From NCBI GenBank assembly GCA_032718475.1, contig JAUCBJ010000486.1, positions 1-64,000 on the forward strand: DNA of 64,000 nucleotides, written 5' to 3'. The DNA is from Nemertoderma westbladi. Taxonomy: Eukaryota; Animalia; Xenacoelomorpha. This document shows positions 1 to 64,000 of this stretch, one piece after another. A program made the position numbers and the translations under genes. The number at the start of each line of letters is the position of its first letter. Position 1 is the stretch's first letter. The notes below the pieces were generated by a model, which was not told the DNA's origin, did not search any database, and worked only from the letters and a program-made list of their open reading frames with translations.

Positions 1-170
1 CTGAGTACAACGCCCCTATACATACTTTTGAGTTACAACATCTCTATAACGCCCACTGAGTACCACGCCCCTATACATCCTATTGAGTTTCAATATCTCT
101 ATAATGCCCACTGAGTACCAAGTCCCAAACTCCTATTAGGTTCCGACATCTCTATACCACCCACTGAGCA
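1..170. repeat. ~55-bp tandem repeat, about 3 diverged copies, truncated by the window edge
   Basis: CTGAG(T/C)A recurs at about 1, 56, 111 and 164 with similar spacers (..TCTCTATA..CCCA). Confidence 0.7.
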
Positions 171-214
171 GGCCTACCAAGTAGTAGACCCACTACCGTA
201 GTACAACATGCCAA

Positions 215-757
215 GTCATCAGGTACTACCGTAGTATTAACCACCTAGGCAACTGGTACGACCGTATAATTAACCGCCTAGGCATCATGTACTACCGTAG
301 TATTAACCACCTAGGCAACTGGTACGACCGTATAATTAACCGCCTAGGCATCATGTACTACCGTAGTATTAACCGCCTAGGCATCAGGTACTACCGTAGT
401 ATTAACCGCCTAGGCAACTGGTACTACTGTATAATTAACCGTCAAGGCAACTAGTACTACCGTAGTATTAATCGCCTAGGCATCAGGTACTACCGTAGTA
501 TTAACCACCTAGGCATCAGGTACTACCGTAGTATTAACCGCCTAGGCAACTGGTACTACTGTATAATTAACCGCCTAGGCATCATGTACTACCGTAGTAT
601 TAACCGCCTAGGCATCAGGTACTACCGTAGTATTAACCGCCTAGGCAACTGGTACTACTGTATAATTAACCGCCTAGGCATCATGTACTACCGTAGTATT
701 AACCGCCTAGGCATCAGGTACTACCGTAGTGTTAACGGCCCAGGCAACTGGTACTAA
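215..757. repeat. 33-bp minisatellite, about 16 copies
   Basis: Unit GGCATCAGGTACTACCGTAGTATTAACCGCCTA alternates with a GGCAACTGGTAC..TATAATTAACCGCCTA variant. Confidence 0.95.
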
Positions 758-3700
758 TTAGCAACAACAGTCTAGCTGTATATACTTACTATTTATTTTG
801 TTTCATTGCTTTGGTTAAAATAACGTGCTACTGGAACCTGCTCCTATCCCTAAATTCATAATTTCGATCAGCATATTAACTCTTGAACATTGCAATTTTG
901 TATGTATAAAAATAAAATAGTACCTAATTACAAATAGTCATTTTAAACTCACCAAATATACTGTAGATTCTCCATTGAATATGTGTGTTCGTGAGAGTAA
1001 AATCAATCCATAAACGACGTCTGATTAAATCTGTAAAATTAAGATAATGATAAAGTTTTTGCAGTGCGAGTAAATATCAAATAATACTTGAAATTGAAAT
1101 TGTTTAGTTTAATGACATATTCGTTAAAGGTAATAAAGTTAAACACTAATTGAATTTGATCATTAAAATTTGCACTCAGCCGTGCTAGATAAAAAGCGCC
1201 GTCAAAGATATGTGCTGTGTGAATAATATTTAAATTAAATAAAATTTTAAATTGACAAACTGAACATAAATAAATATTAACTGAATTAATGGTAAAATTG
1301 AATACACCTGTACACTCTTCAATTTCGTAACAACAACATACATAAACTATACACATATGACAATCAAACGAAATAAAACCGCAATATTTTAAAATATATG
1401 TACTAAATAATTAATTTATTTCAACTATACTGTACGTTTTATCAAGTAATAAAGTGTGCTAATTAGAATTAGGAAAAATAAAATGATTTATTTATTTGGT
1501 GACAGTGGAAGGCTGGATATAGACATAATTAAATGTGTTTTTGCAATAACTGCTGCAGTGCAGTGGTTAGTACCGGTATAGTTTATATTTATTTACATTT
1601 TAATTATCATTTAGATGTTCCATTTGAATATTTAATAGTTATGCAACAGTAATAATTCCAAACTAATTTCAGAATTTTGGGCTGTATACAAATAATTAAT
1701 GTGGTGGTACAAGATTCCGCGTCGAAGGTTACAAAAAGTCAAAGGTTACAACGTGTCCAAGGTAACAAAATTGCTCTTTCGAAAATGGCATGTCAAAGGT
1801 TACAAAATACTTAGTCGAAAATTACCATAAGCGAGTCAAAGGTTACATCATTCAATTACATTACCCCAAGTTTTGGAAGAAGTATTTGTTGGTAATTCAT
1901 GTCAATGGTTACAAATTACGAGTAAATGTAATTATTAATTATAGGATATTAATTTTCACAATATTTACATTGGACCTGAGTAAGAGTGCAATTGAGGGGC
2001 GTGGGTGACGGAATACTGCTTCAACCAAAAATTAGAATTACGTCATTAGGTGCTTCTTAATTTAATTCAAAACAACTTTTAAATGATAATATTACTACAT
2101 ACTTACTACATACTTAACTGCTGAAATTTAGAGCCTAAAAATTCCTATCCCACACTGTGTCACTGGCAACATTCAGTTCCTAGATACGTGTAACATTGTA
2201 CTGGTGCGCCCCTTTGAATAATTTTTAAACACCCAACCCCCTCTCTGAAACAACAATAATAACCCACCCGCAACAATTAAATTAAACAACGTGTATCCAT
2301 CCAAGCAAGCTGAAGTTTGTTAGCTATTCTTTAACATACTTAATAAATGGTAATAAGTTCATCCATCATAAGGGGTTCATCATAAATAAAGTCTGCAATA
2401 ATAATGCAAACTACGAATACGTAGGTGATATTTAGGAGTAGGTTTATTGTCAAAATTACATTCAAATAAAATGCGGCAGAAACTAACTATAAATTTCAGC
2501 AGACATTTTAGACATCAAAAACTTTAAATAATATTGGCAAAAATACCCTGTTAATTTTACATACAGTAATGCATGAATGTGTTTTAATAATGTTTCAAAG
2601 TATCAACTAACAGGCAGACAGGTGGTAAAAGTACAGAGTGCGCAACAATACAATAATGGTGATATGCCTAGGCTAATATAAGCGCAAAACACTTTTGTCT
2701 ATGCTTGTGCGTGGCATAGGCCTAACAATGTATAGGTGCGCGTGCGCCCCATGCTGATTATATAAAAGCACCCCTCCCAATGAAACAAGACCTAGCGATG
2801 TCTCTTACAATCACTTATTAACAGTGGAAACATTAGGCCTAGATTGCTTGAAATGTAAATTTATATACAAAAACTATATTTACAAAACATAAGCCTAATA
2901 AAAACTGAATCTAAATTCTAAATTGAATAAAATGAATAAAATTGTTGTTAATTGAAAAAGTAGATTCACTATATTGAATTGCAGGCCTAAATGCTAGAGA
3001 AGCTATGCCTAAAACTAAGTCTATCTATATCATGCTGATTTAAAGTTAATTCTAATTTCGACACAAATTGCGCCTAAAGTAGATCTACTACGGTACAGTA
3101 CAATGGTAATGGAAACGATAACTAACCTTTCTGCCTTTTGCATTTCGTTTGACTTTGAGTTGAATCAGGAGATAATCGAGGAATAGCAATGATAAAAATA
3201 TCAAAATGATAAAAACAATGAAATATAATTAAACAATAACAAAATTTAACAATTTCGATAATAAAACTAAACACTTATTAGACGAAATAGCCTAATAAAT
3301 ACAATGCAATTGAAACTGAGAGACTTTGAATGTTAATATAAAACGCTGAAAAGTAATAATGCCTATATGTCATTGCTAAGTCTTAAAAACTAAATAGCCA
3401 ATAGCGATCCTTAAAGGAGATGCACCATTGGCTACCCAGGATGGCAACCAATCACATTGCTTCTCCACTTTTCAGTCCTCACTCAATTCCCTGAAACACC
3501 GACAAAGAAAGTAGTGTGCCATGAAGTCTGGAAAACCGGGTTTTGGAAATGGCCTCCACTGGTTTGAGCTGTCAATAACATTACTGAAGTTATTTGATCC
3601 AGAGCCGACCAGATACTTTGCATTCCTGCCATGTTGTTTTGTTCTTTGCCGCAATACCGCTTAGGAGCGATTGAATCAGCGGGGTTCAACAGGGCACGCC

Positions 3701-6089
3701 ATATTTATTGGCTAGAAATACTAATAATACACCTTATATAAATTTATTATATAAATTATACCCATTTCCGTAGAATGCTGGACTGGTATTATTATCTATA
3801 TCATTTGTGTTTCTTTTGATTTCTAACAAAATGTATGATGACAGATGGCTGCGTTTTTTTTGTCTCTAATCAAAACACTAATGTATGAGAAATATAGGAC
3901 ACATAGTTTGACAAAGATATTTTATTCAGTGTTATTGTTGTGGCCGTTATTAAGTAAACAAAAGTAGAAGTGGCTTCTGACCTATTAACCGGACCGTCTA
4001 AATACCGTATTGAAGCTTATATTTGATTTATATTTTACTTGTGTATTATTGACCGGACCCTAATTACCACAATTAAGTAATATCCATAATCTTGTAATAT
4101 GTTAACTTTCGTTTATTGTTTTGGTTCCCCCAAAACGCCTCTGTAATCTGCTAATTACAAACCTGCTGTTTTAAATGGCAATGGGTCCGGTCAATGGGTA
4201 TGGTCAATGCGTCCCGTCAACGTATCCGGTCAATTGAGCAATGTGTTCGGTCAGTAGCCTTTGTCAATAAAAGTATGTGACACGATGGATATGCTAAGAA
4301 ATTTAGTTATTGTGAAAGTTTTTTTAGTTTTCCCTCGTATTCCCTGACTGAATATTCCTGGAAAAGTGAGCACGAAATAGTATTTAATGGAAGCAACACT
4401 TACTATAGATAGGAATCCGACTATAAGAATTCATATATAAGTTAAACAAAACTTATATGGCGTATTGCCAACGGTTTTTGAAAATTGCGCTCATAATATT
4501 AATTTGATAGGACAGAGATATCCTCATGGGATTGAAATTAGATCAATTATATAAGTCAAGTAATTATTAATTAGAAAATTAATTAATCTCATAGTTCAAC
4601 AACTAAATCTCAAAAGAACAACCTCCCCCGACGGGTAGTAGCAAATACTATAGCTTCAAGCCGATAAGCCCTAAAAGTGCACACCTGTCTATTTATGAAA
4701 GTATGTCCTGCGCTGCCTTTTGTCGTTTATCTGTCATTTTTATTTCTGTACATACACTGTAGATAATACAAGTCAAAGGTGATTAAAAGCATTACCATTG
4801 CGAGTTCAAAAAAACATTATTCTCGGTGCGAACTGGCGTGTTGATAGGTAATAATTATATTTTCTCATTTTATTTCATGTGTTGTACACATCACCTTCGT
4901 AGGCCTACTACATGACAAGGCATTAGGGACCGTAGCATTAATCGCCTAGCAATTAAATTGGTACTATACCTAGAGGCAGCTGGTACTACAATATACATTG
5001 GTAATAATTCTAACGAATTATACAAAATAAAATAGTTTTTTGGTTGTTTTTGGGTTATGGTGCGTTGGTCAGGCCAAATCTATAATTAAAAGTCTCATGT
5101 AACTCTAACCTGGGTCATGAGGATCTATATAAAGTGATTGGTACTTCAAATAATGTAGCTATTGCGTCTGATGATTACTTTGTTATTTTTTTATTTATTA
5201 TAGTTTGATATTAGTAATGGAAGTTTTCTTGCCGATAATTTTTTTGTTTTCCTTTGTTTTAATTCTCGTGGTGCTGAATTCATTGTATAATCTTTGCAGA
5301 TATCGGCAGACATTCGAGGCAATCAAAATTTATGACAACAGGACAGTGTGTTCCCGGGCGTTGTGTTCCCGGACAGTAAGTTACCAGACATTATGTTCCA
5401 GGACAATATGTTCCCAGAAAATACAAAAAATGTGGGAACATACTGTCCGCCAGTCAGAATGTAAACATAAAGTGTTACAGATAATTATATATTATTACAT
5501 AGTAAATAAAATGTATAATATATAATATTGAAATTGCAATGTATCATGAATTAAATAAAACTTGATGTTAGGAATTTACTAGCAAAAACATAATTAATAT
5601 TAAATTAATAATACATAATTTTCCTTCGCCCAACGATATACACACTGACATAAATGAAAGAAGCACGAAAGAAGTGTAACATCTGGAAAGATATTAAGTA
5701 GGGCATTCTGTGGTGCGACAGTCAACATGAACTATATCCGGAATTTCACCTTGTGATTGCAATAATTCGAAAAACATAGTGTTTTGTTTTGTGTCCTTAT
5801 CCTAGAGTTGTTTCTGTTTTCTGTTCAAAGAAACATTAGACAAGCGGCAACGATTCGCTTGTTTAACTTTGTACATGGGATGTAAACCTGTGTAAAGAGC
5901 TTCGTAGAAATCCCAAAACTCCCGTGAACACCCCACTCAGCGCCGATGACATTCAAAGATATTCTATTGACTCGGGAGTCCATCCAAAAGACGTAATATT
6001 CAAAGTATTACATTTGTTTTAATACCTCTTTTACCGCTAGAGAATCTAATATTATCTATCTTAACTTCGGTTTGATGAATAACTGGAGT

Positions 6090-6470
6090 CCATGTTGGGC
6101 TCAACTGCAGAGGATACCAAATCTCTGGATGGCACTTTCATAAGAATGCTACGCCGGGTTCATTGTGTCAAGTTACAATGAACACATCTCCGATCAGACT
6201 CTATACAACATTGGAGGTGTTCCCTCAATTTCACCTAGATTGACACTTGAACGAAACCGCCTCCGCTTCGCCGGACTTTGCGTTTACCGTGAGGACCAGC
6301 CAGTGCATAATCTTGTGCTTTGGCCTTTGGCGCCCTCATGGAGCGAATAAGCATGGTGCACAGCCCATGACTTTCTTGAGACGCATCCAAAAGCACACTG
6401 GCCTTGGAAATGCGGATGATCTAGCAAATGTCATGGGAGTTGTGGCGGCGCAATTTTGTCGACAAGTAGG
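6090..6470 (+). mobile_element. Decayed 3' fragment of an RTE-like non-LTR retrotransposon
   Basis: Peptide HISDQTLY..ISPRLTLERNRLRFAGLC resembles the RTE ORF C-terminus (RRLRFAGHC motif). It is homologous to the minus-strand copy at 62600-62910. Confidence 0.7.
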
Positions 6471-8039
6471 CACAGCATTCTTAATATTTATGTAATATTG
6501 TTCATTTACTTACGGCATAATCTTAACTAGTCATGCTCATTATTTATGTATTGGTCTCATTATTCTTTATAGATGTTTCTTCATTCCTTTTCTAAAATCA
6601 TTATTATTACTATGTGCAATATTGTGCAATATTGGACTTTTTTTGAAGAATAAATAAGGGATACGGAGAGTGTTACCTAGCTAGCAACTTGTGTGTCACA
6701 CTTGGAAATATAAATATTATGTATATTGTTTCGGGGAATCCCAACAAATTATATTATAGATACCAACTGACACATAGGTGCGTGGGCCATACCTATTGAA
6801 TTAATATACATTCAGGGCAGAGACCCCCAGGGTTCAAATATTGATGTGGCGCCGTTTGTCTGACTATGTAGCTCCCAAAGGCACTATAAACATTCTTTCC
6901 CTCCAGTTAGTTACAATACGCCCATCCATGTTAATGGCGACATACGTCTAGCACCTTCAAACCACCTAAAATTAAACCCTCCCTCAAATTAATAGGTCTC
7001 TTTCTCCTGTCGGTAGATGAATTTGATTCCAACTTATATGTAATTATATTTCTGAAACGTAAATATAGTGATTACTTTTAAGAAATCACTTTATTTAGTA
7101 TTACTGTGATCTGATATATTTTAGTGATTACTTAAGTATAACGTAAGTATTACTTTACTTAATGTATATTACACTCATAGTCTGGCATGTTTTATATTTT
7201 GGTTTCGAATATTCTATCCGAAGCATAATATTGTTATATAGGGCCTACATCACAAATTAATGAATAATACGTGAAAGTAATATTAGTGAACAATAATTGT
7301 CAATTAACTAGTATTTTGTATGTAAACGGCAATACAACAAAGACAAACTGTAAGCGGAAACCAATAAAGTGGATACTTAGATAAAACTAAAATTACTTCA
7401 AATTTATTAATAATTATAAATATGAATAAAATAAATAATAATTAATATATTAGTGTTTCCTAAGGCAGCTATAATATCATGGTGAATTGGGATTGACTTC
7501 ATTGTTACTACCCAGTTGTATCATATAGTTATAAATTATCCCTATGTGATATTAATTTATTATAAGTTAAAGAGACATTAGCTCAGGGTGGTTAACCCCT
7601 ATCCCACCAGTGGGTACAGATTTACAAACTTCAACCGAATATATTTAGGAAGTTTGCTGACTGTGGACCCTGTCTCATATTACTGGCATATTTGGCCCTT
7701 AAAAGGGCCGTTTGGGTTTAACAAGGTCTATCTTCAAATTAGGAACATATTTGTTATTACAGTATTTTAATGGATATAATAATATAACAATTTAAATGTA
7801 ATTCCCTTTTTTATTATTTTTTTATTTTTTATTACATATATAATGCCATCCATACATACAATTAAATAAAAATACTGATCATCAAAACAGGTTAATATTG
7901 CCAAGTCCCATTATATCGGAACCTCAACATAAACCAATAGAAAGTTAAATAGATTACAATTGTTTTTTTCGTTTTCGTTTTGTTTTATTTTATTTTTTTT
8001 GTTCTTTATTGTTTAATGGAAATTATGTGAATCAAAACT

Positions 8040-8744
8040 TCAAAGGATAGCGAGATGCAGTACTTGTTTTAGGGCATAGTAAAACTTAGCCTGAGATTTA
8101 CTATTGAGATGGATCCCATCTCTCTGTAATACAGTTGTGGTATCTTCGGGTTCGACTAAGCCCTTTACTGCCAGACTAGAACCGTAATTGGTTTCATTCA
8201 GCCAAGAACGCATTTCTTTGTTTACGGCCAAACGATCGGCAGAATATGAAGCGGAGGTTCGGCATCTTATACGAGGAAATAGTTCAACCCAGAGGATTTT
8301 GGAACTAGTGGCATCATGAAAGTTGAATATTTCTGTTTTTAGCGCATTTGTAACATCAGTAACGGAATTGGAACATAAATCGTTCCCCCCCAGAGATACT
8401 ATTGTGAGGCAAGGCTGCTTGCCAGGCTGTGCAAAACTAGAAATTAGTTCGGGAAATTCTTTTACAGTTGGTAAATATTGTCGTGCTGGAGGATGGTACA
8501 CGATGCGGCCGGATTTATGAAGACCCAAATCGTCGATATAGGTACCCTGTTCCTTGTTATAATGGAATTTAGCGTTATCGTTATTGCCCATGAATTCCCG
8601 TAGCAATCTTTTTGTGTGCGAGTCGCCAGTAAATAATATTTTTTTGTTTTCAAGCTCTTCCTCTGTGCACTTAATATTTTGTGCATTTACCCACGCTACA
8701 TTATGACAACCCAAATCCCGCTTCCATTCTCGTGAGTGTGGCAT
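8040..8744 (-). CDS. SGNH/GDSL hydrolase (esterase) family protein, single exon, ~234 aa from the ATG at 8744
   Basis: Block I ILFTGDSH, block III LGGNDL and block V DGIHLN are intact and in order. The track start at 8795 is TTG; the first ATG gives MPHSREW. TATA-like (~8875) and CCAAT (~8928, ~8979) motifs lie upstream. Confidence 0.85.
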   Translation of the reverse strand: MPHSREWKRDLGCHNVAWVNAQNIKCTEEELENKKILFTGDSHTKRLLREFMGNNDNAKFHYNKEQGTYIDDLGLHKSGRIVYHPPARQYLPTVKEFPELISSFAQPGKQPCLTIVSLGGNDLCSNSVTDVTNALKTEIFNFHDATSSKILWVELFPRIRCRTSASYSADRLAVNKEMRSWLNETNYGSSLAVKGLVEPEDTTTVLQRDGIHLNSKSQAKFYYALKQVLHLAIL

Positions 8745-9269
8745 GATTCTTATTTGTAGTGGTTCTGTTGTGTTGGAAATAATGTTGTAACACAATTTTA
8801 AGTTTGTTCCTATCGGATAGTATCAGCGAGTGTTATGAAATCATTAATCTGTGATGTTGATCGTTTTCAATACCTTTATAAAGACGGCAGCTCATACCCT
8901 CTTCGTTACGTAACATTATCCTTTTAACCAATCAGGGAATGCTAATGGCATTCTTATTCATCCAAATGACGCTAGCATCCAATCAAATAATCGTGTGCTT
9001 GTTTGATTGAGATGTGGGGTAGAGCTATGTTTGTTCGCATGTCCGGCTAGTTTGAAAAATTCTGTACCAAAACATTAAGGTTAAGGTTAAGGAGGAAGGT
9101 TCGGGTTGCTGATATTCGAGTGCACGCTGTCCCTGAAACATAATAACATGTACACAATTGTACCTATAAGGGAAATAAATAACTATTCATAAAGTCTATA
9201 ATAAATTGTGTCAAAGGTCCGAATAGGGCGAAGTTCCAAAACTGGCCATTTGGGTCTTTTTGGGACATT

Positions 9270-9990
9270 CTTCCTGTTGCGGAGTTCGGACCATCGTCAC
9301 ATTCGGACCTTCGTCCTAGATGTGTGGGCCCTTCGTTTACGGTCAAGAACTGTAGTTTATAGTGTGGAAACACCTTTTAGAATAAATAAAACACCAATAC
9401 AATTCAACCTTTTGGGACATTCCGTTTATGTGTGGAAATCTTTCTTCGATGGTGTAGGCCTTTCTTCGAGTATTATCATAATGACGTAATTAAATTGGTT
9501 TAAATACATTAACATTTATAAATTTATAAAGAAAGTCGCGTGCCCAGGTCACCGGGGGAAACATAATAATAATAAGGTTTGTTAGGAGGATCTGTTGCTG
9601 GTGCTATTTGTAGTAGTTTAGTTTCCCAGTAGGTAGCCAGCATTCTGTCTGCCCTGATGAAGGCCTGTTAGTATATTATAATTAATTTTAATTATACATT
9701 GGTTGAAATATCGGCAACTCTACCTTTTTTGATCACCAGCAACAGATCCCCTAACAAACCTTATTATTATTACATTTATAAATTAATTAGATGCAATAAT
9801 AGCCTAAACGCATTCAATAAAATAACGACAAGGTCAATAACTAGTATGTCACACTTCACCCCCCCCCCCCCCCCCCTTATTTGTGGAAGACAAAGTTTCC
9901 ATGGGTCAAAGGCAACAAACATTTTTATTTGTTTATCATCCCATGTCGAAGGTCCGAATGACCAGGACGAAGGTCCGAAATTATCTGGAA
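9270..9990. mobile_element. MITE-like inverted-repeat element with a nested ~205-bp inverted-repeat element (9566-9770)
   Basis: Outer arms carry TTCGGACCTTCG / CGAAGGTCCGAA subterminal repeats. Inner arms are TAATAATAAGGTTTGTTAGGAGGATCTGTTGCTGGTG and CACCAGCAACAGATCCCCTAACAAACCTTATTATTA. Confidence 0.6.
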
Positions 9991-10692
9991 ATCTTTCTCA
10001 CAGCTTCATGTGAATTGTAACTCATGCAAACATGGTTAATGAAACTCTCTTGCTTGCTTTGCTTTTGCTTATTGTCCAACGTATTAACGAAATTTAATTT
10101 TCATTTAAGTTAAGCCTTCATACCAAGTAGAGCAAGCATAGTCTATGTGATACTGTATTTACTTTATTAAAGATTAGCAAATCTTGCGAGATCTGGAAAG
10201 ATTCCGTGTTTAAATCGATATTTTTCACCTACTTTCTCGAAGCAGTTATCTAAAACAGCGCCTAAATATCTAACTTCTTCTATCTTATGGCGTTGCGAAT
10301 AAATTTAAAGGAATGCGAACAATTCCGAACGTTAGAGGACGTCCATAAGTTACGTAACAGCAATTTGTAAAATTTTTCACTCCGTCGACCCCCCCCCCCC
10401 CCCCCCCATACCCCCTTAAAACTAAAATATGTGCAGTACTTATTATTGACCTATAATAATGTAAGTCTGATTCAGACATCTGGTGCTGGAAATAACTGGA
10501 GCAGACACCTGTTGCAGCGTTAATGCCCCGGCTCTCACACTGCGATGCCCAGTAGGCATATACCATAAAGTTGCTTCTACAAAGGGACTATGAAAGTACT
10601 TAATGTGTAATGTATTTCAGTTAGCGGTCTGTGTAGCTGTCTGCTTAACATTTACACCCTGTAAAATTAACAAATTGAAGTACTGTAATACA

Positions 10693-13600
10693 CTCTAGCA
10701 AATCCTCCCTAGTAAACTTATAGGCTCTAGCAAGTCCTTCCCAGTAAACATATAGGCTCTAGCAAGTCCTTGCCAGTAAACTTATAGACTCTAGCAAGTC
10801 CTTGCCAGTAAACTTATGCTCTAGCAAGTCCTTGCCAGTAAACTTAGGCTCTAGCAAGTCTTTCCCAGTAAACATATAGGCTCTAGCAAGTCCTTCCCAG
10901 TGAACTTATACGTTCTAGCAAGTCCTTCCCAGTAAACATATAGGCTCTAGCAAGTCCTTGCCAGTAAACTTATAGACTCTAGCAAGTCCTTGCCAGTAAA
11001 CTTATGCTCTAGCAAGTCCTTGCCAGTAAACTTAGGCTCTAGCAAGTCTTTCCCAGTAAACATATAGGCTCTAGCAAGTCCTTCCCAGTGAACTTATACG
11101 TTCTAGCAAGTCCTTCCCAGTAAACTTATAGCCTCTAGCAAGTCCTTACCAGTAAACTTATAGACTCTAGCAAGTCCTCCCCAGTAAACTTATAGGCTCT
11201 AGCAAGTCCTTGCCAGTAAACTTATAGACTCTAGCAAGTCCTTGCCAGTAAACTTATGCTCTAGCAAGTCCTTGCCAGTAAACTTAGGCTCTAGCAAGTC
11301 TTTCCCAGTAAACATATAGGCTCTAGCAAGTCCTTGCCAGTAAACTTATACGTTCTAGCAAGTCCTTCCCAGTAAACTTAGGCTCTAGCAAGTCCTTGCC
11401 AGTAAACGTATAGGCTCTAGCAAATCCTTGACATTAAACTTAGGCTCTAGGAAGTCCTTGCCAGTGAACTTATAGGCTCTAGCAAGTCCTTCCCAGTAAA
11501 CTTATAGGCTCTAGCAAGTCCTTGCCAGTAAACGTATACGATCTAGCAAGTCCTCCCCAGTAAACTTATAGGCTCTAGGAAGTCCTTGCCAGTGAACTTA
11601 TAGGCTCTAGCAAGTCCTTCCCAGTAAACTTATAGGCTCTAGCAAGTCCTTCCCAGTAAACTTATAGGCTCTAGGAAGTCCTTGCCAGTGAACTTATAGG
11701 CTCTAGCAAGTCCTTCCCAGTGAACTTATAGGCTCTAGCAAGTCCTTGCCAGTAAACGTATACGATCTAGCAAGTCCTTACCAGTAAACTTATAGGCTCT
11801 AGCAAGTCCTTGCCAGTAAACGTATACGATCTAGCAAGTCCTTGCCAGTGAACTTATAGGCTCTAGCAAGTCCTTCCCAGTAAACTTATAGGCTCTAGCA
11901 AGTCCTTGCCAGTAAACGTATACGATCTAGCAAGTCCTTACCAGTAAACTTATAGGCTCTAGCAAGTCCTTGCCAGTAAACGTATACGATCTAGCAAGTC
12001 CTCCCCAGTAAACTTATAGGCTCTAGCAAGTCCTTCCCAGTAAACTTATAGGCTCTAGGAAGTCCTTGCCAGTGAACTTATAGGCTCTAGCAAGTCCTTC
12101 CCAGTGAACTTATAGGCTCTAGCAAGTCCTTGCCAGTAAACGTATACGATCTAGCAAGTCCTTCCCAGTAAACTTATAGGCTCTAGCAAGTCCTTCCCAG
12201 TAAACTTATAGGCTCTAGGAAGTCCTTGCCAGTGAACTTATAGGCTCTAGCAAGTCCTTCCCAGTGAACTTATAGGCTCTAGCAAGTCCTTGCCAGTAAA
12301 CGTATACGATCTAGCAAGTCCTTGCCAGTGAACTTATAGGCTCTAGCAAGTCCTTCCCAGTAAACTTATAGGCTCTAGCAAGTCCTTGCCAGTAAACGTA
12401 TACGATCTAGCAAGTCCTTACCAGTAAACTTATAGGCTCTAGCAAGTCCTTGCCAGTAAACGTATACGATCTAGCAAGTCCTCCCCAGTAAACTTATAGG
12501 CTCTAGGAAGTCCTTGCCAGTGAACTTATAGGCTCTAGCAAGTCCTTCCCAGTAAACTTATAGGCTCTAGCAAGTCCTTCCCAGTAAACTTATAGGCTCT
12601 AGGAAGTCCTTGCCAGTGAACTTATAGGCTCTAGCAAGTCCTTCCCAGTGAACTTATAGGCTCTAGCAAGTCCTTGCCAGTAAACGTATACGATCTAGCA
12701 AGTCCTTACCAGTAAACTTATAGGCTCTAGCAAGTCCTTGCCAGTAAACGTATACGATCTAGCAAGTCCTCCCCAGTAAACTTATAGGCTCTAGGAAGTC
12801 CTTGCCAGTAAACGTATAGGCTCTAACAAGTCATTGCCAGTAAACTTATAGGCTCTAGCAAGTCCTTGCCAGTAAACTTAGGCTCTAGCAAGTCCTTGCC
12901 AGTAAACTAATAGGCTCTAGCAAGTCATTGCCAGTAAACTTATAGGCTCTAGCAAGTCCTTCCCAGTAAACTTATAAGCTCTAGCTAGTACTTGCCAGTA
13001 AACTTAGGCTCTAGCAAGTCCTTCCCAGTAAACTTATAGGCTCTAGGAAGTCCTTGCCAGTAAACGTATAGGCTCTAACAAGTCCTTGCCAGTAAACTTA
13101 GGCTCTAGCAAGTCCTTCCCAGTAAACTTATAAGCTCTAGCTAGTACTTGCCAGTAAACTTAGGCTCTAGCAAGTCCTTCCCAGTAAACTTATAGGCTCT
13201 AGGAAGTCCTTGCCAGTAAACGTATAGGCTCTAACAAGTCCTTGCCAGTAAACTTAGGCTCTAGCAAGTCCTTGCCAGTAAACTTATAGGCTCTAGCAAG
13301 TCCTTGCCAGTAAACTTAGGCTCTAGCAAGTCCTTGCCAGTAAACTTATAGGCTCTAGCAAGTCCTTACCATTAAACTTATAGGCTCTAGCAAGTCCTTG
13401 CCAGTAAACTTAGGCTCTAGCAAGTCCTTCCCAGTAAACTTATAAGCTCTAGCTAGTACTTGCCAGTAAACTTAGGCTCTAGCAAGTCCTTCCCAGTAAA
13501 CTTATAGGCTCTAGGAAGTCCTTCCCAGTGAACTTATACGTTCTAGCAAGTCCTTGCCAGTAAACTTATAGACTCTAGCAAGTCCTTGCCAGTAAACTTA

Positions 13601-14357
13601 TAGGCTCTAGCTAGTCCTTGCCAGTAAACGTATACGAACTAGCAAGTCCTCCCCAGTAAACTTATAGGCTCTAGGAAGTCCTTGCCAGTAAACGTATAGG
13701 CTCTAACAAGTCCTTGCCAGTAAACTTAGGCTCTAGCAAGTCCTTGCCAGTAAACTTATAGGCTCTAGCAAGTCCTTGCCAGTAAACTTAGGCTCTAGCA
13801 AGTCCTTGCCAGTAAACTTAGGCTCTAGCAAGTCCTTGCCAGTAAACTTATAGGCTCTAGCAAGTCCTTCCCAGTAAACATATAGGCTCTAGCAAGTCCT
13901 TGCCAGTAAACTTATAGGCTCTAACAAGTCATTGCCAGTAAACTTATAGGCTCTAGCAAGTCCTTGCCAGTAAACTTAGGCTCTAGCAAGTCCTTGCCAG
14001 TAAACTTATAGGCTCTAGCAAGTCCTTGCCAGTAAACTTAGGCTCTAGCAAGTCCTTCCCAGTAAACTTATAAGCTCTAGCAAGTCCTTGCCAGTAAACT
14101 TATAGGCTCTAGCTAGTCCTTGCCAGTAAACGTATACGATCTAGCAAGTCCTCCCCAGTAAACTTATAGGCTCTAGGAAGTCTTTGCCAGTAAACGTATA
14201 GGCTCTAACAAGTCATTGCCAGTAAACTTATAGGCTCTAGCAAGTCCTTGCCAGTAAACTTAGGCTCTAGCAAGTCCTTGCCAGTAAACTTATAGGCTCT
14301 AGCTAGTATACTTGCCAGTAAACTTAGGATCTAGCAAGTCCTTGCCAGTAAACTTAC
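10693..14357. repeat. 32-bp satellite array (~3.7 kb, roughly 115 units) with 30-bp variants and higher-order blocks
   Basis: Unit CTCTAGCAAGTCCTT(G/C)CCAGTAAACTTATAGG; variant units recur in the same order. Confidence 0.98.
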
Positions 14358-14699
14358 GTCTCTGCAAGTAAATTTATATACCTGCAAACTAGACTTACAT
14401 ACCTGCAATTTATCTTATATCAGTGCAAGTGAACTTAGGTCCCTACAATTAATACAATCTATATACAGTATATGCTTATTATGATACTTCAATAACTTCG
14501 AAAATTATCACGTAAAATAAACTGTTGTTGGCTCCCTGTAATGGGATAATTCGATATTAGTTAACATAATTGTATAATTTCTTCCTCCTTTTACTACAAA
14601 TTACCAAACACTGGGGAGGGAGTTTTTATGTATATTTTATTTTTATTACAAAAAATGTCATTTTTATTAAGAACATAATCACAACATTTGAATGAATAT

Positions 14700-14850
14700 T
14701 TCCAATTTCAGTCCCCAGTTACCAATTTCAGTCACCGGTTACCAATTTCAGTAACAAGTTACCAATTTCAGTCCCCGGTTACTAATTTCAGTTTCCAATC
14801 TCTATTTACCAATTCAATTTCCGGTTACCAATTTCAGTCCCAAGTTACCC
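14700..14850. repeat. 20-bp tandem repeat, about 7 copies
   Basis: TTACCAATTTCAGTCCCCGG-like unit repeated head to tail. Confidence 0.85.
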
Positions 14851-16046
14851 AACCCCAGCTATAGTACAGTATATGGCTGCCCCCGACCCTTCCACCACCA
14901 AATACCAACCCCCCCCCCCCCCCTCCCCCACCAAAAAAATGTTTCATTTAACATATATTTACAATAACTAATTGTTGTGGAATACTGTATATATTATTAT
15001 TGATGACTACTGATTCGTATGCATGGTTGATAATTTTGCACATAATTTCAAGAAGAATTCACTTTAGTGCAAATAATTATAATTTATATAATGTTCTCTG
15101 GTATCTCTGGTGTGTTCCAAAAGACCTCCACTTCCACCAGCTTAGGGTTATGTGTTACTTCCACAAATAATAATACACAAGTAATATAAATTGGGGGGGT
15201 TTATGCGCCTGTCGATTTATACGAATCGACAGGCGCAACAAAAGTATTTGGAATATTATGCCCATGTATACTTATATATGTAAGCCTTCAAGTATAAACA
15301 AAACCGACCTTAACAAAATCAAGGTAGGCATTTGTTATTTTCCATCAGCAACATGGGCTTTAACTTTTAACTTTACATGACATTAATAATACTGTAATAT
15401 TCTAGAACAATACCACATGGCCAACGCCGTCGGCCATGCGCTCGCACGGCGCAAATGCTCCATTTGCGCTCTCCACCTGGATCAAAATAATCTCTGAATC
15501 TTGACCTTGTTTAGGTAGACTAAAATACTGGCTGACAGATAGCAGGAATCGCAGGATAGGTATACAGTATTGTACAGTAGAATGTCAGTATGTAGTACTG
15601 CAGTACTGCATGCTGTACATGCAGTAAATTGACGCAGTAGATACCGTTGTACATTAGAGTAGGCTTGTTAACTACGAATTGCTTAATTGAAGTAAGAACT
15701 ACAGAAAAGGCAGGAACCCAGTACGGTAGTCAGGTAGTGCTGTAGTGTCTGACGTCTGAGTGTAGTCGTATATAGTCTGATAGTGATTGTGCGTTGTGTG
15801 TAACCTTTAAAAACGCCTACCGGTACTTGATTTGTTTGTATGTTACTGTTACACACTCACTATTCTGCTATTCGCTGATTCTATTCATTGTCACTACACT
15901 ACAGCACTACCGGTACTGTCTGACTGTCAGACGGTACGGTCTCACATGGAAATCCTATTTTTGGCTTATGTTTGCTTACAGTTGCAAACTCGTATTTCAC
16001 ACATTGACCATACAGATCTGCCGGTGCAGCAATACTTTGAATTGCA

Positions 16047-16880
16047 ATGGATAATTTGGGTGATCTATCTGCAGAACCTTGTGATCCAAATGTTATTTAT
16101 AAACTTTATGAAGAGATTGGGCAAGGGAATATTCCGAAACTATCTTGGAAACCATTGAAGAAACGCCCTCGTCTAGACGTAAAGGTTCAAGTAAACGATG
16201 ATGATGGTGTTGGTAAGGATGGTAAGCCAAAGCCCAATGTTAATAACTATAATATAGGAACCGGTACTACAGATTGTGGAATATCTACCATTCCATCGAA
16301 TGATAATATTAATCTAACAACTCTAGATGATTGCACAAAGACCATTTCTTCGACTGTTGATATGGGAAAGTCAGACACCTCAACTAAAGTTATAAGGTTA
16401 GACAAGGGAGGGCCTAATAGATCGTCATCAATGGCTACTGTTACCTCTGATCCTAAGGCAACGAGGTTATTTGATTACGATGATTTGGAAGAGATTCAGT
16501 CGCCGTCTGCAAAGATTTCAATTCCGACAGTCCCTGAAACCGGAGTAAAGAAGGTCGCCACATTAGATAACGCCCTGCAAGAGATGCAGCGGCATATACT
16601 AATGGACATGGAACTTGTAAAGTGTTGTAATATTGAGCAGAAAGATTGTAGTTCTATACCTTCAGAGCCAGAACCGGTTGCTGCTGGTATCCATAGCATC
16701 AGTGACAATATACCTGATGTAGAAACCACGGAACCCAAAGAACAATCTACAGATTCGAGGTCGCCAAATATGCAGGAGGTAGCTGAGGTCGATAATACTA
16801 ATAATATTGATTCACTACAGGAGGAAATGCCTTCAACCTTAAATGGCGAAATAGCTAAACTGGATAATGAAAAAAACTGA
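16047..16880 (+). CDS. PAGR1: PAXIP1-associated glutamate-rich protein 1 (PA1) homolog, single exon
   Basis: Three blocks match my recollection of human PAGR1 in order: PCDPNVIYKLYEEI..LSWKPLKKRP (cf. PPPSEIQRLYELL..LPRRP), LFDYDD (cf. EFDFDD) and KKVATLDNALQEMQRH (cf. KREARLDKVLSDMKRH). Confidence 0.8.
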   Translation: MDNLGDLSAEPCDPNVIYKLYEEIGQGNIPKLSWKPLKKRPRLDVKVQVNDDDGVGKDGKPKPNVNNYNIGTGTTDCGISTIPSNDNINLTTLDDCTKTISSTVDMGKSDTSTKVIRLDKGGPNRSSSMATVTSDPKATRLFDYDDLEEIQSPSAKISIPTVPETGVKKVATLDNALQEMQRHILMDMELVKCCNIEQKDCSSIPSEPEPVAAGIHSISDNIPDVETTEPKEQSTDSRSPNMQEVAEVDNTNNIDSLQEEMPSTLNGEIAKLDNEKN

Positions 16881-17524
16881 TTTAACGGATAATATTTTAC
16901 CTGGTCGTCCCTTTTGTGCAATAGTTCGGTACCACAGGGTGGGTGGGGACTTGACGCTTTTAAGTCCCATCTCGCCATCTCGGCGAATTAATAATATATA
17001 ATATCAATGTTGAAATACAATTAAGGGAAAGGAGCAGGTTACAGTGGCACGCTATTCTCTCCAAAACTATAAACTTTACAGCCAGGGTTTTTTTTCAAAA
17101 TGTTCACTGTGTAAAGTTTTTAAAAGGTTAGAAAAAATTTAGAAAAATCGAATTGTGTTTATGAAACAAAATATTTTTCCCAATGACATGAATGAATTGA
17201 GAAAGTGAAAAGTAGGCCATGAAATACTGCTGTATTGCTTGTTTTCTACTTTATTTTTTCATACTGTAAATCCTGCACCTATAATACATCAAACTATTGA
17301 ACTAATTAGTCGCACTTCCACTTGGTCCTTCCACTACTAACACCAGCCATTATTTTTCATAAGTTTCCTTGAAAATTGAGAAAGAGATACTCGAATTTTC
17401 TCATGTAATTCACCATTTGTGATTCCACAAAACAGGTTGAGAAGAAATATGAATAAGTCAAAAATATGAATTCTGGCTGCGGCCGCTAAGCTGCATCAAA
17501 AAATTATTTTTTAATAATATAATC

Positions 17525-18902
17525 TGTTGCCGTTATTCCCGACACCATGGGGGGAAACGCCGATGCTGGAGGCGGAACTTTTCAGACCACGGAATCCCGG
17601 CCAGTCACCGGATATTGGTAGTGGAGAAGGAATACGTTCTTAAATGCAAGATAGCGGTTGAGAAAAGTTTCATTGGTTGGCTATAATCTTTAATGTAACT
17701 TCCCTACATTTGAACCTTGATTGAGAATAAGTTGGGCTTCCCCAAACCAATATACACCAAATATTCACAATAATATAACACGACAATATAAATCCCTACA
17801 GTACATTATTTAATTACCCACTGTTCGCTCAGATTTTAACCTAACTAATGTTCCCCAATTTTCCCTCGGTCCTAGTCTCTGTACCATAGTGTCGGTGTCG
17901 GTCGACCCTGTTGCGTGTCCGTCCCACCCTTCCCGAACCCCGAAGGGATCGGTCATCAGGAAAGCGGTACGGCTTGGCTAAGGGTCGGTCCAGTCGGTAG
18001 ACCCGGTTGCGTGTCCGTCCCACCCTTCCCGAACCCCAAAGGGATCGGTCATCAGGAAATCGGTACGGCTTGGCTAGGGGTCTGTCGGTTCATCGCAGGG
18101 ACCCAACCACCTAGGCTTTCCGAGTCCTTATTCAGGCTCATAGTCGCTTCAGCAGCCGAGAAGCTGCTCCGAACAGTCGGTAGGCCAGTAGAGTCCAGTC
18201 CTTTGTCTTTCGACCCCGTTGCGTGTCCGTCCCACCCTTCCTGAACCCCAAAGGGATCGGTCATCAGGAAAGCGGTATGGCTTGGCAAGGGGTCTGTCAG
18301 CCCGTCGTGAGCCCCAACGGTTGGTGGTTTTCCGAGTCCTTATTCAGGCTCGTACTAACGCCGGTCGTGGGACCCACTCCAGGAAGGCAGTCCTCGTCGA
18401 ACCCTTCCTCCGTTAGTCGGTCGACCCGTTCGCGTGTCCGTCCCACCCTTCCCAAACCCCAAAGGGATCGGTCATCAGGAAAGCAGTACGGCTTGGCTAG
18501 GGGTCTGTCGTCGGTTCCCGTCGCAAATCCCTGACACAAGCAGCAGACTTTCCGAGTCCTTATTCAGGCTCGTAATAACTGCTGTTGGCCAGGGACCGCT
18601 AAGGGCAGTCCTTGTCCTTTAGACCTAGCGAGTTACCAAATCCACCTCTACAGGCAGCAGGAAGTTGGCTAGGCCTAATAGTAATCAGGCAAACCTGAAT
18701 ACTGCTTAACTTTGCCTCCCACCCCTGGTCCTTAAATACATGAAATGAGTCCCGTACCCCGTAAGTCGCCCCAATATTCGCCCATAAATCGCCCCCAGTC
18801 CATCCCATGTTCCCGCACCCAGTAGTGATATCGGAATATTCATTTAAAATAAATCCAAAAAATATTCAACTCGCGTTAAGAAAAGTTGAAATACCGCGAA
18901 CA
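17525..18902 (-). repeat. 3' LTR of element A (1378 bp, 4 internal repeat units)
   Basis: Near-identical to 40865-42348; preceded on the minus strand by a PPT. Confidence 0.95.
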
Positions 18903-18911
18903 GTCCCCCCC
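18903..18911 (-). promoter_or_regulatory. Polypurine tract of element A
   Basis: Minus strand reads GGGGGGGAC immediately before the TG of the 3' LTR. Confidence 0.8.
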
Positions 18912-19082
18912 AATGACCTTCGTGAGGTCTATCGGTAGATCGAGTTTGCGTAGGTCATTTCCCATATAAAAAACCCTTTTTTTTAATATTGCATAGTCTT
19001 GATTAATTTGGCCTAGAGTTAGTTTATGTAAATATATAAAAATAAATGTTCGATATAAATGCCCCTGGAATATCCTGGTCCT

Positions 19083-20013
19083 TTATTTCTTACTCTGATA
19101 CGCCTTTCTCCTCTTCGCCCGTCTACTTTCATCGATAGCCAGTGCTGGTAGGGGAGCATCAACATCCATCGTGAGCAACGTTTCAGCTTGTCTCCTGGCG
19201 GCTCTTCCTTTCGATGGTAGCGGGATCATATCCGTTCGTCTTTCTAACTCGGTGGTGTGTGCCTCTAGGAACCACTTTCCGTCACCGAACTCTTCCTTAT
19301 ATGAATATAAACGCCTAAGGATCTCGAATGGGCCGAATAATCCAGCGCTTAGTAACAGATCCACGTAATGGAATGGTAGCGTCGCTGTCGTATGGAGGCG
19401 TTCCGGGAACGAAAAGTACCCGCACGCCATCTCTTGTGCGATATTTTGAGCGCTTCTCCGCACTTTGGTCTTTACGTGGTTGTTTGCGTAGGTTTCGAAC
19501 ATAACCATATTTCCCATAGCGGTAACATCCTTCGTAGGACATTTTATATTACAGCGGGGGCTAGCGGAATGTCCACGGAAACCGCAAGTTGTGCAGAGGT
19601 TATAAAGGATAGGACAAACTGAAACATCGTGGCCCGATGTCGCGCAATAGGGACAATAAAGTATCCCGAGGAGCTGGAGGCACGAATCGGTAACCCGATT
19701 TCTTCTACCGTGTGAGCACTGCTCCGAACCGCAGTCTCCGCATACCTCCAGTTGCATCTCCCGGCCGAAGAATATCGGAATCGGGACGCCAGCGTAATAC
19801 TCGAGTCGTCGGTCGCTTGGGAATATTTGCCATGGCCGGTAGCCCGCGAAAAGCTGGGCTTTGGCGTAGTATGTTCTCGTTTCGATATCCTTCTTTATAT
19901 CCTGCCGGACACATCTCTGGTGACCGTTTCTGGCGGTGGATCCATTCGGTCTGCTCGGCGTACCATCGGGTAAGTCGCATATGGTCCTGTGGAACGGAAG
20001 GGGTTGTTGCCAC
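19083..20013 (-). pseudogene. Accessory 3' ORF of element A, Cys/His zinc-knuckle protein (frameshifted ORFs 19705-20013 and 19083-19757)
   Basis: Motifs CGDCGSEQCSH, CPYCATSGHDVSVC and CTTCGFRGHSASPRC lie between integrase and the PPT. Confidence 0.65.
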
Positions 20014-20065
20014 AGCTGGTCGGCGAAGAGGTGCCGGGCTTTCGACGGAGGGATTCCGAGGAGAT

Positions 20066-23000
20066 CTACGGGAGTCGGAGCGGCACTGGGACCCTTTTTA
20101 ACCTGTATCGCTGAATATGGGTTTTGGGTCTTCCGAGTAGATGGTTAGGAGTGAGAGGCTCCAGATCTGTGGGGTCATCGCGGATAGGTACGATGGGCCG
20201 GTTGTTTAGGGTAGCCGTGATCTCGCAGAATGTTGTGCGGAGGGTGTCGTGGGTTACCCGGGTGTCTCCTAATGCGACGCGCATGGATCGTTTTACCAAG
20301 TCGATGAGCTTCTCCCATACCCCACTCGTATGGGGTGCTAAGGGTGTTTGGAAGTGCCACTGTATATGGTGTTCCCTCCAGACTTGGGATGCGGTGTCTT
20401 CGGTGAACCATCCTTCGATCGCCTCTCTGAGTTCTCTTTCTCCTCCCACGAAGTTTGTACCATTATCGGAGTACATATGACGAGATGTTCCATTGTTCGC
20501 CACGAACCGACGCAGGGTGTTGATAAATGCGTGTTGCGTAAGGTTCACCACGATGTCTAGGTAGATTGCCCTAGACCTAAGGCATGTAAAGATGGCTCCC
20601 CAGCATTTGATGTTGGATCGTCGCTCGATGACTGTGAATGGTCCGGAACAGTCTACTCCGGTTACGTAGAACGGTGGGAATCGGACTGTAGATATGTGGC
20701 TGGTAAGTCGGCCATCCTTTGTGTGAGTGGTGGCGCTAGATATCTTCTGCAGGGAAAACAACGTTTTAACACTTTCCGGATTAGTTGCTGGATGTGGGTG
20801 ATCCAATATCTTTGCCGTATATTAGCCATGATCCAGTTCTGTCCAGCGTGATGGTTTTCCTCGTAACTCTGTTGGATTAATAGCTTGGCTAGTGTTGACG
20901 TTCAGGGCAGAAGCGCTGGGTATTTGACTTCGTATTCAACCGGGGCGTTTGCCATCCGGGTATTCAGTCGAATCAGTCCGTCTTCTCCCATGATTGGTCT
21001 CAATTGGTAGACTGGACTGTCCGGTTTCAAGGTCTTGCCCGCACTGAGTTGTTCCCACTCATCGGGGAAACTTTCTTTCTGGACATATCTAATAATACAC
21101 TTCTCCGCAATAATGAGTTCTTGTATACTTCATCGGACTATCGGTTTGTTGTTTTTCCACTGCAGGAAGTTGCAAAGGGTTAAGATGTGGTGGATGAGAC
21201 GTCTCATTGAGGAGGTTCGCTCTATCAATAGTTGTAAAGACGCTGCTGGTTGCGTGATAGTCGCAATATTATAGTGCCTGCCCGAGTCCTTTGCAGGCTC
21301 GGTCAGACAACTATAGATCTCCACTGTGGCGCTTCTATGGACTTTACGGATCTCCTTGTCGTCTTCGGAGTATTTTCCGCTATCGAGTTCAGGATCGAAT
21401 CGGGTACTCCAGGTTAGTTGTGGTTGCTGTAGGAATTCCGGGCCGGTGAGCCAGAGTTTACTTTTACCGAGCTGTCGTGGGGTGGCGCCTCTGCTTGATA
21501 AGTCCGCTGGATTTTCTTTCCCGTTCACATGGTGCCACTGTTCTCGGCCGGTGCACTGTTTTATCTCCGTGGCTCGGTTCGCTACAAACGTGGTGTGACG
21601 CCGTGATGGTGAGTGGAGGTAGTAGAGAACAATACTCGAATTGACCCAGAAATGTTGCGATTCGATGGGGATTCGTAGGTTCCGCATGACCATGTGGTTC
21701 TGTCTCACTGCCCAAACTGCGGCCTGTATCTCGAGTCTCGGTATCGTTGCTACGAATTCCCCGGATACTGTCTTAGCCTTGGAAAATAAGAAGCTTGTAT
21801 CGCCGTTTCCATCCTGACTTAGTCTTCTTAGGAAAGTGACTACGCCGATTCCGGTATTTGAAGCATCCGAGAAAGTATGGAGCTGGAATATATCGGTGGG
21901 TAGTTTATTGAGGAAGAACGGTCGAGGGATCCGCATAAGATGTAGATGTTCGAGTTGTTCCGTCCACTTTCTCCATTTGACACTGAGGTGTGGGGGGAGT
22001 TCTTCGTCCCATCCCAGTCATTCTATCCACATTTCCTTGATCAAGTTCATTCCGGCCAATGTTACTGGGGATATGAAGTTTAGTGGATCGAATATAGCAC
22101 TCTTTATGGACAGACATCCCATTTTTGTCATGGGCTTGGGTAGGGGGTTATATTTGAAGATGAATTCATCCAATTCTATGTCCCATTCAATGCCGAGTAC
22201 ACGGTGATCCACATCCTCGGAATACATTTTATTGTTGTCCAGTCTGATTTCCTCCGGAAACTTTTCCATAAGTTTCTTGTCGTGGGATCTGAACTTTACG
22301 AGAGGGAAACCTCCTTTCTTTAAACATTCTACCATCCCCATCGCCAGCTGATATGCCTCGTCAACATTATCGGCACCGGCGCATCCGTCGTCCACGTAGA
22401 AGCATCGTCGGATGGTTTCTATGACTGTCGGAGGGAACTCGTTTTCGCACATAGTCGCTGTTTTCTTCAGCATGTTACTACATGCTACCGGCGAGTCCTT
22501 AGCGCCGAAGATCCTGACAATCATGTGCATTACGTCCACATCCTTCAATGTGAGTTGACATATCTCCTGTGGAGTTAATGTTTTATCCGTCCATAATATA
22601 CGCAGACAGTCTGAGTCTCTTGGTAGCGTTCGGACCTGGTGAAACATCGCTTTGATGTCGCATGTGAATGCTATCCGGTTTTCCCTGAACCTGATCAACA
22701 CGCCGATAAGTGTACTGTATATGTTAGGCCCTGTATAAAGTTGGCTGTTCAGGGATTCGCCTTGATACATAGCAGCAGCATCATTTACCGCCCTTCCGGG
22801 CTTCTACCACATAGTGGGTTGGGAGATAATACGTCCGTCTACCCCCTTGCAGTTCATTCCGGGGTACCATTTCCGCCAATCCATCTTCTAGATATCCTTT
22901 GATTACATTATTGTATTTCTCCTTTATCTCGGGTTGGTCATTCAACTGGCGTAGGATTCCTTTGAGCCACCTAAGGGCCATGTTGGCATTATTCGCCATC

Positions 23001-23931
23001 GGTTTATCTGGGTCTTTCCACAGCATGGGTGAACACCAATGTCCGTCTTTGAACGTGGCCTGATCAAGGATGTCAATACAGTATTGATCTTCCTCAGACG
23101 GGTTCTCGTCCTTTTCTGCAAACTCTTGTGTCTCTAGGTTAAAATATTTGGTCATTTCCTGCTGGGTTTTTTCCGTCTCTAGGAATAAATCCTCGTCCAG
23201 GTCTGTTGCTGAACAATAACCCATGGATGTTGCACTCTCTTTAATCTGACATTTAGGGAGATATGTATAGGTATCTGTAGTCTCCTCTTTGATGCCGCAG
23301 AGTGTCCATCCCATGATCGTGCGTTCTGCGTAAAAGCCATCGTCCGGCTTTACAGATCGGGCGACGTCTCCGGTGGGTATGTGTAATTCCGGTGTGTCGA
23401 GTCCGATCAATAGGGTGATTCGGTTCACGTCCAATGGTGGACATCGTAGGTCTACATCTTCCCGGTCTAACTGTATGAGGGGTGCGTATTCAGCTGATTG
23501 TCGGAACCTCACTCGGAGATCGGTGTGTACCAAGGCGTTCTTGATCGTCAGCTTGACCGTCTTGTAACCCTTCATGACTCCTTCCATCTGGAGCTGCACC
23601 TCCCCAGACTCTACTTCTCTATGGTGGGTGATAGTTTGTATGGGCCGTTTGCAAGGTTCGTAGTCTAGGCCGAGTTGTTCGAGGAAATCCTGGTCGATGA
23701 TGGTTCCATCCGACCCATTGTCAAGGAACGCGAGCATTGTCAAGGATTTCCCAACCCCTTGAATTCTTACTGGGATTACTTTGGCGAAGACCATGTAACG
23801 GCGATTTATAAGGTTGATCGTAGCCGAGATATTTGTCACTTGTGATACATCGGTGGAGGTCTTAAATGGATTGGTTTCCCTCCGTTGAATCGTCCGGGTT
23901 TCTTTAAAGACGTGGTTCGTTTCTCCTCTTC
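20066..23931 (-). pseudogene. pol: pol of element A (PR-RT-RNase H-IN) broken by frameshifts and stops
   Basis: PR AFLDNGSDGT; RT CDIKAMFHQV and FYVDD; Pao RNase H LHTFSDAS..TIPRLE..NPADLSSRG; IN HHCC (NHHAG..CFPC, alternate frame ~20745-20860) and core GVDCSGP..SDNGTNF..WEKL. Confidence 0.95.
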
Positions 23932-25154
23932 TGTAAAAGCTTTTGCTGAATTGTCCGGTTATTTTTCCTTATTTTTCCCGTAAAATACTCTGTAGTTGGT
24001 TTACCAGGCATAAAAAGGCCGTGTCCTTGCTGTACTGGTGTTTTAGCGGACATAAAAGCAATTTCTTCTGTATTTGTACTTTAGAGGACATAATCCGTAA
24101 TTCCGTGACGTAAAAGCTCGATACTCTTGAAAACAGTATCGCTACCATGACGACGGCTAGCAGCTGATATTGCCACGTCGACGTTTCTTTGTTTCTCTGT
24201 TCTCTCGTTGTTCAGGTTGACCAATCAGAGCGTTTGTTATCTCTGTGTTGGAGGTATATACAGAAACTCAGTAGTTCAGTGTTATGTTTTTGACCAGAGC
24301 CTAAGAACCGGCTTTGGCACCTCCGTGTTTTCAGTTTTTAGTCTTACACTAGTAGGTTTAATTATAAAGGGCATATATCCTTTAACTGACATACCGATCA
24401 AACTCATGGAATCACTGCTAACTGATCATACATACTGACTGCTGAAACATTGCAAACTCATAACAATCAGTGTTCAGTTGTTGTTTTATACTGCTATTTG
24501 TTGTCGGTTATTCATTATATTTGTTGATGAATTATTATATTGGAATAACGAGAAATAACCCCGACACCCAATATTCTTGATATACCGAAGGTAAGAGAGA
24601 AAGGTTACAGATAAACGATTGTGACTTATGTTAAAGTGGTTTGAAGTGAATCTAATGTTATTTGATAGACCCTACATGAGTCAGTCTGTGTTCCTTTTAT
24701 ATGTGACTAAAATCAGTGAAGATTGGCAGATTAGTGTGCAGTATTGTGCAGCATTGTGTATGAGTGAGTCTGTTAAAGAAGCAATTCCTAAAGAATGCGC
24801 CATATATGTGAATTATAATTAAGCCATATCGTTGTGAGTAGTTTAAGTCATAACTCTGTTTATATAGATAAAGCGCCACGTCCTAAAGGAACTGTTAATA
24901 TTACCGAAGGTGAATAATATTGTCAGAGATTATATAATACTGTCAGTCGAATAATACATTAGGCTTACATAGCAATAAAATTAAACCGTCGAACCCAATC
25001 TCCCGGGAATCTCCAGCGGGTGAATGGTCGCGCACGGATTGGTTTCGACTAGTGTAGTGAATCAAATACTTGTCATAGACTAAAAACAGATTTAATATCT
25101 AGAAGACATCTTAATTTGGTGGGTTAAACTGCCAAAGGTCTGAAAGCGCGAACA
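23932..25154 (+). repeat. 5' LTR of element B
   Basis: Direct repeat of 36894-38116. CCAAT ~24221, TATATA ~24255, TCAGT Inr-like ~24276, AATAAA 24974-24979. Confidence 0.97.
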
Positions 25155-25166
25155 TTAAAGGATATA
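25155..25166 (+). promoter_or_regulatory. Non-tRNA primer-binding site of B, complementary to its own LTR
   Basis: TTAAAGGATATA abuts the LTR CA and is the exact reverse complement of TATATCCTTTAA at 24374-24385. There is no TGG start. Confidence 0.7.
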
Positions 25167-25429
25167 GCTTCTTTATTGCAGTAAGCAATAAAGTCGAAAG
25201 TACCGGTCGACCGGTAACCAGTAGGCCTGACTGCCTGATCATCCGGACCGGTACCTACAGCAGTATTATTCGATTTTGATTGTTATATACCAGTAGGCCT
25301 TAATAATTAATCAGGGACTGCAGCCCTGGTTTTTTATTGAGATTTTTACTTATTTCTGTCAAGTTTTATTTGTTTGTAGGCCAGTATTGAACAGAAGGCG
25401 TGTAAACCTGATCAGATTGTACAGACAAT

Positions 25430-25995
25430 TTGTAGGCTGAGCTGTTGTCTGATTGCTATTAAGTCTGAACGGATTACAGTGTGTGTAGAGCACTTGTCCG
25501 ATTAAGTACGGTTAGGAAGTAGGGGCAGCCAATGCGGTAAGGTAAACCCCCAACTAAAGAATAAGTCGCACTACTGGGTTAGAGCGCATACTCCCTAATC
25601 ATTTCGGAGTCTGCATGTCCTGTGGTTTATTTAGGCTTGAGAGTAGTCTGCCATCGTTTAGTCTGTACTTTGTTTGTGTAAGTCTGTACGGGTAGCGTAT
25701 AATTTTATTTAAATAATTTGTAGGCTGGATAGTTGTCTGGCTGTTATTAAGTCTGAACGGATTGCCGCGTGTGTAGATCATCTGTCCGATTAAGTACGAT
25801 TAGGCAGTAGGGGCAGCGAACGCTGTAAGGTAAACCCCCAACTAAAGAATAAGTCGCACTACTGGGTTAGAGCGCATACTCCCTAATCATTTCGGAGTCT
25901 GCATATACCGTGGTTTGTTTAGGCTTGATAGTAGTCTGTCAGTGTTCGGTCTGTATTTTGTTTGAGTAGTTTGTACGCGTAGCGTAATATTTATT
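25430..25995 (+). repeat. ~290-bp tandem duplication in the 5' leader of B
   Basis: Block TAAGTCTGAACGGATT..GTAAGGTAAACCCCCAACTAAAGAATAAGTCGCACTACTGGG..TTTCGGAGTCTGCAT occurs twice, about 289 bp apart. Confidence 0.9.
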
Positions 25996-26626
25996 ATTCA
26001 GAGTTTATGCGATTATTCACAACATTCAAGTCCCCAAGTTTGTTCCTACAGTAATTGTGTTTGTTATACATACCGCTATAGTTAAATTAACCTCGGTACT
26101 ACACGGGCTGCTTGGCGTAGGTAAAGACTGGTGATTTTGTGCATCGGTCACTCCAGCAGATGCCGTGGTTCTTTTAGCTGTTCAAGTATATTTAACTACT
26201 GATTATTTGTTGTACAAGTACTCGTACCTAATTTAGGGTTTAGTGTACAGTGCTTTCCGAAGTAATTATTGTAGACATTATATCTGTGTTGTAAAGTGGT
26301 TGATAGGCACATTCGATTAGCTCTATTAACTTCTAGGTAGGAACACTCCGTGATACATAACGTAGAACCTATAGCGATACGGCTATAGGTCGTCAGGCGG
26401 TGGTATTTTCCTATCTAGACAACGCAGTGTATTTACTACTACTTATTATTTCAAATACCGTAGTACCCTGTCCGCTGTAATAATCAGTTTTCTAACCCTT
26501 TGTTAGGCTGGTTTGTAGACTTCTTGTAAAATTACCCTAAAAATTCGTATTTGTGTTTTTGTAAAATTTTGTGTTTATTTAGAGATTGTAATCTCAACCC
26601 AAATTGTACGTAATTTGTAGTATTAA

Positions 26627-28055
26627 CCCCTTAACGAATTATCCCGAATAAATTCGGGTTCAAGAAAATGGATAATTCAGACTAACCCGAGTTAACTCGT
26701 GCAAACAGCTTTCTGTTGAAAACTGAAACCAAACTCGAATATAGCCGTGAATTATTTGATTGGATATCTAAAAATAGCTTACCTTAGCCAAGTGGAAAAC
26801 TTTAACAATGATATAGATGCTGATTTGTGATTGGTTTTATGATGTAAATGGATTGTTTGTGGCCTCTATGAGACACACAACTTCCAGCCCTGCAGATCAA
26901 TTTCTTATTGGTTGTGTTCCAGCAATAATAACTTAGTTAGGTACGGGTAGTTACAACAATAACATGCAGATCTATTGTATATTGGAGATTTCATTATTTA
27001 CATTCTTCATTCTTTATATTTTATCCTTTATTTGTTTTGTTACCGCACCGGTACGTTGCCAAATTACTTTTTAAAAATATAATTTTATAATATTTCTAAA
27101 TGACCCAAATCTGACCCAGTTGCTAGACCAAGGGGGCGGCCATCTTTGTCTGATAATCCTGCCCGCCTTAGCGAACGCCATTTCCCTGATATAATACCAT
27201 CCACAACGAAGAAAAATCCGACCAGAGTTTGTGTTGTTTCTTCCAAGAAGAAGGATTCCAGGGGGAAAAAGGTGCGCCGTGAATCTAAATCGTGTAAGAG
27301 CTTGGAAGTAGCTGTAATGTTGTCAAAGTTAAAAATTATTTCAAATAACTGACAATTTTGTCTGACAAACAGACAACCCTCAAATCAGTCTTACAAACAA
27401 ACGAGAAAACACACTGGACAGAAAAGTGTACAGTAAGCTTGTTTTACAAAGAGTCATTCGTGATGCAGTCCATAGATTTTCAAAAATTTCAGTAAATACT
27501 GATGTCTATACAAGCAAATGCACAGACAAACAGACCGACGGACAGACAAACAGACTTGCAGACAACTAGACGAAGAGTAAACAGATCGACATACTTCAGA
27601 ACAACTATTATAGAACTAGATGAAAGAAATGAAAATATACTGTATGTGCTTGGAAATTTTGTCATTGTGTGTAAATACAAATAGTTGCACTTTTTTTGTT
27701 TCAGAAATCGGACAAATTTTGTCGGACAACAACAGATGTACAAACAGACTTATAGTACAGACTTTAGTGTGAATTTTATTTATCAAACCAATAATTATAT
27801 GGTGCACACTTTTTTATTATTATTTTTATTTTTATATTATTTTTTCGCGAATTTACATGATTATTTCATGCACGAGTTAACTCGGGATGAGTTCTTGATA
27901 GCTTATAGAAGGCTGGATATTTCACTAAAAAATGCATATATTTTACTGGAAATATATTTTTTTTCATCCGCTAGTTATAGGCTATCGAAAATGACAATAA
28001 AAAAAATAGGTCATTTTTTGACAGGTTGCCGCTAAAAAAGTGGTTCGTTAAGAGG
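26627..28055 (+). mobile_element. Non-autonomous piggyBac relic inside B
   Basis: TTAA on both sides (26623-26626, 28056-28059); TIRs CCCCTTAACGAA / TTCGTTAAGAGG. The internal peptide RLSERHFPDIIPSTTKKNPTRVCVV..KKVRRES resembles the piggyBac transposase C-terminal Cys-rich domain. Confidence 0.85.
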
Positions 28056-28736
28056 TTAAGTAACTTAGGTAAATTAGTATTATTTGTTTTAGTGTCCTGT
28101 ACGTAACACTTCACTGAAAGCGCACCGCTTTGTGTAGTGATTACTCCCCAGAAATAATAACATTTATTTCAAACATTGACAAAACCCATTAAAAACGGGT
28201 ATATATATATTATAAATCAAATCTAACGATTTATAAATCGTAGGCCTACCATACAACCATTAGGCCTCAATATCAGTTGGATTACTGCTCAAATAACGGT
28301 AATAAAGTAAGTAAAGTAACCAAGTAACCCTAAAATTCAGAAATTCAATTATTTAAAATAATTGATATACCGGTATTCTCGATAGGCCTATTATCTTTAT
28401 TTCTATAAATTTTGGCTGAAATTATACCAGTACTTGTAATTAATTCTAGTCCAGAATTATATATACTACAAACTGTAAGTAGTATACCGGTATTCCGATA
28501 GGCCTATTATATGTTTATATATATTTGTGCTAAAATTATACCGGTATTCTGTGATAAACCTAGTCTGTAATAATAGTTATATATACTATAAGCATACCGG
28601 TATTCTAATATATTATATATCACTCTACACTGAGTAGCAGTACCGGTAATTAATTACTAGGCTAGTAGGTAATACTGAGTTACTAGACTTACTCAGACTG
28701 TAATACAGCAGTAGACATTCAACGGTATACATAGTC

Positions 28737-31700
28737 ATGTCTGATACTAAGCAGAACCTGTCAGACAGTTTATTAGATGTAACTATCTGCGACTCAGATA
28801 GAGACGTACCACTGTCTGGTCGTAAATCCAGTTCACCTCCCACTGTGAGGAAAGTCATCCCTCCAGTAGTAATAACAGAACCTAGGCTGGTCCAACATCG
28901 TAGGTCTATCATAGGCACCCGAGCTCAGGTCAAGCGGGACCAACAAGCGGCGGAACAGCAACAACCCGCTAGTCAAGAACTTATTCCTCAGCGGCCCAGC
29001 AGCTCCAGTAGTGAGGATACTGTAGAGCTGACACCCGAGAGCGGAGCAGAGATGACGGATGCGGTTTATACGGATCCCCTTCTCATCCTTCCTGCAGCCG
29101 TGCTCGCTGGGTTATTGATCGCGGTGGAAGAACACCAGATCGATTGGGCGAGAAGTCAACGGTCAACTAGAGATAGCTACGCGGGCTACACTAGTGAACA
29201 ACTGAAGTCTATTGTCGAGTCGCAATGGAACTTCCCCGGACCCGGACTCCCGTTTGATTTATCAGAAGCTGCCTGGGAAGACATACACCGGATGGGAGTA
29301 GCCAAGGAAACCATCGATCCAGCTGTGTGGAAGAGGTCCGCAGCCGGATACACACAGGGATTCTTCAGCTCTATGGAGCGAATAGAAAAGCAACTTTTTC
29401 AACAACCTCAAGGACCTCAAAAGCAGGGATCGCTGCTTTATCAAGTTAGAGAAAGAGTTCTGCGGATTAGGCTAATCTTATCCGCCTTTGAGGAGGCTTC
29501 TAAAAGAAAACAAGACACGTCGTTGCAAGTTGCCGTAAAGACTTGGTTTCAACGGGTGAGTCGCCAGGTTCAAGGAGCAGCTCAGTGGAAAGCTCAGTTG
29601 GAGGAGCGCTCAACCCATGGAGAATCAACAGACGCTACTTTTTCCCAAGTGGAAAGTGAAGCGACGGCAGAGAAACCGCATAAGAGGGATGCCATTGACA
29701 TCTATCTGTCAGACTATCAGCGTTTCGTAGGTGATGAAGAGTTGCGGAGAAGACTAGATGGGCTTAGCTCTAATAGTGAAGGAGCCCAGCGTGTGTTGGA
29801 TGCAATTGATGTGGATAGGTTAGCGGCGAACCAAGCTAAATTCGATGAACAACTCCGCATCGCTAGAGAACAAGAAGAACAAGTAAGAAAAAAACGTATA
29901 GAAGACAGAAAGATAGCAGCAGTGGCAGAGGCGGAAAGAAAAGCGACCTTGGCAGAAGCAGCGGCAGAGGCAAAAGCGGCAGCAGCAGAAGCAGAGGCAA
30001 AGGCAACAAAAGCAGCAGCAGAAGCAGAGGCAAAGGCAACAAAAGCAGCAGCAGAAGCAGAGGCAACAGCGGCAGCAGCAGAAGCAGAGGCAAAGGCAAC
30101 AGCGGCAGCAGCAGAAGCAAAGGCAGAGGCAAAAGCGGCAGCGGCAGAGATAAAAGCGGCAGCGGTGGCGGAAGCAGAACGGAGAGCATCTGAAGAGGCA
30201 ACCCAACTAGAGTTGGAAAATCTACAAGAGAGGCAAGACAACTTCAATAAACAGTTAACAGCTAGTAATATGCAGATGATGAATCGATCTACTCCCAAAA
30301 GACAGGGATATACATCATCTGAGGAAGGCGATACCACCGATACTGAAGGCAAGGGAAATAGATCTCGTCCAAGTAGACGTAAAAGAACATTCCACCGTCA
30401 GAAATTGCCTGATTTGCCTCCAGCTGTTAGAAGGCAACTAAATAACACTAACTTAGGTAGTACTGAGCCCACAGACCAAATAATTAAAATAGAAAGACTC
30501 CCTACTATAGTAGATGAGCCTGAAATAATTAGGCCTGTTCTTGAAATCACCCCTACGGTAATAGATACACCTGTGCTCCCTGAAGCTACCTATAAATTCC
30601 CTCTACATAGCACTAAGCTACCTGTGCCCCGTAGAACTGCCCGAGAGACAGTTCAGGTCCTGGACCCCGAGCAAAATATTCCGAATTTGTCGCCCGTTGT
30701 CCCTTGTCTGCCCGCTACGACGTTGGCGGATCCCGTTTCGGCGGTTGATTGGGTAGACGAGAGACGGCGGGGGATGGATATTCTCCTCGGAGAGATGAAG
30801 GAGAATCGGATACGCTCCTCCCAACAGGTCCGAGAGTTGGAAGGGACTGTCCAACATTTAAAGGGAACAGTGAGGGAAAGCAAGTTAGAGTTGCAAGAAG
30901 TGCAGCAAAATATCGCGCTAGAGCGCGATAAATTAGTAAATTTACAAAAGGGTATACCACCACCCCCTGTAACAATGTGTCAACCCGTTAGGTCTGAAGT
31001 ATCTCATGCGCAAGGTGTGGAGCCTACACGCATTTATACTGCTAGCGAAGTAGAAACTCCTATAGTGAACCCTATTAAGGGTAATTATAGACCTGTTTGT
31101 AATGATATTCCCTATGGAACTGATCATAATCCGAGGAATTTATATACCGATAACTCGATATTAAATAGCACGATGGCCCAAGAAAGTTTTACGCGTCAAA
31201 TGGCTAGAACCGAAGCCCGGCAAGCGGTAAAGGTTGGAGAGATCGTCAAGTTCAATGGAGATGAGATGAAATGGTTACCTTTTAATGAATATTACAAAGA
31301 TAACATACAGAACTCTGTACTATCTAATGGAGAAAAACTTAGATACCTCATCGAGTGCTTGGAAGGATCTCCCAAGTTAATGGCGTTAAGGTTTATTGGA
31401 CATCCAGACGGATTAAGACAAGTTTGGGATACACTAAACATCAGGTATGGTAATAGGAATAACATAGCTGGGTATTTGTATGCAAAGTTGGTAGCGCCCC
31501 GAAAGTTTATTAGCAGCGGGATTATAGAGTTTTCCGATGAAATTCAGGAGATCTGCAGACAATTAGATTGGCTAGGTAAGTCTCATGAGTATCAGAGTGC
31601 TATGGTTATTAGAGCAGTGGCTTCTACTTTGCCGAAGGGTGGAGTAGGTACACGCTGGGATAAGAAAGTGTTATATATGATGGAACAACAACAACGAGAC

Positions 31701-33824
31701 CCTACCATGGCTGATCTCATGTCATTCTTAGATAGAGAAGTGAAATTACAGCTCCTAAGGCAGTCCAGAGAGAAGACATTGGAAAACAAGGTAAGTGAGA
31801 AACCCGTTTCTAGGAGAAGGGTAACACCAGTATGTTATACCGACGACGGTGAAAGCCAAACTTCTCAAGGAGAGGACAGCGGGAAAGACACTGACAGATC
31901 TTATTATGTCAATAAATTGCCTAAAGATCAGGTAAGTAAATCCGAGTCTCGACCCAATGACAGAAGGGAACTGGTACAAAAAACCCCTCCTACGTCTCCT
32001 AAAAGAATTCAGGTGAGAAAGCCCGAGGAAAGAACAAGTGTGCACCACACAGCACATGTTAAAGTAAGTAACATCAAGCCCAAATGTGTGCTGTGCGACG
32101 GGCCCCACCGTTTAAATGCGTGTGATAAATTCCTGAGGAAATCACTCGAGGATAGACGTGAAGTCATGTGGGATAAGCGGTTGTGTTATAATTGCCTCAG
32201 ACGAGGACACCAACGGCGAACCTGTAACTCCGACGCAAGGTGTGCAAAGTGCGGCGCAAAACATCATATCTTGTTGCACACGGAATTCGAACGAAACAGC
32301 CCGAGTCAGGTAAGTGAGTCCGAACTACATGTCCAATTCAGTGATGTGAACGACACTGATCAATCTGAGATGGAAGGATTCTATACGGACGAGTTCTCCG
32401 ACCAAAACGAATCCTGTTACCTAATAAACACCACCGCAGTGTATCGAGCACTCGTGTATGAGAAAGACACAGACAGCGACCTTACCTTAACTACTTCCGA
32501 TCAACAACCATCTTGGAAAGCGCCAACTTCCAATATAGGAATCCGAGAATTTCCTGTAGTCCAGTTACGGGTCTACGGACCTCAGAAGAGCTATATAGTG
32601 AACGCCCTCCTGGACTCCGGTAGCACAGGAACATTCATCGATAAAGAACTAGCCGAAGTCATCTTTGCTGGACAACCCAAGTTCCGAACCATGCTAAACA
32701 TGTCAGGGATCATGCAGGTTTGGAATTCTACTGTAGCTGCCGACTATTATATAGGTGAGTTGTCCACCCCCCAGGACGAACTAGGAGAACATAGCATCAG
32801 GTCAGTGAAAATGGTGGCTATAAAGAACTTCGCTACTACTCAAGCAGACCTTTATAATTGGGACGAGGATGAGAGCATCCAACATCTTAACATACCTCGA
32901 TTACAGACTGATTATCCTGGAGTGCAAATACTCATCGGCCAAAACGCGCATGAGGCGCTGGAGACATTAGAGAAACGGCCTGCTCAACCGCAGCCACTAC
33001 AGACCTATGCGGTAAGAACTAGAGTAGGTTGGTACCTTACTGGACCTTCCGGTAGAACGCTCAGGGAAAGACTGCTTCAAGATCGCGTCTGCCAGATGAG
33101 TGAATGGGAAGATGATACTAGTGAGGGAGACGACCCAACTGAGGGAACACCACACTCCTCAGATAATGACAATCTTAGCTCCAATGTAGATCAATGGAGA
33201 TATTGCCCCAAGAAGTTTAATCCAACGGACATCGCTTCCAGAGGAGCAACTCCTCAAGAACTGACAGATACTATAGACCGGTTAGGTGAACCCGACTTCC
33301 TGAGTAAGGAGAATGAATGGCCTCCCCATCTTACTCCGACTGAGATTAGACCAGCCAAGGGAGCGGAGAAAGTCGAACCTGAAACCCGGACGGGTGGATC
33401 GGAGTTATTTGAACCCGGGATAGATCTGTCGGTATTACATGTTACCAGGGACGACGCCGTGGATCTGGGCCTCCCCTCCGCGAGTGGATCCTTCATGAAG
33501 ATCAGAGAGAGCGATTGGAGCTCTGGAACATCAGACGTCTCGCAGGGACTCTCACCTCTCCTGCAGAGAGCGACGGACCACTATAGCTCCTGGAATCAGC
33601 TTTGTGACGCCGTCATATACTTTGAGCGATGTTTCTATCGTCACTATTCCAGGACGAAGAGGAAACCTGGAATTGTATTCAGGATGCAGCGACTCAATCA
33701 CCCAGTCGGTCGTTTGTGTTTATCGGAAGGGAATGGAGGACTCTCCGGAAACTGTGGAAGGCAAGATTCTCTTCCCACGACCACCTCCCTAATCCTTCAA
33801 ACATCTAGGGACTCCATAACGTAA
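28737..33824 (+). CDS. gag: BEL/Pao Gag-protease polyprotein (1695 aa) fused in frame to an RNase H C-terminal remnant; RT and IN absent
   Basis: DUF1759-like IVKFNGDEMKWLPF..EKLRYL; triple Cys motif CVLCDGPH / CYNCLRRGHQRRTC / CAKCGAKHHILLH; PR ALLDSGSTGT; then QWRYCPKKFNPTDIASRG. No YxDD motif. Confidence 0.92.
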   Translation: MSDTKQNLSDSLLDVTICDSDRDVPLSGRKSSSPPTVRKVIPPVVITEPRLVQHRRSIIGTRAQVKRDQQAAEQQQPASQELIPQRPSSSSSEDTVELTPESGAEMTDAVYTDPLLILPAAVLAGLLIAVEEHQIDWARSQRSTRDSYAGYTSEQLKSIVESQWNFPGPGLPFDLSEAAWEDIHRMGVAKETIDPAVWKRSAAGYTQGFFSSMERIEKQLFQQPQGPQKQGSLLYQVRERVLRIRLILSAFEEASKRKQDTSLQVAVKTWFQRVSRQVQGAAQWKAQLEERSTHGESTDATFSQVESEATAEKPHKRDAIDIYLSDYQRFVGDEELRRRLDGLSSNSEGAQRVLDAIDVDRLAANQAKFDEQLRIAREQEEQVRKKRIEDRKIAAVAEAERKATLAEAAAEAKAAAAEAEAKATKAAAEAEAKATKAAAEAEATAAAAEAEAKATAAAAEAKAEAKAAAAEIKAAAVAEAERRASEEATQLELENLQERQDNFNKQLTASNMQMMNRSTPKRQGYTSSEEGDTTDTEGKGNRSRPSRRKRTFHRQKLPDLPPAVRRQLNNTNLGSTEPTDQIIKIERLPTIVDEPEIIRPVLEITPTVIDTPVLPEATYKFPLHSTKLPVPRRTARETVQVLDPEQNIPNLSPVVPCLPATTLADPVSAVDWVDERRRGMDILLGEMKENRIRSSQQVRELEGTVQHLKGTVRESKLELQEVQQNIALERDKLVNLQKGIPPPPVTMCQPVRSEVSHAQGVEPTRIYTASEVETPIVNPIKGNYRPVCNDIPYGTDHNPRNLYTDNSILNSTMAQESFTRQMARTEARQAVKVGEIVKFNGDEMKWLPFNEYYKDNIQNSVLSNGEKLRYLIECLEGSPKLMALRFIGHPDGLRQVWDTLNIRYGNRNNIAGYLYAKLVAPRKFISSGIIEFSDEIQEICRQLDWLGKSHEYQSAMVIRAVASTLPKGGVGTRWDKKVLYMMEQQQRDPTMADLMSFLDREVKLQLLRQSREKTLENKVSEKPVSRRRVTPVCYTDDGESQTSQGEDSGKDTDRSYYVNKLPKDQVSKSESRPNDRRELVQKTPPTSPKRIQVRKPEERTSVHHTAHVKVSNIKPKCVLCDGPHRLNACDKFLRKSLEDRREVMWDKRLCYNCLRRGHQRRTCNSDARCAKCGAKHHILLHTEFERNSPSQVSESELHVQFSDVNDTDQSEMEGFYTDEFSDQNESCYLINTTAVYRALVYEKDTDSDLTLTTSDQQPSWKAPTSNIGIREFPVVQLRVYGPQKSYIVNALLDSGSTGTFIDKELAEVIFAGQPKFRTMLNMSGIMQVWNSTVAADYYIGELSTPQDELGEHSIRSVKMVAIKNFATTQADLYNWDEDESIQHLNIPRLQTDYPGVQILIGQNAHEALETLEKRPAQPQPLQTYAVRTRVGWYLTGPSGRTLRERLLQDRVCQMSEWEDDTSEGDDPTEGTPHSSDNDNLSSNVDQWRYCPKKFNPTDIASRGATPQELTDTIDRLGEPDFLSKENEWPPHLTPTEIRPAKGAEKVEPETRTGGSELFEPGIDLSVLHVTRDDAVDLGLPSASGSFMKIRESDWSSGTSDVSQGLSPLLQRATDHYSSWNQLCDAVIYFERCFYRHYSRTKRKPGIVFRMQRLNHPVGRLCLSEGNGGLSGNCGRQDSLPTTTSLILQTSRDSIT

Positions 33825-36800
33825 CAACATATGGAGTGGGTGTGTGACTCTATTATTTTATATTATTTTATTATTTTTATATTTATGTATGTATTACTAT
33901 GTAATTCTATTATAATCGTTTTCTTTAATTTTATTCAGTAGAATGTTATTTTAGCGATTATTTTGTAGAATAGTGCAATATATATTCGCGTTTATTACTT
34001 AATTACGTATATATTATATTTAGTGCGACGGCGAAGAAATAATTATTTTTCTCTTTCCTTACTGTCCGTATTATATTATAAATACGTGACTACAGTAAGA
34101 TGAAATGTCCGTACTTATTAAAGTACAATAAAGCCACTACTATATTTAAGTATTATTGGTAGGCAGAGTATTAGGAATGCAAAGTTCAGATCCTCGTGTC
34201 TCGGCTAAACCAAGCTCTGGGTAGACCTTGGAAACGACTTGCCTCTTCACACTGACATTGCTTCGTGCGATATTGCTCTCATACCGTATATTAAATAATA
34301 CATATAGTAGCGTGATGTCCCTTTAACAGTAGCGTATAACGCAAAATAAATCTGTTAAACCCTTTGACCATCTGTAATTCTAGTCGATTAAGATATCGCG
34401 GCACCCACCGATATACTTGAAAGACAAATTCTAGAATCAGTGGTTAACGTCCCCAGACAAGTTCTGGAATAAATCGGTGCCCATCTCAAATATTAATTAA
34501 TTAATATTTGCAAAATCTAATAAATCAAAATCTGTAAAATTCAGATCCTTCAATAATTCTAGTCAATTAAGATATCGTAGTATTTACCGATATTCTTAAG
34601 AAGACAATTGTCATAGAATTAAGGATCTTGTGTCCCTAGACATGTTCTAGAATCAAAACATGTCCATTTAATTATCAAATAATAAAATTTCAGGGAATAA
34701 ATTTAAATTCATGTCTTTTAATGAATTTAATAAATTGCCATTTTTACGCAATTTATAAAGTTCCCAAAATTCCATTAATTAATAGATCAAGGGAGCGGAG
34801 ATTTATCTTATCATGCGTATGAGTGTGTGAAAGTCTCCCAAACATAGTCAATAGCCGATAAAATTCATAAAGTCATGTATAAAACAGAACATTGACTATT
34901 AAAGAATTACTATTAAATAACATCCCAGATCTGTATGCATTGGAATCACCCTAATTCTACCGCTAGCTTTGCATAATGTCACCATAGCAACAACCACGCT
35001 AGAATTAGAATTGAGTTAAAAGAACAATAGAAAACTTGTCCCATTGAATAGCATAGGGAATAAATAGCGCACTACTAGTATCCAAGGATACATAATAATA
35101 CAGTGACATTCTGGAAGGCATTGACTAACGGACAAATGGCCCGAATGTGTGTAATTTGTGACAAGTTGTGTGTGTGGTATTTGTGAGTTTATAGGTGAAT
35201 GTTACTGCTAAGGTGTGTTTACAGTAGCCAGTCGCAATCGTAAAGTAACCTAACTCTCCAAGGAAAACCTGAAGTACATCTAAGCCTTTGGGACGGACAG
35301 TCGAGTGACTTGTGCCGGTTGTCGTTGTCGTTGTGCGGCTACGTCGTTGGCGAAAGTACAGCGGCGACGACACATCGGCGCTGAGGATCTCGTACTGTCC
35401 GGGGGTTAATTGGAGTAGGCAGCGACGCTCGCTAGCCTGAATATAAACTCATTATAATATGGATAAACTCATATAGCAGATATGGTTGAGTTGATAGAAG
35501 ATGATCTTGGTATCGGGGAGCGATATACTCTACTTTTGCAAGCGTTTGTTGATAGCTTAATACGCGGTGACGTTAGTCTAACTGCTGCGGAGGACGATGG
35601 TCGTTATATCGAACCGACAATGTCCCAAGTGCAGCTCTCGCGAGAGTTGGACTATAGAAATTTCGCTGCTCGCTACACGCATTGTAATGGTATGTATATG
35701 GACTTCTTAACCATTGACCATTCTATCGATTTACACAATACGGACTATGTCGACTATATATCCTGCCCAGCGGAGTCTGAACCATAAACTGAAATTCGAA
35801 TGCGAAAATTCTATTCGAAATCGGCTCGAAAGAAAAGACATTAAAGAAACAAATAAACGCGGTAACTCCAACATATATTTGGAATTCTTGATAGAATCAT
35901 TGTAACTACAAATAAATATCATCCGCGTTTCCCCTACCAGACGTGCGTCTTGGGTATTATTACGGTAAATGCCCTAGACCTAGCCAATAAACGGAAAGAC
36001 ATAAACATCCACGGAAACGTTGTGTTAAATACAGTTGTGTTCGTTATATTTACTGGAGTTTCGAGCGAAACTTGTTTGACGTATCACCTATGCTCACTCG
36101 GCTCTAACGATCCTAGAGTAAACCTACGATCAGAGTCCCGGAATACTCGGTCAAACCTCCTCATTCCTTAGTTGGACCTCAGACCTGCGATCCTGGTGGT
36201 GTCGCGGATCCTCGCGGACGGTATTCACTGTTCAAAGATCTAGTGCTACTCTAACAATTAATCGGTAACACTCCGACAGTGATTTCTAGCTAGCCGCCCA
36301 TCTTACCTAGCCGGATTGTGACGCGGACACCTAATATCACTATCCAACCGTATGGTCGTCCCCGTTTAACGCGATACAACCCCTCATCAAGGTGAAGGAG
36401 AGCTTTGTACGAAACGAGTTAAACGCTATTCTATAAAGATCAAAAGAGAAACCTGCGTTTGTTCAGATAAACGTAAGTTATAACAGTAAGTCCAGTCGAT
36501 AAACGAATTGGCCTTATCTCAATTCGATTGGGAAATCCAGAATCTCTAAGAAGTTATTGAACTTGGACGATCCTATTCTCTGCGAGAGTTTTTGGATGAA
36601 CGTATCCAGCTACGAGCGGAGGAAAATCAGCTCGAGGAGAAGCATATCGAAACGGCAGATACCTCGACCATAAACCTACACCTTCTGATGCAATCATATT
36701 GCACCCTTCACCCAGGAGTTATGGCCCTCCTAGTAAAGTGGCTCCCCCCAAAGAGAAAAAGACTCTTGCTAGCCTCAAAAAACTGCGTAAACGCCGTCTG

Positions 36801-36885
36801 CGTAAGAAAGACTAACTGTTTAGAGTATCTTTATATTTTAGAAACTGTGATTTTGTATATTTTATAGACTTAAATCCCATTTTCT

Positions 36886-36893
36886 GGGAGTGG
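36886..36893 (+). promoter_or_regulatory. Polypurine tract of element B
   Basis: GGGAGTGG directly before the TG of the 3' LTR. Confidence 0.75.
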
Positions 36894-38116
36894 TGTAAAA
36901 GCTTTTGCTGAATTGTCCGGTTATTTTTCCTTATTTTTCCCGTAAAATACTCTGTAGTTGGTTTACCAGGCATAAAAAGGCCGTGTCCTTGCTGTACTGG
37001 TGTTTTAGCGGACATAAAAGCTATTTCTTCTGTATTTGTACTTTAGAGGACATAATCCGTAATTCCGTGACGTAAAAGCTCGATACTCTTGAAAACAGTG
37101 TCGCTACCATGACGACGGCTAGCAGCTGATATTGACACGTCGACGTTTCTTTGTTTCTCTGTTCTCTCGTTGTTCAGGTTGACCAATCAGAGCGTTTGTT
37201 ATCTCTGTGTTGGAGGTATATACAGAAACTCAGTAGTTCAGTGTTATGTTTTTGACCAGAGCCTAAGAACCGGCTTTGGCACCTCCGTGTTTTCAGTTTT
37301 TAGTCTTACACTAGTAGGTTTAATTATAAAGGGCATATATCCTTTAACTGACATACCGATCAAACTCATGGAATCACTGCTAACTGATCATACATACTGA
37401 CTGCTGAAACATTGCAAACTCATAACAATCAGTGTTCAGTTGTTGTTTTATACTGCTATTTGTTGTCGGTTATTCATTATATTTGTTGATGAATTATTAT
37501 ATTGGAATAACGAGAAATAACCCCGACACCCAATATTCTTGATATACCGAAGGTAAGAGAGAAAGGTTACAGATAAACGATTGTGACTTATGTTAAAGTG
37601 GTTTGAAGTGAATCTAATGTTATTTGATAGACCCTACATGAGTCAGTCTGTGTTCCTTTTATATGTGACTAAAATCAGTGAAGATTGGCAGATTAGTGTG
37701 CAGTATTGTGCAGCATTGTGTATGAGTGAGTCTGTTAAAGAAGCAATTCCTAAAGAATGCGCCATATATGTGAATTATAATTAAGCCATATCGTTGTGAG
37801 TAGTTTAAGTCATAACTCTGTTTATATAGATAAAGCGCCACGTCCTAAAGGAACTGTTAATATTACCGAAGGTGAATAATATTGTCAGAGATTATATAAT
37901 ACTGTCAGTCGAATAATACATTAGGCTTACATAGCAATAAAATTAAACCGTCGAACCCAATCTCCCGGGAATCCCCAGCGGGTGAATGGTCGCGCACGGA
38001 TTGGTTTCGACTAGTGTAGTGAATCAAATACTTGTCATAGACTAAAAACAGATTTAATATCTAGAAGACATCTTAATTTGGTGGGTTAAACTGCCAAAGG
38101 TCTGAAAGCGCGAACA
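36894..38116 (+). repeat. 3' LTR of element B
   Basis: Direct repeat of 23932-25154, followed by the TSD TCTTC. Confidence 0.97.
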
Positions 38117-40431
38117 TCTTCGTTTGGCTTCGATCCGAAAGGGGAGGGTGGTAAAGTCTAAAGTTCGCGGGGATGTGGAGGAGTGTGTGATGACGTAGGT
38201 CATTAAGACCGCGCAGCACGATCTTTGGTCGCAATCCCGAACATAGTGACCCATGTTCCGAGACACCGGAAGCATCCTCGGTGTTTCATTATCGCCTCGA
38301 ATCGTGGGACGAGTTCAGCAAACTGGAACTTTCTGCAGAATTCCACCTTATGTTTCTCTCCGCAGAAAAGACATAGAAGGGAGGTTGTGGTGCCTTCCCT
38401 TTCGGGTGCCCAATTCGCTAGATAACACGCCCATTCCTCGGCTGATGTCAGTTCCTCGTAGTCCTCGTCGTCGGAATCCTCGGCCATGGTGATGGCCATC
38501 GTACTCACCGGAAGGGGATGGAATCTCGGTTTCGGAGTGGGTGTCCTGCTCCTGGAGTTGTTCTCTATTCCGTCTAACTTGGAGAGACTTTGTTTGGAGA
38601 ACATTGAGTCATTTAAGGCTTCGGAGATATCATCTAGGAATGCCGACATTTCGAGGAAACTGGGATCTCGATCTGGGTGTCTGAGTCGGAGATCTACGCA
38701 TTTATACGCCCACTTGCTTTGTAGCCATCCGGGGAACTTTCGGGCAATCTGTCGGAGGTTTAGAATGTTGTTTACTTGTTCCTCCTTATTTAATGGTTTT
38801 AGAGTGTAGTAGGCATCTTTCATGGAATCCGAGAATTCCTGGATATTCTGTGGGTCCCCTAGGGATCCCGCGTCCTGTATCAGTTTCTCGAGAGTTTTAT
38901 TAATTATAGTCCCGATATTTCCGTATCTTTTGTCTAGAGTTTTCCATGCGTCATAGTATGCTTCATGAGATCCTCCCTCGAAACATTTAATGATTCGACG
39001 TGGTTTGTCGCCCAGGTATTGGGATAAATATACCAGTTTTTGTGTGTCGGTTATATCCGTTGACCCAATCTGAGCGAAGAACCATTTCTTAGGTAATCGA
39101 CGGGGTCTCCTTCGAAGGTGCGGATCTCCATCTTGGGCATGGCCAGGCGGTTTTCCAATGCCCGGATAATGCCGACGTCATCTGAACTGGAATGACTAGG
39201 AGGGTTATAGTTATTAACACTCTCTCCCATGCACGATGGATCAATGAGAGGTGGAGTTTTAATGATGACGCGGTTACGGATTTGTGGTGTGGATGTAAAC
39301 GGATTGTTGGATCGAGGGGTGGCGTCCCGTTCCGAGTCCTTTTCAGGCTCGTACTTGAGAACGCCCGGTGCCGTGGGGTTGGATGGGAAATAAGGTTCCT
39401 CATTCTTAAGCGTAACCGGTGGGGGATGGAATACCGGTGCTTGTGCCGTTAACGTAGACGATATGGTTGGCGGGAACTCGGGTTTCGGAGGTTTCGCCGC
39501 CGGTGGCGTAAATGACTTCTCTAATTCCGGGACCGGGATTGGTTCATAGTTCTGTTCTATACCCCTTTCCCAGTCCTCGTATAGTTGAAGATCCCGTTCT
39601 ATGAGTGCGGCTTCGTAGTCCGCGAGTTTCGCAATATCCGCATTCTTTTTATGGATGAGAATCACTTGGGCCTCGGCATGTTGTTTACACATTTCTGCCT
39701 CTAGTTTACGTTGTTCAGCCTCTCGTTCACGTTGTTCGGCCTGTTGTTCGGCCTCTCGTTTACGTTGTTCGGCCTGTTGTTTGGCCTCGTTTTTGCATTT
39801 CAGCTGCCAATACATCCTGTTCGATCTGCAGTTGAACATATTCGTCTTCCATTCGAGCTTTTTGGGCCAATGCCCTCTGTTCTCGTAGCTGATCTCGGAG
39901 TGGCTGACCCCCTTGAGAACTGCGCGCTGAACCGGATATCTCGCTCCTAGCGCTGGAGTGTTAGTGCCTCGAGGACCCCGTTCTCTTTCGATGAATTGCT
40001 GTCCTGGTGCTGGAGGTCCGCACCGATTCTGCGTCTGTCCTTTCAGTTCTCTTATAGTACTGTTCCTCGTAGCCTCTTACAAGGCTGAGGGTCCTCCGAT
40101 GTTGCTTCCGGAACTCGTCCAAATGTGCGATGTGTTCTTCGAGTTTGGGGTAGTTTACCTGATCCGTTGCGGGAATAAGTTCTTGATATGATTTTATCAT
40201 CCTCTCATATCGTTGTAAGATACTTCGGATATTCTGTAGCTGAGTCTGTATCTCGTTGAGGGGGGTTTCGACTCCCCTTAGTTGTTTCTCTATACGTTGG
40301 TATGCTCGAGTCACTCCGCCTTTGAGAGCTCCCAGTCGACGACCCATGTTCTTCACATTCGGCACCTCGTCGGCTCCCGAGTCTGTGTGGGGGTCCATCT
40401 CATCGGTATCAGAGACGTTATTCGTCGTCAT
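38117..40431 (-). pseudogene. gag: gag of element A, frameshifted
   Basis: Consecutive ORF pieces 39961-40431, 39051-39839 and 38203-38823 with LAMPKMEIRTFEGDPVDY (DUF1759-like), CLFCGEKH and CFRCLG knuckles. Confidence 0.9.
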
Positions 40432-40619
40432 TCTAGCGCCTCGTTGATAGCTAGATATGCAATGTCATAAAATAGTTCTTCGTAGGTCTCGTATTCAGCT
40501 TGGACTACCCGAACGGTAATCCTGAATCGTCCGACGTTCGTTCCTTGTACTTCAACTTCGACGTGCCAGATTCCTGGCTCAACTTGGATTATATCAATGG
40601 GTGTGATCAATACTTCCAT
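40428..40619 (-). CDS. 63-aa upstream ORF of element A whose stop overlaps the gag start (AUGA)
   Basis: ATG in GGAATGG context; the TGA at 40430-40428 overlaps the gag ATG at 40431-40429. Confidence 0.45.
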   Translation of the reverse strand: MEVLITPIDIIQVEPGIWHVEVEVQGTNVGRFRITVRVVQAEYETYEELFYDIAYLAINEALE

Positions 40620-40850
40620 TCCCTGTTAACGACTCTCTATATGTGATCTGCCGACTACGAGTTTATTAGTTCGAGTTTGTCGATTAATTAAACCACGGCT
40701 TTGTCTTAAATCAAATACCAGAGTTTCCTCGTAGTAGGTGCTGGGTAAGCACGGAGAGAGTTTGAAGAGTATTGTAGGATTCCCAACTTCCACCAGTTGA
40801 AGTTGGCCGCGTCTTATTCTCAATTTTGACAGCCTGTCAAAATTGAATCC

Positions 40851-40862
40851 CTTATTCTCAAT
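40851..40862 (-). promoter_or_regulatory. Non-tRNA primer-binding site of A, complementary to its own LTR
   Basis: Minus strand reads ..TAACA AA ATTGAGAATAAG. The 12-mer is the exact complement of CTTATTCTCAAT in the LTR (plus coordinates 41060-41071). Confidence 0.7.
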
Positions 40863-40864
40863 TT

Positions 40865-42348
40865 TGTTACCGTTATTCCCGACACCATGGGGGAAAACGC
40901 CGATGCTGGAGGCGGAACTTTTCAGACCACGGAATCCTGGCCAGTCACCGGATATTGGTAGTGGAGAAGGAATACGTTCTTAAATGCAAGATTGCGGTTG
41001 AGAAAAGTTTCATTGGTTGGATATAATCTTTAATGTAACTTCCCTACAGTTGAACCTTGATTGAGAATAAGTTGGGCTTCCCCAAACCAATATACACCAA
41101 ATATTCACAATAATATAACACGACAATATAAATCCCTACAGTACATTATTTAATTACCCACTGTTCGCTCAGATTTTAACCTAACTAATGTTCCCCAATT
41201 TTCCCTCGGTCCTAGTCTCGGTACCGTAGTGTCGGTGTCGGTCGACCCTGTTGCGTGTCCGTCCCACCCTTCCCGAACCCCGAAGGGATCGGTCATCAGG
41301 AAAGCGGTACGGCTTGGCTAAGGGTCGGTCCAGTCGGTAGACCCGGTTGCGTGTCCGTCCCACCCTTCCCGAACCCCGAAGGGATCGGTCATCAGGAAAG
41401 CAGTACAGCTTGGCTAGGGGTCTGTCATGTCGGTGGACCCGTTTGCGTGTCCGTCCCACCCTTCCCAAACCCCGAAGGGATCGGTCATCAGGAAAGTGGT
41501 ACGGCTTGGCTAGGGGTCCGTCGGTTCATCGCAGGGACCCAACCACCTAGGCTTTCCGAGTCCTTATTCAGGCTCGTAGTCGCTTCGGCAGCCGAGAAGC
41601 TGCTCCGAACAGTCGGTAGGCCAGTAGAGTCCAGTCCTTTGTCTTTCGACCCCGTTGCGTGTCCTCCCACCCTTCCCGAACCCCGAAGGGATCGGTCATC
41701 AGGAAAGCGGTACGGCTTGGCAAGGGGTCTGTCAGCCCGTTGTGAGCCCCAACGGTTGGTGGTTTTCCGAGTCCTTATTCAGGCTCGTACTAACGCCGGT
41801 CGTGGGACCCACTCCAGGAAGGCAGTCCTCGTCGAACCCTTCCTCCATTAGTCGGTCGACCCGTTCGTGTGTCCGTCCCACCCTTCCCGAACCCCGAAGG
41901 GATCGGTCATCAGGAAAGCGGTACGGCTTGGCTAGGGGTCTGTCGTCGGTTCCCGTCACAAATCCCTGACACAAGCAGCAGACTTTCCGAGTCCTTATTC
42001 AGGCTCGTAATAACTGCTGTTGGCCAGGGACCGCTAAGGGCAGTCCTTGTCCTTTAGACCTAACGAGTTACCAAATCCACCTCTACAGGCAGCAGGAAGC
42101 TGGCTAGGCCTAATAGTAATCAGGCAAACCTGAATACTGCTTAACTTTGCCTCCCACCCCTGGCCCTTAAATACATGAAATGAGTCCCGTAGTAAGTCGC
42201 CCCAATATTCGCCCATAAATCGCCCCCAGTCCATTGAATGTGCCCAAATCCCATGTTCCCGCACCCAGTAGTGATATCGGAATATTCATTTAAAATAAAT
42301 CCAAAAAATATTCAACTCGCGTTAAGAAGAGTTGAAATACCGCGAACA
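40865..42348 (-). repeat. 5' LTR of element A (1484 bp, 5 internal repeat units)
   Basis: Direct repeat of 17525-18902 with one extra 96-bp unit. ATTAAA on the minus strand at 41029-41034. Confidence 0.95.
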
Positions 42349-43239
42349 TAATCACAATGAATGTTACACTTTAATTCTACTTATTTGTATTTTGGGGCAG
42401 TAAGCATTACAAAATGCTTTAAATTCGAACTATTGCCACACCTACCGGCAACCCGTAATGACGCTAATTCGTACTATTCGAAAATTCAAAAAATCGTTCG
42501 CTTTTCTTGCGATAAAGGCTCATGCATTTTCGGCTGTTTTGGCTCCGTAAGAGTGAACTCTGTCCAGTGCAACAAAAAACACTCTTAGACTGGAACAGTC
42601 TATATCAATCTACTTAGAAACAATTCCGGTACCACAAAAGTGTATTTCATATTATAGAAGTTGGTACAAATGAGGCTGATGGAGTTGGATCAGATTTCGA
42701 GAGTCAAGGATTCGATTTTGGTGAATGTACAATAAACCAAAAAAATTAAATATGGCTAATTTTAAATTCTGATATATAGACGTGTTCTTATTTCAATCTC
42801 TGTATAGTAAAATTGATAATTTTAAATGTGGAAGGGTTTACTATGGAAGATCACCCATGGTGGTGAACAGGCATTCCTTGGCTTAACGAGCCTAAAAGGA
42901 TTCTCCCATTCATAATTTTAAATTTGTTATTTAACATTTTTAATTTTAGAAATATTTCTAAACAAGTTTAAAAAATTTAGATATCACAATTTTTATTTAT
43001 AAATTTCACTAACATATTTAGAAAAAAAAACCCTGGCATTACAGTTTTATTTTTGGTAGTAATCAGCTGTATTTGCGTCGATTTTCCCCTGGAGAGGGAT
43101 TTGCGTCTGAAGACCAGCCCCCCCCCCCCCCCCCCCCCTATCTGCTTTCGACGCAATCAAAAGTCATCCCTCTCCAGTTGGAAATTGATGAGGGTTAGGT
43201 GGAGTCACACAACAAAATGATTCAATAGAATCAGGTCTC

Positions 43240-44275
43240 ACGTAGAGAAACTGCTGTGTAAGAGCCAAAACGGATTTCGATCAAATAGATCAACAATAGC
43301 TCAGATACTTGCGCTACGGAGACTGATTGAGGGAATTAAGTCAAAGAATCTCCCCGCAGTCCTGACTTTTGTGTACTTTAAGAAAGCATTCGGCCCCATC
43401 CATAGAGGTAAAATGCTGGAAATCGTAAGAGCTTATGGAATGCCAGAAGTAATTGTAGCTGGTATTGGATTGTTATATTGTGACACAGAAGCGCAGGTAC
43501 TCTCACCAGAAGGTGAAACTGAGTTCTTCCCAATCCTGACTGGCGTACTTCAAGGTGACACATTGGCGCCAATACTATTCATAATTGTAATGGATTACGC
43601 AATGAGGACGGCCACAAAGGGTGAAGATCTAGGATGCACACTATAAGAACGCAGAAGTAAGTAGATATCCGGCAACTACAGTCACAGACACTGACTTTGC
43701 GGATGACATCGCCCTAATATCTAATACGCGAGCAGATGAACAGCTTCTTTTAATGTTAATGGAAACTTGACAACAATCGATATCGATAATAATCAACTAA
43801 GGAAGGTCGACGACTTCCAGTACCTAGGATCATGGATAGAGAGAAGAGCAAAGGCATGGGTAGCTCTATCAAAAATGGATACCATCTGGAAATCAGATCT
43901 CTCTACGGGGGTGAGACCTGGACACTGAGGAAATCACTTGAACACCGAATTGATGGTTGCTACACAAGACTACTAATGGCAGCCCTAAACATTAGCTGGA
44001 GACCACACATGACAAACGCCGAGCTCTATGGTACTATACCACCTGTATCAACCACCCTCCGTGAACGCAGATTAAGATTCAGTGGGCACTGCTGAAGAAG
44101 TATAGACTAGGTCATACCAGATCTACTTTTCTGGCAACCAACACATGGAAAGTGTCTAGTGTCTACGTGTCTATAACATTGCGACATAACAAATTGCGAC
44201 AACTACAGTATGGAAGCCTGGAAGGATCTCATTACCACTGTACAAGTTCGCTCAACCTAGTAGAGTAGTAGTAGG
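43240..44275 (+). mobile_element. 5'-truncated, decayed RTE-like LINE (RT domain)
   Basis: QNGFRSNRST, FKKAF, GVLQGDTLAP, DFADDIAL, RRLRFSGHC; stops and deletions; (TAG)n-like tail at ~44258-44275. Confidence 0.9.
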
Positions 44276-44969
44276 GTTAGGTGACTTTTGTTTATTGTTT
44301 TGTTTCGAATAACGTGCGCCTTTCCATTCATTGATAATTTAGCATTGAGACGATATATTAATTCGCCCAGCTGGGATTTGTGTAAAGTTTTCCCCCAGTC
44401 TCAGATAGGGAGAAATTTTGATTGCGTGGAAAGTACCGTTGGAATAATTAGGAAGGTATTTTTTAATTGTAAGGTATATTATTCTGTAGTATTATATTAA
44501 CTATTTATATCACGTTGATAAAAGTAGCACTTTATAGAAAAACAGTATTTACTCTTTGAGCGCAGCGAGGCAAGTAAAGTAGACGAGTAGGCCCTACTGT
44601 AAGGTAATTTTACAGTTTTATCAGTGTGATATACTGCACTGCACTGCACTACACTGCACTGTATGTAATTTTATTCAAAAAATTAAATATTTCTTTCCGA
44701 CTTTACGGTGAGGCATTGTTTAATACAACGTACCGTAACATCCGTACCCTACCGTGCGTACAGTGTTTATCGCAAATACTGATGTTTGATATGCTGATAG
44801 CTACCGGTACTAACAACAGCACATATATGAATGTGAAACTAAAATTTGACAATAGGCTGTTGTACCGGTACCTACGGTAGGCCTACTGTTGTACAGTACC
44901 GGTACGGTACCTTGGTTCACTAATGTAATTAGTGTGAGCGGACATAACAGTTAAACTTTTTTGACGCTG

Positions 44970-45200
44970 TGGGGCGAGCCACGAAGTGAGTGAGCCTTAG
45001 CGTAGTGGTACCATTAATCAACCTGTCGTTCTGTCGTTCTGTCGTTCTGTCGTTCTGTCGTTCTGTCGTGTTCAATTTTAAACGTTAATAACTCGGCCAA
45101 TCTTTGATGAAATCTATCCAAACTTGGTACACATGTTGTTTGGCAAAAGTTTAGAAATTTTCCAAGTAGAATTTCCGTGTGGCCTTCGAGAAGCTAAGAT
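44970..45200 (+). mobile_element. DINE-1/HINE-like (Helentron-associated) repeat; related pieces at ~54890-55000, ~55320 and ~61150-61252 (minus)
   Basis: GGGGCGAGCCACGAAG..GAGCCTTAGC head, (CTGTCGTT)n microsatellite, then AACGTTAATAACTC..CCAAACTTGGTACA core. Confidence 0.55.
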
Positions 45201-48200
45201 AATAGCAGTTAATTAGTTAATTAAGTTGATTGCGGTGAAAACGCCATTTTCAACCTGCCTTTTAAAGGAAATTAATTGTTTTACAGTATAAGATTTAAAT
45301 AATTATACTTAAAAATTATACAGATATAATCCCCATACGCCATTCTATTATAGTTTTTAATTAGTTTAAGTGATTTGCTTTAATAAATGTGTCTTTAATT
45401 GATCTAAACGTAATTAAACCGCACAATTATTGAGTACAAATTTAATCCTTCCCATTATTGGTCAAGTCTCTGCTGGTGTGGAGCTAGCTGCTGGGAGTTG
45501 TGGCTGTAGACTAACCTGAGAGGAATTGTAATAGAGGCAACCAGTATTGCTATTCCAGCCCAATCACTGAATTGTGTTTATTATAGGCTGGACGGGCCGC
45601 ATAACCGTTCGACTATTACTACTATTGCTATCTCAGTTAAATGACAGATATATTAACATAAATACAATCCATGTCATGGCTGTTGTAGGCTTCTGAAATA
45701 GTTTATTCCACAATGTATATGTCTGGTTATTTTTTAATTGAATTTTTGCAAAGTAGTAAAATTAATGTTCTTAAAAATAATATTATTATTTTATATGTAA
45801 CCTAGGAAATTAGCTACATTTTTTCGCTGCAGCTTTAAGAGTGTACATTGATTTAATATTATTTCAATACCCATATTACTACATCGGCATAAGATGCGTT
45901 GGCGTTGTATTACACATCTCCACATATCACACATCTCCACATAGATGTATCAACAGTTACTCGCACAGTTTCGAAACTTCGCATAGTTATAACTGTATAA
46001 AGATCGTCAGTCTGCGTTTAGGAAAAATATTTTATGACAAAACAGGACAAGCGACGAGCGCAACGAGGCATATAATGAAGACGAGTACTGCGTTGACTAA
46101 ATTATTATATAAACCACCTGGCTTCACATATTGATCGCATCCCTAGTTATTATTATTATAAAGATCGTCCTAGCTTGCGTTTAAGAAATATATTTAAATA
46201 CAAAACAGGACGAACGCAAAGAGGCTTATAATGAAAACGAGTACTGCGTTTATTATATTCCTATAAACCACCTGGCTTTGCATATTTAACGTGCGATTGG
46301 AAATAAGTTCGTGCTACCCTTCCGTGGGTGGTAGATGTCGCGGTTATGTATTGGTGGTTGGGAAGGGTGGGGGGGGGGGGGGGGGGAGATTAAAAGGGGT
46401 GAACACGTACTGTCCACCTTTCTTTGATTGATTGGTGGTGTGGGTAAATTTCTCAAAACCTGATTTTGTGATACAGTCGCTGCATTTTAATTTGTATATA
46501 ATAACTAGGCCTCGTGCTGCGCGAAGTCCCCACGAACGTGTTGAAACTGAAAGAGGAAAGATTTTGTTTCATTTTTTTTAATAAAAAGAGTATTTCTATA
46601 TGTATTATATTAATCTTGTTGCATGTGGTAATTTCACCTTCCATGCTATTTTTTACAGTTAAAATAACGTAAAGTAAAATATTACTAAAAAAATACACCA
46701 AAAATTACGAATTTCAGGAATACAGAAAACAACTTAACAACACAACCAGCACGTAAAGTTGCCTCATAATACTTACTGTAGTAGGGCTACAACAACTGCG
46801 TGATGCAAACATGTTTTTTACGGTAAGATGCTGCTTTAAATTAATTATTACTAAGTTTGGAAGCCAATAAAACTTTATCTCCTCAAGGAATGGAGGGAAA
46901 AAATGTATATACCAGGCCGTACTTCTATGACATCCACGATATTCCATTTCTTGTGGCATACAACAGTTATTCGGGTCCTATAGTTGAAGAAGCTAAGAGG
47001 AATAGAATAATAACAATTACTACCCAGTTGTTGATAAACACATTTTTTCTCACCATCAACATTCGTAAATGCAGACAGTTGTTGTTTTGCTTGCTTATTC
47101 CTCAGCTAAATACTAACGTCTGCCTTTCGGCTACTATATTTAAATTATCGGCGTTCTCATGACGCAAACACGATTTTGGTTAGACAGAATTCACAGACAG
47201 TAGCTTATAAATCAGTGTTTCATAATTTCACTTTTCGGTCGAAATTCTACTGGAATTTTATATATTTTTATGACGAATTTTTACTTTTTTCATTTATCTT
47301 TATTAATATTAAGTGTTTTATAGCGTTTATTTCTGTCTTATAACCTGTACATATGACTAATTCGTTTATTGTTTTGGTTAGATTCAGCCCTTCTGTAACC
47401 TGTGTTTTTGGTGAAAACCTGGTATTCTTCACATGGGGGTAACTACAAAGTGAAACATAACGGCAGAAAGTCCGGTATTCTTCACATGGGCCCAAAAACT
47501 TGCGATTCAGGTTCGTTTTCCGGAATAATGTGGGGAGAGCCACACAGTCAGGGCGAGCCATCATAGCGCACAATTATAATTAGTAAATAGGGCAAATTTA
47601 ATGTCCGTCTGTCTGTCCGTCTGTAATGAAAAATTCACTCGTAAATAACTTTTGAAGATTTTATCCATTTTCAACCAAATTTTGTATGGGCATACTAGAG
47701 AAAAAGTTCCAATATTTCTGAAAGTTACGGGACCTCTCGAACTTTTGACTCCAAATCAAATCGAACTTGCTCAAGTTCGCGTGCTGCGCGCCGCCCCTCG
47801 AATGCGTTGTTAGTAATGTGTTATTAACAGGGTGGCTTTGTTTTCTACTCTGCATTTTCCTTTTGTCCTTTACAGGCAGACAGCTAGATCAAACTCGTGG
47901 AATACAATATGGTCATGTGACGACCTAATAGTAGGCCTAAAGATCTACACTACATCCTAAATCGATGTTAAAACCATTAATAAATAATTAGAGTAAAAAC
48001 ATTTAACGCAATGGAGTGAATTTCTTTACAATAACTAATATAATATTTATACTGCCAATAATTAATTATTATGATTTAATATAAGTTGGTAAGTTACGAT
48101 TGCGACGTCGTGCCACGGCTAATAAAGCAACGATTATAGCGGGATTGGAAAAATTATGTATTTGGGGTAGAAAAACAATACAATAACAGCTACTTTATAT

Positions 48201-48223
48201 TATTAGTATAACTAGGCCTTCGT

Positions 48224-48380
48224 GGAAAAAATGAATTCGCCACCAGCGGGGATCGAACCTCGATAAACGTTTAGGTATGCTAACCACTACACCACGGAGG
48301 CTCCTGCATCTTTCCGATTGATTTGCTATAGATGGTAACCTACCTTACGGTTGCTAGCTGGTGGCGAATTCATTTTTTCC
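48224..48380 (-). repeat. tRNA-derived SINE-like head bracketed by a perfect 24-bp inverted repeat
   Basis: Minus strand has an A box TGGTGTAGTGG and a B box GGTTCGATCCC. The IR GGAAAAAATGAATTCGCCACCAGC lies at 48224-48247 and 48357-48380. Confidence 0.55.
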
Positions 48381-48659
48381 GCTCCATTTGCTATAGAGTT
48401 GGATCACCCTAAGTCCTGTTTAAATTACTTAGCATCGAAGTGGAAAGGTTTCCAAGTAATTTAGTAAAATCCATTCAAACACTCAAAAGTTATTGCAACT
48501 TTAGTGTCTGCAAGTCGAACTCCAAAACGGAACTCAATATCCAATATTGGTTTATGTTGTTAAGCGGCTCTCTAGTTACGTAATAAATATTCGAGAACAC
48601 TATAAATTATTTAACATTGAGATTAGTTGATTGAAAATTGTATCCAAAAAATAGCCTTA

Positions 48660-49089
48660 GGCCCCACCCCCCTCACACGAAGCAACTTGTTTCTGAAACT
48701 TGTTGCTGGACCCCCTCACACACAGAAACTTGTTGCTGGACCCCCTCACACACAGACACTTGTTGCTGCAACTTGTTTCCGAAACTTGTTTCTGTGTGTG
48801 AGGAGTCCAGCAACAAGTTGCTGCAAATTGTTTCCGAAACTTATTTCTGTGTGTGAGGGGGTCCAGCAACTTTTTTAAAAACCTTTTTTACATCCAATTT
48901 TTATATTAGAGCTAATATTCGATAAATTGAGGTGAGTTCTGCAATCAATGTTTCTGTAAACAAGTGTGCAGAAGGAGCAAGTTCGCAGCAACAAGTTTCT
49001 GTGTGTGAGGGGGTCCAGCAACAAGTTTATGTGTGTGAGGGGGTCCAGCATCATGTTTCAGAAACAAGTTGCCCCGTGTGAGGGGGGCC
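48660..49089. mobile_element. PIF/Harbinger-type MITE
   Basis: TTA on both sides; TIR GGCCCC..CCTCACACG..GCAACTTGTTTCTGAAAC; internal ~28-bp subterminal repeats in inverted orientation. Confidence 0.85.
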
Positions 49090-50952
49090 TTAAATAGGTA
49101 TAAGAAGTAGAGAAAATAATAAGCGAAGATTAATTACTATATTATAAATTAGTTATTAAAAATGATTTAAATCGAAAATGACCTATTTTATTACAATTTT
49201 GTCCGAAACCAAAACATACTAAACAGAGAAATGCTTCCACTGCTTTGTTTGCATATTGTTTTAATACAGATGATCTTACTATAATATGCACAGTTTATCA
49301 AAGTTATCGCAGGACAATCAAATATCATTTATTATTCACCTCAATTATTAATGACATATAATATTTCATAAAAGAAATTATTGGTAATTCATCATAAAAA
49401 TTCTGGGGAATGAGATTTCACCACTCCACTGTTTCACCAGAAACTTTATAGTAAAAAACTGGAGGATTTAAATTTCCGCATCGCTAGTTTAATCTTTGTA
49501 ACATTCAATATTTTCAGCTATTTTCCTCCCCTAAAAAGGAACAAACGATCTCTGAAAGGAATGATGGGACATAATTTCTAAATTATTTAATAATAGTAAC
49601 TATATAAGATAAATACTAAAGATGAGAGGTCTAAAGTTACAAACAGTGATACGCATTGGGAGACAAAACAAATATAACCGGATGGAAAAACTATACCCGA
49701 CATCGGAAAAACAAGTAAAAAATACCAGAGCAGACACACATACCGTAATACCCACAAACACAACCAGGAAAACAAACACAACAGGATAAACCAAAATGTC
49801 AGCAAATTCATAAAACAAAACCGCACTAAAGTATAAGTAAACCCTATACTTACTAGGCCTACTGCAACTAAACACTATAATACACATCTCACCATTTGCG
49901 GAATACTTTAAAACACCAGAAACTCAGAAAGTAATGTTAATACATTTACATTGTTAAATAAAATTACGAACATTTTATACGTGGCACTATTTTGAATAAT
50001 TGGGTTTTGAAAAAGTACCGGTACACTACAAAAGCGAAATTACTAAACAAATTAATAATAATTGTTATTGTTAATGTTTATTGCCACTCAATATATGTGG
50101 CGGTAAAATTCTGAAACGCGATTTGTGAAGCTATACACCACATTATTTCTCACAGCTGAAATATTAGGAAGATAAACTGATAAAAGTTAAAATGGGAAAC
50201 TTTTATAAATTGTCGGCATAATTTAAATTCATTTCTGATGCGTTAACTTTGGGAAAGAACATCGCTAATCGTACCAGAGCAGAGGCTACGTGGCATGGAG
50301 CCTCTAAGGGGAACATAAAGTCATATTTACATAATTTATTATTAAATGTTGTTTATTGTTTCTGAAATATCAACAGAAACAACAAGTATTTATTGGAGTG
50401 AGTACAAAACAAAGACCCAAAGAGTAAAGACCTGTGCAAAACACGTGTTAACTTTCTTTTATTGTTTTGGTTTCCCCAACACGCATCTGTAACCTGCTCC
50501 TTTACTAACCTGCTCCTTTAAATGGCAATGAGAACTAACGCTCTTTGGGACCTAACGCGACTTTACCTCTTTGTTTTGTACAGGTATTGAATCTTTCGGT
50601 CTTTGTTTTGTACTCACCCAGTATTATTGTATGAAGGAGCAGCATCTGTTACATTAACAGATTAACAACATTATATTAATATTAATAACTCGGCAAATAA
50701 TATTGTGCATCTAGAAATATTAAATTATATGCTAAATAATGACAAGAAGGAATTATGTGCCAAAAAAATAATAAATTATTACGTAAAACACAAAAATTAT
50801 CGCTGACGCTGATTAATGAAATACGTTCATCTAGAAACAGCTATATATTTTATTTATATTATAGCCTAATATTAATTAGCTACGTGTAGTAGTGAAACAC
50901 ATTCTTCTACTGCTTCGCGGGAGGTTTACATTTGTTGCAACTTAAATACTCC

Positions 50953-51784
50953 CACCATGTCCCAGAATATAGTGTCGTTATTCAGGTACTTGCCCCTGCC
51001 ACCCCAAGAAATTTTTCTAGAAATCATAATTAGATTGCCTTTAATTTTAAATCGAGTCAGTTTCACCTCCCTCCTCCTTGCTGGGTGAGCCAGAATTTTT
51101 ATTTTTGCTTTCAATCTTTAGCTACAAGCGTTTAAAAAAGGTGTATCCGCCAATATTACACCAGTTGCTGGCCGTGCAAGGATTCCAAATATGTAAAATA
51201 TTTGAATTTAGTTGGGAAATAGATGAGATATTGGCATTCGAATTTTGCATGTATTTATATACTTCCGCTGCATGCCATTTATTCTATATAACAAATGCAA
51301 AATGTTCTAGAACATTTTACTTATGATGTATGGATAACCCTATACTAGATTATTATACAGGCATTGCATTGTTGCCCAGCTACTTATGAGATACACAAAA
51401 TGTTCTAGAACATGGTGTATTTATTAAATAGAATAAATGGCCTGCAGGGGAAGCAAATACATGCAACTTTGGAATGCCCATAACTCGGCAATTTCCCAAC
51501 CAAATTCAAATATTTTTACATATTTGGAATCCTTGCATGGGCAGCTTTTCACTAGAAAAATCACTATACGACTGGTATGATATAATGGAGACACTTTTAG
51601 CTTTTACTTGTAGCTACAAATTGAAAGCAAAAATAAAAATTCTGGTTCACCCAGCAAGGAGGAGGGAGGTGAAACTATCTCTGTTTCAAATTTCATGCAA
51701 TCTCATTAAAATTAGTGGAAAAATTTTTTGGGGGGGGGGGGTGGGTACCTGAATAACTTTCCCACTATATTCCAGGACATGGTG
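50953..51784. mobile_element. Foldback/MITE with long (~350 bp) diverged inverted arms
   Basis: CACCATGTCC.. / ..GGACATGGTG ends. The translated arms are nearly the same (KAKIKILAHPARRREVKL vs KAKIKILVHPARRREVKL on opposite strands). Confidence 0.8.
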
Positions 51785-52244
51785 TATTTTGTGTACATAT
51801 GTATGATTTATAGAAATACGCCATGTTCAATAAATTTTGAAACCGTAACAGTTCCGCCCGTTGTAACATTGTAAAAATAGGGTACCTAACCAAAATAGCT
51901 AACAAAAATAATACAAATCAACAAAACCGAAATCAGGTAGGCCTATTCGCTATTCCACAATATTACATTACAATGTTACAGATAGCCAAACTCTATAGCC
52001 ACATAATTATTTAATCAAACTTTCCCAGTTTTATTTCTTTCAATTAATTTGAGTATTTTTTAAATTTAATTTCTGTATTTTTGGAATGAAATTAAGTGAC
52101 TTTAAACTACAAACAGTGAGACACACTCTATAGGCGGACAGATTCAACCGGACGCGGACAGACATACAAGTCGGACAAACAGGAACCGGACAAAAGGAAT
52201 CGGAAAAGCGACTGCGAGAAACTACCCAACAACAAAGAGGTTAT

Positions 52245-53267
52245 TCACGTTGTTGTCTCTGGGGCCGGTTTCAACTCTTTTATCTGTTTAATCAAATAGT
52301 TCCGCTCATCCGTAAATTGCTCGTCGTCTGTGCGATCAGTCTGGAAATGCGACAGAAATTCAACCAACTTATCCTTATTCTTCAACAATATCTCGAGAAT
52401 CTCCTTGGATTTATTAGGATTAGCAACGAACACCTTAAAAACATGGAAGGCCTCGAACTGAATGTTTCTGGACGTGTCCCGCAACATATTCATAAGGAGT
52501 TTAAGGTTATCCGGGTTGCCTATATAGCGACTCATCGTTGTGAAGTTGTGACGATCCAATAACATCTCCCCTAGCAGCTTCAAGGATTGTCGTCGTGTCA
52601 CGTAATTATCCGATTTGACTAACTTCGTGTAATTCTCGAAAACGCGAGAGTAATTACTCAATAGAAACTCACTGCACATAACTTTATGGCGAGTGAGCAA
52701 CTCCTTGAAGGTGCTGAACGCATCAGAGGATATATCGAACGCGTTCAACTCGACATACTCGAAAAATTTATCGAAATAGGTCGAGTAAAGAATTATTTTA
52801 GCGAGGGCTTCGTAACGGCATGCTTCACGCAACATAATTCCGCAATTGAGGGCAATATCTGGGTTCTCGTAGCCGCGAATAAGTGCGAATAAAATATCCT
52901 GTTTGGTGCAAACGTACTCGACGGTTGGCTGTCTAGTACCGATCTGACGACGCAAAACGTTGTTGAAAATTTGAGCGGCATCTTTTTTGGACTCGAAATC
53001 AATTCTTTCTAAGTTTTTAATGAGGGAGGGAAGACAGTCAGTTGAGTAAAGTTCTTGAGCGAGCTGAGCCACTATTTCGCCTTGAGGTTCCTGCTCCCCC
53101 GTTCCGAAAAGTATAGCCTTCATGCCTTGAAGGCTCTTACGGACATCTTCGTTTACTCTCTCTGTTTTTTTACTATCGGGTTTATTGAGTTCAAGATAGG
53201 TCAAGGCGTCTCGTAAAGTTTTTGTGATTTCAGTGGGTGTTTTCTTGCTGCTCCCGAAGAATGGCAT
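52245..53267 (-). CDS. CAB39: Calcium-binding protein 39 / MO25, single exon, 340 aa
   Basis: Full-length hallmark sequence: [73 protein letters not shown]. Confidence 0.97.
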
Positions 53268-55025
53268 TATTTATATCTGTTATATAGTCTTTATTTATAC
53301 GATACTGCGATACCGGTACCCAGTACCGGTAACACTATGCAGTACCGGTACCGGTGCGATAGGCCTTCAGATCACTAGGCCTACTCCCTATTGCTGTGCT
53401 GTGCAGTGCAGCTGTTAGTAGCGAGTCCAGGAGTCTGCTGGACTGTACAGCTGCAGGCAAAGCGCTGCACTACAACACGGAACTGCTGAACTGTAGCGGT
53501 GAGTAGGCAGGTAGGTGGGTGAGGTATTATCAGCCTGCTGGCCTGTCACAATCTGACAGTGTTGCAGTGTTAGACTTACAACTCTGCAATCGTCTTTCAG
53601 ATATTACCGGTATGGGTATGGGGTTGTTAACCTAAGTCCGAAGTTCTAGTTGTACAGTATGATCGTATGCAAAACGGTAGCTAACGTATTTGCCTATCGT
53701 ATTTGGATCAATAGTTAATCCTATGTGCTTTACCGTTTATTAGCTTTATTATACCAGTTCTTAAACTTGTTATGATCAGCATGATATTGCTCTAGGCCCT
53801 ACTTAAATTGAGTTGCTTGGAGTCGGAAAGCTTTATTACAATACTTAGAGGCTTTTACAACCAAGTTAAACAATTATACAATGAGAGTTAATGGGATTGC
53901 GCAAAATAACGGTGTTTAATGGGCTTAAAAATAATGTAATAATTAAATTTAAAACATTAAGGGAAGGGAAAGGCATGTTACAAACTGACAAAGTGCCGGT
54001 GTTTTCTAACCAAATCAATATCTGACTTAGTGTTAAATTTTTGTGTTTTCACTTGCATGCAGTCATTTTGCGCCACTGAATGCGACTATATTGCAGTATT
54101 AAGCTACAGGAAATGGAACACTATATCCACTGGTGGACAGACCGACAGATTTCCGCTGCTACACCAGGTGTGACCAGTACGCAATTAATAAACTGCTGCT
54201 CCTTTCTCTTTTGTAGGACTTTAGGTCTAACATTCCTACAGTATTTATACATAAAGTATCACTTTCATGCATTTTTTGCATGGGCATTCTTTCTGGACTT
54301 TGTGACTAATGCATTTTTCGGTTAAGCGCAATCATCTGATGATTGAGATTTTGGCTATTGAATGGGATATAATCTTAGGCTCGATACAAGACAAGGAATG
54401 CCGGTTCGACCACTGAAAGATGAATGACATCGTTGGGCTAGACTGCAGCATTTAAAGCACTATGCAGCTATGCCCAAATAGTGCTACCCCATCTAGGGAT
54501 CGAACCAGGTCTTCCTAATTGGAAGCCCAGGAATGTAAGACCAAGCTGCTGCTTTGTCCAAGCTACCGCTTTTGTTACCGGTAGTCAATTATTATATTTG
54601 CAGAATCGATTATCCAATGCTACAATTATGGGTGCGCTGTAATAATTTTGGTAATACAGTACACTGAGCAGCTATGAATCAACAGCACATTTGTGTAGAA
54701 AATAACCTGTTAACAAAGTAATCTGTTAGCAACGTACACAAGGAACATTACGAAGCTCAGAAGCACGCTTGCAGGGCAAGGGGTGAATGCTATATGCGTA
54801 CGGTATGATGTAGATGTGGGGGGAGCCATGATAGTATAGCGATCTTAGCATACGGGTAGCACTATTATAATCAGCGTGCCTGTACAGTATCTGTAGATCT
54901 GTCGATCCGAATATTTTAACGTTAATAACTCTCCGTTAATCAAACCAAACTTGGTACATACGTAGCTTGGCAAAAGTTTCGAAATTTTACAAGTAGAATT
55001 TGTGGGGGTCCCATGATGCATGATT

Positions 55026-56270
55026 GTGTTTGAAAAAGGTGGACTGGACACAGAAAACATGGACAATGGACAGACCAATCACGGGCAATTTGCGTCACAC
55101 CGCATGTCCACCTTTTTCAAATTTGAATAAGGTGGACTGGGTTGAGAAAGAACAGGCAATGAATTGACCAATCAGATTGATTTGCACATTATAGCAGCTC
55201 TGTCCACGTTTTTCAAAAAATTTCAGAAGGTTTTTATGGATTATTAATGTTATTATTATCCCATACTTACTGTGAACAACCAGCCAACCTAAGTTGTTGA
55301 AATAGGCCTAGTTCAATCATGGGGCGAGCCACGCGAAGTTTGTGAGCTGAGCCTTACCAGCCTTAGCATCAATATTTGAACGTCAATATTCTAACTCATT
55401 ACAGTATAAAGTTAATTATAATAACTACAGTAGGCCTACCTATTGTACTGTGCTGCTATATGAGGGAAATATAATATGCTTTATTTACCGTCCATCCCGA
55501 GATCTGTTATTAAACGACCGAGCGCAGCGTGGGAGGTAAATAAGTCCCCATATTTTGGGAGTGGCGGTCCGAAACCCTAATTCAAAGTGGAAATGGAGGC
55601 CCAAAACCTTAATTAAAACTGTCATGTAACGAATTGTAACCCCTTAAATATTTAAACCACTTAAATATTTTGGGTCCTAAATTCCACAAAATTTCTTAAA
55701 TTAGAGCATCGGGACTTTAAGGTTACCGGTATAGGGTTAATGACAGTTTTAATTAGGGTTTGGGCCTGACCAACTAACCCGACAACAAAAATAAACCAAC
55801 AAATCTAAGTTAAAGTGCTGTACGGTACGCTAGACCTAATACAGTATTTATTATACAGGTACTGTAAGTCTATATAGGTGGACAATCCGCGCGGGGGGGG
55901 GGGGGGGGGGGGGGTAGATACTCCTAGGACACCGGCAGACCGGCAGCATTCTTAATGCAGCTGCTTCCAGCATGCCCATTATAGATAGATAATTGAAACC
56001 TGAAAAAGGTGGACAGTCCAATCACTAATAAATAGAGTGGCTTTAATACGTTTCTGATTGGTCAGACTATTATCTATGTTTTTTGTGCATGTGTCCAGTC
56101 CACCTTTTTCAAACACACATCTTATTCCCAATTATGTAACTAAGAAAGCGAAACTTGAAAAAGGTGGACAGACCAATTGGTACAAACTGCTTTGCATAAT
56201 ACGTTTCTGATTGGTCTGTCCGTTGTCCATGTTTTCTGTATCCACTATCCAGTCCACCTTTTTCAAACAC
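55026..56270. mobile_element. TIR element/MITE between CAB39 and EXOSC1, with other repeats nested inside
   Basis: Perfect 23-bp TIR GTGTTTGAAAAAGGTGGACTGGA; repeated AAAAGGTGGAC and CCAAT subterminal motifs. Confidence 0.75.
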
Positions 56271-57463
56271 CCGTCTAGAGTACAGATTGCATGTAGCTCT
56301 CCCTGCAAAGCCTGGAAGCAGATTGCAGAGGTATGGTACCGGTACCAAGGCTGGACTTGTATTCATTCAATCTCGTACTGAGGCCCATCACTGTAAGACT
56401 GTTGTTACCTCGTTAAGACGATTACCGTGTGACCCTGACGTTACGGTAAGAAATTGCAGAATTGTGATATTTTGTCCGTACAGCAGCCGTCATGCTGCCG
56501 TTCATTGCCGTACGGTTTCACCGTACGGCAATGTTTACGTACGGTCGCCGGAGGGTCGCTTTCAGGAGAGGTTCCACACGCCGTACGGTCAGGTTGAGAT
56601 CACCGTACAGCCGTACTGCCGTATGCACGATTATGAAAATGCACAACGCTGTTCACTTGCCCTAATATTCCTTAGAATCATTTTCAACAATAATGCTGAA
56701 ATCTCCTGGCAAGCAGTTTTTCTTTCTTACGCTACGGTAGGCCTATCTTTGTATTTTTTGATGAAAGTAAGAGAAAGAATTCATAAAGAATTATATTGAA
56801 AAAAATTAAATTAAATCATTTGATTTAAATCATTGATTTAAATCATTGATTTAAATCATGATTTCAATCAACCCTGATTGTAAGTGTAAGTGATACTGAT
56901 GGGCTGGTAAAATGAGATATACATTTTTAAGGATTGATACTGATGTGCCACCAACAAACAGTATTTTTTTTACAAGTTAGGCCTAATAACGCCCTGTTGA
57001 TTTTTTTGCAAAAATTTTTTAAAATAAATGTTTTACATTTTTTTAATTTAATGTTATTTGTTTGTAATTTAATTTAATTGTTATTTTTTTGTGATAATCA
57101 TGGTCATGTGCCATCATACCGTGGCCGTATGGGCGTATGCGTGTACGGTCGCAAAACAACTGCATATTCCATTTGGCACCGTACGGTCATGTATACAGGT
57201 ATATGAGGCCGTACGTTGACTTCACGGCCGCCGTACGACGTTGTCGTACGGTTGTCGTGCGGCCGAATTTAAATCCACCTTTACTGTATTATTACTGTAT
57301 TACCAGATTACAGTTTATCATTTCTACTGTCAGCGTTCAATTTGTACGGTAGCAGGTCGACAAAACTTCCTTTTCCTTAGCCAGTTAGTTGTAAAAGATT
57401 CCATTTGCGGATTTCTGGATTTGTATCTCTCTAATTTGCAATTACTTGTACTACTGAAAAACT

Positions 57464-58072
57464 ATGTCAATAGCCGGGAAAATTGTAATCCCAGGTCAGC
57501 AAATCGGAGATACGCGAACGAATACGCCAGGTAGAGGTACCTACATTCACGACCGACTAATATACTCAACACTGTGCGGCAGAACAGTAGACACACCGGC
57601 TGGGACTGCTTCCGGTTCAGACAAAACCCTGCCGTTAATAGAAGTACAGCGATATCAAGGTGCCAACCTAACGCCCAGTCCAGGAGACTTGGTCACATGT
57701 AAAGTAATTAATTGCACCTCAAAGTCCGTGAAAGTTGAAATCCATCGAGTTAGAAACCACCAGTTGAAGGAGTCTTTTAAAGGTCTCATCCGCAGAGAGG
57801 ATATCCGTGCCAGCGAGAAAGACCGAGTGGATGTTTCTCGGTGTTATCGCTGCGGAGACGTGGTTTTAGCTCGTGTTTTATCTACTGGAGACAGTCGATC
57901 CTACCTTCTGACTACTAGCGAGAACGAACTGGGGGTTGTCTCGGCGCGTAGCCAGGGCGGTAGTACTGCCATGGTGCCGGTATCCTGGTGTGAGATGATG
58001 GACCCTCACACTAGGAATACAGAGCCTCGGAAAGTGGCTAAAGTTCAACCTCATCATATTGTGTATAGCTGA
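57464..58072 (+). CDS. EXOSC1: Exosome complex component CSL4, single exon, 202 aa
   Basis: IPGQ..PGRGTY..IYSTLCG; S1 domain FKGLIRREDIRASEKDRV..GDVVLARVLS; LLTTSENELGVV; MVPVSWCEM..EPRKVAKV. Confidence 0.96.
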   Translation: MSIAGKIVIPGQQIGDTRTNTPGRGTYIHDRLIYSTLCGRTVDTPAGTASGSDKTLPLIEVQRYQGANLTPSPGDLVTCKVINCTSKSVKVEIHRVRNHQLKESFKGLIRREDIRASEKDRVDVSRCYRCGDVVLARVLSTGDSRSYLLTTSENELGVVSARSQGGSTAMVPVSWCEMMDPHTRNTEPRKVAKVQPHHIVYS

Positions 58073-61000
58073 ATTCTTTAATATTCGACTTGAACCTGTA
58101 ATAATATAATTGCCGCGTTCTTGTCAGAACCACATAACTCGCGATTTTTTTAACCTAATTCAACAAACCATTTTTCATTTAAATATTGGAGGGGGGTGGG
58201 GGGTATCACATATCACAATCTAAATTAATCTCTCTCTAAGGGAAAAATCTATCAAAATTACTTCTAATTACCGGTGCTTTAAAGAAACTGTAACCTTTTC
58301 TATTGAGTTTCGTTTATTGTTTTGGTTATAATAACATGCCTGGTTCTTTCCCACCGTAATTGATTATTATCATTATTTTACAACAATTGTTATTTACATT
58401 CCAAATAATAGCATTATGTAAAAAATATAATACAAGTAATAATTGAACAACTACGTAAATGGTGAGTAACATACTGAGATAATCCAGGCAATAGTTACTG
58501 TATTTCTGTTAGATTAATATAAGCGAATGATCCAAAATAAAATGTACGAGGCAGGTATTAGTTGTTAGTTATACAGTAGTTAGCTCGCTAGATAACTTAA
58601 CTACTTCTAACTTCTGAGAAATATGAAAAATATATAAAATATATTAAAATGTAAAAATAACATGTTAAATTGATTGCTAATTACTAAAATGACTGAAAGT
58701 TTATATGCAACATGCGTACAGTGTTTGAAGGGGATCTATATGAATTGAATTAACATTCTCAGAATGTAATTAATTCCAGACTCATACATGACTGCCGGCA
58801 AAACGGTTTCTAGAGACAACTGTACCTTTACTTGTATACTGTACTTTGTTGTAGAACGGTTGAAAGTATGATAATATGTTAGAGTAGCTCTATTGGTTAG
58901 AAGAATAATTACAGTAGACATAAAATACGAGTCTGGTGAAATCGTCTGTAAAAAGACAAATTGGCATTTGGTGAACGGACATTTCTGCATGCGGATTCTT
59001 GACATTGTCCTCCACTTTCTGGCGAATTGTTAAAGGTTGATGTGATTTTTGTGCAAAAATATAGACATATTGGGTGTACCGGTAGGCATATAAGGGCACT
59101 TGTGTAAAATCATGTAAAGGAAATTTTCTGTACTTAAATAAAATTTACTAAAGGCAAAATGGCCAAAGATGGTGCCATTGCCACTAACTTATATCGATCA
59201 TAGCATGTCAAGTACTGTGATATAAAACTGATAAATAGCTTTCACCAGGTACCAAATATATTTGACCAAAAAACCGACGAAATAGTGTTGAATGCGCTCC
59301 AACAAATGTTAAAGAACTGGGCGGAAACCCATCCACAATGGCTTGTATTAATGAAGGGGTTTTTTGAACCGAAGAAACTTCTGAGTAAGTTTGGAGCCAA
59401 ATGTTTATCACTAGCGCTATGTAGCACTGAGTTTGAATGGTATTCATGAAGTCTGCTAGTCCCGATACCAGGTAAGACCGGGCTAAGTAGGCATATACAT
59501 AATACTTAGGCCTGTAAGCGTCACCGTACCGGTGACGCTTACATTCAGTATAACTTTCAGTTTATCGTTGTACCGGTAGGGTTGAGCTTCAGCTGATAGG
59601 TCTACTTGCATCCCCCACTTGCACCCATCGAATTGTATCGTAAATCAGTGTATCGGTAGGCCTACTGATATTAGGATTCGCATCTATTCAGCGACTCAAC
59701 CAATATTCAAATTGTCACATTCGACGGATAATATAACAACTTCGAATTCGTCTTAAATTTTACATTTACTTACAATACAGTAGTTTAAAACGACCGATGG
59801 AGTAATTGAAGAAATCTGATATATAAATTTTCAACTTTTTTCATAAACACCAAAGCTAAGTTATGGGAATATCTTGTGTGGCTGAAGTTGTCATCCACAT
59901 AAATCCCAAATTTGCTGATTGAAACTGGTGTACAAACAACATAATACTGAAATTGCCAACCAGCTAGGCGAACAACCTAGCTTCCAATTTCAGTAGAAGG
60001 GGATCAAGGATATGCCTACGTACAGTATTTTATCAATTGATCTAAAGGCAGGTATAAATTATACTGCAGGTGGGAATATCGCCAATAAGACGTCGACGAG
60101 AATGAACACGTCACGAGAGTCTATATAAGAGAGTGTAGAAATCTCTATTAGATATACGTAAACGTCATTCCCAACATAACAACGAGTGATGCTTTTAGTT
60201 TGCTTTAAACTGGTTGTTAAAAACAGGTCCGTTTAGGTTTGCCCTTACTCGCTTTAACTGTCATTTGTAAACCTACAGTACTAACTAGGGCTAATTAAGT
60301 TAAGTATGACTTTTTAGTTTTACGAGACAGGGGGGGGGGGGGGGGGGGACTGGACGCAAATCCATCTTGGCGAATTAATATCCCGCCTCAATGTTAAATT
60401 CTCAATTTAGGGAAAGGAGCAGATTACAGTGGCACATTATTAATTTAAACAAATAAAATGAACTAAACACAATAGAACAGGTTACAGTTTTATTTTTGAG
60501 CGTAATCAACTGTTATTTGCGTCGAATTTCCCCTGGAGAGGGATTAATTTTTATTGCGTCGAAAGTACCCCCTATCTGAGTTTTACAATACTCGTCTTCT
60601 TCATTAGCCTCGTTGTGCTCGACGACCTTTATGACTATGCAAAGTCTCGAAACTGTGCGAGTCCGAGTAACTGCTGATTTATAGCAGATGGATACTCGTA
60701 TCCACTGCACAATTCGTTGCGTTCGTCATATACAACCTGGTCACCAAATACCTTACAACATGCCATTATCAGTATTGGATAAAATGACATATCGTCCAAT
60801 AAGCTAATTATTTATAAGCTAGTATTGTTAAAAACAGTAGGCCCTACTCGTTATTAGGAGTATAGTCAACACAGCTACTTGTCTTTATTACAACCCTCGT
60901 TGCAGTCGTCCTGTACATCTGGTTACCAACATACTGTAACTAGCATAAAACATTCCACCATCGGTACTGAACTAAATGACATATCGTTCAATATGCTAAA

Positions 61001-61838
61001 CAAGGTTGTTTATGAGTATTGTCAAAACAATTCTCGTCTCCTTCATTAGCTTCGTTGCGCTCGTCCTGAAGGCCCCACGCAAATTATATTTGGAGAATTC
61101 AGAAACTTTTGTCAACAACATGTGTAGGCCTAACAACTCAATGAGGATTAGCTGAGTTATTAACGTTTAAAAACACGGATCTACAGACACACCGATTGAG
61201 TTAGTGGTGCACCCGTAATGCTAAGCTCGCTTACTTTCGTGGCTCGCCCCACAGGTTGATTACCAATTACTTCAATTTCTTATCCACATTGCCAATTATG
61301 TTTTTTTTAAATCATATTAAATATGTTTAAATTTCCGAATATAATTACATACGGTATGGTACTACTAATCGTAATAAAACGAATCGTAATACGATACTAA
61401 GTTCGTGCAATCTCAAAAGCTTTTCCGCGGATCTACAGTAACCTGAGCTTTCTTATCGGACTTCCACTAACCACAGTAAATTACTGGATAAATTTAACGA
61501 TTATTTTTATTGTAATTTTGATTAGAAAACTTACATTGATTAATAATTTCTAGAAAAAGATTGTTTTCAAGTTTATAATTATTGTCTTTGTAGATTTATT
61601 TTCGAACACAACCATTCAAACTAATAATACATCGGAGAGTTTGCTGCTTTACTGTAGCTATATAATGAATCGGACAAAATTAGAAGATACATTTCCTCTA
61701 TTTCTTCACATCAACGATATTAAATCAACGTCTTTCGTCAGAATTTAAATACATCGTAATAAGATACAGTATTATGTTTGCCTATAATATACAACATTAA
61801 TACATATATTGCTTGAATGTTAAAGAACAAAAGTGTTA

Positions 61839-62027
61839 TTATTTGAAGAAGCAACTTATAGTAGGAGGACAGACAGGGTTGCATGGGTCGCCGTTCCATT
61901 TGCAGGATCTCTTAACTTCATCCTGGTCATCGTCTACGAATTCCGCTGTTTCAGGGACCTCATCAGCGTTTGCAGATAATGAACCCTGACGTTGGTGGTG
62001 GTGGTTACCTTTTAATAGATCAGCAAC
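61839..62027 (-). CDS. Probable last coding exon of a secreted Cys-rich peptide precursor
   Basis: Acceptor TTATCCTACAG|GTT in phase 0; acidic pro-region ..EFVDDDQDEV-KR followed by SCKWNGDPCNPVCPPTISCFFK*. Confidence 0.6.
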   Translation of the reverse strand, partial: VADLLKGNHHHQRQGSLSANADEVPETAEFVDDDQDEVKRSCKWNGDPCNPVCPPTISCFFK

Positions 62028-62599
62028 CTGTAGGATAATCACAGAAAATGTAATTTAATGGATTAATCAGCTAGACTCTCCATGTTTATTCGGTTATATG
62101 GAATTTTAAATAATTATCAGGTTTAGACAACGTTTTGATTTTAATTTAAACATAACAGTATTTATTAAATTCTTGGAGTTAATGGCGCAAATGACCGCTA
62201 GCACCAAATACAGTATGCTTTTAGTTGGTTAACAAACTTACTTTAATATAATTTAAAACATTAGGAGAAAGGAATAGGATACAGTGTTGTTTTTCTAACC
62301 AAAACAATAAACCAAACTTTATTTCATATGAGAAGGTTTTGTAGAGTGCGGTTACCACAAATCAAATGTTCCTAATTGGAAAAATTTATTATAACTACGT
62401 AATTGTATTATGTGCTAATTAATAGGTGATCGCACTAGGGCCCTTTAGAATAATACATCGCGGTGTTTTCTGGGACTATAGTAAAGTAAATTATAAGCCA
62501 GGCAATAGAAACCATCAGTATTCTAGTGTCCATTAATTAAATATAAGGTTATTTTTGAGTAGTTTTTTAAGTATACAGTATTGAGTAACAGAAGGTACA

Positions 62600-62910
62600 A
62601 TGGAGATGATCACCCATGACGTTGCTAGATCATCCGCATCTTCAAGGCCAGTGTCCTTTAATAGGCGTCTAAGAAATTCCTGGGCTGTCCACCATGCTTA
62701 TACAGTCCATGAGGCCGCCAAAGCACAAGATTATGCACTGGGTGCGGTCTTCACGGCGAAAGCAATGTCCTACAAAGAGGAGGCGGTTCCGTTCAAGTGT
62801 GAAACTAGGGGAGACTCTTGAAATACCTCCAAGGTTATGTGGAGTCTGATTGGATATGTGTTCATAGAACAGTTGTTGTACTTGACAGAATAAACCCGGC
62901 ACCCTACCTA
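62600..62910 (-). mobile_element. Decayed 3' fragment of an RTE-like LINE, same family as 6090-6470
   Basis: HISNQTPHNLGG..SPSFTLERNRLLFVGHC..QCIILCFG aligns with the 6165-6495 peptides. Confidence 0.7.
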
Positions 62911-64000
62911 ATGATATATAGATCACAATTTTAAACGGATCGTGATATATCGAAGGTACATATGCCATACAATAGGCGCACCACAATGCCATACCACTAT
63001 ATAGTGTTTTGTTTCACGTTGCAAAATGTTTTTTTTTTCAACAAATGAGCAGCTACCAAGATTTAACCAGGAAGAAACCTGTCAAATTAGGCCTATTTAT
63101 AATATGAGTGGGCCTACAGTAGGCCTTGGTACATAGTTTCAGTAAATAGTGATTGTGAACGACTTTCCCTAATTCACTTTCACTACATGTTGTCATACAA
63201 TATAGTAGTATTAAGTATTCCTCCGTATTTTTCCAAAATAATAACTTTATATGTGTTTAAGAACGTGCGCGAAATAGCTCAATGTCCGCGTCTACTAACG
63301 CATAAACAGTCTCCTTTAATGGCTTACTACCAATCTTTTAACCAAAAAAAATTCGCCATAAAAGGGGGATGTACTCGGTACCTATAGATTCCAAATCCCA
63401 CGCTCTACCAACTTTGCCATTGCGCCGTAGGAAGCCTTATGAAACCTAACTAGAAATTGACAGCAACACCACCACCACGCACCATCCACAACAACGGCGT
63501 GGGTGCTAGAGGTCTCCCTATGCAGACCTTAAAACCTGTAATTATAAATCACAACCTGAATATAAATATTATGTCAAAAACGACAATATAGCCGTTCTAA
63601 GTAAATAGTTAAATTACTGTAACTTAAATTAAACCCATTAATTAACACAATTAGCATTAGTTCTACTGTACTGTACCAGTAGTATCATCATTAGTAACGC
63701 GAAGTCATGTAAGTCCCATAGAAACCTCTAACCAGAAATGTACGTGCAGTAGGTCCCTACTGTATACCGATAGTATATGCAGAGTCTGTAAAGTAGGATA
63801 TTATTTGGTGCAACTACTGTACTGTATGAAAGGTTTTAATTTTTAGAATTACTTTAGTTAATAATTTATTTTGAATAATTAATAATAAATTATTCCAATG
63901 AAAACTCCATTTACAGTAAATTAATAAATTCATCCAAGGGTAGAAAAAAGTGTAAATATGGCCAGGCCACCTTACACGTGTGTGTACTGTATACTAAACA

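Follow-up and report, generated by a model that had tools for sequence, protein, structure and literature searches.

Candidate self-priming from LTR RNA in two nested BEL/Pao elements of Nemertoderma westbladi

The closest described systems are Tf1, Tf2, Tj1 and the other Tf1/sushi elements, which have no tRNA primer-binding site (PBS) and instead carry an 11–12-nt PBS complementary to their own 5′ LTR, with an RNase H cut proposed as the source of the primer (PMC7175516, PMC4600332 and bioRxiv 10.1101/2022.12.06.519325); in Tf1 this cut falls between bases 11 and 12 (PMC7175516). Self-priming has also been predicted for the TAR lineage (Houba, Osr-1) of Ty1/copia and for plant Tcn1 chromoviruses, from complementarity of at least 10 nt situated 0–5 nt past the 5′ LTR (PMC6317226). 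The BEL/Pao elements are described differently by the ICTV, whose account of the Belpaoviridae gives a PBS of 18 nt that complements tRNA-Arg or tRNA-Gly, LTRs of 0.2–1.2 kb and genomes of 4.2–10 kb, and calls replication tRNA-primed and poorly understood. In the openly accessible literature searched, self-priming of the kind considered here was not found for BEL/Pao.

Two nested BEL/Pao elements

In the window, by which we mean the whole 64,000-nt stretch of DNA that was analysed, element B (23932–38116, plus strand) sits nested inside element A (42348–17525, minus strand). Both are BEL/Pao elements with 5-bp target-site duplications (TSDs); B measures 14.2 kb and A about 10.6 kb minus the insert, and their LTRs are 1.2–1.5 kb long.

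42349–42353 and 17520–17524: TSD of A (GATTA)
40865–42348, minus strand: 5′ LTR of A, 1484 nt, TG..CA
38203–40464, minus strand: gag of A (DUF1759), spread over three frames
20135–23968, minus strand: pol of A, with protease, RT, Pao RNase H and integrase in BEL/Pao order
18903–18911, minus strand: polypurine tract of A, adjoining the 3′ LTR
17525–18902, minus strand: 3′ LTR of A
23932–25154, plus strand: 5′ LTR of B, 1223 nt, with TSD TCTTC
28704–33824, plus strand: gag-protease frame of B, 1706 aa
36894–38116, plus strand: 3′ LTR of B, with a polypurine tract immediately upstream

The 5′ and 3′ LTRs are identical at 1346 of 1373 aligned bases in A and at 1219 of 1223 positions in B, and the two LTR families cannot be aligned with each other (best E 2.7), as a sequence-only reading of the locus had stated. 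That reading had also assigned both elements to BEL/Pao, which DUF1759, Peptidase_A17 and the domain order bear out. Each element has an LTR pair ending in TG..CA, a TSD and a polypurine tract, and A further has a BEL-type Gag (DUF1759), Peptidase_A17, the Pao RNase H and the PR-RT-RH-IN order, as judged against full-length relatives, with a pol that is disrupted by stops and frameshifts. The BEL/Pao protein features of B are DUF1759 and the protease only; RT, RNase H and integrase are absent, and B is non-autonomous. The domains are those of BEL/Pao and not those of the Ty3/gypsy chromoviruses to which Tf1/sushi belongs. Since B has no RT to place, and since A forms a long, unplaced branch in a tree without labelled references of the clades Pao, Dan, Sinbad, Flow, Tas, BEL and Suzu, transfer of findings from relatives to the two elements is by analogy. 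A grouping of A with four loci of look-alike primer context (L043, L083, L092 and L094) was rejected (p-AU 0.009), and viral contigs yielded no relatives. Mo25 reaches no more than 70% identity with any of the phyla listed.

The PBS and its partner in the LTR

The tRNA-type PBS expected of BEL/Pao, which starts with TGG and complements a tRNA 3′ end, is found in neither element, and the PBS regions of the two begin AAATTG and TTAAAG. Each element instead carries the following features around the 5′ LTR end.

25155–25166, plus strand: PBS-position 12-mer of B, 0-nt gap, flush with the LTR-terminal CA
24374–24385, plus strand: LTR 12-mer of B, exact reverse complement of the PBS, 769 nt from the LTR end
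25171–25193, plus strand: perfect 9-bp hairpin of B, after the 4-nt spacer GCTT
40851–40862, minus strand: PBS-position 12-mer of A, 2 nt past the LTR-terminal CA
41060–41071, minus strand: LTR 12-mer of A, exact complement of the PBS, 195 nt from the LTR end, with the candidate primer 3′ end at 41060
40846–40820, minus strand: 12-bp hairpin of A, after the spacer GGAT
40824–40813, minus strand: second PBS 12-mer copy of A, from a 16-nt duplication

The absence of TGG, the exact complementarity of a 12-mer 0–2 nt past the 5′ LTR to the element's own LTR, and the polarity and geometry of the pairing had all been read from the letters, and each holds in both elements. The 12-bp match in both elements fits the roughly 11-nt complementarity to the 5′ LTR that marks Tf1/sushi, and it also lies within the 0–5-nt, at least 10-nt range set out in PMC6317226. 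Cross-pairing between A and B reaches 7 nt. Outside the LTRs such a 12-mer occurs at 16 (B) and 18 (A) of about 122,000 positions, a per-position chance of about 1.4e-4 (1.3–1.5e-4), and random 40-mers reached 12 nt of pairing in 1 of 400 cases for each element. The chance per element is <1e-3; the earlier rough estimate had been about 1e-3 or less.

That the match is due to chance, or is a functionless local inversion or duplication left by template switching, is very improbable. Such events do happen here, as a 16-nt duplicate of the LTR end and PBS in A (40866–40851 = 40828–40813) lies beside an inverted copy, but the paired segments lie 195 and 769 nt apart, the per-element chance is low, and the recurrence, splice-junction dependence and compensatory changes seen in relatives appear to have largely refuted this explanation already. 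The same duplicate accounts for the hairpin of A, and its second PBS copy is predicted to be unpaired with the LTR (P ≤ 0.01). A and B do have the hairpin following a 4-nt spacer that had been proposed as a shared module, but it is seen in 0 of 23 relatives, scored as a perfect stem of at least 6 bp beginning 8–29 nt past the LTR.

In A and B, pairing across a splice junction reached no more than 0 and 7 nt and was rejected, and a hammerhead reading of the U3 repeats of A was dropped for want of an Rfam match. Across 17400–42500 there are no Rfam matches at E ≤ 1, and no tRNA genes occur in the window or in 20 relative loci. The PBS of B (25155–25166) is spanned by a contig of run X1 with no listed change; this run consists of contigs that may be DNA, it contains no GT-AG joint, and it leaves 24340–24460 uncovered, a gap that proves nothing.

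The position of the 12-mers in the transcript depends on the following signals, of which the promoters are motif matches only.

41029–41034, minus strand: ATTAAA poly(A)-like signal of A, 170 nt from the LTR end
24974–24985, plus strand: AATAAA/ATTAAA poly(A) signals of B, 181/175 nt from the LTR end
41174–41199, minus strand: promoter candidate 1 of A (reverse CCAAT 41199, TATA-like 41180), 121 nt from the primer end
42167–42225, minus strand: promoter candidate 2 of A (GC boxes, reverse CCAAT 42206, TATTTAA 42173), 1114 nt from the primer end
24221–24260, plus strand: favoured promoter of B (CCAAT 24221, TATATA 24255), 131 nt upstream of the primer end
24363–24368, plus strand: rival TATAAA of B, whose start would fall just downstream of the 12-mer

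The poly(A) hexamers lie downstream of the 12-mers at the distances listed, as had been claimed. The accompanying suggestion that the primer may be internal to the transcript has indirect support, from splice-built junctions in relatives, which need an upstream exon, and from the upstream CCAAT and TATA motifs of B, but the rival TATAAA at 24363 could leave the 12-mer of B outside the transcript.

Relatives, splicing and covariation

Comparison of each PBS with its own LTR in relatives, one of the checks that the sequence-only reading had named, supports a self-complementary, tRNA-independent PBS well beyond A and B. Own pairing of 10–14 nt was found in 19 of 21 hand-read loci, which were chosen by eye and in some cases via the match itself; counting the two window elements, 21 of 23 rows reach at least 10 nt, the misses being a TGG-type locus (L002, 5 nt) and an aged one (L027, 7 nt), while cross-pairs reach the threshold in 14 of 506 cases, mostly between close kin. 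Loci whose LTR end was set by the LTR pair alone pass in 9 of 11 cases, and in a blind held-out set an 11-nt pairing occurs in 5 of the 6 full elements that could be scored, against 0–2 of 300 in the nulls. The pairing, its place and its polarity are directly visible in the sequences, and they recur with different letters across families.

In most relatives the pairing segment spans a predicted splice junction in the LTR, with canonical GT..AG sites, and it is contiguous in A, B and three relatives. L075 has a predicted 117-nt intron in one LTR that is missing from the other. Covariation, a further check named earlier, is seen in the sister families L092 and L094, which differ at two exon-end positions and at the two PBS positions paired with them. 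Extension of the duplex past a bulge is seen by eye in many relatives and is significant (p < 0.05) in only 2 of 21, and the Fisher p of 0.044, which comes from non-independent rows, is a hint only.

The relatives also bear on the possibility that the duplex is a structural switch, acting in packaging, translation or PBS shielding, while a host RNA, for instance a tRNA half, serves as primer there or close by. Priming by tRNA halves is known in Ty1/copia lineages (PMC6317226), and the ICTV description of the Belpaoviridae as tRNA-primed would favour it; this reading is nevertheless improbable, as at least 20 distinct PBS sequences match their own LTR or junction and not one common RNA, the pairing cores are unbroken Watson-Crick runs in contrast to flanking helices with G-U pairs and bulges, and the TGG-type control has no self match.

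Somewhat less improbable, though still unlikely, is an LTR-derived primer that acts in trans, either as a short LTR transcript or as the product of a host nuclease of a small-RNA pathway and not of RNase H in cis. Complementarity and covariation would be explained by this as well, and folding in cis gives the 769-nt-range duplex of B little support: P is near 0 in 6 of 8 folding windows, and 0.4 and 1.0 in the other two. An internal primer would have no need of the Tf1 pretzel, and none was found: in a test restricted to exact matches, side arms next to the PBS reached p < 0.05 in 1 of 19 rows (B, 9 nt, p 0.034) and not in A. The duplex of A, however, is predicted in cis at P 0.4–1.0 in 12 of 12 folding windows, and the AC end of the primer in 19 of 19 passing relatives, together with PBS offsets of 0–4 nt only, points to a precise, duplex-guided cut; a fixed AC end is what would be expected of an end recognised by an enzyme. 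The segments of A and B end in AT and AA, unlike those relatives. The third acidic motif of RNase H can be made out in 58 of 65 relatives and also speaks for a cut in cis, although it is not specific.

A proposed priming route and its counterparts

Taken together, we consider that A and B probably prime in a Tf1-like manner from their own LTR RNA, with a primer that is internal and that RNase H likely releases by cutting. The PBS would pair over 12 bases with the element's own LTR in place of a tRNA, and the element RNA would likely fold on this pairing. The retrotransposon RNase H would likely cleave it where the duplex ends on the 3′ side, freeing a 3′-OH at 24385 (B) or 41060 (A) from which minus-strand DNA is likely primed. 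The transcript would include the LTR segment, in B at a distance of about 100 nt from the cap, and R would remain up to the poly(A) site for strand transfer (~50 nt in A, ~600 nt in B). Plus-strand synthesis would then copy the first 11–14 primer bases, and such rewriting of the PBS from the primer in each cycle would account both for the covariation and for a match that is Watson-Crick throughout. Because B lacks RT and the pol of A is broken, the enzymes would be supplied in trans. In most relatives the primer segment would exist only once the LTR intron is spliced, with A and B representing the contiguous form. It is about an even question whether a large marine-invertebrate branch of BEL/Pao has given up the tRNA primer, using for priming a capped 5′ fragment of its own RNA of roughly 100 nt, the pairing end being assembled in most families by host splicing of the LTR intron and A and B having become intron-less via repeated intron loss.

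If this is correct, self-priming would have been reached in all three LTR superfamilies, here by a new route with an internal primer that is splice-built in most relatives. It would explain the many BEL/Pao elements without an annotated PBS, provide a rule for fixing BEL/Pao LTR ends, and presumably make the elements independent of the tRNA supply and let them escape silencing by tRNA 3′ fragments; the single-base RNA ends that it predicts are directly testable.

Compared with the Belpaoviridae (Semotivirus) of the ICTV, the LTRs, 5-bp TSD, polypurine tract, gag-PR-RT-RH-IN order, DUF1759 and Pao RNase H are shared, whereas A and B differ in having no tRNA-type PBS and in the size of their LTRs and, at about 10.6 kb minus the insert and 14.2 kb, of the elements themselves. 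The TAR and Tcn1 elements share the predicted self-complementarity but belong to other superfamilies and kingdoms, and the passages on them in PMC6317226 do not describe a splice-built primer. The Tf1/sushi elements, in turn, share the own-LTR PBS and the proposed RNase H cut but are Ty3/gypsy chromoviruses; the Tf1 primer, in the accounts of its priming cited above, consists of the mRNA's first 11 nt and is engaged in a three-duplex pretzel, whereas the segment in A and B appears internal and that fold was not found by exact matching, and most of their relatives assemble it by splicing.

PBS and LTR of two nested BEL/Pao elements

The pairing of each PBS with its own LTR in elements A and B is real, lies far beyond chance and is one case of a broad pattern. 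The two LTR retrotransposons, delimited by self-comparison and boundary reading, are:

42348-17525, minus strand, element A
23932-38116, plus strand, element B

The PBS of B (25155-25166) abuts the LTR CA and is perfectly complementary to 24374-24385, and that of A (40862-40851) lies 2 nt past the CA and is likewise perfectly complementary to 41071-41060, bearing out the coordinates at which the sequence-only reading had placed, right after both 5' LTRs, a 12-mer complementary to the same LTR. Outside the LTRs, 12-mers complementary to the respective LTR occur at 16 (B) and 18 (A) of about 122,000 positions, so that with a few offsets allowed the chance is <1e-3 per element, in agreement with the earlier estimate of about 1e-3 or less; among random 40-mers, 1 of 400 reaches a 12-nt pairing for A and 1 of 400 for B. 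No splice junction in A or B improves the match. The LTR segment ends in AT in A and in AA, then C, in B. Poly(A) hexamers lie downstream of the 12-mer in both elements, as had been described. A spacer and hairpin follow both PBSs, and these hairpins are unusual, since a perfect stem of at least 9 bp begins at just 86 of 127,900 positions, but the proposal that they form a shared module fails, with a perfect stem of at least 6 bp right after the PBS in 0 of 23 relatives; the hairpin of A arose incidentally when 16 nt of LTR end plus PBS were duplicated.

B is inserted between gag and pol of A. The LTRs of A (TSD GATTA) measure 1484 and 1378 nt and agree at 1346 of 1373 aligned bases, and those of B (TSD TCTTC) measure 1223 nt and agree at 1219; the two families do not align with each other, as judged earlier by eye, and Gag of A matches Gag of B at 27.5% over 138 residues. 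Pfam detects DUF1759 in both elements and a protease, a weak RT and Peptidase_A17 in A, while tblastn with three full-length relatives as queries recovers the order gag-PR-RT-RH-IN in A and, in B, nothing more than gag, protease and a short stretch from behind RNase H. Stops and frameshifts interrupt A, and both copies are defective and incapable of autonomous movement.

In the U3 of A (41237-41944 and 17897-18509), GC-rich units of 96 nt and about 211 nt are repeated in tandem and include a hairpin with a UUCG cap that follows CUGAUGA; they have no match in Rfam and differ in copy number between the 5' and 3' LTRs and also in a contig of the sequencing run X1. Behind integrase, A has a frame (19086-20144, minus strand) whose cysteines resemble a zinc knuckle (Pfam zf-CCHC_4 at E 0.079, which misses the cut-off), and upstream of gag it has a frame of 63 aa (40431-40619, minus strand) without a family match. 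The 3.5-kb leader of B (25198-28700) includes a 16-nt palindrome (25201-25216), a duplicated block of 279-288 nt (25427-25992) and ACCGGT motifs recurring around 28370-28650, which are possible dimerisation or packaging signals. In its Gag, an Ala/Glu-rich repeat lies within an N-terminal extension of about 840 aa (28704-31250), and its 3-kb 3' region holds several frames of 70-106 aa (35467-36864) with no Pfam match above the cut-off. The window also carries a 32-nt satellite (116 copies, 10693-14356), a 33-nt minisatellite (192-756), two MITE-like inverted-repeat elements (50953-51784 and 48667-49087) and the following frames, of which Mo25 has at most 70% identity to every match listed:

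8040-8822, minus strand, GDSL-like hydrolase frame
16041-16880, plus strand, PAXIP1-associated protein, host gene, apparently intron-less
52245-53270, minus strand, Mo25, host gene, apparently intron-less
57458-58072, plus strand, EXOSC1, host gene, apparently intron-less

Contiguous and splice-built pairing in relatives

Scanning metagenome contigs with a profile gave BEL/Pao loci, of which the best 80 of 540 formed the first set; LTR ends were read by eye, and 21 loci were scored with A and B (23 rows, not blind), excluding copies that were nearly identical, loci whose LTR end could not be read, and both L036 and L040, in which a contig edge removes the junction or primer end. Pairing with the own LTR reaches 10-14 nt in 21 of the 23 rows, compared with 14 of 506 cross-pairs at 10 nt or more, mostly close kin. 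The PBS-versus-own-LTR comparison suggested earlier thus holds in 19 of 21 loci, all 19 with an LTR segment ending in AC, and in 9 of the 11 whose LTR end is fixed by the LTR pair alone. The misses are L002 (5 nt), with a tRNA-site-like PBS starting TGG, and the aged L027 (7 nt). Extension of the pairing past a bulge is marginal.

A second scan yielded 17 loci in probable animal DNA within bacterial bins, in seven of which a complete LTR lies on either side of the BEL match. L096, its LTR end decayed, was omitted, and a fixed script found 11-nt pairing in five of the six scored elements (nulls 0-2 of 300), namely L083 (contiguous) and L084, L085, L092 and L094 (spliced), and 8 nt in L081 (null 17 of 300). 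The sister families L092 and L094 show the covariation that had been sought, with exon ends TAA versus CAC facing PBSs TTA versus GTG, two compensated pairs. L081-L097 include full BEL/Pao elements filed under bacterial genome bins, and these contigs are most likely animal host DNA. A second LTR pair is nested in L085 (3374-8093); its PBS lacks both TGG and a self match (4-6 nt).

Seventeen of the 19 passing first-set loci pair only when the segments on the two sides of a GT..AG junction in the LTR are joined, and contiguous pairing as in A and B occurs in two (L069, L045). One LTR of L075 is without the predicted 117-nt GT-AG intron that the other has (1-214 versus 6769-7265), which may record spliced RNA or else capture intron loss as an intron-less DNA copy. 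Downstream of its 12-mer, the B LTR (24591-24972) contains a strong donor site for splicing at 24591, and sequences resembling acceptors stand at 24867 and close to 24972; X1, which consists of contigs only, shows no joint of this kind.

In RT-RNase H trees (107, 44 and 22 rows; unrooted quick searches), A is a long branch nearest the spliced-type L004, among TGG-type lineages. Grouping A with L043, L083, L092 and L094 was rejected (p-AU 0.009). The contiguous L069, L045 and L083 stand apart from one another among spliced types, requiring four changes, a scatter that fits introns having been lost or gained repeatedly; on these trees, self-complementarity may have arisen once or more often.

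Priming route and known systems

What is established about the PBS:LTR pairing is where it lies, its polarity, its exactness, its recurrence and its covariation. The primer very probably derives from the LTR, all routes taken together, and we favor, with some reserve, its release by a cis RNase H cut; a fragment supplied in trans or cut by the host is an unlikely source. On the cis route, the duplex would fold within the element transcript and be cut at its 3' edge, the cut end would prime DNA synthesis, strand transfer would cross the remaining R, and the PBS would be rewritten from the primer during plus-strand synthesis, as the retroviral PBS is rewritten from its tRNA primer. In spliced types the cut would fall just downstream of the junction, so that copying would bypass the part of the 5' LTR that is spliced, and the 3' LTR would pass on the intron.

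Motif matching in B yields CCAAT (24221) and, 131 nt before the primer end, TATATA (24255); TATA-like motifs lie 129-143 nt upstream in just 4 of 19 relatives (elsewhere in 3, absent in 12), so this spacing is weak support. A start from TATAAA at 24363 would fall downstream of the 12-mer. Promoter candidates of A lie 121 and 1114 nt upstream, and the segment would be internal with either. Folding prediction gives the A duplex P 0.4-1.0 in 12 of 12 windows (overall z -1.6), leaving the second PBS copy unused, and the B duplex P near 0 in 6 of 8. X1 contigs show B to be a multi-copy family, its PBS bridged without listed change.

The ICTV profile describes BEL/Pao elements as tRNA-primed (PMC8742986). 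In their accessible parts, other sources describe self-priming in Tf1/sushi elements (PMC7175516, PMC4600332, bioRxiv 10.1101/2022.12.06.519325), predict it for Tcn1 and TAR copia (PMC6317226), or list it solely for those fungal elements (PMC6934838), and PMC3601003 and PMC8220671 add nothing. The main text of a BEL/Pao survey (PMC3118150) lacks the words primer, PBS, tRNA and intron. Neither BEL/Pao self-priming nor a splice-built primer was found in the literature searched (Repbase, GyDB and subscription journals lay outside its scope). Side duplexes of the Tf1 type appear in 1 of 19 rows, that of B (9 nt with 24774-24782, p 0.034). A and B would resemble Tf1 in self-priming operation, but they are not members of its group.

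Follow-up and report, generated by a model that had tools for sequence, protein, structure and literature searches.

The window, a stretch of 64,000 nucleotides, holds one LTR retrotransposon (element B) inserted into another (element A), and it raises the question of how reverse transcription would be primed in elements whose 5' LTR is followed directly by a complement of a segment of that same LTR. We considered the position of this complement in both elements, the predicted folds of their RNAs, the signals for transcript ends, and variation among copies in DNA runs. On balance, we take Tf1-like self-priming of reverse transcription in these two BEL/Pao elements to be the best reading, and we hold it with moderate confidence.

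Nested BEL/Pao elements and their primer-binding sites

Element B lies on the plus strand, and the features that define it and its putative priming site are the following:

23927..23931 (left) and 38117-38121 (right), plus strand: target-site duplication TCTTC, flanking the LTRs
23932..25154, plus strand: 5' LTR, 1223 nt, with TGT...ACA ends
24374..24385, plus strand: candidate self-primer TATATCCTTTAA, an LTR segment complementary to the primer-binding site at 12/12 positions
25155..25166, plus strand: primer-binding site (PBS) TTAAAGGATATA, the first 12 nt past the 5' LTR, without TGG
28704..33824, plus strand: open frame of 1706 aa with Gag (DUF1759), Cys/His knuckles, and a DSGS protease-like motif
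36886..36893, plus strand: polypurine stretch GGGAGTGG, adjoining the start of the 3' LTR
36894..38116, plus strand: 3' LTR, with the second self-primer copy at 37336-37347

Read from its sequence, element B is a young, non-autonomous, cut-down BEL/Pao LTR retrotransposon of 14.2 kb. The LTR pair was 99.67% identical over 1224 aligned nt (5' LTR versus 36894-38117), with mismatches at four positions (24060, 24138, 24173, and 25012). Four mismatches in 1223 nt together with an intact target-site duplication point to a recent insertion, so that the exact self-primer/PBS pair of this copy would have passed one successful round of reverse transcription. The 1706-aa frame matched DUF1759 with an E value of 1.8e-11 (Pfam), and a family search detected no reverse transcriptase or integrase family in this frame or in 7 further pieces, which suggests a non-autonomous derivative. 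The insertion sits inside the protease region of the older element A.

A first-pass annotation of this DNA had described 25155-25166 as the reverse complement of an LTR segment and of its 3' LTR copy, and the description was borne out: exact reverse complements of TTAAAGGATATA occurred in the 64 kb only at 24374-24385 and 37336-37347, while complements with at most one mismatch numbered 4 against 1.00 expected, a count reached by 0 of 100 shuffles. Because the 5' LTR ends at 25154, the PBS 12-mer begins at the first post-LTR base. The 3' end of the self-primer (24385) pairs with that first base (25155) across a self-primer-to-PBS distance of ~780 nt, and the primer 3' end thus faces U5, which is the geometry that priming needs.

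The same arrangement, written in other letters, was found in element A, the whole of which lies on the minus strand:

40865..42348, minus strand: 5' LTR, 1484 nt
41060..41071, minus strand: candidate self-primer CTTATTCTCAAT, LTR position 1278-1289, present also at 17720-17731
40851..40862, minus strand: PBS ATTGAGAATAAG, 2 nt past the 5' LTR and complementary to CTTATTCTCAAT at 12/12 positions
40813..40846, minus strand: hairpin of ~12 bp after the PBS, together with an exact repeat of the PBS 12-mer at 40813-40824
17525-18902, minus strand: 3' LTR, with target-site duplication TAATC

In its own orientation, the leader of element A reads LTR...GGTAACA, then AA, then ATTGAGAATAAG, and a G-rich polypurine tract lies next to 18903. 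Its proteins matched DUF1759 (E 7.1e-11) and Peptidase_A17 (E 6.9e-26) in Pfam, which places it in BEL/Pao; its open reading frames are split over several frames, and no RVT or rve match was obtained at E <= 0.001. The Gag proteins of the two elements were 28% identical over 138 aa. Elements A and B have PBS letters that differ, with no register in common, each PBS being complementary to its own LTR; this difference makes a common host primer unlikely. TGG, the mark of a tRNA-type PBS, was absent from the first 30 nt past the 5' LTR in both elements, and neither tRNA genes nor Rfam families were found within the 64-kb window.

For element B, the chance of a 12-nt LTR complement at offsets 0-2 was 0.00035 (20000 mononucleotide shuffles of the LTR), and at offsets 0-5 it was 0.002 in 2000 segment-swap shuffles, a home-made and unvalidated procedure intended to preserve dinucleotides; segment-swap shuffles gave 0.012 for the 12/12 match of element A. 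Within the window itself, 293 of 58313 positions had a 12-mer with a complement in the preceding 1223 nt, and at distances >100 nt the rate was 254 of 58313, grouped in 43 runs. Such background (0.44-0.50% of window positions), along with the element A shuffle rate, is what an account by functionless chance inverted repeats in AT-rich DNA can draw on. That account, however, must accommodate two nested, different elements that both match at 0-2 nt from the edge of the LTR, in the right polarity and without a tRNA-type PBS, for which the joint probability is ~2e-5 (shuffles) or at most ~7e-4 (empirical rate x 6 offsets). Each match is uncommon singly (about 0.2-1.2% in shuffles) and the two together are unlikely to be chance, which we consider the least credible of the explanations weighed here. 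The PBS-LTR pairing of element B is, in our judgment, most likely functional.

Predicted RNA folds around the primer-binding sites

Folding of the element B leader involves the following features:

24364..24370, plus strand: TATA-like TATAAAG (by sequence reading), 10 nt upstream of the self-primer and overlapping the 5' arm of the local hairpin
24365..24384, plus strand: local hairpin TAAAGG/CCTTTA, 7 bp including one G-U, with a 6-nt loop
25171..25193, plus strand: hairpin after the PBS, 9 bp, with a 5-nt loop
25201..25216, plus strand: perfect 16-nt palindrome TACCGGTCGACCGGTA, a possible second hairpin or self-pairing site

Both stems that the first-pass annotation had pointed out are present. 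The one after the PBS is well supported, as its predicted energy of -9.2 kcal/mol (z -5.49) was equaled by 0 of 200 shuffles; the local hairpin over the self-primer exists but is marginal, at -5.0 kcal/mol with a z of -2.09 and 10 of 200 shuffles as stable. The palindrome TACCGGTCGACCGGTA gave -8.3 kcal/mol (z -2.10). Pairing of the self-primer with the PBS was predicted to be considerably stronger than the local hairpin, with -11.6 kcal/mol for the duplex alone versus -5.0 kcal/mol, and in two-piece folds set against the hairpin the paired form was ahead by ~12 kcal/mol (-26.7 vs -14.4). Two-piece folds of paired and unpaired forms gave -22.7 vs -9.4 kcal/mol for element B and -27.9 vs -13.6 kcal/mol for element A, and the post-PBS hairpin was retained in the paired folds of both. 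In element B, the helix gained 4 bp past a 1-nt bulge (GGGC with GCUU, two of the pairs being G-U) in the two-piece fold, an extension that is absent in element A.

For RNAs started at the self-primer, the self-primer/PBS helix was part of the minimum-energy fold in both elements, with pair probabilities of 0.42-0.74 in element B (858 nt) and 0.82-1.00 in element A (304 nt), predictions for RNAs near 900 nt being of low reliability. An element B RNA started at 24360 was the only one in which the two forms coexisted (hairpin ~0.25, PBS pairing ~0.74), and its forced ensembles were near equal (-228.1 vs -228.8 kcal/mol). This split would suit the first-pass proposal of an RNA switch, whereby the LTR segment alternates between the local hairpin and PBS pairing and priming is timed by this change of state, brought about by chaperoning, for example through the Gag knuckle domain; the presence of the hairpin and of Cys/His knuckles in the element B frame is likewise compatible with it. 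An RNA started at 24278, in contrast, gave both the hairpin and the pairing a probability of 0.0, with a cost of ~15 kcal/mol for forcing the pairing, and so the folding check put forward for a transcript beginning near 24280 returned neither of the two states.

Element A bears on the switch in two ways. One arm of its post-PBS hairpin pairs alternatively with the LTR end plus PBS or with the duplicated PBS copy (two-piece fold), so that some rearrangement near the PBS is predicted there too, yet the folding test produced no hairpin over its self-primer. In element B, furthermore, the 5' arm of the marginal hairpin overlaps the TATA-like motif and would not be part of the RNA 5' end were transcription to begin at the self-primer, and hairpin and duplex do not form a pair of mutually exclusive, comparably stable, and conserved folds of the kind by which two states are recognized. 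What stands of the proposal is the PBS-LTR pairing in priming geometry, whereas the hairpin lock and its timing role are not supported; the hairpin appears in these models to be a minor competitor at most, and we regard the switch as unlikely.

Transcript ends, family variation, and a possible route of priming

By analogy with Tf1, we infer a cap site, a cut, and a priming step as follows. The genomic RNA of element B would start at or just before 24374, and its first ~12 nt would fold back on 25155-25166; a helper element's reverse transcriptase would supply the RNase H cut past 24385, and from the released 3' end synthesis would proceed across U5 and R, yielding minus-strand strong-stop DNA. 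In each cycle, plus-strand synthesis over the short primer would write the PBS anew and keep both sides matched, which would explain the perfect match in the young element B. As no reverse transcriptase or RNase H domain was found in element B, it would rely on a helper enzyme in trans while keeping its cis signals.

Signals within the LTR bear on whether the self-primer would form the 5' end of the RNA, and one further feature is needed here:

24974..24979, plus strand: AATAAA, predicted poly(A) signal of element B, the only AATAAA/ATTAAA from the self-primer to the LTR end, with a G/T-rich stretch downstream of it

With the only poly(A) signal ~600 nt past the self-primer, element B would have an unusually long R (~600 nt) if its RNA starts there, and the TATAAAG at -10 and the AATAAA at +600 do not fit well with the self-primer as the RNA 5' end. 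Element A carries TATATT 23 nt upstream of its self-primer, ATTAAA ~35 nt downstream, and a U5 of ~145 nt, a layout that would roughly fit a self-primer at the start of R. The usual TATA-to-cap spacing is ~30 nt; measured from TATA motifs at -10 (B) and -23 (A), it would place the cap at ~+21 and ~+8 relative to the start of the self-primer, which would then lie wholly (B) or partly (A) in U3 and be missing from the RNA 5' end. Just ahead of each 12-mer stands CA or CAA, and CA is a common transcription-start dinucleotide, which lends weak support to a transcript start at the self-primer.

The TATA-like motifs give some weight to the idea that the self-primer is off the RNA 5' end and that the pairing forms a long-range helix with a structural or regulatory role (such as PBS masking, packaging, dimerization, or RNA-end joining), the primer itself being a host RNA such as a tRNA fragment. 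Retroviruses have U5-leader pairings around the PBS, which count for such a helix. A precedent for the host primer is offered by the half-tRNA primers that a passage of a plant survey describes in Ty1/copia (PMC6317226). Neither 12-mer, however, fits a 7-nt anticodon loop with U33 and purine 37 when the sequences are read for one, and the two elements differ from each other; a half-tRNA primer was rejected on these grounds. A host primer in general also sits poorly with PBS letters that differ between A and B, each matching its own LTR and neither containing TGG. Moreover, a structural helix needs no abutment, yet the self-primer 3' end meets U5 exactly in element B and with a 2-nt gap in element A. 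We give the structural helix a modest chance, larger than that of the switch but still small.

The same TATA spacing could be taken to place the self-primer in U3, just ahead of the cap, so that only its 3' LTR copy is transcribed; the PBS would then pair at the U3/R border of the 3' LTR, circularize the genomic RNA, and be primed from the 3' copy. Under the standard retroviral scheme, such an arrangement would entail a very long RNA primer without a natural stop for plus-strand strong-stop DNA and would prevent the second strand transfer. We know of no retroelement that primes from the 3' LTR copy of a self-primer on circularized RNA, and we consider this route very unlikely, somewhat more so than the switch.

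DNA runs that share the organism label are very rich in the element B family (16993 contigs in run X1 and 3392 in X3). Among the variants listed for X1 and X3, none was a substitution in the region around the self-primer (24340-24419). On the PBS side, 25159 A>C accounted for 26% of depth in X1 (115882/448950) and 28% in X3 (75297/269722), and the compensating T>G at its partner, 24381, was not among the variants listed for either run; by the refuting condition that the first-pass annotation set, this counts against the idea, though not decisively, the contigs of X1 and X3 being too short to link 25159 with 24381 on one molecule.

Other observations from the same searches concern the LTR more broadly. 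Depth profiles over the LTR differ by run, with greater depth over the 3' half in X1 and X3 and over the 5' half in X5, and these profiles were judged unfit as a marker of the U3/R border. Rare DNA joints in X3 (24386->24478 and 24390->24478/24479; <1% of depth) begin just past the self-primer and have TG..AG or AT..AG ends. A primer formed across a splice junction is not needed: each 12-mer is an uninterrupted stretch, with CA or AA rather than AG ahead of it. A search with a 17-nt LTR-end pattern returned 1 viral and 59 metagenome loci, all attributable to chance, with 0 blastn matches to the LTR at E <= 1e-3, nor did scanning viral contigs at the protein level turn up a relative.

Relation to known self-priming systems

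If self-priming is the correct reading, its signature in two distant BEL/Pao families would extend it to the third large LTR-retrotransposon superfamily, and would also explain the frequent failure of tRNA-based PBS annotation in BEL/Pao elements. A simple annotation test follows, namely to seek a complement of the element's own LTR 0-5 nt past the 5' LTR. The result also bears on whether hairpin or self-priming came before tRNA priming, a matter raised in a passage of a review (PMC3601003). Element B would further illustrate that a derivative in which no reverse transcriptase domain is found can retain all cis needs for priming.

BEL/Pao is regarded as an animal-specific group, and its classical members are usually described with tRNA-type PBSs. 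Elements A and B resemble the surveyed BEL/Pao elements (Semotivirus) in having a Gag with DUF1759, a Pao peptidase A17 (element A), TGT...ACA LTRs, and 5-bp target-site duplications. The main text of a metazoan BEL/Pao survey contains 0 occurrences of 'primer binding', 'PBS', 'tRNA', or 'self-prim' (PMC3118150). A full-text search found no open paper on self-priming in BEL/Pao. What would be new here, on our best reading, is the self-priming signature in BEL/Pao; self-priming in Tf1/Tf2 and its prediction for Tf1/sushi, Tcn1, and TAR are known.

The self-primer complement of Tf1 is 11 nt long, whereas those of elements A and B are 12 nt; element B differs further in that its primer lies ~780 nt from the PBS and that no reverse transcriptase or RNase H domain was found in it. 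As in Tf1/Tf2, there is no tRNA PBS, and the site directly past the 5' LTR has a short complement within the LTR RNA of the element itself. Tf1/Tf2 are fungal Ty3/gypsy chromoviruses, whereas elements A and B belong to BEL/Pao by their protein domains (Pfam); neither carries the proteins by which a Ty3/gypsy chromovirus is recognized, and they may work like Tf1 without being members of its clade. For Tf1/Tf2 of Schizosaccharomyces pombe, a passage of PMC5341516 states that the element's own reverse transcriptase cuts the self-primer from the mRNA and then extends it, and a passage of PMC5445492 holds that self-priming needs perfect PBS complementarity to the first mRNA nucleotides.

Self-priming has been predicted for Tf1/sushi and Tcn1 (Ty3/gypsy) and for the TAR lineage (Ty1/copia), and for no other group, in the pertinent part of the plants-only survey, where a self-primer is called if 10 bp or more are complementary to a region that begins 0-5 bp past the 5' LTR (PMC6317226). 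Elements A and B both show a complement of this length and position, and the prediction is of the same sequence-only type as for those lineages, in a different superfamily. For Tf2, alternative start sites are described in a passage of PMC5341516, according to which the presence or absence of the self-primer in the transcript decides whether that transcript can be reverse transcribed. By analogy, the choice of start site in element B would decide whether the self-primer is present, placed at the 5' end, or buried within the RNA.

Doubled candidate primer-binding-site 12-mer in the element A leader

In element A, the older, minus-strand BEL/Pao retrotransposon, the 12-mer of the candidate primer-binding site (PBS) is present in two copies (40813-40866, minus strand). 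In this stretch of the leader a 16-nt direct repeat, CAAAATTGAGAATAAG, lies on both sides of a hairpin of ~12 bp, the 5' arm of which has alternative partners, namely the LTR end together with the first PBS copy, or the second PBS copy. When the leader was folded alone, the first PBS copy was predicted to pair with the hairpin 5' arm, while binding of the candidate self-primer, the LTR segment complementary to the PBS, would in the folding model switch that arm to the second copy. The hairpins that follow the PBS in A and in element B, the younger plus-strand BEL/Pao element, are alike in that their opening letters recur close to the self-primer 3' terminus.

Repeats and variation around the candidate self-primer of element B

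Five related short segments (TAAAG/CTTTA) surround the self-primer and PBS of element B, and a perfect palindrome lies downstream of its post-PBS hairpin:

24365-24371, TAAAG/CTTTA segment
24374-24385, TAAAG/CTTTA segment (self-primer)
25155-25166, TAAAG/CTTTA segment (PBS)
25171-25176, TAAAG/CTTTA segment
25188-25193, TAAAG/CTTTA segment
25201-25216, 16-nt palindrome, TACCGGTCGACCGGTA

These segments, and the letters shared by post-PBS hairpin and self-primer in the two elements, may be without significance, because AT-rich 5-nt words are common. The palindrome might form another hairpin or else allow two RNAs to pair with each other as a dimer site.

The segment 24386-24478 differs between B family copies. 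In a few DNA contigs of sequencing run X3, position 24386 or 24390 was joined to 24478/24479, such that ~90 nt directly 3' of the self-primer were absent, and depth dropped at 24370-24429 in both X3 and a second run, X1.

Nesting, internal repeats and neighboring features

The protease-bearing frame of A, 22781-23968 (-), continues directly into the B LTR; the pol region of A was therefore divided by the B insertion, and this nesting dates B as younger than A. The B leader, 3.5 kb from PBS to Gag frame, contains a tandem duplication, and repeats in the long frame encode an Ala/Glu/Lys-rich run:

25427-25968, 288-nt tandem duplication, 88% identical
29891-30181, coding repeats, periods of 12-33 nt, N-terminal part of the long frame

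Elsewhere in the window were tandem arrays and host-like single open frames:

93-855, tandem array, 33-nt period
~10627-14369, satellite of ~3.7 kb, 32-nt period, units ~90% identical
8040-8822 (-), GDSL lipase-like piece
52245-53270 (-), Mo25-like gene, full length (E 1.6e-142)
57458-58072 (+), EXOSC1/CSL4-like gene

Follow-up and report, generated by a model that had tools for sequence, protein, structure and literature searches.

A doubled LTR-complementary site in a BEL/Pao retrotransposon of Nemertoderma westbladi and its putative role in self-priming

Element A, a BEL/Pao LTR retrotransposon of Nemertoderma westbladi, carries two copies of a 12-mer next to its 5′ LTR, both exactly complementary to a site within that LTR, and a complementarity of this kind is improbable by chance. 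The best explanation overall, which the sequence makes somewhat probable, is that the element primes its own minus-strand DNA synthesis in the manner of Tf1. Reading along the RNA strand, no TGG-type (tRNA) primer-binding site (PBS) was found close behind the 5′ LTR, the first TGG lying more than 60 nt past the LTR end; the lack of a tRNA-type site, combined with an LTR-complementary 12-mer right after the 5′ LTR, suggests that element A likely self-primes. Our analysis covers a stretch of 64,000 nt, referred to in its full length as the window, and uses whole-stretch coordinates throughout; no tRNA genes were found in it.

Element A and Its LTR-Complementary Site

Element A is a BEL/Pao LTR retrotransposon, with class, borders, and orientation all established (table 1). 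Its LTRs lie in direct orientation with TGT..ACA termini and share 98.0% identity over 1373 aligned columns; they also differ by 106 nt in length, within a 96-nt tandem repeat. A 5-bp target duplication (TAATC on the plus strand) flanks the element at 17520-17524 and 42349-42353, and contigs from other runs depart from the window exactly before 40865, the border of the 5′ LTR. The gag and pol open reading frames (ORFs) lie on the minus strand, which together with the LTR positions bears out the sense orientation assumed in an earlier, sequence-only reading of this DNA; they are damaged by stops and frame changes, and the element is interrupted by a nested element, B. The gag ORF (38203-39177) matches Pfam DUF1759 above the cut-off (E 7e-11), and the ORF at 21130-22017 matches Peptidase_A17 (E 7e-26, 91.6 bits with a cut-off of 22.3). 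Of the BEL/Pao domain series protease, RT, RNase H, and integrase, Asp_protease_2 (below the cut-off), RVT_1 (a weak match), and Peptidase_A17 occur in the expected sequence; the ORF at the integrase position (20066-20821) has no Pfam match, and a homologue search with the Pao-domain ORF returned only two distant proteins in the near-length class. Element A does not belong to the Tf1/sushi group, with its Ty3/gypsy chromovirus pol: Pfam places both gag and pol in BEL/Pao, so that A would work like Tf1 yet stand outside that group.

Table 1. Positions of the features of elements A and B in the window
Feature	Position	Strand	Remarks
Element A	17525-42348	minus	Degenerate BEL/Pao LTR retrotransposon; blastn LTR pair, Pfam domains
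5′ LTR of A	40865-42348	minus	1484 bp; blastn pair
3′ LTR of A	17525-18902	minus	1378 bp; blastn pair
G-rich polypurine tract of A	18903-18912	minus	Precedes the 3′ LTR on the RNA strand
Putative self-primer of A	41060-41071	minus	CTTATTCTCAAT (12 nt, RNA strand); exact complement of both PBS copies
Same 12-mer in 3′ LTR of A	17720-17731	minus	
Proximal PBS of A	40851-40862	minus	ATTGAGAATAAG (RNA strand); starts 2 nt past the 5′ LTR
Distal PBS copy of A	40813-40824	minus	Part of the 16-nt direct repeat 40813-40828 = 40851-40866
Palindrome	40820-40846	minus	Arms 40820-40832 and 40834-40846, 13 nt, 100% complementary, 1 nt between them
Spacer	40847-40850	minus	4 nt; 3′ edge of the proximal PBS
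Second leader stem-loop	40783-40806	minus	8-bp stem 40783-40790 / 40799-40806, 8-nt loop
Element B	23932-38116	plus	Younger BEL/Pao element nested in A
LTRs of B	23932-25154, 36894-38116	plus	4 mismatches in 1223 nt
12-mer of B	25155-25166	plus	Directly after the 5′ LTR (0 nt); complementary to its own LTR

The match between the LTR and the PBS copies stands out from several backgrounds. With at most one mismatch the 12-mer occurs five times in the window, where 0.55 occurrences are expected, and none of 100 shuffles reached five; four of the five are exact, two being the PBS copies and the others lying one in each LTR of A, and the fifth, a near-match at 56121-56132 in an unrelated context, is taken as chance. 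An LTR complement of at least 12 nt starting 0-5 nt past the LTR end was obtained in none of 5000 dinucleotide shuffles of the LTR, and the internal sequence of A itself (7,776 nt) contains only three places with such a complement, two of which are the PBS copies.

The putative self-primer is situated 207 nt before the end of the 5′ LTR, and from the sequence we predict that it marks the start of R, where the transcript would begin. TATA-like motifs are found upstream of it (TATATT at 41089-41094, position -23, and AATATTT at 41099-41105, position -34) and ATTAAA downstream (41029-41034, position +37). The nearest of the TATA-like motifs is closer than usual; if transcription relies on it, the start would lie within the 12-mer. 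The predicted R is followed by about 145 nt of U5, and the R-U5 span from primer to PBS measures 195 nt.

Element B, which is flanked by the target duplication TCTTC, shows a comparable arrangement. Its ORF at 28704-33824 matches DUF1759, and its gag shares 28% identity with that of A over 138 aa. The 12-mer following its 5′ LTR has LTR partners at 24374-24385 and 37336-37347, differs in sequence from the 12-mer of A (neither starts with TGG), and is directly followed by a hairpin. A complement of 12 nt was reached by 4 of 5000 shuffles of the LTR of B, and the internal sequence (11,739 nt) holds two sites of at least 12 nt, one of them the PBS-like 12-mer. The presence of TATAAAGG just 11 nt upstream of the LTR site makes the geometry doubtful, a more canonical TATA-plus-AATAAA pair is found ~560-600 nt further on, and no long-range pairing of the 5′ end with the PBS over 780 nt was predicted in the fold of B; given these three points, the match in B may be due to chance or B may work differently.

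The 38-nt Module in the Window and in Other Copies

The two copies of the 16-mer are 100% identical at a spacing of 38, and the 38-nt module that separates the one-site from the two-site arrangement consists of a hairpin and the second copy of the primer site. The 16-mer repeat, the perfect inverted repeat, the complementarity of both 12-mers to the LTR (100%), and the second stem had all been described in the sequence-only reading and were all recovered here; the second stem extends, by computation, to 11 nt at 91%. As RNA the palindrome is predicted to form a 12-bp hairpin with a 3-nt loop that overlaps the first 5 nt of the distal PBS, and part of its right arm, 40838-40846, also has a complement within the proximal copy, at 40858-40866. 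Of 200 shuffles of the 101-nt leader of A, only one matched or exceeded its folding stability (z = -3.69). The minimum-free-energy fold joins the 5′ 12 nt of the RNA to the proximal PBS, with a probability of 0.82-0.999 per pair, pairing with the distal copy has a probability of at most 0.001, and forcing the 5′ end onto the distal copy costs 4.8 kcal/mol. The hairpin is thus predicted to hide the first 5 nt of the distal copy, while the proximal copy would stay free and take the RNA 5′ end. The masking of part of the distal copy, as proposed earlier, is present in the predicted fold for these 5 nt. Two further candidates were set aside: a 13-nt, 85% complement between 41069-41081 and 40777-40789, of which about one such pair is expected by estimate, and a single sub-threshold Rfam match (traJ-II, E 0.5), taken as chance.

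Three roles or origins had been offered for the module, namely a decoy or backup PBS, a dimerisation palindrome, and a scar of template switching. A decoy or backup fits best, judging from the fold in which the distal copy is masked and from the mismatch that is common in this copy elsewhere (see below). Dimerisation found no support: a retroviral DIS-type hairpin has a self-complementary loop on its stem, and the 3-nt loop of A (GGC in the window, GGG in 97-100% of the depth of other copies) is not self-complementary, although an extended duplex between two RNAs is possible. The third option is possible as an origin, but a one-step fold-back fails to reproduce the arm.

Families of this kind have a very high copy number here. 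We sampled copies of family A through contigs of public runs, three of which (X1, X2, and X3, from two studies) provided the contigs spanning the module, along with a more diverged run (X4). The spanning contigs cover 40783-40876 in X1, 40794-40879 and 40810-40880 in X2, and 40821-40881 in X3; they carry 3-10 other letters with respect to the window and represent several diverged versions, and the module is also present in an X4 contig ~8% diverged from the window. The other copies lack a TGG-type PBS, and the region is no one-off rearrangement. The duplication and palindrome are shared by several diverged versions in the three runs, but not by all copies: a minority of contigs (4, 8, and 2 in X1, X2, and X3) show a single PBS without the hairpin, the shares of the two forms being rough since depth is given as per-contig means of short contigs. 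In these single-PBS contigs 40828 joins directly to letters equal to the LTR start, as in the window at 17527-17539.

Variation within the module is unevenly spread. The spacer is hypervariable: each of 40847, 40848, 40849, and 40850 has substitutions, and behind 40846 some copies have 1-4 nt inserted; position 40850 reads A in 95%, 69%, and 36% of the depth in the three runs, which lengthens the proximal match to the LTR to 13 nt. Position 40813 reads T in 45-67% of the depth in other copies (single-PBS and double-PBS copies pooled), so that the distal copy loses its terminal pair and is weakened. The palindrome arms are nearly invariant, with only two single-contig variants, although the conserved arms could simply be young; 40832, which reads C in 97-100% of other depth and G only in the window, is a loop position, so that the hairpin stem is unchanged by C. 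Among the variants listed, none of at least 1% falls in 40776-40807 in the three runs. In X4 the LTR 12-mer has a variant at 41062 with which the sole visible PBS-like copy does not covary, but this copy is the distal one and the LTR/PBS covariation there is therefore uninformative.

Proposed Self-Priming and Its Alternatives

If element A primes itself, its transcript would start at or just upstream of 41071, and the 5′ 12 nt of the RNA (41071 to 41060) would fold back onto 40862 to 40851, as in Tf1, after which a cut by RNase H would release the primer. The proximal copy would be the working site and the distal copy a decaying spare. A transfer of plus-strand strong-stop DNA to the distal copy may give rise to single-PBS copies, as may recombination between the 16-nt repeats with loss of exactly 38 nt, and the variable 4 nt that adjoin the proximal PBS on its 3′ side may reflect untemplated bases added at cDNA ends. 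A self-complementary PBS for self-primed reverse transcription, one of the proposals of the sequence-only reading, is the reading that best agrees with the missing TGG PBS, the exact 12-mer, and the like arrangement in B; most likely, A would extend the Tf1 type of priming to a third superfamily of LTR retrotransposons.

We also put forward a more far-reaching joint reading, tentatively and as rather unlikely in its entirety: BEL/Pao elements here would have exchanged tRNA priming for self-priming, and A would have a two-site leader with a hairpin as selector, the spawning of single-site forms, and a spacer that bears a footprint of the process. The exchange would be independent of those in Tf1/sushi and the plant copia lineage TAR and would concern a third superfamily of LTR retrotransposons. 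The conserved hairpin would mask the distal copy and so direct priming by the RNA 5′ end to the proximal site, single-site derivatives would keep arising as strands are transferred between the two copies, and the hypervariable spacer would reflect untemplated bases added to plus-strand strong-stop DNA.

The alternative that survives best, which we consider possible but doubtful, accepts that A is self-primed and assigns no role to the module: a single aberrant reverse-transcription event, a fold-back or strand switch at the PBS, would have left it as a heritable scar in the founder of a successful lineage, and the masking of the distal copy would be incidental. The layout, in which a partial inverted copy lies between two direct copies, is that of a strand-switching product, the module coincides exactly with the PBS, the place of both strand transfers, and numerous single-PBS copies exist, so that an element can reside in the genome without the module; in Tf1, cDNA ends likewise carry untemplated bases and a retained PBS (PMC11042837). 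However, folding back once on the LTR end as it stands today would yield an arm that differs after the first 9 nt; this one-step origin of the palindrome was rejected, and a scar would therefore need at least two steps. The near-invariance of the arms next to a freely varying spacer, the presence of the module in the diverged X4 contig, and the hairpin right after the PBS-like 12-mer of B also speak against a scar.

It is improbable that the 12-mers instead mediate a long-range RNA-RNA contact, either in 5′-3′ cyclisation or between two genomic RNAs, with the primer being something unrecognised. The 12-mer is also present in the 3′ LTR, which makes a 5′-3′ contact possible, such contacts are known for Ty1, and the LTR site of B appears to lie upstream of the best promoter-like motifs, so that it would be present only at the RNA 3′ end. 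Against this stand the absence of an alternative TGG-type PBS near the LTR end of A, the start of the match 2 nt (A) and 0 nt (B) past the LTR, the position required of a PBS, and the location of the LTR site of A where a transcript start is expected. Slightly less probable still is a cellular RNA, such as a tRNA fragment or another small RNA, as primer, with an incidental LTR match. Half-tRNA and internal-tRNA primers do occur in copia-type elements (PMC6317226), but this explanation would require a coincidence of ~1 in 1000 or rarer to have happened twice, in A and in B, whose 12-mers differ and in neither case begin with TGG. That the duplication and palindrome are private to the window copy or an assembly error, as the uniqueness of the perfect 13-nt arms and of G at 40832 might suggest, is refuted for practical purposes by the module-spanning contigs of three runs and two studies, and the private base sits in the hairpin loop.

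Comparison with Other Retroelements

Canonical BEL/Pao elements (Achilles, the metagenome loci L027 and L031, and others) share with A the DUF1759 gag, the Pao-peptidase domains, and LTR ends of the TGT/ACA type, but have a TGG-initiated tRNA-type PBS right after the LTR, which A and B lack. Among 80 metagenome BEL/Pao loci at least 15 have TGG-initiated motifs that are common to unrelated contexts, mostly 0-4 nt after ACA, counting only individually checked motifs since shared TGG 13-mers mostly reflect coding similarity; for L027 the LTR pair confirms that the motif begins right after the LTR. A crude scan of 55 of the 80 loci for self-complementary 12-mers after CA gave no convincing PBS; the matches in L007, L008, L026, L056, L064, and L072 had a partner outside the LTR or in pol, were of low complexity, or were short-range hairpins. 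No nucleotide similarity of the 5′ ends of A or B to 111 loci was found, and a search for the 16-mer pattern in viral contigs returned 31 single matches that otherwise resemble neither A nor B and are taken as chance. Achilles from the olive fly has a tRNA-Tyr PBS (PMC4580426), and reviews and surveys, in the sections available, either leave BEL/Pao priming undiscussed or give tRNA sites. Full-text literature searches found no report of self-priming in BEL/Pao, and a literature search for natural doubled PBSs gave nothing relevant.

Tf1 of Schizosaccharomyces pombe is the closest parallel: both it and A lack a tRNA PBS and have a complement to their own sequence beside the 5′ LTR. The self-complementary match of Tf1 is 11 nt, shorter than that of A (12 nt, and 13 nt in most copies). 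The two differ in that A is a BEL/Pao element and not a chromovirus, has its PBS doubled around a hairpin, and has the 195-nt R-U5 span between primer and PBS, its transcript start and RNase H cut being predicted. The Tf1/sushi group (Tf2, Maggy, Skippy, Cft-1, Boty, and sushi) and the plant Tcn1 clade are described as lacking a tRNA PBS, with a stretch at the transcript start exactly complementary to a site adjoining the 5′ LTR (PMC5445492, PMC6934838, PMC6317226). Most cDNA ends receive untemplated nucleotides from the Tf1 reverse transcriptase, and the PBS persists as a single-stranded end in about half of the cDNA (PMC11042837). Self-priming was also predicted from sequence alone for the Ty1/copia TAR lineage of plants (Houba, Osr-1), like A in a superfamily other than Ty3/gypsy; the accessible text (PMC6317226) reports no doubled PBS for this plant copia lineage, whereas that of A is doubled. 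Fungal GalEa elements (copia), which lack a tRNA PBS, have a Conserved Hairpin Site directly after the 5′ LTR and thus resemble A in having a hairpin in place of, or beside, a PBS; in GalEa, however, the authors found no LTR complement and the first arm is itself a palindrome abutting the LTR (PMC5445492), unlike A, where the hairpin comes after a 12-mer that has an LTR complement.

Retroviral vectors engineered with two PBSs offer two usable initiation sites in one leader, and if strand transfer makes use of one copy, the other copy and the spacer should be lost. They are artificial and tRNA-primed, whereas the two sites of A are natural and self-complementary, with a hairpin overlapping one of them.

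For Tf1, self-priming is established; among its gypsy relatives and in one copia lineage of plants it has been inferred. If it is confirmed for element A, self-priming would have arisen, or have been kept, in all three superfamilies of LTR retrotransposons, which would bear on the idea, raised in the literature, that a hairpin or self-priming preceded tRNA priming (PMC3601003). Annotation is affected too, since LTR finders built around a tRNA-type PBS as a requirement would overlook or misclassify these high-copy families, and a natural two-site leader occurring in both forms in one genome would provide a system for the choice of initiation site and for the reshaping of leaders by strand transfer.

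Borders, coding state and leader of element A

Element A carries, in its minus-strand ORFs, the Pfam domains DUF1759 in gag (E 7e-11) and Peptidase_A17, a Pao-type domain (E 7e-26), and is therefore a BEL/Pao LTR retrotransposon. On the RNA strand its LTRs start with TGT and end with ACA; they are 98.0% identical (27 mismatches in 1373 aligned columns), the 3' LTR is adjoined by a G-rich polypurine tract, and a 5-bp target duplication (TAATC as read on the plus strand) borders the insertion. Tandem repeats of 96 nt and about 211 nt occur in the U3 of the LTRs, and the 106-nt difference in LTR length falls within the 96-nt repeat because its copy number differs (3.0 in the 5' LTR vs. 2.0 in the 3' LTR). 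The element is degenerate, with gag split over three overlapping frames and pol containing one in-frame stop and one frame change, and is interrupted by the younger BEL/Pao element B between 23931 and 38117. Beyond the ORF at the integrase position lies a 353-aa ORF that may belong to element A as an additional 3' ORF; it has clusters of cysteine and histidine, and its zinc-knuckle match is no more than faint (E 0.08).

Positions of features in the window and of contigs spanning the leader module
Feature	Position	Strand	Remark
A, 3' LTR	17525-18902	-	blastn of element's two ends
A, 5' LTR	40865-42348	-	blastn of element's two ends
A, target duplication	17520-17524, 42349-42353		
A, U3 tandem repeats	41237-41944, 17897-18509		
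A, 353-aa ORF	19083-20144	-	
A, 16-nt direct repeat	40813-40828, 40851-40866		
A, palindrome arms	40820-40832, 40834-40846		13 nt each
A, LTR site of the 12-mers	41060-41071		
A, second stem	40783-40790, 40799-40806		
Contigs spanning module, X1	40783-40876, 40805-40865		examples
Contigs spanning module, X2	40794-40879, 40810-40880		examples
Contig spanning module, X3	40821-40881		example
Element B	23932-38116	+	BEL/Pao inside A; target duplication TCTTC
B, 12-mer	25155-25166		
B, LTR sites of 12-mer	24374-24385, 37336-37347		
B, hairpin	25171-25193		9 bp
B, palindrome	25201-25216		16 nt, perfect
B, repeat in long ORF	29891-30181		imperfect, 27-33 nt; alanine/glutamate/lysine-rich stretch
Satellite array	10693-14356		32-nt unit, about 116 copies, 88% matches
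Second satellite array	192-756		33-nt unit, about 17 copies
Host-type ORF	52245-53270	-	Mo25/CAB39, full-length
Host-type ORF	57458-58072	+	CSL4/EXOSC1-like exosome subunit
Host-type ORF	8040-8822	-	GDSL-lipase-like piece
Host-type ORF	16041-16880	+	PAXIP1_C-like piece
Unbroken run of at least 15 G	55900-55915		

The host-type ORFs elsewhere in the window are each single and uninterrupted; that for Mo25/CAB39 is recognized by Pfam at E 1.6e-142, and among the matches listed its best named ones are only animal, at no more than 70% identity, which marks the host as an animal. Full-length genes free of introns, in an animal genome this rich in repeats, could be retrocopies or could reflect an intron-poor host.

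Reading along the RNA strand of element A, the LTR end (ACA) is followed by AA, the 12-mer ATTGAGAATAAG as the proximal copy of the primer-binding site (PBS), a 4-nt spacer, a hairpin, the remainder of a second 12-mer (the distal copy) and a second stem-loop. The sequence-only reading had described this region as a duplicated PBS around a palindrome, and its anatomy is borne out: the 16-nt direct repeat, the palindrome, the complementarity of both 12-mers to the LTR and the further stem are all exact. No complement of at least 12 nt arose 0-5 nt past the LTR end in 5000 dinucleotide-preserving shuffles of the LTR. As a positional control, 12-nt LTR complements were counted along the internal sequence of A (7,776 nt), which has only three such sites, two of them the PBS copies; allowing up to one mismatch, the 12-mer occurs five times in the window vs. 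0.55 expected. Close to the LTR end of A there is no TGG-type site, and no Rfam family matched. Its LTR site sits 207 nt ahead of the LTR end, with TATA-like motifs upstream on the RNA strand (TATATT at -23 to -18, AATATTT at -34 to -28) and ATTAAA at +37, the sole such signal downstream; such an arrangement would be expected, we infer, of a 12-mer that opens R, which would then span ~60 nt and leave ~145 nt for U5.

For RNA running from 41071 to 40770, the fold predicts that the initial 12 nt bind the proximal PBS (probability 0.82-0.999 per pair) and that the palindrome forms a hairpin masking 5 nt at the start of the distal copy; both predictions depend on the assumed 5' end. Predicted pairing of the RNA 5' end with the distal copy has a probability of at most 0.001, and forcing it costs 4.8 kcal/mol. 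The 101-nt leader by itself has z = -3.69, with one of 200 shuffles folding equally well.

Leader forms among family A copies

Family A is found at very high depth in public DNA runs, and its copies were sampled through contigs of four runs placed on the region: one sample gave X1 and X2, and other studies gave X3 and X4. The whole 38-nt module of hairpin and second PBS copy is spanned by contigs with 3-10 letters differing from the window. Alignment of family copies, the check proposed in the sequence-only reading, thus recovered the duplication and the palindrome in other copies, beside a single-site form. Contigs of this form match to 40828 and continue with the LTR-start letters as in the 3' LTR (window 17527-17539); they have one PBS and no palindrome, and are exactly 38 nt shorter. 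This junction was found in 4, 8 and 2 contigs of X1, X2 and X3, and was seen from the opposite side in one contig each of X2 and X3. Depth drops from bin 40825-40829 to bin 40830-40834 by 33%, 21% and 29% in X1, X2 and X3, suggesting that about one fifth to one third of copies are single-site, a rough figure, as each short contig contributes a single depth value.

Only two variants, in a single contig each, affect the palindrome arms. Position 40832, the 13th pair in the window copy, is C in 97-100% of the other depth; this position lies in the loop, which leaves the RNA hairpin, of 12 bp with a 3-nt loop, unchanged. All four positions of the spacer (40847-40850) are substituted, and it receives insertions of 1-4 nt. 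An A at 40850 (95%, 69% and 36% of depth), together with the base at 41072, brings the proximal PBS match to the LTR to 13 nt, and a T at 40813, the distal copy's last base (45-67% of depth, both forms mixed), shortens the LTR match; the two copies are unequal in this match across the family A contigs. Among the variants listed, none of at least 1% falls in the second stem-loop, and none of at least 5% in X1-X3 falls in the LTR 12-mer. A 1,046-nt contig of X4, about 8% diverged from the window, has past 40811 a PBS-like copy differing at 2 of 12 positions, then the left arm and the beginning of the right arm, which indicates that the module is older than this ~8% divergence.

Probable self-priming and its alternatives

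Family A probably primes its own reverse transcription in the manner of Tf1: the transcript's first bases would fold back onto the PBS, and an RNase H cut past the duplex would yield a 12-13-nt RNA that primes minus-strand strong-stop DNA. Self-priming is established for Tf1, and the Tf1/sushi group, the plant Tcn1 clade and the copia TAR lineage of plants are inferred to share it (PMC6317226, PMC6934838, PMC5445492). Element A likely works like these systems but, being BEL/Pao, falls outside the Tf1/sushi group. With slightly better than even confidence, we picture the proximal copy as the working site, the distal copy as a masked, decaying spare, and the hairpin as holding initiation at the proximal site. 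Given two identical sites, plus-strand strong-stop DNA ending in the PBS may land on either, and landing on the distal copy would drop exactly the 38 nt absent from the minority form. The variable spacer coincides with the putative end of plus-strand strong-stop DNA; for Tf1, the RT reportedly extends most cDNA ends with untemplated bases, and the PBS reportedly stays on about half of the cDNA as a single-stranded terminus (PMC11042837). This proposed mechanism for the module draws on its anatomy and on known Tf1 behaviour. Self-priming with a masked spare is the favoured part of the earlier proposal; a DIS-like role for the palindrome in dimerisation is unsupported because the 3-nt hairpin loop is not self-complementary.

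The layout would also fit a strand switch, of which the module could be a neutral scar left by one aberrant event; we consider this unlikely, since folding back once on the LTR end as it now stands would make the arm differ beyond its first 9 nt, and since the arms are conserved beside a freely varying spacer. That the 12-mers make a long-range RNA contact instead of acting in priming is highly improbable. A cellular RNA as primer is marginally less credible again. A private rearrangement or artefact has a negligible probability and is refuted by the family contigs: as they cross the module in X1, X2 and X3, it is not an assembly error and is not confined to the window copy.

BEL/Pao relatives and nested element B

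As a contrast to the probable self-priming of family A, we examined metagenome contigs with 80 BEL/Pao loci, drawn from 107 confirmed relatives (Pao domain 25-43% identical). One TGG-initiated motif of 11 nt is common to 11 of the 80 loci (L005, L008, L011, L012, L019, L023, L026, L041, L046, L072 and L076), with 14-17 nt further alike in most of these and contexts otherwise different. It lies 2.4-3.9 kb upstream of the Pao domain in 10 of the 11 and 0-4 nt past ACA in most, and looks like a common tRNA-type PBS of the superfamily; we take this commonest motif to be of tRNA-Tyr type. A second TGG motif is common to three loci and a third occurs in one, so that an ordinary tRNA-type PBS appears to be present in at least 15 of the 80 relatives. 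In locus L027, an LTR pair puts the TGG motif at the first base past the 5' LTR; a 1.6-kb direct repeat in L031 terminates at an identical LTR-PBS junction. For Achilles, another BEL/Pao element, a tRNA-Tyr PBS has been reported (PMC4580426). Self-complementary sites were sought by a crude scan in 55 of the 80 loci, with nothing convincing.

Element B has 1223-bp LTRs with 4 mismatches; its gag is only 28% identical to that of A, and the LTR sequences are unrelated. Directly past the ACA of its 5' LTR stands a 12-mer complementary to its own LTR, a complement reached in 4 of 5000 shuffles; the internal sequence (11,739 nt) has two sites of at least 12 nt complementary to the LTR, one being this PBS-like 12-mer. 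A hairpin and then a palindrome follow; with a 5-bp stem, this palindrome would expose a self-complementary 6-nt loop, predicted to resemble a retroviral dimer initiation site. The self-priming geometry of B is less convincing, because TATAAAGG is only 11 nt upstream of its LTR site, the TATATAAT-plus-AATAAA pair is about 560-600 nt downstream of it, and pairing of the 12-mer with the LTR site is absent from the 917-nt predicted fold. With LTR-complementary sites in place of the tRNA-type sites of relatives, A and B are thus atypical within the superfamily.

Full-text searches, covering the main text of openly readable papers, yielded no report of self-priming in BEL/Pao, although an earlier mention may exist, and a term search of the BEL/Pao surveys PMC3118150 and PMC554778 gave no mention of a PBS. 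The computational evidence from two elements and short contigs points to likely self-priming of the Tf1 kind in a family of BEL/Pao elements whose two-site leader is family-wide and polymorphic.
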